Numbered from the stretch's first letter, positions 1-41,627 are shown. The stretch: 41,627 nt of DNA from Candidatus Bathyarchaeia archaeon (GCA_038883795.1 JAVZLK010000011.1:1-41627); one strand, 5' to 3'. The notes: generated by a model not told the origin, from the sequence alone. A program made the numbers and translations.

Positions 1-862
1 CTGGTTGAGTGGTGCAGATGAGAACATACATGCCATTAATGTAGTAAATTTCCTCAGCTTCATAACCAAACCCACTTGCTGCTGTTATAACTGGATTTCC
101 AGAATATTTCGTAAATGTTCCAGTTATCGAATCTGATGTTGCGTAACCGATTTGCCGTGTCCCCGTAGCGGTTGCCTGTCCCGTATAAAACAAATAGTAT
201 GTGGAGCCTACTTTGATTATAAATGCATCATAAACGTGATAGGAGTCCCATCCGCTTGCGCTTTTTTCTAAAACGGTTGTACGATTAGTCCAGCTGCTGG
301 AATTTTCTATATCGGTGGATTGCATCCGTTTAATTTTCCAGTTAGTCTGCAAGTCTTGGTAGAACAGATACCATGTATTGCCTTCTTTCCACAAGAATGG
401 AGCTGCAATGCCGTTCTCATCTGCTGCCGGACTAATGTCGTATAGGTAAGTCCAGTTTATCATATCGGTAGATTTCAAAATTCGAATTTTCTTGTCTGCA
501 GGATTATCTGCTTCTGGGTCATAACTTATCGCCATATAATATGTGCTTCCATCCTTCCATATGCTTGGGTCTTTACAAGCATGACCAGAAACGGCGTAAA
601 CTGGGTTATTCTCATATTCTGTAACTGAAGAATTAACGGTTTTACTTTCCATCCAATAGTCCAAAACTGTTTCGCCGTCATCATCTGTGAAGCGGACATC
701 TCCAAAATCTGTTCTGCAATGACTGTTAAGGTAAACATTTTCTCCATTATCGGTTCCACTTCCATAGTGTGCCTTAACTCTTACTTGGTAATTTGTTCCA
801 GCACCGCTTGCGCTATTAATCACATGGCTTTTACGATAACTCCAGCCGCTGAGCCAACCCAT
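1..862 (-). CDS. Tail-tip/receptor-binding-like protein: DUF2341-like N-terminus followed by a glycoside-hydrolase-like five-bladed beta-propeller (3' partial)
   Basis: Absent from the ORF track because it has no stop in the window. Hand translation from ATG 862: MGWLSGWSYRKSHVINSASGAGTNYQV...DFGDVRFTDDDGETVLDYWME, then NNPV...KDPSIWKDGSTYYM...STDMINW...APFLWKEGNTWYLFY...DAFIIKVGSTYYLFYTG...IGYATS...KYSGNPVI (GH32/43/130-like blades). Confidence 0.75.
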   Translation of the reverse strand, partial: MGWLSGWSYRKSHVINSASGAGTNYQVRVKAHYGSGTDNGENVYLNSHCRTDFGDVRFTDDDGETVLDYWMESKTVNSSVTEYENNPVYAVSGHACKDPSIWKDGSTYYMAISYDPEADNPADKKIRILKSTDMINWTYLYDISPAADENGIAAPFLWKEGNTWYLFYQDLQTNWKIKRMQSTDIENSSSWTNRTTVLEKSASGWDSYHVYDAFIIKVGSTYYLFYTGQATATGTRQIGYATSDSITGTFTKYSGNPVITAASGFGYEAEEIYYINGMYVLICTTQP

Positions 863-883
863 CGGAGTAAACCTCAGAAGCGC

Positions 884-1360
884 TTAGCTCGGTCTCTGGA
901 ATTTCGGCGTATAGTAAACTTTGACTGTGTCGCCGTTAACCACGTTTTTTGTTGTGTATGTGTCTCGGCAATACATTGTTCCGCCAGAAGAGGCATTGAA
1001 TAATCCGCACTCGTTTAAAGCGTAAGTTCCCGTTATGTTAAAGGTAGCGTCAACAGAGCATTCGCCGACATTAGCGTCTTTGCTATATGTGCCCTGGACA
1101 CGCATTACTTCATTGCCTAAAGCTGTTTGGCTTGCAGAGGGTGTCGTGCTGTCTGTTCCAATAGCAACATAATTGAATACTGCTGGTCTGTTTCCGCTTG
1201 AGTCGAAAGCTTGCCCACATAAAGCGTTTAAGCCCGCATCAACTACTAAATCATTGAAATCTATGAATTTTTCATCTACGTCTATCAGTTTGCCGTTTCG
1301 CCAAACTTCTATGCGCCTTTGTATTCCAACTATTATTCCAGCTTTCTTTTTCAAATTCAT
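884..1360 (-). CDS. Putative tail fibre/collar attachment protein (DUF3751-like)
   Basis: LVVDAGLNAL...YVAIGT...SQTALGNE...LNECGLFNASSGG pattern typical of tail-collar/fibre N-terminal domains; lies distal to the hub gene. Confidence 0.55.
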   Translation of the reverse strand: MNLKKKAGIIVGIQRRIEVWRNGKLIDVDEKFIDFNDLVVDAGLNALCGQAFDSSGNRPAVFNYVAIGTDSTTPSASQTALGNEVMRVQGTYSKDANVGECSVDATFNITGTYALNECGLFNASSGGTMYCRDTYTTKNVVNGDTVKVYYTPKFQRPS

Positions 1361-1596
1361 TTCTCAATTTTTTCTCCTCCGCTTACACCAGCAAGGTTTG
1401 AACAACCAGCCTCAACTTTAGGATAGCGAACAACCGCTATCCAACCAACCTCACCGTCATAATAAACGCGGACAACCAAAACGTTGTCGTGGGTTTTGAA
1501 GAGTTTTTTGCCTTCGGTTCGGGCTACCGCTAAGACGTCGCCAACGTCTTTAAACTTTTCTTTGTCGTCGCGGATGATGAGGGCTTTGTCAGGCAT
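1357..1596 (-). CDS. Hypothetical protein in tail operon (79 aa)
   Basis: Overlaps both neighbours in a co-oriented operon. Confidence 0.6.
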   Translation of the reverse strand: MPDKALIIRDDKEKFKDVGDVLAVARTEGKKLFKTHDNVLVVRVYYDGEVGWIAVVRYPKVEAGCSNLAGVSGGEKIEK

Positions 1597-1828
1597 CTGT
1601 TCTGTTAACCTCCTTTAAAGTGCCATCGGGGTTCCATGTGAAAGTTAATGTGAAAATTTCATTGTTGCCCTCGTAGGCTTTTAATGTGGCTAAGGTGCCA
1701 TCCGTGTTCCATGAGAAACCTAGCTTTGTTATTTTCCTCCCTGATGGCGGTGCCATGATTCCGCTTAGGGCGCTGTGGATAGCCTTATAAGCTTCTTCAT
1801 AACGTCCATAGGGAACGCTATTGCTCAT
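1589..1828 (-). CDS. Hypothetical protein in tail operon (79 aa)
   Basis: Tightly packed between neighbours; internal repeat FSWNTDGTL / FTWNPDGTL. Confidence 0.6.
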   Translation of the reverse strand: MSNSVPYGRYEEAYKAIHSALSGIMAPPSGRKITKLGFSWNTDGTLATLKAYEGNNEIFTLTFTWNPDGTLKEVNRTDA

Positions 1829-1829
1829 T

Positions 1830-3440
1830 TTATATTAGCCTCGCAATTTTATATTTGCTAACGTGGTCCGTTTTGCTTTTTAGAGCGTAAAGATAATCAG
1901 CCAGAAGAGGCCCTTCTCTTCCAAGTTCTAAGGTGATTTCGAGGGTTTGAGTTTTTGCATCCACATCATACTCGACGCTTTCAATGCGGAAATCTGCATC
2001 GACATTCTCATTTGGGAGCGTCACGTGAATTTTGTCTCCTGGCAAAAGCGGAGTGTTGCCATAATCTATGACTGTGCTTTTTACTGTCAGATGTTCTGTT
2101 GGATTTTTTAGGTGGTTAAGGATGGCTTTAGCCCTTAATGTGCATTCGTTATCGTTGTAAAGTTCTTCATCGGTTTCTGTTAGTTCCCGCAGTCCATAGG
2201 TGCTTTGGCTGTTTGAGTCTTCTTGTGTAGCTGAGTATCTGGCGCCGGAAAACAGTAAATGGTCAATTAGCATTTGTATTGCAGAAACATTCTGGGAGTG
2301 GTTGATGGTGAAGCGGATTGCGCTTATATTACTCCAGTTTGGGTTGCCATTTTTTGTCCATGTTGGCTGTTGAGGATTAAGCACATATTTAATCCATCCG
2401 CTTGTGCTTGGAATCATGTTTGAAATGTCAACTTCAAAATAGTTGCTTGCGTCTGTTAAGAGGCGAACCTTAAAGTTTTGAAAGTATGCAGGCGCATAAT
2501 AAAGGCCCATCCAGAAACTGATGGTTTTGAGGCCATTTACGCCTTCAAAGTTTAAAGATGGCAAAGTCCGTTCCATCCAAAGGGTGGCTGCATTGGCGAT
2601 GTTTGCTTCTACGCTGTAGGAATCCGTGTATTGTTTTTGTCCGTTGCGGGTAACATGCCCACTGTTCAGGGTTAGGTTGCCGTTTGTGGACCATCCGCTT
2701 GTGGATTCCGTGTAACCGTCATCGTTTATGTCGCTGGGAAGCTGTTTTGTTGAGGCGCCGTAAACGGTTATTTTGTTGCGTATGCCGTGAATGTCCTTGC
2801 GATATTCATACTCTTCAATTTTTTCTGAAAGGCTGACTGGCGAGGTTTTGCTGTTGCGTGGGAAAAACTCGAATTTTGCGTCTGGTGCTATACGAAAATC
2901 ATAGCCTATAACGCCGTTTTTGTCTGCGGATTCTGCAATATACTTGATAATGTCGAAGACTGGCGTGTCCTCATATTCTAATTTTGTGTATGTGGTGTCG
3001 GTGTTTTCCACAAGTTCCGTGCCGTCTCTGACGTGGCTTAAACCAACATAATAATCAAGCAAGTGCTTAACGATGTCTTCGCCTTTCATGTTCTCAAAAG
3101 TGCCAGTGAAAACCCTGCGAAAAAGTCTTTCACCCCAACACCTGCCGCTAACACGCAAGTAATTTTCTGTCGGCGTAGATTCATATTTTACGGATTCAAC
3201 ACGGCAAGTAATTATTTGCGGACAGTTTGCGCCTCTGCCTATGCTTATGCTTCCATCCATCCCAACATTAATCGGATATGTGCCGCTTGGACTATACTTT
3301 TTATTCCAATTTTGCAAAAGCACTTCAAAGCTGCTGACCTCTTTTGTGCAGCCCAAATGAACACGGCATTGGATAACATCGCCTTGGGGTGGAGTCACGG
3401 AACCAAAAACAACAGCCACTTTGGGAATTTCAACGCTCAT
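1830..3440 (-). CDS. Baseplate hub / Tal-like tail protein with an inserted CBM-like beta domain
   Basis: Hub-like segments (SSFEVLL, LRVSGRCW, IRNKITVYG, DSNSQSTYGLRE, LLPGDKIHV...FRIESVEY); directly follows the tape-measure-like gene; Asn/Trp-rich insert at about aa 235-400. Confidence 0.7.
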   Translation of the reverse strand: MSVEIPKVAVVFGSVTPPQGDVIQCRVHLGCTKEVSSFEVLLQNWNKKYSPSGTYPINVGMDGSISIGRGANCPQIITCRVESVKYESTPTENYLRVSGRCWGERLFRRVFTGTFENMKGEDIVKHLLDYYVGLSHVRDGTELVENTDTTYTKLEYEDTPVFDIIKYIAESADKNGVIGYDFRIAPDAKFEFFPRNSKTSPVSLSEKIEEYEYRKDIHGIRNKITVYGASTKQLPSDINDDGYTESTSGWSTNGNLTLNSGHVTRNGQKQYTDSYSVEANIANAATLWMERTLPSLNFEGVNGLKTISFWMGLYYAPAYFQNFKVRLLTDASNYFEVDISNMIPSTSGWIKYVLNPQQPTWTKNGNPNWSNISAIRFTINHSQNVSAIQMLIDHLLFSGARYSATQEDSNSQSTYGLRELTETDEELYNDNECTLRAKAILNHLKNPTEHLTVKSTVIDYGNTPLLPGDKIHVTLPNENVDADFRIESVEYDVDAKTQTLEITLELGREGPLLADYLYALKSKTDHVSKYKIARLI

Positions 3441-3442
3441 GG

Positions 3443-3985
3443 CTATTCCAAACCCCGCCTACACAGTTCCTCTTCTCCAGCCCTTCGAATGCTTCGCCCA
3501 CGCTCTGGCATGCCAGCCACAGCCTCATTAAAACCTTGAACAGATGCGGTGGCAGCATTCATTTGGCTGGCGAAATACGCTATGGCTGCAGCAGCCGCTA
3601 TAATGGCGGCTACTCCAACACCAGTCAAAGCAAGAAAAGTCGCATAGCTAATGTTTAGGGCGTTTTGAGCTGCTGTGGCAATCCAGCAAGCGGCAGCATA
3701 AACCTTTTGGGCTATGGCAACGCCCCACGAAGTACGCATAAACATTCCCATCACGCTTATGACCATCATGGCGGAATTGAAAACCCGCGCTTGCTCATCA
3801 TTTAATAAGCCAAACTGGTGGGCTATATGTCCAATGGCTGTTCCAGTAGCCCCTAAACCAGCAATAGCAGAGCCTAAAGCCCTAATGCGAAGGCTTAAGG
3901 CTTCAGCATCAGTCTGGATTCTTGCAAACTCGTGGCTTGCACGGTTAACAGCACGGATTGTTATTGCAATTTCACGGAAACTCAT
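3443..3985 (-). CDS. Very short tape-measure-like protein (180 aa)
   Basis: N-terminal IAITIRAVNRAS motif typical of TMPs, Ala/Gly-rich helical and hydrophobic segments, position between chaperone/gp10 and hub. Confidence 0.65.
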   Translation of the reverse strand: MSFREIAITIRAVNRASHEFARIQTDAEALSLRIRALGSAIAGLGATGTAIGHIAHQFGLLNDEQARVFNSAMMVISVMGMFMRTSWGVAIAQKVYAAACWIATAAQNALNISYATFLALTGVGVAAIIAAAAAIAYFASQMNAATASVQGFNEAVAGMPERGRSIRRAGEEELCRRGLE

Positions 3986-4353
3986 GTTAGTCCAGCCTCC
4001 ATTTTGGCTTGGTCAATAGCCTCGCAGACGATTTGCTCAAGCCTTGGCAGATACTCCTGAATGGCTGGGTAAAGGAATGGGCGGGCTTGCATGTGGCGGG
4101 TTCCAAACTCCACGAATAGGGCGTATGTGGCTTCTGCGCCTATTTCAGCAACCCAATCTTGAATTTTGGCATAAATAGAACTGCGCAAGTATCCAGTCCT
4201 GATGGGCGCAAGTTGTTTCGCATAGGCTTTAACTTTTTCAGCCCAGCTTGCCAAAAGCCTTTGCACATGCTCTTTCATGGCGGAATCAAACCTTTCCATT
4301 GCCATTTTAAACTCTTCAAAGCCTTCCACAACGTATTTTATTTCAACCGCCAT
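3982..4353 (-). CDS. HK97 gp10-family tail completion protein
   Basis: AKQLAPIRTGYLRSSI...YALFVEFGTRHMQARPFLYPA signature. Confidence 0.9.
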   Translation of the reverse strand: MAVEIKYVVEGFEEFKMAMERFDSAMKEHVQRLLASWAEKVKAYAKQLAPIRTGYLRSSIYAKIQDWVAEIGAEATYALFVEFGTRHMQARPFLYPAIQEYLPRLEQIVCEAIDQAKMEAGLT

Positions 4354-4547
4354 TTGGCTTCACGTTCCGCCTTCGCTTTTTCCTCCTCCATTTGACGGTC
4401 TAACTCGTTGAGGATAACGATGAATTGCTGGATGGTTTTGGCTGGCTGTCTTGCAAGTTGGTTTGGTGTCCAACCGAACTCTTTGCAGAGCCTAAACTCT
4501 GTGAGGGTTGGGTTTGGCTTTTGGCGTCTGATGCAGCGGATAAAAAA
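4338..4547 (-). CDS. -1 frameshift extension of the tail assembly chaperone (gpGT-like)
   Basis: The -1 frame is open from the slippery heptamer to TAA at 4340-4338 and reads IRCIRRQKPNPTLTEFRLCKEFGWTPNQLARQPAKTIQQFIVILNELDRQMEEEKAKAEREAKWRLK. Confidence 0.75.
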   Translation of the reverse strand, partial: FFIRCIRRQKPNPTLTEFRLCKEFGWTPNQLARQPAKTIQQFIVILNELDRQMEEEKAKAEREAKWRLK

Positions 4548-4873
4548 GCAGACTCTTCAAAGCCTACATGGTTAAGCCTATTAACGATTTGGCTGAAAAT
4601 TTCGCCCAAACCAATGGGAACCCCATCTTCTTCGCTAAGCAGTTTCTCAAGAGTTATGGGCTTGTGTGATGGCTGCTCCCTAAGGGAAGCCATTATGGTT
4701 TCGGCTTGGATGGCTATGTAATCGCTTGCTATTACTTGTCCAGTGTGCGGACTATATCGCGTATATTTTTGGATTATTCTGCTACGTTTAGCCCAAGAGA
4801 TTTCACTAAAAACATATTTGCCCGCATATTCCTTGCCAAACTCTTCGCCAATAATCACAGTTTCTGTCCTCAT
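4400..4873 (-). CDS. Tail assembly chaperone (gpG-like)
   Basis: Immediately downstream of the tail tube gene; contains an in-frame T TTT TTA slippery site followed by a low-complexity Ser/Gln tail. Confidence 0.75.
   Translation of the reverse strand: MRTETVIIGEEFGKEYAGKYVFSEISWAKRSRIIQKYTRYSPHTGQVIASDYIAIQAETIMASLREQPSHKPITLEKLLSEEDGVPIGLGEIFSQIVNRLNHVGFEESAFLSAASDAKSQTQPSQSLGSAKSSVGHQTNLQDSQPKPSSNSSLSSTS
4541..4547 (-). other. Candidate programmed -1 ribosomal frameshift heptamer T TTT TTA
   Basis: X XXY YYZ heptamer correctly phased in the chaperone frame (GCT TTT TTA). Confidence 0.75.
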
Positions 4874-5727
4874 CAGCTTATCACCACATCCCTCGCAACA
4901 AAAGAAGCCTTCAAACTTACAAGGTCCTCAACCTTTGTGGGCGTGCTAACGCTTTCCCACTTGCAATATTTGAAAAGGGCGCTTTTTGTTCCGCCTAAAC
5001 CAAATTTTAAGCTGAACTCGCTATCATTCACCACATCATCGTATTCCTGCTTACTTTCAAACTCGAAGATTAACTCGCCAGTTAGGCTGCGGTGGCGGGC
5101 TGGCAAATACTTGAGGATTTCACCGTTTGTGGAGCGGATTACGGGCACTTGCTTAAGGTTATTTTCGATAGTGAACTTCCAATCCGTAACCCTCTCAACC
5201 GCCGTTAGGCCCGAACCGTCTCCAGCTCCGCGTTGCACATAACTGTCGTAGTATGGGACAGCGCCAGCATAATCAGCATATGTGGCTCCGCTTATCTTCG
5301 AAGTTCCAACAGCCAAATTCTGCCCAACCAGCTCCACATTCGCCTTAACAACATCTTCGATGCCGCATTCCACAACAGCCTTATCCATCCTGCACCCTTT
5401 AAAGAGCAAATCAACGATTCCAGAGGGTTTTTCGTAAAATACTTCGATACTTAAAGAGTTCAGCGTGGCTATGTGCTGCAGAAAGTTTATGGAAGCATCG
5501 CTTGGCAATGGATAGGCAACTTTTAAGCCCACATCCCTCAAACCCTTCTTAATGGCTTGTAAGTCTCGGCTTCCAACCCCACGAACCTTAATTAGGCTTG
5601 GGTTCAAAAGGGGTTCGACGCTTTCGGCTTTTATGCCAATCATTAGGGGGTTTGATGGTGTTTCGCCGTAGCTTGTTTCTTCCACGTAATAGATTTTTGC
5701 TTCATGCGCTCCAAATGGCAAACTCAT
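4873..5727 (-). CDS. Major tail tube protein (non-contractile)
   Basis: YYVEETSYGETP N-terminal motif, FTIENNL and LTGEL segments; between terminator and chaperone; no sheath gene nearby. Confidence 0.85.
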   Translation of the reverse strand: MSLPFGAHEAKIYYVEETSYGETPSNPLMIGIKAESVEPLLNPSLIKVRGVGSRDLQAIKKGLRDVGLKVAYPLPSDASINFLQHIATLNSLSIEVFYEKPSGIVDLLFKGCRMDKAVVECGIEDVVKANVELVGQNLAVGTSKISGATYADYAGAVPYYDSYVQRGAGDGSGLTAVERVTDWKFTIENNLKQVPVIRSTNGEILKYLPARHRSLTGELIFEFESKQEYDDVVNDSEFSLKFGLGGTKSALFKYCKWESVSTPTKVEDLVSLKASFVARDVVIS

Positions 5728-5729
5728 CT

Positions 5730-6692
5730 TTACTCCTCCATTATTGTAACATTTTCAAAAAACCATGACTTCACAAGGAATTCGGTGCGCCACAAGAAGG
5801 GCTTAACCCGCACCTCATCAACATCACGAAAACTTACAATGTCCACGTAGGCTATGCCATTAACAGCAAACTCAACCTCAACATAATCACAGTAAAGAAC
5901 CGCTTGAGTTTCGCCGTCGCTTGGGAAAGTGGTTTTGGCAAGCAAATAGGCATAGCCATCAGCATCAACATAGTTCGGCAAATTAGAAGACAAGTTTATC
6001 ATTAAAACCTCATCGGTTGCGCTGCTGCCGGAAACAGCATTCTCCCAAACATTTGCCACGTGATTCCAAACTTTTATTGTGGCGCCATTTCCAGAAGGCG
6101 CAACGCCATAACCCTCAAACTTCAAAATCAACCGCTTAAGAAGGTTTTCATCGGCGTCGATTTTGAAGCGGAAAAGCGTATAGGCGTATTTTCCATTTTC
6201 TAAGACGGATTTGCTTAAACGGTTGTCGTCGCTATACCAGATTTTCTGATATTCGCCTTCAGCGAACTCGCTCCAGCCATCATCGTTAGGTGGCAAATCA
6301 GAGACTGAAACGCCATGGAAAGCTTCATGCGTTTCAGAAGCTACACCAACACCACAAAAATTGTAATTCACAATGTTTGGCGTGTTCCGTTTTCCATGAA
6401 TTACGCGGTTGATTTCGCTGCACACTTTTTCGCGGATACTTCTATCAGAAGCCCAAACGTTAACCCTTAAAAAGTGGCAGAGGCGCCTAAGACTTCCATC
6501 AAAACTTAACTTTTCATCTTCGCCCCTCTCAAGCCCAACAGTGATTTGCCCATCAAAACTTTCCAATATTTCACGGTCCAACCATTCCTGTCCAACATGA
6601 ATTTTGGCTATGGAGCCATCCTCTTTAACAACCAGCAAATATCTCTTAAGCAAACGAATAAGCGTTAAAACAGGGCTCTCCACAGTAGTCAT
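5730..6692 (-). CDS. Tail terminator-like protein with a ~170-aa inserted beta domain
   Basis: Position just before the tube gene; terminator-like ends (LRVNVWASDRSIREKVCSEINRVI ... FLWRTEFLVK) flank an insert. Confidence 0.55.
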   Translation of the reverse strand: MTTVESPVLTLIRLLKRYLLVVKEDGSIAKIHVGQEWLDREILESFDGQITVGLERGEDEKLSFDGSLRRLCHFLRVNVWASDRSIREKVCSEINRVIHGKRNTPNIVNYNFCGVGVASETHEAFHGVSVSDLPPNDDGWSEFAEGEYQKIWYSDDNRLSKSVLENGKYAYTLFRFKIDADENLLKRLILKFEGYGVAPSGNGATIKVWNHVANVWENAVSGSSATDEVLMINLSSNLPNYVDADGYAYLLAKTTFPSDGETQAVLYCDYVEVEFAVNGIAYVDIVSFRDVDEVRVKPFLWRTEFLVKSWFFENVTIMEE

Positions 6693-8077
6693 GGAGTGAT
6701 GAGCCTCCTACAGGTGGTTTGGTAATAGGCGGGTTCACCCATCCAACGATAAACCTTGACCGGACCCACCTCAAAATCAACGCCGCCCCGCCTAATCTTG
6801 TCTCGGGTTCTGATGGGCAGAAAGGTTTGGATGGTTATGTAGTCTGTTATTGCATAGCCCGGTTCAAGGACAATTTCTGCTGGATTTTCAACCCTAACTA
6901 TGGCTTTAAGGCTAATTCCATCGCCATAAGAGACGGTTTCGCCAGCCTCTAAAATTGGATATAAAGTTAGGTTTTCGCCGAATTTTTCCAAAATCGCCTT
7001 GAAAGGCGTATGCTTAGGCGTATAACGAAGAAGCAAAAGTCCAAGCCAAGAAACCGTTATTATGCTCTGTTTATTCTCCACAGGGCTCCAGTCTTTGAAT
7101 TTTACTCCCCAAAACATAAAATCAGAATAATGCCCATCCAAAATCTGAACACTCAACTCTAGGCTTGGATTATCCTTAGCTGCACGAGTGTCATGCAAGA
7201 TGCCGCATGTAACGCTGTCATAGTATTCGCATGCAGCCTTCCGCTTAACAATGTCTATGTAGCCCGCCCAACAAAAGTTTGGGTTGTATCCAGCATATTC
7301 TGCGCTTGGTCCTATGGCGTTTAAAGTTTCATAAACCCTTTGAACTGTGGGGCTCCAGCCTTCATAACTGTAAAGTCCCAATAAAGCATAAGCGAAGCAA
7401 TCATCATAAATTTGGCTTTCATCCACGCCCGCCCTGTGCCACGCATTGTCTGAAGGGTCATAGTATAGCCATAGGTTTTCAAAGCCGCTTCGGAGAAAAT
7501 CTACAAGTTTAACAATCATGTCTTGATAAGTGTTGGCATTATCTGTGTCATGGGTTTCGGCGAGCATTTTTAAGCCCAAAACCCCATAAAGGCATTCGAC
7601 ATCCATCTGCAAAAGCCAATCATCATTAAGGGTAACAGCCCTTGCAAAACCGCCATAACTCTGTCTATCCTGCATAGCCTTCAAAAACGTAAAGCCAGCA
7701 AGCCTTGCAGCATTCAAATAATCCAAATCTTTCGTTAACGCATGAGCCTTCAAAAGCGATGGAATAACACGGCAAGCATCAATAGCATAATAATAATCGC
7801 TTGCCTCGTTGCTTTTGAAGCCGCCATAAGCGTTTTTGGCATTGTCTGTGCATTGTTGGGTTAAAATCCAATCAGCCAAAGAAATAATCTTGTCATAAAC
7901 CTCACTTTTCTTTGCTATGCAGCGGCTGTCAGAATAGGCTTCGTAGAGAAAGTCTATGGCAAAAGCGGCGGCTGCCACACCCCGCTCGCCCACAACGCCG
8001 GAACCTGGCACATAATAAAAATATGGCGCATTAGCCAAAACAAACTGCAAATAAACGTTTAAGGCTTCATCAAACAT
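6689..8077 (-). CDS. Head-closure (stopper)-like protein fused to an N-terminal alpha/alpha-toroid (six-hairpin glycosidase-like) domain
   Basis: C-terminal ~105 aa (ILEKFGENLTL...IRTRDKIRRGGVDFEV...YYQTTCRR) resemble gp16/FII-like stoppers; N-terminal part has toroid repeats (LADWILTQQ..GGF, YLNAARLAGFTFL..MQ..GGF). Confidence 0.6.
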   Translation of the reverse strand: MFDEALNVYLQFVLANAPYFYYVPGSGVVGERGVAAAAFAIDFLYEAYSDSRCIAKKSEVYDKIISLADWILTQQCTDNAKNAYGGFKSNEASDYYYAIDACRVIPSLLKAHALTKDLDYLNAARLAGFTFLKAMQDRQSYGGFARAVTLNDDWLLQMDVECLYGVLGLKMLAETHDTDNANTYQDMIVKLVDFLRSGFENLWLYYDPSDNAWHRAGVDESQIYDDCFAYALLGLYSYEGWSPTVQRVYETLNAIGPSAEYAGYNPNFCWAGYIDIVKRKAACEYYDSVTCGILHDTRAAKDNPSLELSVQILDGHYSDFMFWGVKFKDWSPVENKQSIITVSWLGLLLLRYTPKHTPFKAILEKFGENLTLYPILEAGETVSYGDGISLKAIVRVENPAEIVLEPGYAITDYITIQTFLPIRTRDKIRRGGVDFEVGPVKVYRWMGEPAYYQTTCRRLITP

Positions 8078-8431
8078 TTAGGCATACCTCACATGAGGCG
8101 TTTTTAAGCCATGCAAAATCCTTTCTAACTCAGCCTGCAAAACATCCAAGGGCGGAGCCTTGCTTAGTACGCTTATGTTTTGGTCTCCGAGACTGAAACT
8201 TAAGCCAACTGCCGAACCGCCAGTCAAATAGCAAATGGCATAAACTGCCGCCAAAACAGTTATAAACTCCTTTTCCGCGTCGCTGCAATCTGCATAATCA
8301 ATTTCTCTTCCAAGCTCAAGCTCCAACGTAACCTCAGCCCGTTTAATCATCTTAAAAATTTTAGCGTCTGGAACGTCAGCCGAACTGAGATTTAACACAT
8401 CTCGGACGTCATCGGGTGAAACGCTTGCCAA
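8078..8431 (-). CDS. Head-tail adaptor (gp15/gp6-like)
   Basis: VSPDDVRDVL...DAKIFKMIKRAE helical pattern; first gene of the neck/tail block; probable TTG start at 8431 behind a GAGGT ribosome-binding site. Confidence 0.7.
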   Translation of the reverse strand: MASVSPDDVRDVLNLSSADVPDAKIFKMIKRAEVTLELELGREIDYADCSDAEKEFITVLAAVYAICYLTGGSAVGLSFSLGDQNISVLSKAPPLDVLQAELERILHGLKTPHVRYA

Positions 8432-8465
8432 ACCGCAAACCTCAAACAAAAATTAAAAATAGGCA

Positions 8466-8483
8466 AATTTAAACAATTTTCAC
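8466..8483 (-). promoter_or_regulatory. Putative BRE/TATA promoter of the neck/tail operon
   Basis: Minus strand reads TGAAAAATTG-TTTAAATT, with TATA at 8473-8468, about 37 nt upstream of the adaptor start. Confidence 0.55.
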
Positions 8484-8484
8484 A

Positions 8485-8540
8485 ATAAAAAAGGAAAATT
8501 TAAAAAGCATTTTAGAAAAAAGCAGAAAAGAAAAGACTAA
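8485..8540 (-). terminator. Oligo(T)-rich archaeal terminator region
   Basis: Several T4-T6 runs on the minus strand directly after the stop of the 712-aa gene. Confidence 0.45.
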
Positions 8541-10679
8541 TTACGCTTTTTGTTCCTTTCTTCTTAAGTAGACAATAAAAAGCGTTGAAAGCGTTGTGAA
8601 TAACAGTAAAGCCTTGGTTGATGGGAATTCTGGGATTACGTAGTACATGCATTGGGGCATCGTCCCGTCGAGGGTTGCGTTGTTTTCTAAATAGTCGTAG
8701 GCAACTATTTTGAATTTCACCCATGTTTCCGCGGGCTGTCCAGGGATTGTGGCTTCATATAGTTTTGTTGTTTGGTTTAGGTTCATGGTTTTGTTTTCCC
8801 ATGTGACCCAATCGTTTGTTGTGTAGAATAATGTGACATTTTTTACTCCGCTTTGAGAGTCTGTGACGTTGACTGAAATTTTCACTTCTTGGTCTGGTTC
8901 TACGTCTCCGCTTGGAAATCTGGAAAGGTCTGTTAAAATTGGAGCTTGACTGTCTTCCTTAAATTCTATTGTGAAGTTGGCTTTTGCGCCAATCCTATCA
9001 GTGTAATCGTAGGCTGGATAATCTCCATGAGGCCAAACGCTGCCAGAAACCAAACCCTCAACCTCAACGCCAATGGTGTACACTCCATAATCATTCGCCA
9101 CCAAAGTCCAATTTACCGTGGCGCTGTCTCCAGCCTCCAAAAAGCCCGAATCAACCATTTTCTTTGAGGTTTCTCCAGCAACCAAGCTTAGATTTTGGGG
9201 CAATATTATGGTTGCATTGCAAGAAGCTGCATCATAATCATTTAAGGCGTTTGGAAGAGGTTCCGGATAAGCAATTGTAACGTTTATTTGAAATGGCGCT
9301 TCAGGCTTGATATAAACGGGCGCAGAAACGTTTATGGTCCATGGTAAAGTGTACAGTGCCCAATTGCCAGAATAGGACCAAAGGTCTGAGAATAAAGTAT
9401 AATTAAATGCTATGTTTGGACCGCCATATTTTCCAAGCCATGCCCATGGGTCATGCATGAAAATGTGTGTTTCATTGTAACCCGTTACAACACGATAATG
9501 ACCGTAAACATGGGCTTCGCTATACCACATGAGCAGAATAAGCGGTTTGTCTTGGTTAATGTAGTTTTTAATCTGGTTTAAATCCATATTATGCGCTTCG
9601 AAGGCTGCGTAGCCTAAACTGCGTAAAGTATAGCCAGTAATGTTGTAGTCTGGAATTTCAGCGCCCATGGAGGTGCTGATGTTGCTGAAGTGGGCAGCCC
9701 TTCGCAATTCATCAGTATAAGTTGAATAGAGGGGTTCGCCTATTGTTCTTGCGGCATCTGCTATTTCCAGTTGGTTTATGTCTTCTCCATAATAGTCGAA
9801 AACCATTTCAAGACATGCTGGACCACAATAGTAATCAGTGTCTTGGTAGTGAAATGGAACATCAATAAAATGCGCCACATCTTGCATTTCCAAATAAAAT
9901 GTATACAGAACATCGGCGATTAAGTTTATAGCCATGTTGAGGGATTCTCCGCAACGATTCTTAAAGGTTAAATTATTCCAATCATAGTTTTGGTCCATCC
10001 AGACGCATGTTAAATCGCCGTCAACGTCAAACGTCGTGTCATAAGCAAGTGCCAGTGCGGCATTATAGGCGGAAATTTGGCTTAACTCGCCGTCGAAATT
10101 GAGAAACACGTTAAATTCGTCATCATAACTGTCTGTTCTCGTAAGCACATAATTTTCATAATCAGTATGATGAATCTCAGCGCCCCAATCCGTGCCGGAA
10201 CCCATCACATGACCAAAAACTGCCAAATCAGCAATATAATGGGTCATAACGCCAAGCCTTAAAGAGGCATTAGTCAAATCTCCACTCTTGAAAAGCTCAA
10301 AAGCCTTATCATATTCCTCTCTTGCCCTCTTTGCGGAAGCATCATCCTGCAACGAACCATTAATAAAATAGTAAACATGATGCAAATTCTTGTCGCCTAT
10401 ACCATAGAGAACGGTGCTGTTGTCTGGCAGTTCTGTGCCATAAAGATAAGCCGCAAGATTCTTAACAATAAACCATTTCTCCTCCATCGGCAGCCAATCC
10501 AAAGCATGATGGGCAATCCAATCATGAGTCCCATATTTTGGGTTAGAAGGATCATCACTATAACCACCATTCCCCCAACTGGAAACGGGAGAAACTTGAA
10601 ACCGTAATATTAGGGAACCAAGAAGCAAAAATGTAACTAAAACGAATATAACTCTCCTTTTCAACATTTCTTCCTCCAT
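8541..10679 (-). CDS. Secreted Zn-dependent phospholipase C/P1-nuclease-like plus C39-like peptidase plus Ig-like domains, with PEF-CTERM anchor
   Basis: Signal peptide followed by mature N-terminal W; THDWIAHH, PD, HH, HYIAD, H..YE Zn ligands; QDTDYYCGPAC...GHYRVVTGY...HDPW C39-like triad; VIPEFP, TM helix and basic tail. Confidence 0.85.
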   Translation of the reverse strand: MEEEMLKRRVIFVLVTFLLLGSLILRFQVSPVSSWGNGGYSDDPSNPKYGTHDWIAHHALDWLPMEEKWFIVKNLAAYLYGTELPDNSTVLYGIGDKNLHHVYYFINGSLQDDASAKRAREEYDKAFELFKSGDLTNASLRLGVMTHYIADLAVFGHVMGSGTDWGAEIHHTDYENYVLTRTDSYDDEFNVFLNFDGELSQISAYNAALALAYDTTFDVDGDLTCVWMDQNYDWNNLTFKNRCGESLNMAINLIADVLYTFYLEMQDVAHFIDVPFHYQDTDYYCGPACLEMVFDYYGEDINQLEIADAARTIGEPLYSTYTDELRRAAHFSNISTSMGAEIPDYNITGYTLRSLGYAAFEAHNMDLNQIKNYINQDKPLILLMWYSEAHVYGHYRVVTGYNETHIFMHDPWAWLGKYGGPNIAFNYTLFSDLWSYSGNWALYTLPWTINVSAPVYIKPEAPFQINVTIAYPEPLPNALNDYDAASCNATIILPQNLSLVAGETSKKMVDSGFLEAGDSATVNWTLVANDYGVYTIGVEVEGLVSGSVWPHGDYPAYDYTDRIGAKANFTIEFKEDSQAPILTDLSRFPSGDVEPDQEVKISVNVTDSQSGVKNVTLFYTTNDWVTWENKTMNLNQTTKLYEATIPGQPAETWVKFKIVAYDYLENNATLDGTMPQCMYYVIPEFPSTKALLLFTTLSTLFIVYLRRKEQKA

Positions 10680-10825
10680 GGGTTAACTTAACCTTCAATT
10701 ATTGGTGAATGTTTCTTATAATTCTAAAGGTTAGAACCGTGGTAACTTTTCATTAAAGAATAAGGTTTAAATAATTTCTGTGCTAATCAATTCCGTCTGA
10801 CATGAAATAATTGGGAGTGCGACAT

Positions 10826-11038
10826 ATGGTTAATGAGGGAAAGGGACGCTTGTTCAGGAGGAAAGACGGCAAATACTTGATTTATTTACCGCTTGATTTG
10901 GCTCAGGACAGCATGTTTCCGTTTAAGGAATTCACGAAAACGAAGAGGGGCACAGATTCCATTGCTGTCAAAGTGAGTTTCAAGCTTGGAGACGACAAAC
11001 TAATCATTGAGAAGTGGCAAGAGCCGAAACAGCAATAA
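10826..11038 (+). CDS. Small protein, possibly AbrB/SpoVT-like DNA-binding fold
   Basis: GRLFRRKDGKYLIYLPLDLA...VKVSFKLGDDKLIIEK pattern; upstream TTTAAATA box and GGGAG ribosome-binding site. Confidence 0.55.
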   Translation: MVNEGKGRLFRRKDGKYLIYLPLDLAQDSMFPFKEFTKTKRGTDSIAVKVSFKLGDDKLIIEKWQEPKQQ

Positions 11039-11070
11039 AAATTGGGTGCTTTGCCGTCTTTATTTTGCCT

Positions 11071-12673
11071 TTAACGTTTTCTTTTGCGAGTTAGCAGTGT
11101 TAATAGCGTGGATGTTGCGAGTATTGGAAGTATTAGTTGTGGCGGGAATTCTGGAATCACGTGATATCTGTATTCTTGTCCTAAATCTTGGGTTGTGATT
11201 GTGTTGTTGAAGTTGTCTTCGGCTATGATTATGTAGGTTACGTTTGTACAGTATGGAAGGGCGGGTATTGTGCCATTGTAGAGGTTTCCTTCAAGATTAG
11301 CCATGACCACTGTTCCATTCCATGTTCCAGTGGCATTAGTGTAAGTGTAGTTTAGCGTTACCTGTTTTACTCCGCTTAAGTCGTCGGTAACATTAGCATA
11401 AACCATAACCTCATTTTCTGGATAAACACTGTCGTTAGCTGGTTGCTGATGCACATTCTCTATTGAAGGCGGAGTAATATCCACCAGAGTTTGGAAAACG
11501 TAAAGGCTATCATAGCCAGGACCCGCCACTGCAGTTATGATGCCGTTTCCAGACATGGAAATTAATGGACTTGATTGGGGTAAATCAAATTCTTCTATCA
11601 CTTCGCCATTACCCTTAAGGATCATCACTTATGGCAACATCAAATATCTGACTATTGAGGCTATGCCAGTCCTCACTTATCCACCCTGACAAACTCCTTG
11701 CATTAGACCAGAAATACAATCCTCCATGGTATAGGTCATCGGAGCCAGCTATAACCTCGTTGCCGTCAGAGCTTAGGTCCACGCAGACGAATGATTCATA
11801 ATGGTTCCATGAAGGTTCTGGGTCGCCTGTCAAGTTTGTGGCGTTTGCCCAATAGTGGAGAGTTGTCGCATAGTTGGTTACTGCCGCAACAGCATAACCG
11901 TCATCAGAAACTTCAATATCCACCACGTAACAGCCACTATAATTTAATGCGCTATGAGCAATCCAAATGGGATCATAGTATCCTGATGCAGTATTTGCGT
12001 CTTCGTAAACGGCTACAAAACCATTATGCAAATCGCTACGGTTTTCCCCTCCTACAGCCACATATTTGCCATCTGAAGACATGTCGACAGCTCGTATATC
12101 ATTTACAGGTAGCCAATTACCCCATGTATAATCTTCGTCTTCGCCATATCTACTGGTGCACTCAGCATAATACCACACATTTGGTCCCGTGCCACCTCCT
12201 ACAACATATTCTCCGTCATCGGACATGTCTAATGTGCCTCTTTCCATGGGTCCCAAAAGCCACATGCTCGTCCATGTGGGAGTTAAGCGCTCACCAGTTG
12301 TTGCACGGGAATTGTTAAAGTAACGTAGATACCCATCATTGCTGCCCGTAACCACATATTCGCCGTTAGCGGATATGGCCACAGATAGGAGAGTTGTTGC
12401 TGGATACCACCATTTTGGAGTTGAAATGTTCCATTCAAAATAGTACAAGCCCGTCTCATTAACAGCGGCTATATAATTGCCGTCTTTTGAAACTGCCACG
12501 TCATATACGCTCATAGAATTGTTCCAAAGCATAAGTATTCCATAAATTTTCGAAAGTGGCTGGTCTATGCCATCGGGTGCTTTCACTTCAACAGTATAAA
12601 ACCCATAGAAGAGCATGGCAGACAGCAAAGCAGTTAGGCTTAGAATCAAAACATATTTTGTTTTCATAGGCAT
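11071..12673 (-). pseudogene. Split WD40-like beta-propeller surface protein with Ig-like domain and PEF-CTERM anchor
   Basis: ORF 11615-12673 has a signal peptide and blades (VAVSKDG, VAISANG, DMSDDG, DMSSDG, EVSDDG, DLSSDG) and stops at DVAISDDP. ORF 11071-11628 continues in another frame (ISMSGNG blade, Ig-like domain, VIPEFP-TM-RKRKR). Confidence 0.7.
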
Positions 12674-12749
12674 CGCCCACCATTTTCTTTGATTCAGTTT
12701 TTATAACTTTTGGAAAATTTAGCTCCGAAAAGAGATAAAAAGAAGGATT

Positions 12750-12989
12750 TTATGGCTTTGCCGTGTCCACAAGCTTCTGCAGCCAAACAGTTATGGCTGT
12801 TGGACCAACAAGGGCTGTGTAAACGTCGAAGGTCATGCCAGCCATGTCAAGTCCAAGGGCTGAAAATGTGCCTATGGCTAGTGTTCGCAGAAACTTTCGC
12901 CAGTTAAAAGGCTTGTCTTGTGCTGCATAGCCCAAAAAAGCGTAGATTAGGGCTGCGCAAACTCCTAAACTTATGTTTAATACGTTCAT
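12750..12989 (-). CDS. Small membrane protein, holin-like
   Basis: 79 aa with 2-3 hydrophobic helices and an FNWRKFLRT motif; last gene of the head block; strong GGAGGTGA ribosome-binding site. Confidence 0.55.
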   Translation of the reverse strand: MNVLNISLGVCAALIYAFLGYAAQDKPFNWRKFLRTLAIGTFSALGLDMAGMTFDVYTALVGPTAITVWLQKLVDTAKP

Positions 12990-13092
12990 TTTTTCACCTC
13001 CCTTTTAGGCTTTTATTTTGGTTTCCCGCCTCCAAGGAAGCGCATACGCCATTTAACCCGTGAGGGAGAAAGGAGAAAGGCTAAAAACTGCT

Positions 13093-14310
13093 TCATTTTT
13101 TTGCGCTTTCCATGGAGGTTTCAGGCTTTTCCCAAAGCTGCCAACCAAACTTTACGGCGTTCTTGCGAAACTCTTCTTGACGAATGAGCCCAAGCTCAGC
13201 AGCCTTAAGCATGTCAGCCATAACAATTTCTGGCACCTTTTCACATCCCCAGTTTAAGCGAACCTGCGCCTCTGCTGGGTTGAAGCCTGCTTGAGCCAAA
13301 ACTGGATTAAAGATTTCACGTTCAACTTGCCGCTTAATGTATCGCTGAATAGGTTTGATGAGCATGCTTTGGAGGTCTAAGGCTGCTTTTGCAGAGGCTT
13401 CCGTAAAGCCCGGAGTGCTGAAAAGGCGTGGCAATGGGGTTTCGCATCCGAGATAGAACTGGTTTATTATGTGTTCAATGTAGTATTCGAAGCGGGCTCT
13501 CGGGTCAAGGGTTAAGGGTTTTATGTCTCCTTTTCCGCTGTAGAAAAGCCAGGCGCCTTCTTCGCCGCGGCTTTTTATGGCTTTCTCAAACTTTTGGATT
13601 GTGGCTTCGTCTGCCCTTTCCAACAGCGCCAAAACGTCTGGTCCAGCATATTTTTCAAAAATTTTTGGCATTATACGCTCAATTTTTGCCTTCATCCAAG
13701 CATAGGCTGGACGGTGGTCAGACTGGAATGTGAGCGAATGCAGGAGCACTTGTAAGACGCCAGTTCCGAAACTTGAAGTGCCAATATGGTTTATTCTCCA
13801 GTGGATTATGGCTTCGGACTTTAGGTTTTCGCCGCCGTAACTTTGCCTAAGCTTATAACTTTCAACCTTGTATGGAAGCCTTAATGCGCCATCTTGAATG
13901 TAGGTTTGTTCAATGCGCTCCACAGCATCCACTGGAAGCCTATGCAGCTCCTTTAGGCGTTCAGGGGTAATCTTAAGCCAAAACTCGTTTCCACAAGCAA
14001 TCAAGATGCGCGCCATATCGCAGAGGAGCGCATCCAAATTAACATTTTCATTAAACTTGTCCACAACCCTTTTCGCTTCCTCAGCCTGCTCGTAGGCTTC
14101 ATTAACAGTCGTGTAGAAGCCCATGCCAACGGCGGATGCCGCTAATAAATCAACGCTTGCCTTGCATGTGGGGTCTCGCTCATAAAGCTTTATGACATCG
14201 CTAAGCGGGATGCTTGGCGTTTCATAAACAGTTGATGATTGCGGATAGGCGTATCCGCTTCGGGCTTTAAGGGAAAAAGCCTCAAGTAAGCGTTTCAAAA
14301 TTTTGTTCAC
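13093..14310 (-). CDS. Portal protein
   Basis: LYERDPTCKASVDLLA, LIACGNEFW, IIHWR...FGTG, IKPIQRYIKRQVE..IF motifs; 405 aa. Confidence 0.88.
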   Translation of the reverse strand: MNKILKRLLEAFSLKARSGYAYPQSSTVYETPSIPLSDVIKLYERDPTCKASVDLLAASAVGMGFYTTVNEAYEQAEEAKRVVDKFNENVNLDALLCDMARILIACGNEFWLKITPERLKELHRLPVDAVERIEQTYIQDGALRLPYKVESYKLRQSYGGENLKSEAIIHWRINHIGTSSFGTGVLQVLLHSLTFQSDHRPAYAWMKAKIERIMPKIFEKYAGPDVLALLERADEATIQKFEKAIKSRGEEGAWLFYSGKGDIKPLTLDPRARFEYYIEHIINQFYLGCETPLPRLFSTPGFTEASAKAALDLQSMLIKPIQRYIKRQVEREIFNPVLAQAGFNPAEAQVRLNWGCEKVPEIVMADMLKAAELGLIRQEEFRKNAVKFGWQLWEKPETSMESAKK

Positions 14311-14555
14311 TCCAAACCCTCCAAAAGTTTAGCGCCTTTCTCGGTAATCACGTAAGGAGCCCGATGCTTCTGGTCGCTTTTCTGCACATAACCATTCTGA
14401 ACAAGATAGTGGAATATGCCCTCAAAAGTAGCATGAGTCCCAAACTTTTTAACAGTTCTTTTTTCAAGCTCGGTTCTACAAAGGGGCTGCCTACTGAGCT
14501 CCTTTAGTACGGTTTTGGCTAAATGCAATCTATCCCGCAAATTTCTCATGTGCAA
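14307..14555 (-). CDS. Winged helix-turn-helix protein
   Basis: YLVQNGYV...YVITEKGAKLLE wHTH signature. Confidence 0.8.
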   Translation of the reverse strand: MHMRNLRDRLHLAKTVLKELSRQPLCRTELEKRTVKKFGTHATFEGIFHYLVQNGYVQKSDQKHRAPYVITEKGAKLLEGLE

Positions 14556-14800
14556 ACAACCTCCACGGGTTTTCGGGTACTAAAAAATGGGGGAAAATGA
14601 CGAGCACAAACCATTAGAACAGCCAAGTCTCTTTTGCCATCAGCCGCATAAGTCGTGGGCGCCAAGTCTGGATTGTAAGGCTCCATTTCAGCCCCGCATA
14701 ATGGACAAAGCCTAAAACAGTGGCAGACAATGATGTCATCCTTGCGGTTTGAATGATGTGTTTTTCCGCAGGATGGGCATTTGCCTTCAAACTTTGACAT
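14546..14800 (-). CDS. Small Cys/His-rich Zn-finger protein
   Basis: CPSC, CHC..CPLC, C..H motifs. Confidence 0.7.
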   Translation of the reverse strand: MSKFEGKCPSCGKTHHSNRKDDIIVCHCFRLCPLCGAEMEPYNPDLAPTTYAADGKRDLAVLMVCARHFPPFFSTRKPVEVVCT

Positions 14801-14829
14801 TTTGACCTAGCCTATATCCGCTTTTATGG

Positions 14830-15783
14830 TTATAGCGAAGTGCTAATGTTGACCATTTTTGCAACCGCCTTGCTTCTTAGAACGCCTAAGCCGAAGCGTG
14901 TTGTTGCTCTAACGCCGAACTTGCCACTTTTTGGGTCTTCCCAATCTTCGACGGTTATGTCTCTTCGCAAGAGCATGACAGCAGCCACACGGGTGTCTAT
15001 GGCGTAGGCTGTTCCGTTAGGCACTAAAGTGCTGGCTAAAACCTTCATGCCTAAAACGCTGCCAATAACACCGCGTTCCAAATCCACCTGTTCTGATGGC
15101 AAGTATTGGGCGTGGATGAATTTGTCATCGCTTAAAAGCTGATGCAACTGGATTTCGTTAACGGCTAAGACTGTTGGACGCCAATTTTCCCCTCTAACAG
15201 CATTATGAAGCTTCAGCACTCCAGACCAGTTGATGGCGTTTCCTCCATTATCTATGGGGGCTCCGCCGGCCAAGTCCGCATTTGCAATGGCGCCGTACAA
15301 TTCAAGTATTTTGTTTGTTTCCGCCTCGCCTAAGGCTCTTCCAACCTTTTCGGTCATGCTTTCCATAACGTTCCATGTAGCATCTTCTAAAAACTCCCTT
15401 GTCCACTCTTCAGAGGCTTCAGCAATAATATTGGTGTAAACGTCAACAGTGCTGATTTTCTTGCCACTCAGCCTAGTATAGGCGCCTTCAGCATAACGAT
15501 ACGCAATAGCCTTCTCATCAAGTGGAAAACGCTCCATGGATTCTGTTGTTGGTTTAACGGTTATGATTTCTCTACCTATCATTTCAGGGTTTGCCGCCTC
15601 AACAAGGGTGTCGTGCATTCTTCCCAAAGCGCCAGTCATGTCGCTGAACATGTGTTCTTTAATGCCGACTTCACAGTAACGCTTGAGAAAAGGATGCGTA
15701 GCCGCCTTATGCTTCAGCTCCTCCATAAGCTGCCTAAACTCTGGGTCGGAGTGCATGAGACTCTCAAAAAGTTTTGGTCGCAT
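14830..15783 (-). CDS. Major capsid protein (HK97 fold)
   Basis: EWTREFLEDA, IGSVLGMKVLASTLVPNGTAY, ATTRFGLGVLRSKAVAKM motifs; ATG 15783 behind AGGTGA. Confidence 0.92.
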   Translation of the reverse strand: MRPKLFESLMHSDPEFRQLMEELKHKAATHPFLKRYCEVGIKEHMFSDMTGALGRMHDTLVEAANPEMIGREIITVKPTTESMERFPLDEKAIAYRYAEGAYTRLSGKKISTVDVYTNIIAEASEEWTREFLEDATWNVMESMTEKVGRALGEAETNKILELYGAIANADLAGGAPIDNGGNAINWSGVLKLHNAVRGENWRPTVLAVNEIQLHQLLSDDKFIHAQYLPSEQVDLERGVIGSVLGMKVLASTLVPNGTAYAIDTRVAAVMLLRRDITVEDWEDPKSGKFGVRATTRFGLGVLRSKAVAKMVNISTSL

Positions 15784-15788
15784 AGCAA

Positions 15789-16220
15789 TCACCTTTCCAC
15801 ATAAATGAAGATTAGGTCGTCTGCAGCCGAAGCGGATTCAAGGGCTATTCCAAGTTTTCGGGCGTAGTAAATGGTGTATTGGGCTGTTCCGCCTTCGTTT
15901 ACGGACTGATCTGTTAATTGAAGAATTCTTTTGGAAGAGTCAGCTCCATAAACTGCTTTTCCACGAGTTACAGCTCCGCCAACTTTCACTTTAACTCTTC
16001 CACGAATCAAGACTGGACACGGGTCGCCTTGAGCAGCATTTTTGAGGGCTATTCCGATGCAGTCTTGGGCTGCTGTGGCTGGGCTAACCTTGTCATCAGC
16101 GCTTAGGTAAACTGGATCGCCTTTGGTTATGGCTGCATTAGCCACAAAAGTTTCGATTATGGCGTTTGGGTCATCTGTTTCGCCAATGCTCATCCAAGTT
16201 TTTCCAGTGTTATCTGCCAT
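15789..16220 (-). CDS. DUF2190-like capsid decoration/cement protein
   Basis: AAITKGDPV...IGIALKNAAQGDPCPV..RG...LGIALESASAADDLI; directly upstream of the capsid gene. Confidence 0.8.
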   Translation of the reverse strand: MADNTGKTWMSIGETDDPNAIIETFVANAAITKGDPVYLSADDKVSPATAAQDCIGIALKNAAQGDPCPVLIRGRVKVKVGGAVTRGKAVYGADSSKRILQLTDQSVNEGGTAQYTIYYARKLGIALESASAADDLIFIYVER

Positions 16221-16294
16221 AAAAATCACTCCTTAAATCCATTATTGTTTCAGCCAGTTCATCCTGGCTTACTCCAAAAACTATACTTCCACTT

Positions 16295-17920
16295 TTAACC
16301 ATCAAGTTTTGCCCTCCTACGAAGGTTTAATATGACACTGCGGAGTTCTTGGCAAAGCCTTTGGGGACCCAAACCCCAGCTTCTTTCTACCATAGGACTT
16401 GGCAAAACATTCTGAATCATGCGTATGGCTTCTTCCACTGGAATCATAGCCCTAGAATTCTTTATGAAACCTTCACTAACTTTAACATCGCTTTCGGTTT
16501 TTCCAGCAAAATCCCTTTCAAGCTTTTCAATGCGGCTTGTCAAAATATTGATGGCATCCTCAACTTCCCCCATGACATCTTCAATGCTGGCTATGAGCTC
16601 ATCCATGGTTGGCTCCAAAGAAAACGCAAAATCTGCATTAGCTGTTTTGTCTTCGCCCTCCTGCTCCAAAAGCTTTTCCTCTTCAGCAGAAGCGCCAACT
16701 CCAAGCCTTTTCTTGTGGGTTGCCAAATGCTTCATGGCTTGCTGCTTATAAGCTGTGGGAATTTCGCTTTGAGGCAACCGAGCATTGGCATTTCTTAAAT
16801 GCGGCAAGTCGATTGTGCCGTCTGCAGTGTGATGGGGAAACTTTCTGATAGTTTTGCCGCTTTCCTTATAAACCACGGCGAAGGCTGAGTCTGGAAGGGC
16901 ATTAATGTATTTGCGAGTCCAAATTCGCTCAAAAAGCTTTTTACCGCCAATTTTTCCACGCTCTTTCATTGACATCTGCAATGGCTCAGAGGCGCCTGCC
17001 GAAGCCATATAATGTGGATGGAGAAGGAGCCAGTCTCGAATTTTTGCTTCGTTCCACATCTTCTCTTTAGCGAAGAATATGCTTTGAACCCTTTGGGTTT
17101 CAGGTTCAGCCCGCAACCTTCCGATTAGGGCTAAAACGCCATTTTCTTTGTCAAGCCAAACGGTGCTGAAGTGTTCGGGCAGAAAAGCCGAAACATCTTG
17201 ACAAAAGCCTAGAATATATTCGCCGGAAATTATGGGCTCAAACGCTTGCTCCCTAAGCTTTAGCTTTTCCATTATTTGAATGTTTGTTTCTGGAACCCCT
17301 GGCACAGCCACAAGGCTTAATTCTGCATTATGTAAGCCATGCGGGATTTTTCCATCAACAACATCTATTGTTTCATAGTCTGCGCCGACGCTCACGTGCC
17401 CGATTAAGCCTTTGCGAATTTTCTCTGCTATCTCATCATCATATATTTCGGCTTCATACCAAAGGTTGGTGCCATCCCATTCAGCCTTAACAATTTTTCC
17501 AACAGCGTTTGGAACAGCCACATGCTCAACATAAACGGGCGCAGAAACAAGCTTTTGGGCGAAGGCCTGCAGTTCTTCAGGAGCGTAAATGTTAAGGTTT
17601 CGACTCATGCCAACCTTAAGCGCAATGCCACGAATCTTTAATGGTTTGTCGACGATTTTCTCCAAAACCTTGATGGCGAAGGAAGCCTCGCCTTTCTGAT
17701 GTTTTTCAAACCATGCCTTAGCCTTTTCAAGGGTCCAGCCCTTTGCAATCTCGAATAAATAGCTTTGAACAGCCATCCCTTCTTTGCCCTTTGGCTTGCC
17801 AACAACAGCCTTAATCCCCTCATCCTCGCTAAGCGTGATTGTGCGTAAACTGTTTTGTTCAAACTCTTCTGGGCTGCGGTGTCCGCTGCGAATATACTGG
17901 TCGGTTATTTCCCAAGGCAA
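16295..17920 (-). CDS. Prohead protease/scaffold multidomain protein
   Basis: Protease core (IRGIA..GMSRN.NIY, VEH, GHVSVG, ELSLVAVPG), duplicated ~75-aa domain, LPDSAFA...HLRNA.AR domain, acidic coiled coil. Confidence 0.85.
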   Translation of the reverse strand: MPWEITDQYIRSGHRSPEEFEQNSLRTITLSEDEGIKAVVGKPKGKEGMAVQSYLFEIAKGWTLEKAKAWFEKHQKGEASFAIKVLEKIVDKPLKIRGIALKVGMSRNLNIYAPEELQAFAQKLVSAPVYVEHVAVPNAVGKIVKAEWDGTNLWYEAEIYDDEIAEKIRKGLIGHVSVGADYETIDVVDGKIPHGLHNAELSLVAVPGVPETNIQIMEKLKLREQAFEPIISGEYILGFCQDVSAFLPEHFSTVWLDKENGVLALIGRLRAEPETQRVQSIFFAKEKMWNEAKIRDWLLLHPHYMASAGASEPLQMSMKERGKIGGKKLFERIWTRKYINALPDSAFAVVYKESGKTIRKFPHHTADGTIDLPHLRNANARLPQSEIPTAYKQQAMKHLATHKKRLGVGASAEEEKLLEQEGEDKTANADFAFSLEPTMDELIASIEDVMGEVEDAINILTSRIEKLERDFAGKTESDVKVSEGFIKNSRAMIPVEEAIRMIQNVLPSPMVERSWGLGPQRLCQELRSVILNLRRRAKLDG

Positions 17921-18037
17921 GCATAACCAGCCTCACACAACTAACACCAAACTAATATACGAAGAAAATGAAAAGGCGAATTGTACAACCCAAAAGCCCA
18001 CAAAAGCACCAACAAGAGGGGCTGAGAGAGTGGTTGA

Positions 18038-18220
18038 ATGCCCAGAAAATGCATAGTGAAAGTCGTCCTAAGCAAGGAACAAAAAGAAATCCTAACAGAA
18101 CTCGCAAGAAGACTTGGAACAAGCGAAAGCGAAACCTTAAGAATGGCTCTAATGGACTACGCAAAAGAACTTAGCCTCATAAAGGAAAGAATGCACAGGC
18201 TGGGTAAACAATTATTTTAA
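18038..18220 (+). CDS. Ribbon-helix-helix (CopG-like) regulator
   Basis: VKVVLSKEQKEILTELARRLGTSESETLRMAL; divergent from the head operon. Confidence 0.8.
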   Translation: MPRKCIVKVVLSKEQKEILTELARRLGTSESETLRMALMDYAKELSLIKERMHRLGKQLF

Positions 18221-18353
18221 AAACTCTAATTCCAATTTCGACTCAGATTTTAGCCCGAAATCAGCGAAATCAATAATTAAATTTAAAAATCCAAAACCCT
18301 TTATTATCAACCAAGCCTCAACTACAAATATTCTCCTAAAGGAGCTTTCCTCA

Positions 18354-18686
18354 TTGAAGAGAAAAAGAGAAGCCTTCGAAACGCTTTTGCTCGAAGCTGT
18401 AGACGAAGCCTTAGCCTCCCTTGGAGACTCAGCGAGACAAGCTATATATTATCACCTTGAAGACAAATTTAAAATAACAAAAAAGGAAATTCCCAATCGC
18501 CTAAAAGACTTTACGGATGGGCTTGAAAAAATTTTTGGTTTAGGCGCCCGCTTCATAGAAATCCTCATAATGAAAAAGTTGTATGAAAAGATTGGGCACC
18601 CCCTCCAATGGAACGAAAGCAAAGAACTCGTATTTTTTGATTATGTGGCGGCAGCAAAACAAAGCTTCCAGAAAAAGAAAGCTTAA
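18354..18686 (+). CDS. DUF3227/NitrOD5-like archaeal signalling-associated protein
   Basis: LLEAVDEALASLG...IYYHL...F..GLEKIFG.GA..IE..I.KKLY pattern. Confidence 0.7.
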   Translation: MKRKREAFETLLLEAVDEALASLGDSARQAIYYHLEDKFKITKKEIPNRLKDFTDGLEKIFGLGARFIEILIMKKLYEKIGHPLQWNESKELVFFDYVAAAKQSFQKKKA

Positions 18687-18746
18687 TGGTAAAGTTTCGA
18701 GTTCTAAATTCAGATTCAGAGTTCACAAATATTTTATCAATGCATC

Positions 18747-19124
18747 ATGAATCTCTTCTTAAACCACATTCATCCCTCGAGGGAAACTCATTTGACTCAA
18801 AATAACTTTAGCAAAATTCTTTTATCAGCCATTGAAGAAAGCCTATCAGCCTTGGGGGACTCCCCAAAACAAGCCATCCTTTTCCATTTAGAGGCTTCCT
18901 TTAACCTAAAAAGGGAAAAAATTCCAACAAATCTAACGGAGTTCGCAAAAGCCCTAGAAGGAATTTTTGGACCGGGAGCTTCATACCTTGAAAGGCTTAT
19001 TGTAAAACGTCTTTACGAAAAGCTAGGCTTAGAATTTGAAGGCAGCACAGACACGGATTTTCTAAAATGCGTTGAAAACCTGAAGAAGCGAATATTGCTT
19101 GAAGGAGAATGCGTTATAAGATGA
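18747..19124 (+). CDS. DUF3227/NitrOD5-like protein (tandem paralog)
   Basis: Clearly similar to the upstream ORF; true start may be a later TTG. Confidence 0.7.
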   Translation: MNLFLNHIHPSRETHLTQNNFSKILLSAIEESLSALGDSPKQAILFHLEASFNLKREKIPTNLTEFAKALEGIFGPGASYLERLIVKRLYEKLGLEFEGSTDTDFLKCVENLKKRILLEGECVIR

Positions 19125-22100
19125 AGAAGAATAAAGTATGCAACGCTGAAGAAACACTTAGGCACATTCTTGAAAGTTTGAGCGCCCTCAGCGATGGAAT
19201 GGAAGAGGCAGTTTATGTTATAGACCCAGAAACTTTTGAAGTTCTTTTTGCCAATAACAAGACCAGAGAGCTTTTCGGCGAAGAAATCATAGGCGAAAAA
19301 TGTTATAGGGTTTTTGAAAAACTGAACCACCCATGCCCCTCATGTAATAATAGGCATGTCTTTGGAGAAAACCTTGGAAAAACCTATACCCGCAACTATC
19401 AAGATAAGAGGACAAAAAAGTGGTATAAGGTAACATGTAAAGCCATAAAGTGGCTTAAAGGCAAGTATGTTAAGTATGGAATAGCCATAGACATCACTGA
19501 ACAAAAGAAAATGGAGGAAGCCATAAAAAGCAACGAGGAACTCTTTCGCTCCATCGTTGAAAATTCCCATAATGCCATACTGCTTATAGATGAAAACTTT
19601 AAGATAATTTACGCCAACGATGAAGTTACTTCCTTAAGTGGCTGCCCAAAAGAGGAAATTGTTGGACAAGATTTTAGAAAGTTCCTTGATGAAGAAAGCA
19701 GGAGGCTTGTCGAGGAAAGATACCTTCGAAGACAGAAGGGTGAGTCCGTTCCTTCAAGATACGAATTTAAAATAGTTCGAAAAGATGGTGAGAAAAGGGA
19801 CGTTGAAATTAGAGCTGTTGTGGTACGAGATAAATGTGGAAAAATGCGTACAATAGCGCAGTTACTTGACATAACAGAGCGGAAGAGAATAGAAAAAGAA
19901 AGGAGACGTTTCGAAGAAAGACTTTCCACACTTAACAAGTATGGCCAAAGCTTGAACATGGCAAAGAATATGGAGGAACTTTACAAACTAACATTAGACG
20001 CTATGGAGAAGACATTGGGATTTGAATTCGCTGACATCTTCATAATAGAGGGGAAGATGCTCTGCCTAAAAGCTCATAGAGGATACTCAAAAGTTTTGTC
20101 ATTAAAACTGCCACTGGATGGAGAGAGAGGCGTAACTGTTAAGGCAGTAAAAACCAAAAAATCCATCATTGTCCCAGACGTCAGAAAAGAAAAGGCTTTC
20201 ATCGGCGAAGGCGCATTAGGCGTACTCTCAGAACTTGCAGTGCCAATGAAGGTAGGAAATAACGTTCTGGGCGTTTTGAATGTTGAAAGCAAAAAGCTTT
20301 CAGCCTTCGACAAGGAAGATAGAAAATTGTTAGAAATATTGGCTTCGCATGCTGCCACAGCCATAAGCAACCTAAAGAGACAGGAAAGGTTGTCAGCACT
20401 AAACGAGTATGGCAGAAACTTGAACATGGCAAAAAGCATGGATGAAATTTACAAGCTAACTTTGGATGCCATGGAAAAAACCTTAGGATTCGAGTATGCC
20501 TCCATTCTTATGGTAAGGGGAAAAATGCTTTGCATGGTGGCTCACAGAGGATACTCAAAAATTCCATCACTAAAATTACCCTTAGATGGAGAAAAGGGTA
20601 TAACAGTTAGAGCGGCAAGAACAAAACGGTCTGTTATCATTCCAGACGTCACAAAGGAAAAAGCCTACGTCAGAGGTGGAGAGGGAATACGCTCAGAACT
20701 CGCAGTGCCAATAAAGGTTGGAAAGAATGTTATAGGAGTTTTAAACGTTGAGAGCAAAAAAATTGCAGCCTTTGACAAAGAAGACAAGAAATTATTAGAA
20801 ACGTTGGCTTACCATGCAGCCACCGCTATAAGCAACCTGAAAAGGCGGGAACGACTGTTCACCCTCTCTAAAAAGTTAACGAATTTGATGAAAAGCTCCA
20901 CTGAAATCATGCACGTCAAAGATATGCACCAAAGACTGAAGGTTATAGCGAAAACTATACAAAATTTTGGATGGAGAAGGGTTGTAATCTCCCTCAGAGA
21001 CGAAAACTTGGAGGGAACAGACCTCGTAACAGTTGGCTTAACAAAAGAGGAAATAAAACTCCTACAAGAGAGGAAAGCACCAGGCCATGTTTGGAAGGAA
21101 AGGTTAGGACCAAAGTTTGAAAGGTTCAAAATAGGCGAGTTTTATTACCTTCCTTGGAGTGACCCTTGGATTCGGGAATACGTACATCATGTTCCACCTG
21201 AAGCATCTCCAGATGTGGCAACAACATATGCTGGAGTCCCCAGTAGGCTTTCGCCAGAAGAGATGGTTGACTGGCATCCACAGGACATGCTTTATGCGCC
21301 GCTTCGAACTCCAGAGGGGAGGATTGTTGGCATTTTAAGCATGGACGACCCAATAGATGGCCGAAAACCGACAAGAGAATCTCTAATCCCCTTAGAGCTT
21401 TTCTTGCATCAAGCCGCAATAACCATTGAAAACGCCCAACTCATCGAAAGCTTGAGAGAAGCGAGAAAACAGCTTGAAACTTATGCTTTGGAGCTTGAAA
21501 AGAAGGTTGAAGAAAGAACCCGAGAACTGAAGAAATCTCAGGAACAACTGCTTAAGGCTCAAAGGCTGGCAGTTATAGGCGAATTGGCTGGGATGGTGGG
21601 ACACGACCTTCGCAATCCTTTGACAAGCATCGCTGGGGCACAGTATTATTTGAAGAAGCGTTTGAGTTTAGAGGCTAATGATAGGATTAGGGATATGCTT
21701 GACCTAATAGAAAGGAACATAGCCTACTCGAATAAGATAATAAATGACCTTTTGGATTATTCAAGGGAGATAGAGCTTGAAATTTCTGAAAGCACCCCAA
21801 AGGAGTTGGTGAAAGAAGCCTTAAGGCTTGTGGAAATTCCAAAAAATGTGCAAGTTTTAGATTTAGCGAAAAACAAACCGAAAATAAGGGTTGACACTGA
21901 AAAGATTAGGCGTGTTTTTGTAAACCTGATTAGGAATGCTGTTGAAGCCATGCCAAAAGGCGGCAAAATAACAATAAAGAGCAGAGCGGTAGGCGAAAAT
22001 TTGGAGATGATTTTTGCTGACACTGGCATTGGCATGTCAAAGCAAACTTTGGAAAAACTTTGGACGCCCCTCTTCACAACAAAAGCCAAGGGAATGGGCT

Positions 22101-22285
22101 TCGGCTTAGCCATATGCAAACGCTTCGTGGAAGCCCACGGCGGCTCGATTTCTGTAAAAAGTGCCCTTGGAAAGGGCACAACCTTCACGGTAACCATCCC
22201 AATCCAACCAAAAATGAAAGAAGGAGGTGAAAAAGTATGGATGAAACCGCTAGAATCCTCATTGTTGACGACGACGAAAACATAA
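19109..22285 (+). CDS. Cytoplasmic sensor histidine kinase (PAS-PAS-GAF-GAF-GAF-HisKA-HATPase)
   Basis: H-box GHDLRNPL, N-box NLIRNA, DTGIG, LFTTK, GMGFGL; PAC motifs DITEQK and DITERK; no transmembrane segment. Confidence 0.95.
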   Translation: MRYKMKKNKVCNAEETLRHILESLSALSDGMEEAVYVIDPETFEVLFANNKTRELFGEEIIGEKCYRVFEKLNHPCPSCNNRHVFGENLGKTYTRNYQDKRTKKWYKVTCKAIKWLKGKYVKYGIAIDITEQKKMEEAIKSNEELFRSIVENSHNAILLIDENFKIIYANDEVTSLSGCPKEEIVGQDFRKFLDEESRRLVEERYLRRQKGESVPSRYEFKIVRKDGEKRDVEIRAVVVRDKCGKMRTIAQLLDITERKRIEKERRRFEERLSTLNKYGQSLNMAKNMEELYKLTLDAMEKTLGFEFADIFIIEGKMLCLKAHRGYSKVLSLKLPLDGERGVTVKAVKTKKSIIVPDVRKEKAFIGEGALGVLSELAVPMKVGNNVLGVLNVESKKLSAFDKEDRKLLEILASHAATAISNLKRQERLSALNEYGRNLNMAKSMDEIYKLTLDAMEKTLGFEYASILMVRGKMLCMVAHRGYSKIPSLKLPLDGEKGITVRAARTKRSVIIPDVTKEKAYVRGGEGIRSELAVPIKVGKNVIGVLNVESKKIAAFDKEDKKLLETLAYHAATAISNLKRRERLFTLSKKLTNLMKSSTEIMHVKDMHQRLKVIAKTIQNFGWRRVVISLRDENLEGTDLVTVGLTKEEIKLLQERKAPGHVWKERLGPKFERFKIGEFYYLPWSDPWIREYVHHVPPEASPDVATTYAGVPSRLSPEEMVDWHPQDMLYAPLRTPEGRIVGILSMDDPIDGRKPTRESLIPLELFLHQAAITIENAQLIESLREARKQLETYALELEKKVEERTRELKKSQEQLLKAQRLAVIGELAGMVGHDLRNPLTSIAGAQYYLKKRLSLEANDRIRDMLDLIERNIAYSNKIINDLLDYSREIELEISESTPKELVKEALRLVEIPKNVQVLDLAKNKPKIRVDTEKIRRVFVNLIRNAVEAMPKGGKITIKSRAVGENLEMIFADTGIGMSKQTLEKLWTPLFTTKAKGMGFGLAICKRFVEAHGGSISVKSALGKGTTFTVTIPIQPKMKEGGEKVWMKPLESSLLTTTKT
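19916..20848 (+). repeat. Tandem intragenic duplication of a GAF domain (468 + 465 bp)
   Basis: ERLSTLNKYGQSLNMAK...HAATAISNLKR is repeated as ERLSALNEYGRNLNMAK...HAATAISNLKR. Confidence 0.9.
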
Positions 22286-22710
22286 GAAAAGTTTTAACAA
22301 CAATTCTCGAAGAAGAAGGATACTGGGTTGAGTCGGTGGAAACAGCAAAAGCTGCCATAGAAAAAACAAAGAGAAAATACTATAACCTAGCCCTAATAGA
22401 CATTAGGCTTCCAGACATGGAAGGCATAGAACTCCTAACAAGAATGAAGGACACAACGCCAAAAATGCGAAAAGTCATCATCACGGGCTATCCAACACTG
22501 CAGAACGCCATAGAAGCCGTAAACAGGGGAGCAGACGCCTACATTGTGAAGCCTTTCGACATGGACAAAGTCTTAGCAACAATCAGAGAACAACTGCAAA
22601 AGCAAGCGAAAGAGAAAAGGTATAGCCAAGAGAAAGTCGCCGAATTCATAGAAACCAGAGTGAAGGAGTTAGAGATGGAAAAGAGAGCAGCTCCAGAGAA
22701 AAGCCACTAA
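22237..22710 (+). CDS. Response regulator receiver protein with short C-terminal helix
   Basis: ILIVDDD, LIDIRLPDMEG, ITG, KPFD. Confidence 0.95.
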   Translation: MDETARILIVDDDENIRKVLTTILEEEGYWVESVETAKAAIEKTKRKYYNLALIDIRLPDMEGIELLTRMKDTTPKMRKVIITGYPTLQNAIEAVNRGADAYIVKPFDMDKVLATIREQLQKQAKEKRYSQEKVAEFIETRVKELEMEKRAAPEKSH

Positions 22711-22748
22711 TTTTTCCAAAAATTTTCACGATTTTCATCTTTACTCTT

Positions 22749-23681
22749 TTAATAATTTTTCATATTTTCGTCTTTTACTGTTTTAGCAAAATTTTTCCGC
22801 ATAAACTTCCAGTGATGCCCCACCTTAAAGCCTAACTTTTGTAGAAGGGTTATAGATTGAATATTTTCCTCTGAAGTGTAAAGCGCCACAGAATCCATTC
22901 CCTTCGTATAGAGGAAGTTCATGGCTCGGCATGTTAAGGCTGACGCAAGATTTCTTCCTCTATATTCTGGGAGGGTGGCTGCTGGACCCAAATAGCCCCT
23001 TTTGCCATTAAAAAATTTGTTGTATTCTATGTCTGGTCTGGAAACCACAACAGAAACAATTTTGTTGTTAATTTCTGCCACGTGAATCCAATCCTCATTG
23101 AATGGGGGAGACTTCTTTTTCCACCTTTCAATACTGCCCATTGCGACTCTTTCGTGTCCGAATCCAGCGTTCACGGCTTCCACAAACTTTTCCTCCTCAT
23201 CTGGTTTTAAGCTTCGGAGAACTGTGCCTTCTGGAACTTTTGGGAGATGCGTTAACCTATCAAGCCTAGCCACCATGTGATATAAACCGCCTTCAGCTCT
23301 ATATCCCCTTTCAATCCACTCTTCAATTTCTCGGCTTTCAGCATCCACCGCCGTGAAAACTGTTTCGCCCTTAACTTGTTTCTCAATTTCGCTAATCAAG
23401 GCGTCTTTTACAAGTTTCTGATTTGAAACTTTGAAAACGGCAAGCCACTCTATTTCCTCTCCCCAATGCCCCTCATGATAAGCAGTGGAACCCAAAACTT
23501 CGCTGTTCTTTTCAGCCACCAAAACCGTAAGATTAGCCTCTTCAATCCGGGAAATAAGCGCATCCGCAGTGTAAGGGACAAACTCATATGAACCAGCATA
23601 CCTTTCATTGAGCAGTTTAACGAGGATTGGCAGGTCTTTGCTGTTAAAACTGCGAATTCGGATTGTCATGCTACTCTCCAT
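22749..23681 (-). CDS. Tandem-GNAT acetyltransferase
   Basis: TLPEYRGRNLA, N..SI.L.QKLGF; two-lobed 310-aa protein. Confidence 0.85.
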   Translation of the reverse strand: MESSMTIRIRSFNSKDLPILVKLLNERYAGSYEFVPYTADALISRIEEANLTVLVAEKNSEVLGSTAYHEGHWGEEIEWLAVFKVSNQKLVKDALISEIEKQVKGETVFTAVDAESREIEEWIERGYRAEGGLYHMVARLDRLTHLPKVPEGTVLRSLKPDEEEKFVEAVNAGFGHERVAMGSIERWKKKSPPFNEDWIHVAEINNKIVSVVVSRPDIEYNKFFNGKRGYLGPAATLPEYRGRNLASALTCRAMNFLYTKGMDSVALYTSEENIQSITLLQKLGFKVGHHWKFMRKNFAKTVKDENMKNY

Positions 23682-23755
23682 CTTTAACGAAGCGATTGAG
23701 TTATAATAAATATTTTAACCTTAGATATGCTTACTTCAGAGGAGGGTGCAGGGTT

Positions 23756-24271
23756 ATGAAGTGGGTGACTCGTGAATTTGTCTATGTTGACAGAACAGCA
23801 TGCCCATGGCTTATCAAAAAATATGTGGACCCAAAAGCTGAATTTATTTTTGTGCCAACAGAGAAAATTGCAGAAGTTGCGAAAAGTGAAGGAGCAATAC
23901 CCTTTGATGCGCCCGGTGTTAGGCTGGGACACAGAGATGGAAAGTGCAGTTTTGAAACCATAATTGAGGAGTACAAGATTAAGGACCCTGTTCTTCATGA
24001 ACTTGCAAAAATTGTCCATTCAGCAGACACGCACGACACAAGAGGGGCTATTGAAGGTTTCGGGTTAAGCGCTATAATGACTGGGGCAAGGTTTAATGTA
24101 GAAGATGATTTTGAGGCTGTTGAGAAGGCTGAATATGTTTATGATGCACTTTACAGCTACTGCAAGCTTAAGCTGCTCCGCGAAAAGTATAAGGATACGC
24201 TGGCAAAGATGGGTCAAAAACAGCAAAACGAGTTTTTGAAAGGGAAAATGCGTGAAGAGACTGTGGTTTAG
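23756..24271 (+). CDS. Chromate resistance ChrB-domain protein
   Basis: MKWVTR..VDR.ACPWLI...FD..G..LGH....CSFE; ATG 23756 behind GGAGG. Confidence 0.85.
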   Translation: MKWVTREFVYVDRTACPWLIKKYVDPKAEFIFVPTEKIAEVAKSEGAIPFDAPGVRLGHRDGKCSFETIIEEYKIKDPVLHELAKIVHSADTHDTRGAIEGFGLSAIMTGARFNVEDDFEAVEKAEYVYDALYSYCKLKLLREKYKDTLAKMGQKQQNEFLKGKMREETVV

Positions 24272-24282
24272 CTGGCTTATTC

Positions 24283-25485
24283 ATGGATTTTCATGTTAAA
24301 GATAGCGTTTTCTGGATAATTTGTATAATGGGCATGTTTGCAATCCTAAGCTCCACAATGTCAAAGAACCCAGTTTTAAAACCCTTCGCATCAAGCTTAG
24401 GAACCCCAGCAGAGTGGAGCGGTATCGTGGGCGCTGCATCAACGATTCCTGGAATACTAATTAGTTTGCCTGCAGCTTCACTATCAGATATTCTTGGAAG
24501 AAAAAAGTTCCTTTTTATTGCAGGCTTTGTTTTCGCCTCGGCGCCTTTTCTCTACATTCTAATAGTTGAATGGTGGCAGCTTATCATAGTCCGGTTTTAC
24601 CATGGATTTGCCACAGCAATTTTTGTTCCAGTTGCAGAAGCTTCAATAGCTGAAGCTTTTCCAACAAAAGTTGGGGAGAGAATTTCACTTTTCTCCTCTT
24701 CAACATATATTGGGAGGGGGATAGCCCCAATTTTAGGCGCCACGATACTAACCCTAACAAACAGCAACTTTCACATGCTTTACTTGGCTGTAGGCGTGAC
24801 TGGTTTAACCGCTCTAATCACTGCCATGCCATTTCTTATTCAAAGTAGAGAAAAAACCACCCGCCAAGAAAGAAGAGGAGACATCATCCCAAAAATGTTT
24901 CAAGGTTGGAGAATAACCCTCAGAAATCGTGCGGTTTTAACAGTCTGCCTAGTTCAAGCATGCCAATACTATGTTTATGGCGCTTTCGAATTTTATATGT
25001 CTGGCTATTTGAAGGAGTTTATAGGTTTTGATTGGCTTTTAACTGGCATTATAACAACAAGCCTCATAGCTGTTCCAATTTTTGCCAAACCTTACATGGG
25101 CAGAGTTTCAGATAAAATTGGAAGGCGAATTCCAATAGTGGTGGGCTGCATAATCAGCGGATTCCCCCTTTTAGCTATTCCATTTTCCCACCAATTTCCC
25201 ATTCTTCTTATACTTTCAGTTGCTTATGGAATTGGGTTCGCAACAGTAACGGCTTCAACGCCAGCATTAATCAGCGAGCTTACACCTAAGGAGTTTGTTG
25301 GAACAGCCATGGGTTTTCTTGACATGATAATGGACGTTGGGCAAACGATTGGACCGATAATTAGTGGATTAATATTCGCAACAAATCTGCAATATAGCGG
25401 CGTCTTTCCATCCTTCACTCTTGTACTGCTATTCTCGTGTGCAGCTTTCGTTTCGTCAAGAATTGGCATGAGAAAAGAACTTTAG
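24283..25485 (+). CDS. MFS transporter
   Basis: About 12 TM segments; SDILGRKK and GRVSDKIGRR motif A. Confidence 0.92.
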   Translation: MDFHVKDSVFWIICIMGMFAILSSTMSKNPVLKPFASSLGTPAEWSGIVGAASTIPGILISLPAASLSDILGRKKFLFIAGFVFASAPFLYILIVEWWQLIIVRFYHGFATAIFVPVAEASIAEAFPTKVGERISLFSSSTYIGRGIAPILGATILTLTNSNFHMLYLAVGVTGLTALITAMPFLIQSREKTTRQERRGDIIPKMFQGWRITLRNRAVLTVCLVQACQYYVYGAFEFYMSGYLKEFIGFDWLLTGIITTSLIAVPIFAKPYMGRVSDKIGRRIPIVVGCIISGFPLLAIPFSHQFPILLILSVAYGIGFATVTASTPALISELTPKEFVGTAMGFLDMIMDVGQTIGPIISGLIFATNLQYSGVFPSFTLVLLFSCAAFVSSRIGMRKEL

Positions 25486-25659
25486 TTTTATGGAAAATTT
25501 TAAACATTCAAACTAAAGCCAAAAAATGAAACCTTTTTCCTCAAAAAACCCTATTTTAGCATTTTCCGTTTTCTGCAATTATGTTTAATAAAAACATGTT
25601 TTCCCTAAAAGTTTAATTCAGTATTGCAGCATTCTTGTGGAAAGCGTTTAAATAAACAA

Positions 25660-25675
25660 ACTCTACATTTAGTGT
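25660..25675. promoter_or_regulatory. Putative NrdR box upstream of the Hjc-like gene
   Basis: ACTCTACATTTAGTGT is 13/16 identical to the palindrome at 26311 and lies just downstream of TTTAAATA (25647-25654). Confidence 0.55.
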
Positions 25676-25708
25676 CTACTTGGCGTGCTTACACGCTAGG
25701 AAAAAATC

Positions 25709-26026
25709 ATGGGAAAAGTTAAACATCCTTTCAAGTATGGAATAAGAAAAGAGCAGGTAGTTGCTGAAAGATTACGAAGGAAAGGTTATTCGGTAAAATT
25801 GTCAAAGGCTAGTAGAGGTGCTTCTGATATTAAGGTTCGAGGGCCAAAACGTTGGAATATTCAAGTAAAGGCATCTTTGTCTGGCAATAGGAGTTTGTCA
25901 TCATATGAAAGTCGAAGAATTAAAATTCAAGCTAGAAAAGAAAAAGCTATTCCAGTTTACGCTCAAGTCTGTGGACGGCATGTCACATTTAGGTCATTGC
26001 GAACTGGTAAGAGATTACGCCCTTGA
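25709..26026 (+). CDS. Hjc-like PD-(D/E)XK nuclease
   Basis: G..KE..VA..L..KGY.V....S.G..DI.....IQVK; 105 aa, very basic. Confidence 0.7.
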   Translation: MGKVKHPFKYGIRKEQVVAERLRRKGYSVKLSKASRGASDIKVRGPKRWNIQVKASLSGNRSLSSYESRRIKIQARKEKAIPVYAQVCGRHVTFRSLRTGKRLRP

Positions 26027-26310
26027 TAACTTTTTGTTCGAATTTCAACGAGCTATATTTGGATAATTTTTGAAATTAAGAACGTTTTAAATGATTATTA
26101 AGAAAAACTTCTTTCAAACATTTCTCCACGAATTTTAGAAATACAAATAAAACTTTAAAAAACGATACATGATTTTGTTAGATTATGCTTCATTCATGTT
26201 ACTCAAAAAGACAAAAAGCTAAAACATTTTCTATTTTGTTAAAATTTCGCTGAAAATGTATACAAATTCCATATATTTTCAGAAATCAGCTCTTTATGTT
26301 TTATATCTCC

Positions 26311-26326
26311 ACACTATATATAGTGT
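26311..26326. promoter_or_regulatory. NrdR box
   Basis: Perfect 16-bp palindrome ACACTATATATAGTGT matching the acaCwAtATaTwGtgt consensus, 50 bp upstream of nrdR. Confidence 0.88.
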
Positions 26327-26376
26327 CTGTACTAAGCTAAAAGAACACTATTGACATAAAGATAGGGGAAGAGCGC

Positions 26377-26823
26377 TTGAAGTGTCCATATTGCGGGTCT
26401 GAAAACATCAAAACCCTCGAAACAAGGGATTCGCCAGACAATACTGTTAGGAGAAGAAAGGAATGCAGCGAATGCGGAAAACGGTTTACAACTTATGAGT
26501 ATGTGGAAACCGTTGAGCTTATGGTTAGAAAGAAAAACGGTGAACTTGAGCGTTTTGACTTAAACAAGATTGTTAGGGGTTTGCAGAAAGCCTGCGAAAA
26601 GAGACCTGTGACAATGGAGCAAATTCAAGCTTTAGCGGAGCGTGTTAGGCAAGAGTTAACGATGATGGGCAAAACTGAAGTTTCTTCAAGAGAAATTGGA
26701 GATTTAGTTATGAAACACCTAAAAAATCTTGACCGTATCGCATACATTCGCTTTGCTTCCGTTTATAGGCAATTTGAAGAACCAGAAGATTTCCGCAAGG
26801 TAATTTTAGAGGTGAAAAAATGA
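26377..26823 (+). CDS. nrdR: Transcriptional repressor NrdR
   Basis: CPYC...RRRKEC..C..RFTTYE Zn ribbon, ATP cone, AYIRFASVY. Confidence 0.97.
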   Translation: MKCPYCGSENIKTLETRDSPDNTVRRRKECSECGKRFTTYEYVETVELMVRKKNGELERFDLNKIVRGLQKACEKRPVTMEQIQALAERVRQELTMMGKTEVSSREIGDLVMKHLKNLDRIAYIRFASVYRQFEEPEDFRKVILEVKK

Positions 26824-28946
26824 AGTTTGTTAGGAAACGTGATGGAAGATTAGAGCCCTTCGACCAAGAACGCATAACAAACGCCATATGGAAAGCCGCA
26901 AAGGCTGTTGGCGGAAAAGACCGCGAACTGGCAAAAAGGTTAAGCGACCAAGTGGTGGCTGAGCTTAAGAAGCGTTTCGGAGATGATGGAGTTCCAACAG
27001 TTGAGGAAATTCAAGACCTAGTGGAAAAAACGCTTATAGAGAATGGACATGCAAGAACAGCTAAAGCGTATATTCTCTATAGGAAGCAACACCAAGATTT
27101 ACGGGAGTTAGCCGCCCTATTAAGCTCAGCAGACCTCGTAGACCAATACTTAGACATTGAAGATTGGCGGGTTCGCGAAAACTCAAACATGAGCTACTCG
27201 CTGCAAGGCTTAAACAACTACCTATCCTCAACAGTCATAGCCAAATACTGGATAACAAGGATTTACCCGCCAGAAATTGCAGACGCTCATTTTTCTGGCG
27301 ACATACACATTCACAACCTAGGCGTTTTGGGACCATACTGCGTAGGCTGGGACATAAAGGATTTATTGCTTTCAGGATTCGGCGGAGTCCCGGGAAAAAT
27401 TGAAAGCAAACCAGCAAAACACTTCAGAACAGCCTTAGGACAAGTGGTAAACTTCTTCTACACACTACAGGGTGAAGCAGCAGGAGCCCAAGCTTTCAGC
27501 AACTTTGACGTTTACCTAGCACCATTCATACATTATGATGGACTAAACCAGAAAGAAGTGGAACAAGCGCTCCAGGAATTTCTCTTCAACATGAACGTGC
27601 CAACCCGTGTGGGATTTCAAACTCCATTCACGAATGTTACCTTGGATTTAGCTGTTCCAGATTTCATGAGGGATGAGCCAGTGATTATTGGTGGGGAAGT
27701 AATGGATGAAGATTATGGTTGTATGGATAAGGAGATGGAGATGTTTAATTTGGCTTATGCCAAAATAATGGGTGAAGGCGATGCTAAGGGTAGGGTTTTC
27801 ACTTTTCCAATACCAACATATAATATCACAAAGGATTTTGATTGGGATTCGCCGATAACTCAGAAAATTTTCGAAGTTACAGCAAAATATGGCGTACCAT
27901 ACTTCTCCAACTTTATAAACAGTGACATGAAACCCGAAGACGTCAGAAGCATGTGTTGCCGCCTAAGAATAGACAACAGAGAACTTCGAAAACGGGGAGG
28001 AGGTTTGTTTGGGGCGAATCCGCTCACGGGCTCTATAGGAGTTGTAACAATTAACCTTCCGAGAATTGGCTATTTGGCGAAGGATGAAGACGAATTTTTT
28101 GAGCGTTTAGAGGCGCTTATGGAACTAGCCAAAAACAGTTTGGAAATAAAGCGTAAAGCCCTTGAGAACCTAACAGAAAACGGATTATACCCATATTCCA
28201 AACGCTATTTACGCAACGTTAAGGAAGGCTTTGGAAAATACTGGAAGAACCACTTTTCAACCATAGGCTTGATTGGGATGAACGAGGCGATAATGAACCT
28301 TTTCGGCTACAATATAGCCAATCCAGAAGGCTTAGAATTCGCAAGGAAAGTGCTCAACTTCATGAGGGAAAAACTGGCAGACTTCCAAGAAGAAACTGGA
28401 AACATTTACAACCTAGAAGCAACACCAGCAGAGGGCACATCTTACAGGCTGGCACGCATAGACAAGAAGAAATATCCAGACATAATTGTGGCTAATGAGA
28501 AATACTTAGCCAAAGGGGCGGAACCCTTCTACACGAATTCTTCGCAGTTGCCAGTGGATTATGAAGGAGACTTGTTCGAAGCTTTGGAACATCAAGAAAA
28601 GCTTCAGCCCCTATATACTGGCGGAACAGTTTTCCACATCTATCTTGGCGAAAGACTGCATTCATGGGAAACAGCGGCGGAACTCATCCGCAAGGTGGCT
28701 TGGAACACAACCCTGCCATACTTCACTTTGACGCCGACCTTCAGCGTATGCCCGACCCACGGCTACATAAACGGAGAACACAAACAATGCCCCATTTGCA
28801 GCACAAACTGCGAAGTCTATTCGCGGGTTGTGGGCTACTTGAGACCAGTAGACCAGTGGAATGATGGAAAACAGGCAGAATTCGCCATACGCAGAACCTT
28901 TGACAAATCGGTTATTGTGCCAACAGCGGTTGTTCCAGCCAAGTGA
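26820..28946 (+). CDS. nrdD: Class III anaerobic ribonucleoside-triphosphate reductase
   Basis: N-terminal ATP cone, MCCRL, EATPAE, CPTH...CPIC, YSRVVGY glycyl-radical motif. Confidence 0.97.
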   Translation: MKFVRKRDGRLEPFDQERITNAIWKAAKAVGGKDRELAKRLSDQVVAELKKRFGDDGVPTVEEIQDLVEKTLIENGHARTAKAYILYRKQHQDLRELAALLSSADLVDQYLDIEDWRVRENSNMSYSLQGLNNYLSSTVIAKYWITRIYPPEIADAHFSGDIHIHNLGVLGPYCVGWDIKDLLLSGFGGVPGKIESKPAKHFRTALGQVVNFFYTLQGEAAGAQAFSNFDVYLAPFIHYDGLNQKEVEQALQEFLFNMNVPTRVGFQTPFTNVTLDLAVPDFMRDEPVIIGGEVMDEDYGCMDKEMEMFNLAYAKIMGEGDAKGRVFTFPIPTYNITKDFDWDSPITQKIFEVTAKYGVPYFSNFINSDMKPEDVRSMCCRLRIDNRELRKRGGGLFGANPLTGSIGVVTINLPRIGYLAKDEDEFFERLEALMELAKNSLEIKRKALENLTENGLYPYSKRYLRNVKEGFGKYWKNHFSTIGLIGMNEAIMNLFGYNIANPEGLEFARKVLNFMREKLADFQEETGNIYNLEATPAEGTSYRLARIDKKKYPDIIVANEKYLAKGAEPFYTNSSQLPVDYEGDLFEALEHQEKLQPLYTGGTVFHIYLGERLHSWETAAELIRKVAWNTTLPYFTLTPTFSVCPTHGYINGEHKQCPICSTNCEVYSRVVGYLRPVDQWNDGKQAEFAIRRTFDKSVIVPTAVVPAK

Positions 28947-28953
28947 AAGCCCC

Positions 28954-29631
28954 ATGAAGTTTAGCGGCATCCAAAAAACAAGCCTAATAGACTATCCCAA
29001 AAAAATAGCCTCCATCCTATTCACACCAGGCTGCAATCTGCGCTGTCCATACTGCTACAATTGGCGGATAGTTTTAAACCCAAAACCCCCATTCCTAAAC
29101 GAAGAAACAGCGCTTAATATTCTTGAATCTCGAAAAAAATACGTGGACGCCGTAGTCATAACTGGAGGAGAACCAACAAACTATAAGGAGCTACCAAAAT
29201 TTCTAAAAAAGCTTAAGGAAAGGGGCTTCGCAGTTAAGCTTGACACTAACGGGTTTAATCCAAACGTGTTAGAAGAAAGCTTACCCTACGTGGACTATGT
29301 AGCCTTAGACGTAAAAACCTCGCTTGAAAAATATCCAAAGCTCGGAGCAAAAGACACGAATGATTTCCTGCGCTCAATTGAAATTTTGAAAAGCGGAAAA
29401 ATTGAATATGAGTTTAGGACAACTGTTGTTCCAGGATTTGTTGACGCAGAAGACATTCCAAAAATAGGCGAACTCGTTGAAGGTGCAAAAACTTTTGCAT
29501 TCCAACAATTTATTCCAGGAGATACTTTAGACAAAACCTTTACTGCGCTTAAACCCTACCCATCAGAAACAATCAGAGAATTCGCTGAAACCATGAAAAA
29601 ATATGTCGACAACATAACATTCCGCATCTAA
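28954..29631 (+). CDS. nrdG: Anaerobic RNR activating enzyme (radical SAM)
   Basis: GCNLRCPYCYN, TGGEPT, KLDTNG; follows nrdD; probable ATG at 28954. Confidence 0.93.
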   Translation: MKFSGIQKTSLIDYPKKIASILFTPGCNLRCPYCYNWRIVLNPKPPFLNEETALNILESRKKYVDAVVITGGEPTNYKELPKFLKKLKERGFAVKLDTNGFNPNVLEESLPYVDYVALDVKTSLEKYPKLGAKDTNDFLRSIEILKSGKIEYEFRTTVVPGFVDAEDIPKIGELVEGAKTFAFQQFIPGDTLDKTFTALKPYPSETIREFAETMKKYVDNITFRI

Positions 29632-29640
29632 ACTGCGAAA

Positions 29641-30387
29641 GTGATGTTTCATTTGTTGGACGAAAGCAAGTTTTTCAACAAGAAAAAAGCAGTACTATTT
29701 GACCTTGGAAATACTTTAGCATTCTATTTCGAAAGAAATGAGTTTCCCGCAATTCTTCGGCAAGCCATTACTCAAGTGCAAAGCTATTTGGATTCGAAGG
29801 GTATGCTTAACATTTCTCCAAGTGAGATGTGGCGAAGGGTGCAAAAAGAAGATTATGAATCAGACAACCATAAAGTGAGACCCTTAGAAGAACGCCTTAT
29901 CCGAATTTTTCAATTAAACCATTCAACCTTACCTAGCAATATGGTTATGACAATGTGCAGACATTTTATGAAACCCATATTTGCAAGAAGCCATCTATAC
30001 CTGGACACTTTACCTACGCTCAAAGAGCTTAAATCAAGGGGTTTAAAAACAGCTATTGTTTCCAACACTACGTGGGGAAGCCCAGCAAACCTTTGGCGAG
30101 AAGAAATAGAACGCTTAAGCTTAAGCCCATATATGGATGCAGTTGTGTTTTGTAGGGATGTTGGTTGGCGAAAACCCGCAAAACAAATTTTCGAATACGC
30201 ATTAAAGAAGCTGAATGCGCTTGCACAAGAGTGTGTTTTTGTGGGCGACGATCCAAGATGGGACCTTATTGGACCGCAAGCCGTAGGAATGTCATCAATA
30301 ATTATTGACCGTAAGGGATTAATTCAGCATGTGGAAAAAGCGCCAATTATAAAAAGTCTTGAAGAATTATGCCAAAAACTAGGCTAG
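29641..30387 (+). CDS. HAD-superfamily hydrolase
   Basis: FDLGNTL, VSN, KP, VGDD...D. Confidence 0.9.
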   Translation: MMFHLLDESKFFNKKKAVLFDLGNTLAFYFERNEFPAILRQAITQVQSYLDSKGMLNISPSEMWRRVQKEDYESDNHKVRPLEERLIRIFQLNHSTLPSNMVMTMCRHFMKPIFARSHLYLDTLPTLKELKSRGLKTAIVSNTTWGSPANLWREEIERLSLSPYMDAVVFCRDVGWRKPAKQIFEYALKKLNALAQECVFVGDDPRWDLIGPQAVGMSSIIIDRKGLIQHVEKAPIIKSLEELCQKLG

Positions 30388-30418
30388 TATAAATGGCATG
30401 AATAAAAAAGAGGGAGTT

Positions 30419-31801
30419 TTAGTAGGCAGAGATTCCAACAAAGCGCAGCTTACTCAACTTCATCATGGGAACAGTTGTTTCATCAACCATTTCCAAATTT
30501 TTGCCAATTAAGGGTATGTCCTTAAAGGCTGAGAGCATGCTGTCCGTAAAGCGCATGTTAACTATTGGCTTGGAAATTTCGCCATTTTCTATTAGGAAAG
30601 TACCATCTCTAGTAAGTCCAGTTAAAATGACTTTTGTGGGCTCCACGGGGTTTACGTAATGGAATGTGGTTACGAATATGCCACGTTTTGTTTCAGAAAT
30701 GGCTTCTTCCAATGTAGCGTCTCCAGGCTCCACTATCATGTTGAAGGGAATTGGTCTTTCACCATAATATGCGCCAATTGGAGGCAAAGCATGCCCAGTG
30801 CTCTTTCTATTTTCTTTTCCAGCAGTAAAAGAGTTATAACAAATGCTATTTTCCGAAACAACGCCATTCTTTATTAAATCCAAAGCCCTTTTGGGAACCC
30901 CCTCACCGTCAATTGGCAAGGCATAAAGCGTTTTTGGATTTCTCGCATCATCCCTAACAGTGAGTTTGCCATCGAAGACTTGCTGGTTTAGGCAGTATTT
31001 GACAAAGGATTGCCCATCTTGGTATGGTATGGCTGAAAAGCCAATATAGCCCATGTACATCATAAGTGTGGCAACAGCTAATGGCGACAAAACAACCTCA
31101 TATTCTCCAGGCTCAAGCTTAATTGGGTTTAGGCTTTTAACAGATTTTTCCGCAGCATCCTCAGCCAACAATGATGGCTCAATATCCTTCACACGCCGCG
31201 AATATTTTTCAGCCGTTCCAAACCCCTCAGAGGTTCCAGACTGCGAAATAACTGTGGTTTTCATGTAGGTTATGGACATTTCAGCCCAAGCCGAAACCCC
31301 AAGCGAGTTAGCAACGGCATAGGCTAGGGAGCCTGTGTTAAAGTATCCAGCCACCGCTTTCACGAGGCGAGATTTTGAGTGGGCTGTTTGTATGGCTTCT
31401 TTAACCTTTTCAGCCCTATATTTTGGTTCGCAGTTTGCAGTTTCCTCGTCAAAGGCTCCTTTTATTGGCGTCCACTTTTCTGGTTCTGGAAGGCTTTTGA
31501 ACTCCTTATTTGGAGGAGAAGCCTTAGCAATTTTAACCGCTTGCTCCACAGCCCTTTGAATTTCTTTTTCTTCTAAAGTGTTAACTTGAATTGTGCTGAT
31601 TCTCTTGTCCAAAACAACTTTGATGTTTACGCCGCCGGATTTTCTCGCCACATTTTGATGCACTTGAGAGTTAGCAAATCTTGTCAAAGAATTATCCATC
31701 ATAAAGGCTGAAGCTTGCGCCTGGTCCGCTTTCTGTTTAACAGCATACTTAACGGTTTTTTCCGCAATTTCCTTCAATCTTTCTGTAACCATAACTTTCA
31801 C
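30419..31801 (-). CDS. PmbA/TldE family protein
   Basis: TRFANS, DGEGVP, STGHA, TGLTRDG; paired with tldD. Confidence 0.9.
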   Translation of the reverse strand: MKVMVTERLKEIAEKTVKYAVKQKADQAQASAFMMDNSLTRFANSQVHQNVARKSGGVNIKVVLDKRISTIQVNTLEEKEIQRAVEQAVKIAKASPPNKEFKSLPEPEKWTPIKGAFDEETANCEPKYRAEKVKEAIQTAHSKSRLVKAVAGYFNTGSLAYAVANSLGVSAWAEMSITYMKTTVISQSGTSEGFGTAEKYSRRVKDIEPSLLAEDAAEKSVKSLNPIKLEPGEYEVVLSPLAVATLMMYMGYIGFSAIPYQDGQSFVKYCLNQQVFDGKLTVRDDARNPKTLYALPIDGEGVPKRALDLIKNGVVSENSICYNSFTAGKENRKSTGHALPPIGAYYGERPIPFNMIVEPGDATLEEAISETKRGIFVTTFHYVNPVEPTKVILTGLTRDGTFLIENGEISKPIVNMRFTDSMLSAFKDIPLIGKNLEMVDETTVPMMKLSKLRFVGISAY

Positions 31802-31808
31802 CTTCCTC

Positions 31809-33272
31809 CTATTTGATTAGTCCAACCCGCACTTTGCGGAAGCGGGCTGTTCCACATCCATGTCCAACATACATCACTTGTCCAGGCACTCCCTTCCCGC
31901 AATTAGGCGTACCCCACATTTTCCAATCGTCCTTGCTTACGGCGTCGCATGAACCCCAAAATTGTGGTGTAACTCCCATGTATGTTGGATTCTTAATCAT
32001 TTTTTCTCTGCTTCCATTCTTTATTCTCCAGCCAATTTCCGTGCCAAACTGGAAGTTTATTCTTTTGTCGTCTATGCTCCAAGAGCGGTTTGTGGTTATG
32101 AGAATGCCATCCTTTGTGTCTTCAACAATTTCTTCAGCCTTCCAGTCTCCAGAAAGCAAGTTAATGTTCGTCATCCGTATGATTGGCAAAGACAAGGGCG
32201 AGTCAGCCCTCATTCCTCCGCTGCTTTCTTTAAGGTTTAGCTCAGCTGCGGTTTCACGGGAACTTTGATATCCCACAAAAATTCCTTCTTTAATTAGGTA
32301 GACTTTCTTTGCTGGAACACCCTCATCGTCAAAGCCGAAGGTTCCAAGCCCTTTTGGAACTGTGGCGTCAGCAACAATGTTGACCTTTTCTGAGCCATAC
32401 CTAAATTTTCCAAGCTTTTCAGGCGTCAAAAAACTTGTTCCCGCATAGTCAGCCTCTGTTCCAAGAACCCTGTCAAGCTCTGTTGGGTGACCACAACTTT
32501 CATGAATTTGTAGGGCAAGCTGATCGCCTTGCAAAATTAAATCCATTTCTCCCGAAGGACATTTTTCAGCTTCAAAAAGCATCAGAAGTTCTTTTGCAGT
32601 TTCTTCTGCATGGTCGATGAGGGCTAGGGATTCAAAAAACTCGTAGCCGCTTGTTGCAAAGTCTCCCCTAAAAGGCGATGGGTAAGATCTTGTTTGCATT
32701 TCTCCATTTTTTACGGCTATTGCGGATATGCCTCCTCCACACCATGTTATCTGCTGATCTATCTGTGCGCCTTCGCTGCTCATGAAAAGTTTGTTTTCCC
32801 TAAATCCATAGTAAAATGCATAGGAAGCCTTTATTAACGGTGAATAGTTTTTGAGAATCTGTCCGGCTTGAACAAGAACGCCTAGCTTTTCTTCTAATGG
32901 AATTTTGAAGGGGTCTTTTTTGAAACTTGTGGAGTACTTGCTTTTTTGGGCTTTTTCTTTTATTAAAACTGCCTCTTTCTTCTTTAGCAAAGCGCTAGCC
33001 TTTGCGATGCTAATCGCCCTATCAACGGTTTTGGAAATCTCCTCTCTGTTCACATCAACGGAACCAGCAAAACCCCATGCACCATCCACTATGACGCGAA
33101 CACCAAACCCCTTAGTTTGCGAGAAGCTAACAGTTTCTGGTTCTCCATTTTTCACGGTTAGGCTTTCGTTAAAAATTTCGCTTATCCTAATGTCCGCATA
33201 AGAAGCGCCCCTTTTTTCAGCTTGCTCTAAGGCTATTTTTCCATAATCAACACTCATGCCAAACACATCCAA
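31809..33272 (-). CDS. tldD: TldD family metalloprotease
   Basis: HESCGHPTE, DDEGVP, RMTN, CGKG.P.Q motifs. Confidence 0.92.
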   Translation of the reverse strand: MDVFGMSVDYGKIALEQAEKRGASYADIRISEIFNESLTVKNGEPETVSFSQTKGFGVRVIVDGAWGFAGSVDVNREEISKTVDRAISIAKASALLKKKEAVLIKEKAQKSKYSTSFKKDPFKIPLEEKLGVLVQAGQILKNYSPLIKASYAFYYGFRENKLFMSSEGAQIDQQITWCGGGISAIAVKNGEMQTRSYPSPFRGDFATSGYEFFESLALIDHAEETAKELLMLFEAEKCPSGEMDLILQGDQLALQIHESCGHPTELDRVLGTEADYAGTSFLTPEKLGKFRYGSEKVNIVADATVPKGLGTFGFDDEGVPAKKVYLIKEGIFVGYQSSRETAAELNLKESSGGMRADSPLSLPIIRMTNINLLSGDWKAEEIVEDTKDGILITTNRSWSIDDKRINFQFGTEIGWRIKNGSREKMIKNPTYMGVTPQFWGSCDAVSKDDWKMWGTPNCGKGVPGQVMYVGHGCGTARFRKVRVGLIK

Positions 33273-33386
33273 CTTTTAGAAGGAATTAAATATGCCTATT
33301 TCACTTTTAACTTTTGGCATAGCGTAAAGTTTAAGGGTTAATCCATCATTTAGGTTTCAAACGCCCCCTAGAATGAGGTTTAAAGC

Positions 33387-33941
33387 TTGAGCGTAGAAGA
33401 AGAGGAAAGCCTAGAAGAACGCAAAGCAAAAGTTTTGATAAAACTCAGAGGATACAAACTCATTAAAAGGGAAAGACATAAGGATAATGTTAGCTACATT
33501 GTAGAAGCCCCAAAAGAAAAACAGAAAATTCTCATATGGTGCGCCCCTGAAGAAGCCACGGTGGGTATAACATCAATAAATCTCATGCAAAAAGCTATGA
33601 AAGAAGCCAACGTGGACTCTGGAATAATGATAACAAGCGGCAGGTACACGCATACAGTAAAACAAAGCGCCAAAAAAAGAAAAATCGAACTTTTACCCAG
33701 AACCTTTCCAGCCTTCGACATTTTCGAACACCAACTTGTCCCAAAACATGAAATCCTAACAAAAGAAGAAAGAGAAAAAGTACTAGCCCAATACAAGGTT
33801 CAGCCTTACCAACTACCGCAGATTAAAGCTTCAGATCCAGCGGTTAAAGCCATAGGCGCAAAACCAGGCGACATATTGCGCATAATAAGAAAAAGCCCGA
33901 CAGCAGGAGAACACATAGCCTACAGATACGTAGTAGAATAA
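33387..33941 (+). CDS. rpo5: RNA polymerase subunit Rpo5/RpoH with an RPB5-like N-terminal domain
   Basis: C-terminal [10 protein letters not shown]...LPQI...DP......[17 protein letters not shown]...YRYVV; additional ~105-aa N-terminal alpha/beta domain. Confidence 0.93.
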
Positions 33942-33950
33942 TTTCGCAAT

Positions 33951-34289
33951 TTAATGTTCGCTTTTACTGGCGAGAACTTTAGCAAAATAATCCTCAAAAC
34001 GCTTATAATCTTTAAGCAGTTTTTTGCCTTGCTTTGTTAGTTTTGCTCCTCCTCCACCAGATTTGCCACCTCTATAAGTTTCTATGACTGGCTCGCCCAA
34101 CACCTTCTCAATCTTTTTTAGGTAACTCCAAACATAACGGTAGGACATGCCAAGTTTTTCCGCAACCTTCGAAATTGATTTTTCCTTTTCTATTTGCTCT
34201 AAGATTTGGGCTCCGCCTTTGCCTAAAACTGGTTTTCCTTCGTATTCTATCCATATTTTGTATGAGAATTTGCTTTTGTTTTTTGGCAT
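33951..34289 (-). CDS. ModE-like winged-helix regulator (no TOBE domain)
   Basis: LGKGGAQILEQI...SIS..A..LGMSYR..W...RGG..GGGA.LT..G. Confidence 0.88.
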   Translation of the reverse strand: MPKNKSKFSYKIWIEYEGKPVLGKGGAQILEQIEKEKSISKVAEKLGMSYRYVWSYLKKIEKVLGEPVIETYRGGKSGGGGAKLTKQGKKLLKDYKRFEDYFAKVLASKSEH

Positions 34290-34327
34290 AGTGTTTTGTT
34301 TGTTGCATTAGGTTTATAAGTTTAAAT

Positions 34328-34351
34328 CGATATGATTAGGGAAACACATCG
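34328..34351. promoter_or_regulatory. Putative ModE-type operator
   Basis: Imperfect inverted repeat CGATATGATT-AGGG-AAACACATCG (8/10 symmetric, 24 bp) between the divergent modE-like and tauE-like genes. Confidence 0.55.
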
Positions 34352-34441
34352 TATTGCAGGGTATGGAGGCTGTTCAAAATAGCTCAAAAACTAGAAGCGT
34401 CAATAGCTAAAGCATTTGCAGCCCTATTTTTCGGCTTTCTG

Positions 34442-35182
34442 ATGGGAGTAGCTGCTGGATTGATTGGCGTTGGCGGAGGAGAGTTTAGAATACCAGTGCT
34501 GCTTTATATTCTTGGGCTTTCTGTTGTTACGGCTGTGGCTGTTAACCTTCTCGTGGGTTTTCTGACGGTTTTAGCCTCTTTCCTTAAAAGGTTTCAACTG
34601 GGCTTATTGAACGAGAAGGCTGTTAACATCGCCATTGCCATGTCTTTAGGCTCCATTGTAGGCGCATATTTAGGCGCACTATTAACCAACAAAATTCCTG
34701 AAAAACCTCTGAAAAAGATTCTGGCAGTATTTTTAGTTGTTGTTGGATTAAAAATCGGGCTTGAGCCTTTCATTCAAACTCCGCCATTACCATTTCAAAT
34801 CACATTAGGCGTAATAGAGGAAATTGTTTTAGCAGTTTTTGTTGGCGCCCTCATAGGCATAATATCAGGAACCCTCGGAGTCGCAGGCGGCGAATTCAGA
34901 ATTCCAATTTTAATATACATTTTCAATTTCGACATCATTGTAGCCGGAACGGCAAGCCTCCTTGTTTCCATACCAACAGTTGCCATGGGCTTCATAAAGC
35001 ATCATCAAATGGGACACACAAACCAAGGCGCCACAATCATAGCAATAATAATGGGAGTCGGCTCGGTTCTTGGCGCTTTGATTGGAGGCACATACGCAGC
35101 AGTTATCGATAAAGAAATCCTTAAAGTGTTACTTGGAGCAATCTTGATTTTGGCAACAGTGAGAATGGTTACAAAACCTTAA
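34442..35182 (+). CDS. TauE/SafE (TSUP) family transporter
   Basis: Duplicated G..GV.GGEFRIP motif and multiple TM segments; true start probably upstream near 34379. Confidence 0.9.
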   Translation: MGVAAGLIGVGGGEFRIPVLLYILGLSVVTAVAVNLLVGFLTVLASFLKRFQLGLLNEKAVNIAIAMSLGSIVGAYLGALLTNKIPEKPLKKILAVFLVVVGLKIGLEPFIQTPPLPFQITLGVIEEIVLAVFVGALIGIISGTLGVAGGEFRIPILIYIFNFDIIVAGTASLLVSIPTVAMGFIKHHQMGHTNQGATIIAIIMGVGSVLGALIGGTYAAVIDKEILKVLLGAILILATVRMVTKP

Positions 35183-35189
35183 ACCAATT

Positions 35190-35411
35190 TTAAGAGGTCA
35201 GCTTTTCATTTTTCAATTCATATAGAATTACGAGAGCTTCGCCTAAGGGTATGCCAAGCCTTGAAGCTAATTCCGCAGGCGTTATATCTGGTTTTTCGTG
35301 GAGAACAACTTCGCGGACATAAGCCTTATGGTTTGGATACAGGATTAAGGCGTGAACCGTTTCAATTAGGATGAGCCACAATTTCTCCTTTAAGTATTCT
35401 TCAAAACTCAT
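35190..35411 (-). CDS. Small hypothetical protein with HTH-like C-terminus
   Basis: ITPAELASRLGIPLGEA; co-oriented with the upstream GNAT gene. Confidence 0.65.
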   Translation of the reverse strand: MSFEEYLKEKLWLILIETVHALILYPNHKAYVREVVLHEKPDITPAELASRLGIPLGEALVILYELKNEKLTS

Positions 35412-35441
35412 GGCGCATCAAAATATTAATTATGCCGGAAG

Positions 35442-35990
35442 TTAAATATTCAATTTGCTCCATTCATGGTCTAGAATGGCGTACAATAGGGAGTCTCGCC
35501 ATTTTCCCTTTGCCCATTTATGTTCGCGGAGATGTCCTTCCCGTTGCATGCCAACCTTTTCTAAAACGCGTATTGACGCTATGTTGGCTGGGTCGCAGGT
35601 GGCAAATATTCTATGCAAATTTAGTTTTTCAAAGCCGAATTTGAGAAGAGCCTTTGCTGTTTCAGTTGCGTAGCCCTTTCCCCAAAATTCACGGTTTAAG
35701 ACATACCCTATCCAGCCCTCTCGATTTTCCGGGTTTGAAATGTGGATTCCGCAGCCTCCAATTATCCTATTCTGCACTTTCAGCACAACTGCTAAATCAT
35801 AGCCTTTGCGGGGTTGTTCTTTTTGGCGGGCAATGGCTCTTTTAATAAAATTTTGGGTATCCATTAACGTGTTGGGTCCCCAATCTATGTAGCGAACAAC
35901 TTCGGGGTCAGAGGCGTATTCATGCACGGCTTCCCAGTCGGCTTCCTCAAAATCCCGCAGCCTAAGACGCTCTGTTTCGATAACCACCAC
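35442..35990 (-). CDS. RimJ/RimL-type GNAT acetyltransferase
   Basis: IETERLRLR, WGKGYATE, N.ASIRVLEKVGM..EG. Confidence 0.93.
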   Translation of the reverse strand: MVVIETERLRLRDFEEADWEAVHEYASDPEVVRYIDWGPNTLMDTQNFIKRAIARQKEQPRKGYDLAVVLKVQNRIIGGCGIHISNPENREGWIGYVLNREFWGKGYATETAKALLKFGFEKLNLHRIFATCDPANIASIRVLEKVGMQREGHLREHKWAKGKWRDSLLYAILDHEWSKLNI

Positions 35991-36117
35991 AAATTTTCAC
36001 CTTTCATTAGATATTTCGTTGAAAGTCATCATAAATAATTTTACCGCAAAGTATATTTCTTTCATAGTGTGATTAAACGCTTCAAAATTCAAAAGAAACC
36101 AAAGTGGAAAAGGAAAG

Positions 36118-36807
36118 ATGACCGTCAAAACAGTAATCTTCGACTTGGACGGGACGCTTACAAGCTTTAACATAGATTATAGAAGCGTTAGGGCTGAAGT
36201 GCGAAGCTTCCTCATAAAGGCTGGAATGCCCGCTTCGGTTTTATCCCTCAACGAGAGCATATTCGAAATGTTAAAGAAAACAGAAATCTTCATGAAAAAT
36301 AATGGAAAATCTGAAAGGGCTTTCATGGAAATTCGCCGCAAAGCCTTAGAAATAGCCGAAAAATACGAGTTGGAAGCAGCAAAGACCACTGGACTTCTGC
36401 CGGGAGTTTTGGAAACATTAAAAGCCTTGAAGAAAATGGGTTTGAAGCTTGGCTTATGCACAATAAACAGCGAAAAATCCACAAACCACATCCTAAAAAA
36501 ATTCGGAATAACAGAATTCTTCGATGCAGTAACGCCACGGGACCATGTGAAATATGTTAAACCAAACACGGAACACCTCGAGGCTACATTAAAGGCTTTA
36601 GATGTAAAACCAGAAGAGGCAGTGGTTGTTGGAGACGGCTCCAGCGACATGAGATGCGCAAGGGAGTTAAAGGCTGTTGCTGTGGCTTTGCCGACAGGTG
36701 TTTCAAACGCAAAGGAGCTTATAGCGTCTGGCGCAAACTATCTCATAACTTCAATAACAGACTTGCCCACGCTAATTGAATATTTAAACAAAACTTTGGA
36801 AACATAA
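36118..36807 (+). CDS. HAD-superfamily phosphatase (phosphoglycolate phosphatase-like)
   Basis: FDLDGTL, KP, VGDG..D. Confidence 0.92.
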   Translation: MTVKTVIFDLDGTLTSFNIDYRSVRAEVRSFLIKAGMPASVLSLNESIFEMLKKTEIFMKNNGKSERAFMEIRRKALEIAEKYELEAAKTTGLLPGVLETLKALKKMGLKLGLCTINSEKSTNHILKKFGITEFFDAVTPRDHVKYVKPNTEHLEATLKALDVKPEEAVVVGDGSSDMRCARELKAVAVALPTGVSNAKELIASGANYLITSITDLPTLIEYLNKTLET

Positions 36808-36812
36808 GCTAT

Positions 36813-37217
36813 CTAAGCTGGCTTAAAATGGTATCTGGGCCATTGGGGCCATTGTTGTGTGGCGGCGCATGTTCCAAAGTCTAATGTTAAAGGCATGCCA
36901 ATCTTTATTTTTTCTAGGGCTACGCCTTTTATCATTCCTGGAATTTTTACTCCGTTTTCAAGTTGGACTATGCCAACAGCGTATGGTGCCATTCCTTGGA
37001 ATTGTGGTGGCGCAACATGAATAATTGTGTAGGTGAGGAGTTTTCCATTTTTTGGAAGTTCAACCCATTCGAATTCGTTTGAGAAGCATTTGTCGCATAA
37101 TGGTCTTGGTGGCAAGTGGATTTTGCCGCATTTTTTGCATTTTCCACCCATAAACTTTCCTTGAAGCATATTCTTATAGAACTGTTCTATTGTGAAGGGC
37201 GCTTGCTGCTCGCTCAT
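36813..37217 (-). CDS. DUF35 Zn-ribbon/OB-fold protein
   Basis: CKKCG...PPR..C..C, GKLLTYT, PY.VG.VQL; probable ATG at 37217 directly after the thiolase stop. Confidence 0.92.
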   Translation of the reverse strand: MSEQQAPFTIEQFYKNMLQGKFMGGKCKKCGKIHLPPRPLCDKCFSNEFEWVELPKNGKLLTYTIIHVAPPQFQGMAPYAVGIVQLENGVKIPGMIKGVALEKIKIGMPLTLDFGTCAATQQWPQWPRYHFKPA

Positions 37218-37218
37218 T

Positions 37219-38391
37219 TTAGTCCCTCCTGTAAATGTGAACCGCTGCAGTGGCGCCCGAACCCCCAACATTATGCGTCAAGCCTATTTCCGCATCCTTC
37301 ACTTGTCTTTTCTCGGCTTGTCCAGTCAATTGCAGATAAATTTCGTAGGCTTGGGCTGTGCCAGTTGCGCCTACAGGATGACCTTTTGCTTTTAATCCAC
37401 CGCTTGTGTTTACTGGAATTCTTCCGCCAAGCTTTGTTTCGCCTTTTTCGACTAAGCGTCCGCCTTCGCCTGGTTTGCAGAAGCCCAAGTCTTCGTAGGC
37501 TATTATTTCTGCTATTGTGAAGCAATCGTGAACTTCGGCAACATCAATTTCTTCTGGCGTTACACCAGCCATTTCGTAAGCCTTTTTGGCAGCCAGCTTC
37601 GCAGCGGTAAGCGATGTGAATTCTTCTCTTTCATACATTCCAATGGTGTCGCTTGCTTGTCCACTCCCAATAATGTGGACTGGCGTGTCTGTGTATTTTT
37701 TGGCGAGTTCGGGTTTTGTTAGGATTAGGCAGCTGGCGCCGTCAGTGATTAGGGAGCAATCATAAAGTTTAAGGGGCCAAGCAATAACCCGCGATGATAG
37801 GGCGGTTTCGAGGGTTACTTCCTTCTGCATGTGCGCTTTTGGGTTTAGGCTTCCATGATAATGGTTTTTTACGGCTACCGTAGCCATCTGCTGTTCTGTC
37901 GTGCCATACTTGTGCATGTGCGCCGTAGCCATTAAAGCAAACAAGCCTGGAAAGGTTATGCCATGCCATTGCTCGAAGGGATAATCGGAAGCCATGGCTA
38001 AATATTCGGTAACTTCAGGCGTTGACCGATGGGTCATTTTTTCCACGCCACCCACCATAACAACATTACATAAACCAGAAAGCACAGCATAAATTCCAGC
38101 CCGCAAAGCAGCGCCAGAAGAGGAACAGGCAGCTTCTACTCTCGTGGCTGGTATATGCAGTAATCCAGCCCAATCAGCCATTGTGGCGCCGCTATGTCCC
38201 TGATGCTCGTAGGATTCACCCATATGTCCAACAAAAAGGGCTTCAATATCCTTTTTAGGGTCTAGTTTTGGGCAGCGATCAAAGGCTTCCTTAGCAGCTT
38301 CAGCAAAAAGTTCTCGTGCATATAATCCATCCATTTTTCCAAATTTTGACAAGCCAGCAGAAACTATGGAAACGAGGGGTTTACCCTTCAA
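37219..38391 (-). CDS. Archaeal/SCP2-type thiolase (acetyl-CoA acetyltransferase-like)
   Basis: RVEAACSS catalytic Cys, EVHDCF, GHPVGATG. Confidence 0.93.
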   Translation of the reverse strand: MKGKPLVSIVSAGLSKFGKMDGLYARELFAEAAKEAFDRCPKLDPKKDIEALFVGHMGESYEHQGHSGATMADWAGLLHIPATRVEAACSSSGAALRAGIYAVLSGLCNVVMVGGVEKMTHRSTPEVTEYLAMASDYPFEQWHGITFPGLFALMATAHMHKYGTTEQQMATVAVKNHYHGSLNPKAHMQKEVTLETALSSRVIAWPLKLYDCSLITDGASCLILTKPELAKKYTDTPVHIIGSGQASDTIGMYEREEFTSLTAAKLAAKKAYEMAGVTPEEIDVAEVHDCFTIAEIIAYEDLGFCKPGEGGRLVEKGETKLGGRIPVNTSGGLKAKGHPVGATGTAQAYEIYLQLTGQAEKRQVKDAEIGLTHNVGGSGATAAVHIYRRD

Positions 38392-38519
38392 TTGGGTTTT
38401 CTCCTTTTCGTTAGCGTGTTAATGTGGAAAACCAAATAGTGTTGAGACGAGTATTTAAATATGTTAATCAACCTTTAGCCGTTTTCACGGAGAAAAATTA
38501 AAAATAGGGTTTGTTTGGG

Positions 38520-39209
38520 TTAAGATTTTGGTCCGAAAGTTTTTCTAACCCAAGCCAATGTTTTTTCCATGTCTTCTCTGAAACGTTTAAGTTCTTCTGG
38601 GGTTCTTTTTGGAGGTTTGGGTTCTTCTGCTGGTGTTGCGTAAACGTCTAGGAGGTCGCCTTTTGGCTGCTTCTCAATGTGTATGTTTACTTTTAAGCCT
38701 ATGTTCACTTTTTCTGGGTCTATGTTTCGCATTGTCATAGGCAAGCATGTGTTTGTTCCTTCTATTCGCACCATAGCACCGACAAGTGGTTGAAGATGCG
38801 CCATTGAAGGCCAAGCAATAGCCATAACAGTGTATGAGTAAACTTCGCCTTTCTTTGGAAGCTCAATCCAATTGGTTTCTTGAAGCCTACACTTTGGATT
38901 GTAGCAGTGAGCCCGTGGTGGACAATAGACTAATCCACATTTTGGACATTTAGTTCCATAAAGTTTGCCTTCTAAAAGGCCCATAAAGAATTTTGAGACT
39001 TTGCCGTAGCTGTGATGGTAGAAGTTTGCATGTGGTCTATGCACAATCATAAATTGTTCTGGCTTTAAATCGTTGAGCGTTGGGCCATCGTTCATTTCCA
39101 CAATTTTCCAGCCTACGGGTCGCCATCCGCCTTCCCGTTCCCACTTCTCCCAATATTTCTCATCAATCCTCTGTTCCCTTAACACTTTTTCTGGTCCAGG
39201 CTGCTTCAT
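38520..39209 (-). CDS. DUF35 Zn-ribbon/OB-fold protein with N- and C-terminal extensions
   Basis: GTKCPKCG..YCPPR.HC....C, GEVYSYT; probable ATG at 39209. Confidence 0.88.
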   Translation of the reverse strand: MKQPGPEKVLREQRIDEKYWEKWEREGGWRPVGWKIVEMNDGPTLNDLKPEQFMIVHRPHANFYHHSYGKVSKFFMGLLEGKLYGTKCPKCGLVYCPPRAHCYNPKCRLQETNWIELPKKGEVYSYTVMAIAWPSMAHLQPLVGAMVRIEGTNTCLPMTMRNIDPEKVNIGLKVNIHIEKQPKGDLLDVYATPAEEPKPPKRTPEELKRFREDMEKTLAWVRKTFGPKS

Positions 39210-39211
39210 TT

Positions 39212-40507
39212 TTACACCTCCAAAACCACGGCGCCTGCTTGGCAACCGGTGCCGCCATGACCATGTACAAAGCCTCTTTTTGGTTTGCTTAATTGTCTTC
39301 CAGGCGCACCCCATTTCTTGCCTATTTGGTTGCTTAATTGCCAATAAACGTCAACGACTTGCGCTATTGATGTCGAGCCTACAGCATGACCTTGAGCTGT
39401 TAAGGCGCCGCTGAGTTGGCATGGAAGTTCTCCGTCTGGAGCAATTACTCCTTCGCGGAGCAGTTTCTTTCCTTCTCCTCTTTTGCAGAAGTCGAAGTCT
39501 TCAAGAGCTGCTAAAACCACTCCAGCATACGGGTCGAAGATTTCAACTAGACTTATTTCTTTTCTCGGGTTTTTTATTCCAGCATCCTTGTAAGCCATTC
39601 TTGCGGCTACACGAAGCGAGCCAAAGTTTGTTAAGTCTGGGTAAGGCGACAGGGGACGAGGAATTTCTTTAGGCCATATTTTCTCGTCTTCTGGATACAA
39701 TCCTTTCCATGCTGGATTGTCTGGACGGTCTCCGGGCCGCATTGTGTCTGTTCCAAAGCCAACACCAGTTATCCAAACGGGATTGTCTGTTAATTTCTTC
39801 GTCATCTCCTCATTTGCCAAAAGCAAGGCTGAAGCCCCCTCGCTTGTCATGGCGCATTCAAGCAGTCTGTAAGGCCAAGAAATTAATCGTGATTTGTAGA
39901 CATCCTCCACCGTGATTTTGCTGAAGCCATGCTGAGCTGGCCATTGGGCGTATGGGTTGTCAAGAGAGTTGTTGTGGCAGAGAACGGCAACTTCAGCCAA
40001 GTCTTCTTCTGTTTCTCCATAGACATGCATGCGCCGAGTTTCAAGCGTAGCGTAAAAGGCGTTGTACGTGAAGCCTGAAACAAAGTCCCAGTCTGTGTCG
40101 CCAGCAATGGCTATTGCTTCGTTGACTTTTTGGATTGGCAGTTCATTCATTTTTTCCCATCCAACTACAAGAACCACGGGGAACATGCCTGAACGAATCC
40201 ATAAGGTTGCGTTTATTATGGCGTCGATGGGTGTTGCTCCGCCGGATTCAACTCGGAATGCTGGTACGCCGCTGAAGCCTAAGTAATCGTGGATTATCCA
40301 GTGCATGCATTGTTGCTGTTCGAGTATGTCGCTAAAATAGGAGTAGCAGCATGCATACCCTTTCTTTATGAAATCTCCAATTTCAAGGTCTGGCACATCA
40401 TCCAATACCATTTTAACTGCTTCTGCGCACATCTCTTCTTGCAGCGTATGCCTTGGATTGTCGAATCTTGATATGCCTCCTGCAACTATTCCAACTTTTT
40501 TCGACAA
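39212..40507 (-). CDS. Thiolase-fold protein lacking the catalytic Cys
   Basis: Paralog of the downstream thiolase with RVESGGAT in place of RVEAAC and EIFDPY in place of EVHDCF; GHAVG retained. Confidence 0.88.
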   Translation of the reverse strand: MSKKVGIVAGGISRFDNPRHTLQEEMCAEAVKMVLDDVPDLEIGDFIKKGYACCYSYFSDILEQQQCMHWIIHDYLGFSGVPAFRVESGGATPIDAIINATLWIRSGMFPVVLVVGWEKMNELPIQKVNEAIAIAGDTDWDFVSGFTYNAFYATLETRRMHVYGETEEDLAEVAVLCHNNSLDNPYAQWPAQHGFSKITVEDVYKSRLISWPYRLLECAMTSEGASALLLANEEMTKKLTDNPVWITGVGFGTDTMRPGDRPDNPAWKGLYPEDEKIWPKEIPRPLSPYPDLTNFGSLRVAARMAYKDAGIKNPRKEISLVEIFDPYAGVVLAALEDFDFCKRGEGKKLLREGVIAPDGELPCQLSGALTAQGHAVGSTSIAQVVDVYWQLSNQIGKKWGAPGRQLSKPKRGFVHGHGGTGCQAGAVVLEV

Positions 40508-40638
40508 TTCTCTTCACCTCATTTATGTGAAGGGTAGCTATTGAGCTAGGTGACTATAAGATTTTTGTGGAAAACTAAGCCCAAAATTATGAAGCATTTC
40601 AAGAATCTTTTTATAACATCTAACACCAATTTCAATGC

Positions 40639-41627
40639 ATGCAAATAATAAAGTTAGCCACTGCTTTACCAAAAAACGAGTATTCAACAGAAAAACTCTT
40701 AGAAGAGTTTCCATGCCAACTTCCCGAAGGCGTAAAACAAAACGTGCTTAACTTGGGAGTTCTAAAGCGTTATCTCATCAAAAACGCCAATTCGGAAACT
40801 GAATTGGTTGACCTTTGTACGGAAGCTTGCCAGAAAGCCGTCCAAAAGGTTGGCATACCAATTAGAAAATTTGGATTTTTTATTGCCGCTTATGATGCAA
40901 ATCCATTTTTAAGCCCAGGTTTAAGCCAGCTTCTCATTCGTAACATAGGTTTTAACCCCTATATTAGGCATGTTAACATTCAAGGAATAGCCAGCACAGC
41001 CTTTCCAAAAACATTGGAGATTGCAGAAAACTATCTTGCAGCCCACCATAAAGATTATGTGTTAATATGTGTTTCTGGGGTAAGCTCCTACTGGTTCCAA
41101 AATCAAGTAAGAGGCTTAAAGGATGTTATGGAAATTAGCCAAATACGCCAAATAAAAGATAAAGCAAAACAGCAGATGGAACTGCAAAAATGGATTGCAG
41201 TTATGGAGTATTTTCTTTTCGGAGACGGCGTAGCCGCCGCTGTTGTGGCGAATGGTGATGAAGGCTTGGCTTTTAAGAAAAGTGTTGAAGTTACAAACTA
41301 TGGTAAAAGGGACTATTTTGCTGGCTACGCTAGAATTTCAGCATTAAACGAGCCTTTCAAGTTTGGCTTTTACTCACATTTGGACAAGGAAATTCCACAA
41401 CTTGGAGTTAAATATACTGGTTTAGCCCTTAAGAAATTGCTTGGAAAAAATGTGAAGGAAACAATTAAAGCCGCAAGGAAATTGGCAATACACACTGGAA
41501 GCGAAAAAATCTTAAAAGCCATGGCGGAACACCATGGAATCAAACATGAAAAAATAAAGGAATCCCACGAAGTGCTTAAGGAATGTGGCAATCTTGCCGG
41601 AGCAAGCCTACCATTCATACTTGAAAG
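40639..41627 (+). CDS. Type III polyketide synthase/chalcone synthase-like protein (3' partial), Ser at the catalytic Cys position
   Basis: Absent from the ORF track because it has no stop in the window. Hand translation: MQIIKLATALP...LGVLKRY...SPGLS...QGIASTAF...FLFGDGVAAAVV...LDKEIP...AIHTGSEKIL...SHEVLKECGNLAGASLPFILE. Confidence 0.8.
   Translation, partial: MQIIKLATALPKNEYSTEKLLEEFPCQLPEGVKQNVLNLGVLKRYLIKNANSETELVDLCTEACQKAVQKVGIPIRKFGFFIAAYDANPFLSPGLSQLLIRNIGFNPYIRHVNIQGIASTAFPKTLEIAENYLAAHHKDYVLICVSGVSSYWFQNQVRGLKDVMEISQIRQIKDKAKQQMELQKWIAVMEYFLFGDGVAAAVVANGDEGLAFKKSVEVTNYGKRDYFAGYARISALNEPFKFGFYSHLDKEIPQLGVKYTGLALKKLLGKNVKETIKAARKLAIHTGSEKILKAMAEHHGIKHEKIKESHEVLKECGNLAGASLPFILE

Follow-up and report, generated by a model that had tools for sequence, protein, structure and literature searches.

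A GTA-like particle candidate at a conserved chromosomal locus in Bathyarchaeia

Described systems and the Bathyarchaeia element

Transfer of host DNA has been reported for an archaeal particle, VTA of Methanococcus voltae, and the gene transfer agent RcGTA is under the control of a host phosphorelay. RcGTA is encoded by a head-tail cluster that includes a terminase, lacks an integrase and descends vertically under purifying selection. Gene transfer agents of this type in Alphaproteobacteria are the subject of PMC5721377 and PMC10883770. The Caudoviricetes-derived loci Nvie-Pro1, NCAV2-Pro1 and CalSub-Pro of Thaumarchaeota and Aigarchaeota have been proposed as possibly domesticated and GTA-like (Krupovic et al. 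2019, PMC6563490); they were presented as single loci, each with a full morphogenesis module and a large terminase gene (TerL) but with neither att sites nor replication genes. BATPV1 (Bathyarchaeia tailed provirus 1, JAAKEZ010000002_pro; 33,358 bp) was termed temperate, and its delimitation relied on integrase, repeat and tRNA criteria (Microbiol Spectr 2024, PMC11705971).

The window analysed here is a whole MAG contig (C11; 41,627 nucleotides) of a hot-spring archaeon of the Bathyarchaeia and covers some 19 kb of an element of roughly 31 kb, which is a credible candidate, as judged from sequence, for a GTA-like particle locus. The best explanation, to which we lean by a modest measure, is that the element is a DNA-packaging particle locus from BATPV1-like viruses that has been immobilised and is inherited vertically. 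A related locus (L073), whose major capsid protein (MCP) is 74% identical, lies on the same contig accession as BATPV1 and, judging by the accession, would fall inside it. BATPV1/L073 and the element share the gene order protease, cement, MCP, portal, 123-aa, 462-aa, 320-aa, tube, 157-aa, gp10-like, 180-aa and tip, followed by a terminase block. In contrast, BATPV1 occupies another locus and belongs to a basal clade of the element tree, whereas the element sits without an integrase or att repeat at a conserved locus beside NrdD. With its ~31 kb, the element equals BATPV1 in size, and nothing points to a reduced head.

Like the Thaumarchaeota and Aigarchaeota loci, the element combines a full morphogenesis module with TerL and lacks att sites and replication genes, but those loci stem from unrelated virus lineages (PMC6563490), and the present element was assessed for synteny across dozens of species, for co-divergence and for dN/dS. 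Beside the phosphorelay that controls RcGTA may be set the histidine kinase (HK) and response regulator (RR) pair that flanks the present cluster. Unlike RcGTA, the element has an independent archaeal origin, is about twice as long, carries cargo and toxin-antitoxin-like genes, is patchily retained and is known here from its genes alone, small heads and random packaging of host DNA being traits on the RcGTA side. VTA comes from a euryarchaeon, unlike the Bathyarchaeia element, and the two are likened by description only, as archaeal particle and archaeal candidate.

Particle genes, cargo and regulators

The virion genes form one tight run on the minus strand, from 18164 to 1, that encodes a prohead protease, cement protein, HK97-type capsid, probable portal, tube, gp10-like protein, 180-aa tape-measure candidate, tip and fibres. 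The original prediction of a complete, apparently intact set from protease to tip is borne out by Pfam and PHROG matches and, for the protease, at the level of fold, with the portal as the less certain member. The first gene (16295..17920) yielded no family match in Pfam and PHROG searches; a structure model of the N-terminal 315 aa (pLDDT 71) found its best Foldseek matches in the T4 gp21 prohead protease (5jbl; E 3e-3, TMt 0.55) and herpesvirus assemblins, which supports the protease identity. The N-terminal protease part spans ~310 aa, and His133 and Ser177 are invariant; the middle part differs between loci and precedes a conserved C-terminus, the tail of which may be scaffold-like. Next come a 146-aa cement/decoration or scaffold-like protein (15789..16229; PF09956 E 6e-16; phrog_673) and the 320-aa HK97-fold MCP (14830..15792), which matches PF05065 above the cut-off (E 1e-7) and six MCP PHROGs (phrog_267 E 2.5e-15). 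The head operon also includes genes for a Cys-rich 84-aa protein (14546..14800) and a wHTH protein (14307..14555; HTH_45 E 8e-5; dN/dS 0.022). The 405-aa product of 13093..14310 is probably the portal protein: its PF04860 match (E 5e-7, 29.6 bits) falls below the curated cut-off of 39.1, phrog_12 is matched at E 4e-6, and a PDB profile search gave no match. A 79-aa membrane protein with hydrophobic segments (12750..12989), encoded 3' of the portal gene, has 87% identity to its paralogs on C55 and C23.

As had been noticed at the outset, minus-strand genes for surface proteins interrupt the cluster. Pfam identified two of their products as a DUF7743 Ig-like protein (11071-11628) and a WD40 beta-propeller (11615-12673), the latter with a hydrophobic segment at its N-terminus; both are variable cargo, restricted to the closest relatives and L035. 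The adjacent gene (8541..10679), found in many same-locus copies, encodes a secreted 712-aa protein with an N-terminal hydrophobic segment and Pfam matches to Zn-phospholipase C (PLC), a C39-like peptidase and DUF7743 (dN/dS 0.135), for which we predict a role in release or lysis. PIN, AbiEii-like and HEPN-like genes are also carried by the element.

The tail block, likewise on the minus strand, is preceded by an AT-rich gap of 91 bp (8450-8540), a possible site for the separate promoter that the original prediction gave to the tail half, and opens with a 123-aa protein (8078..8449) that has no family match, recurs in 47 locus rows and is an adaptor candidate by its position. The 462-aa protein encoded at 6689..8077 was modelled with AF2 (pLDDT 68, pTM 0.70) as an (alpha/alpha)6 barrel plus beta-sandwich, with Foldseek matches to GH76 alpha-mannanases (E 2.4e-5, TMt 0.54), and is probably a virion-associated glycan-degrading enzyme; given this glycoside-hydrolase-like fold, it was rejected as a sheath or tape measure. 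A 320-aa virion-module protein of the AF_1625_C family (5730..6692; dN/dS 0.11), which in the Atlas clusters with mostly viral PF27237 proteins, is followed by the 284-aa tail tube protein (4873..5727; PF18906 E 9e-15; phrog_290), a 157-aa protein without a family match that is kept in relatives (4400..4873) and an HK97 gp10-like tail completion/Neck1 protein (3982..4353; PF04883 E 1e-8; phrog_5 E 1e-22). The tiny tape measure originally proposed has a plausible candidate in the 180-aa protein encoded ahead of the tip gene (3443..3985; dN/dS 0.087 and 0.042 in two comparisons), which is Ala/Gly-rich and hydrophobic with a TM-like stretch at 110-142; it has no Pfam or PHROG family match, and the assignment reflects position and composition.

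The Tal-like tail tip protein of 536 aa (1830..3440; YQBQ-like E 1.4e-12; Prophage_tail; phrog_400) is a mosaic with 69% identity to G006 and dN/dS 0.25. Two 79-aa genes (1357-1596 and 1589-1828) without family matches are 91-94% identical in G006 (dN/dS 0.09-0.13), and a 158-aa fibre-like virion protein (884..1360) matches phrog_5417 (E 7e-15) and tail-fibre phrog_4176 (E 8.5e-10). The last gene (2..862) is the 5' part of a fibre gene, colinear with locus L098, that probably resumes as a 409-aa ORF at the end of a second contig of the genome, C18. Its conserved 75-aa N-terminal anchor is shared with five loci and is followed by a GH43-like domain (Pfam GH43 E 9e-13, DUF2341), an insertion in the fibre of this genome; the fibre C-terminus is 52% identical to that of G006 with dN/dS 0.45. 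The receptor-side genes, tip and fibre, thus evolve fast and exchange domains.

At the opposite end, an RHH (CopG/Arc-like) regulator with a weak repressor PHROG match is encoded on the plus strand (ORF 18038..18220), divergently from the head operon; a minus-strand ORF at 17952-18164 was rejected as an antisense artefact of this gene. The RHH gene is present in 76 locus rows and adjoins the protease gene in the paralogs on C77, C27, C31 and C26. Two paralogous plus-strand genes follow (18354-18686 and 18747-19124), the 110- and 125-aa products of which have a NitrOD5-like fold (Atlas match to a NitrOD5-bearing cluster, TM 0.85) and probably serve a two-component system as stand-alone output domains. 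Both small genes have paralogs in the C77 element, where RHH recurs too, and both are kept in deletion remnants; all three genes are members of the element family, not just host genes. The original view of the upstream end, passing from the protease through RHH to host signalling genes, therefore stands for the adjacency and needs amending for the orientation of RHH and the ownership of the small genes. The host flank proper, by Pfam, includes a PAS-GAF HK (19109-22285) and a REC-only RR (22237-22710) in the same orientation, with overlaps at both junctions, and this pair is a candidate control module for the element.

Terminase, mobility and the chromosomal locus

Profile searches of C11 returned no terminase or integrase match within the window, and the original prediction had described a structural-only cluster without a terminase. 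The window is an entire contig that breaks within the fibre gene, the last ORF being open at position 1, so that the absence of a terminase could not be read from it. In the close relative G006, a single contig is colinear with C11 from 6444 to 647 and then with C18 from 31513 to 18804, and G007, also closely related, shows the same arrangement; since the cluster continues past the break into C18-like DNA, the missing terminase was an artefact of the contig end. The ends of C11 and C18 have no sequence overlap with each other, and their junction is proposed from synteny. C18 encodes a TerL with ATPase and nuclease domains (PF03237 E 2e-19; phrog_2 E 2e-44), in which the ATPase and nuclease motifs (Walker A, Walker B and the nuclease Asp residues) do not vary among the nine aligned TerLs; this result lends no support to the suggestion of a non-DNA-packaging particle. 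The gene in the TerS position is 58% identical to that of G006, its neighbours 93-94%, and TerL is broken in some lineages (a 263-aa truncated frame in G003, an internal stop in G005).

The predicted lack of mobility functions held up. No PF00589 or PF16795 integrase was found on C11 and C18, and none within ~35 kb of the element in five further genomes; no direct repeat of at least 12 bp links the two end regions, the right border being known approximately; no replication gene was among the Pfam matches to C11 1-19 kb and C18 19.8-32 kb; and no tRNA was found in the window. Neither a terminal integrase nor att repeats or a tRNA target thus mark this element as a provirus, and, several genes without annotation apart, it has particle genes but nothing by which to excise or replicate itself. 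An element unable to excise or copy itself would fill its particles with host DNA.

The same host flank (RR/HK/NrdR-NrdD) is shared by 44 of 76 MCP-bearing related loci, and all 43 same-flank rows fall into one clade (SH-aLRT 100) of the element tree, a quick LG+G4 search. Divergence of the element follows that of the flank, with Mantel r of 0.92 for NrdD+NrdR (12 taxa), 0.89 for HK (17) and 0.79 for RR (28), and none of 2000 permutations reached the observed r. For 19 rows from nine GTDB genera, the element tree requires eight label changes, the minimum (0/300 shuffles), and each labelled genus is monophyletic, as expected of the vertical inheritance that the original prediction had put forward. 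Element dS is 0.29-0.72 and flank dS 0.25-0.71, and the two are equal in five independent pairs, which leaves no sign of recent transfer.

We consider it unlikely that the element has stayed an autonomous temperate virus of narrow host range, one that integrates at a strict site with an unrecognised recombinase or with the integrase of a co-resident relative, its co-divergence being only apparent. Such a virus would account for the intact hallmark genes, including TerL, for the unannotated genes, for clipped copies of the element listed as viral contigs in IMG/VR and for the integrase-bearing related proviruses of the same genome (PF16795 in the paralogous elements on C31, C23 and C17). It would also fit the patchy presence within genera: sampling of 103 host-family genomes gave an MCP match in 39 (16/40 in genus g4, 6/12 in g7), and many MCP-less genomes are at least 95% complete. 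Yet the absence of an integrase in or near the element in six genomes and of att-like repeats, the matching dS and the monophyletic genera all speak against it, and capsid-less genomes hold internal deletion remnants instead of clean empty sites. In G254, a tip-protein stub and the terminase block alone are left, and in G164 and G176 the PLC gene is the sole remaining element gene. The patchy distribution and the remnants weaken a strong claim of domestication and count against an indispensable function.

Selection and the proposed particle

Using the Nei-Gojobori method on tblastn segments, we obtained dN/dS of 0.02-0.25 over about 25 genes in five pairs (dS ~0.3-0.7, up to ~1.3), the four additional within-genus pairs among them giving 0.01-0.19. 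Values were 0.030 for MCP, 0.048 for portal, 0.066 for tube and 0.147 for TerL, compared with 0.030 for host NrdD, and the head proteins have diverged less than HK and RR in the flank. Purifying selection on the head, tail and terminase genes therefore equals in strength that on the adjacent housekeeping genes, and the element, patchily retained as it is, combines this with vertical inheritance.

Selection on the whole particle set would equally be expected if the genes were retained for another host function, such as a killing particle, a decoy or interference against related viruses, or delivery of cargo enzymes, and the PIN, AbiEii-like and HEPN-like genes, the secreted enzymes and the co-resident related viruses are in keeping with this reading, to which we give slightly less credence than to an autonomous virus. 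Killing, however, needs no capsid, portal or terminase, and these are the most conserved genes; a tailocin, that is, a headless killing particle, is at odds with the same capsid, portal candidate and TerL. More improbable again is a grounded, functionless prophage remnant that decays slowly or is repaired by recombination with related active viruses. Many genomes have 2-5 related element copies, some with integrases, so there are active relatives with which the fixed copy could recombine; the genes for tip and fibre and the one in the TerS position have the look of exchange, some lineages have deletion derivatives or broken TerL genes, and most family genomes lack the element. Neutral decay would nonetheless bring dN/dS to ~1 along with frameshifts, in conflict with the low values over ~25 genes and with head proteins less diverged than the HK/RR flank, and frequent replacement from outside would destroy the observed co-divergence.

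For the favoured reading, an immobilised DNA-packaging particle locus, the ancestor would have been a temperate member of the BATPV1-like tailed viruses of Bathyarchaeia that became fixed, without an integrase, beside RR/HK-NrdR-NrdD in the ancestor of a Bathyarchaeia family and has since descended vertically. The cell may still assemble short-tailed, DNA-filled particles from the element, which would carry host DNA, taken at random or from a start site in the element, and would thus be GTA-like; the divergent RHH, NitrOD5-like, HK and RR genes are the likely switch, and the secreted PLC/C39 enzyme is the likely release factor. A bolder and more doubtful extension, which we advance tentatively from the gene content, is a family-wide Bathyarchaeia GTA, the first genetically defined outside Euryarchaeota, in which an immobile 31-kb locus would be switched on by a two-component system with stand-alone NitrOD5-like outputs and by RHH, the terminase would package in situ and host DNA would be exported in short-tailed particles. 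If so, neighbouring chromosome might be exported preferentially, as in lateral transduction, and the fast-evolving fibres would decide which cells are the recipients.

Particle genes and their continuation on a second contig

A tight string of minus-strand genes runs from position 18164 to position 1 of the window, which is one entire contig (C11) of a metagenome-assembled genome (MAG) of 81 contigs, 2.18 Mb and 87% completeness. Matches to Pfam and PHROGs along this string confirmed that the morphogenesis set is real and intact: it comprises a cement/decoration protein, an HK97-type capsid protein, a tail tube, a gp10-like tail completion protein, a Tal-like tip protein and fibre-like proteins, along with a probable portal matched in two libraries, with the Pfam score under the cut-off. 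The first gene, a protease candidate, matched no family. Its modelled N-terminal domain (pLDDT 71) is structurally most similar to the T4 gp21 prohead protease and herpesvirus assemblins; one His and one Ser are invariant. The 462-aa protein at the head of the tail block has a fold resembling GH76-type (alpha/alpha)6 glycosidases, which rules it out as a sheath or tape measure protein; the sole tape-measure candidate is a 180-aa Ala/Gly-rich protein encoded by the gene preceding that of the tip. For the protease domain, the portal and the 462-aa protein, alignment-based profile searches of the PDB yielded no significant match, and a tblastn search of the major capsid protein (MCP) against the phage GenBank collection returned zero matches. 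Small membrane proteins of 76-79 aa recur in the window (12750-12989, after the portal) and on another contig of the MAG, C18 (25517-25747, before the large terminase, TerL, and 20514-20753, near the right end), and could be holin-like.

The last gene of the string is open at window position 1. This virus family recurs elsewhere in the MAG, which has four TerL genes and, on other contigs, several partial copies; such multiplicity accounts for the assembly break at the end of C11. A single contig of G006, the closest relative (MCP 98% identical), aligns colinearly with C11 from 6444 to 647 and continues along C18 from 31513 to 18804; the same order was found in a second close relative (G007). 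The break falls inside the fibre gene, which here has an extra GH43-like domain; no overlap was found between the ends of the two contigs, and their predicted join rests on synteny. The C18 part of the element encodes the fibre C-terminus, an Arc-like 58-aa protein, AbiEii-like, two PIN and HEPN-like proteins, three small proteins followed by an intact TerL (phrog_2, E 2e-44), an ABC-like ATPase-GNAT protein, a nucleotidyltransferase and an RHH-like 147-aa protein, past which lie the host genes for MscL and a class I tRNA synthetase. The motifs that we take to be the Walker A, Walker B and nuclease acidic motifs are invariant in all nine aligned TerLs. Given this continuation, the element would be about 31 kb long and is predicted to be able to package DNA. 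The lack of a terminase in the original prediction is thus a contig-end artefact, and the description of the locus as structural-only was wrong. As a practical warning, little can be concluded from an absent terminase at the end of a MAG contig, since assemblies break within the fibre genes of multi-copy virus families. The 493-aa ATPase-GNAT fusion (C18 locus L101, 10068-11549) is translationally coupled to TerL and conserved across all terminase blocks seen, with the copy on contig C17 being coupled to the tip protein instead.

Distribution, inheritance and selection

Searching with the MCP, we identified 76 loci in Bathyarchaeia genomes (68-98% identity), 44 of which have, within 10 kb, the same host flank of small genes, histidine kinase (HK) and/or response regulator (RR), and NrdR/NrdD. 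The remaining 32 have no such flank in the available DNA, which for 9 of them covers all 10 kb upstream. In a quick LG+G4 tree of concatenated MCP, portal and cement proteins (88 rows, restricted to loci in which each of the three genes is free of stops and covered to ≥85%), 43 of 43 same-locus rows fell into one clade (SH-aLRT 100); nested within it are 9 rows from genus g4 that form a subclade of their own and have a different flank. Copies outside the same-locus clade form other clades, one including the contig of the published provirus BATPV1. IMG/VR holds 49 related contigs, the most similar being clipped copies of the same-locus element. Among public runs, the sequence occurs in hot-spring metagenomes, with part of the stretch in 10 rows from 4 studies and no RNA run listed. 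At five loci from other genera (L043, L064, L068, L086 and L088; ~13.3-13.8 kb), a gene with the fibre-type 75-aa N-terminus lies in the variable middle region, immediately after the portal block, rather than at the end of the tail block.

The claim of vertical inheritance was borne out by several comparisons. Divergence between pairs of elements rises with that between their flanking host genes (Mantel r 0.92, 0.89 and 0.79; none of 2000 permutations as high), with head proteins less diverged (0.19-0.22) than RR (0.27) and HK (0.35). All nine labelled GTDB genera, the codes of which derive from unlinked markers, are monophyletic in the element tree, with 8 changes, the minimum (0 of 300 shuffles as low). 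Outside this fixed clade, 6 changes were counted against a minimum of 5, a weak contrast in genus mixing, and one genus dominates those clades. Element genes and flank have the same dS between the window genome and G006 (0.29-0.72 and 0.25-0.71, respectively), and dN/dS of 0.02-0.25 for the virion and terminase genes, next to 0.030 for NrdD, corroborates purifying selection on the particle genes. The dN/dS and dS picture agrees in four more within-genus pairs, a set in which stop-containing HSPs, in a 157-aa gene (2 pairs) and a 123-aa gene (1 pair), reflecting either a real break or an over-extended segment, were skipped. The tip and fibre genes are exceptions, showing higher dN/dS, mosaic similarity and domain gain, as expected if the particles must still bind cells. 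An immobile, selected and vertically inherited particle locus is therefore well supported by independent tests.

Patchiness, immobility and regulatory neighbourhood

Although co-divergence and selection uphold a vertically inherited locus, its retention is patchy: an MCP match was found in 39 of 103 sampled genomes of the host family and in 16 of 40 in genus g4, and deletion remnants are present. At the same locus, one capsid-less genome (G254) retains a tip-protein stub and the terminase block, and two others (G164 and G176) only the PLC gene; G003 has a truncated TerL and G005 an interrupted one. In complete g4 genomes, the terminase block lies ~22 kb away, beyond RR and on the opposite strand; in the near-complete G001 and G002 (loci L092 and L096), this block has five genes, so that the particle genes are split over two loci. 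Co-resident relatives may donate sequence, and the gene at the small-terminase position looks to have been exchanged.

The predicted absence of an integrase held: searches for two integrase families gave no match on C11 and C18, and none was found within ~35 kb of the element in five other genomes with the same-locus copy. An archaeal phage integrase is present in the paralogous elements on C31, C23 and C17. No att-like direct repeat was found between the two element ends, and no tRNA in the window. No replication gene was recognised in the element; this absence does not discriminate, because the integrase-bearing paralog on C31 has none either. In four runs (X1, X2, X7 and X8), no junction skipping the element was found for window 1-20000, the material being short Logan contigs in which depth sums paralogs. 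No simple empty site could be reconstructed in 5 capsid-less relatives, in which NrdD and the IleRS-type synthetase of the C18 flank are on separate contigs; the NrdD-side flank in capsid-less relatives contains element remnants. The only CRISPR array found in the genome (C30, 19203-19467, at the contig end; 4 repeats of 37 nt, 3 full spacers) had no spacer matching the genome or the fetched loci. A satellite (PICI) reading fails, given the missing integrase and replication gene and the element's own full particle set, and a tailocin is contradicted by the capsid genes. The C31 provirus (L146) also carries a cargo block (5237-10402) with PAPS-reductase-like, SMC/Rad50-like ATPase and SPL-like radical SAM genes, and a 981-aa N6 methyltransferase.

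To the right of 19 kb, the window contains archaeal host genes (PAS-GAF HK, RR, NrdR/NrdD and RpoH). The small RHH gene expected beyond the protease is present, but it lies at 18038-18220 on the plus strand and is transcribed away from the protease gene; the ORF on the minus strand at this site is an antisense artefact. RHH adjoins the protease gene in every paralog seen. The genes for RHH, two NitrOD5-like small proteins, HK and RR share one orientation, with overlapping ORFs at the junctions of the second small gene with HK and of HK with RR, and a 117-bp gap separates the string from the divergently oriented head operon. This arrangement is suggestive of two-component control. A candidate 8-mer promoter word occurs at no operon start; it was found once on C11 (522) and once on C18 (11164), both times on the reverse strand. 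By eye, a CTAAAAT/CTAAATT-like word is seen in AT-rich gaps before several operons (window 8450-8540, 12674-12749 and 18165-18353; C18 26136-26230). The RpoH gene (33387-33941, plus strand; Rpb5 C-terminal domain) encodes an N-terminal Mrr_cat/restriction-endonuclease-like domain, and its product, at 184 aa, exceeds the usual archaeal RpoH length.

Implications for Bathyarchaeia

We found no description of the conserved locus in the accessible parts of the published literature on Bathyarchaeia gene transfer agents, proviruses and capsids, and archaeal domesticated proviruses (including PMC10541130, PMC11705971, PMC13573593 and PMC6563490). The same domestication or GTA-like idea was raised for thaumarchaeal loci (Krupovic et al., 2019; PMC6563490). 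If the particle locus is vertically inherited and kept by selection, it would be an independent archaeal case of virus domestication. Even if it is a virus, the locus can be followed through more than 40 species, in which it is intact, rearranged or reduced to deletion stubs, giving an exceptionally clear time series for the fate of a grounded provirus. Transfer of host DNA by the particles is a candidate function. Bathyarchaeia are among the most abundant archaea of sediments and hot springs; to our knowledge, they include no genetically tractable member, and we know of no established mode of gene exchange among them. Such transfer, if true, would provide a concrete, testable route of gene flow in Bathyarchaeia.
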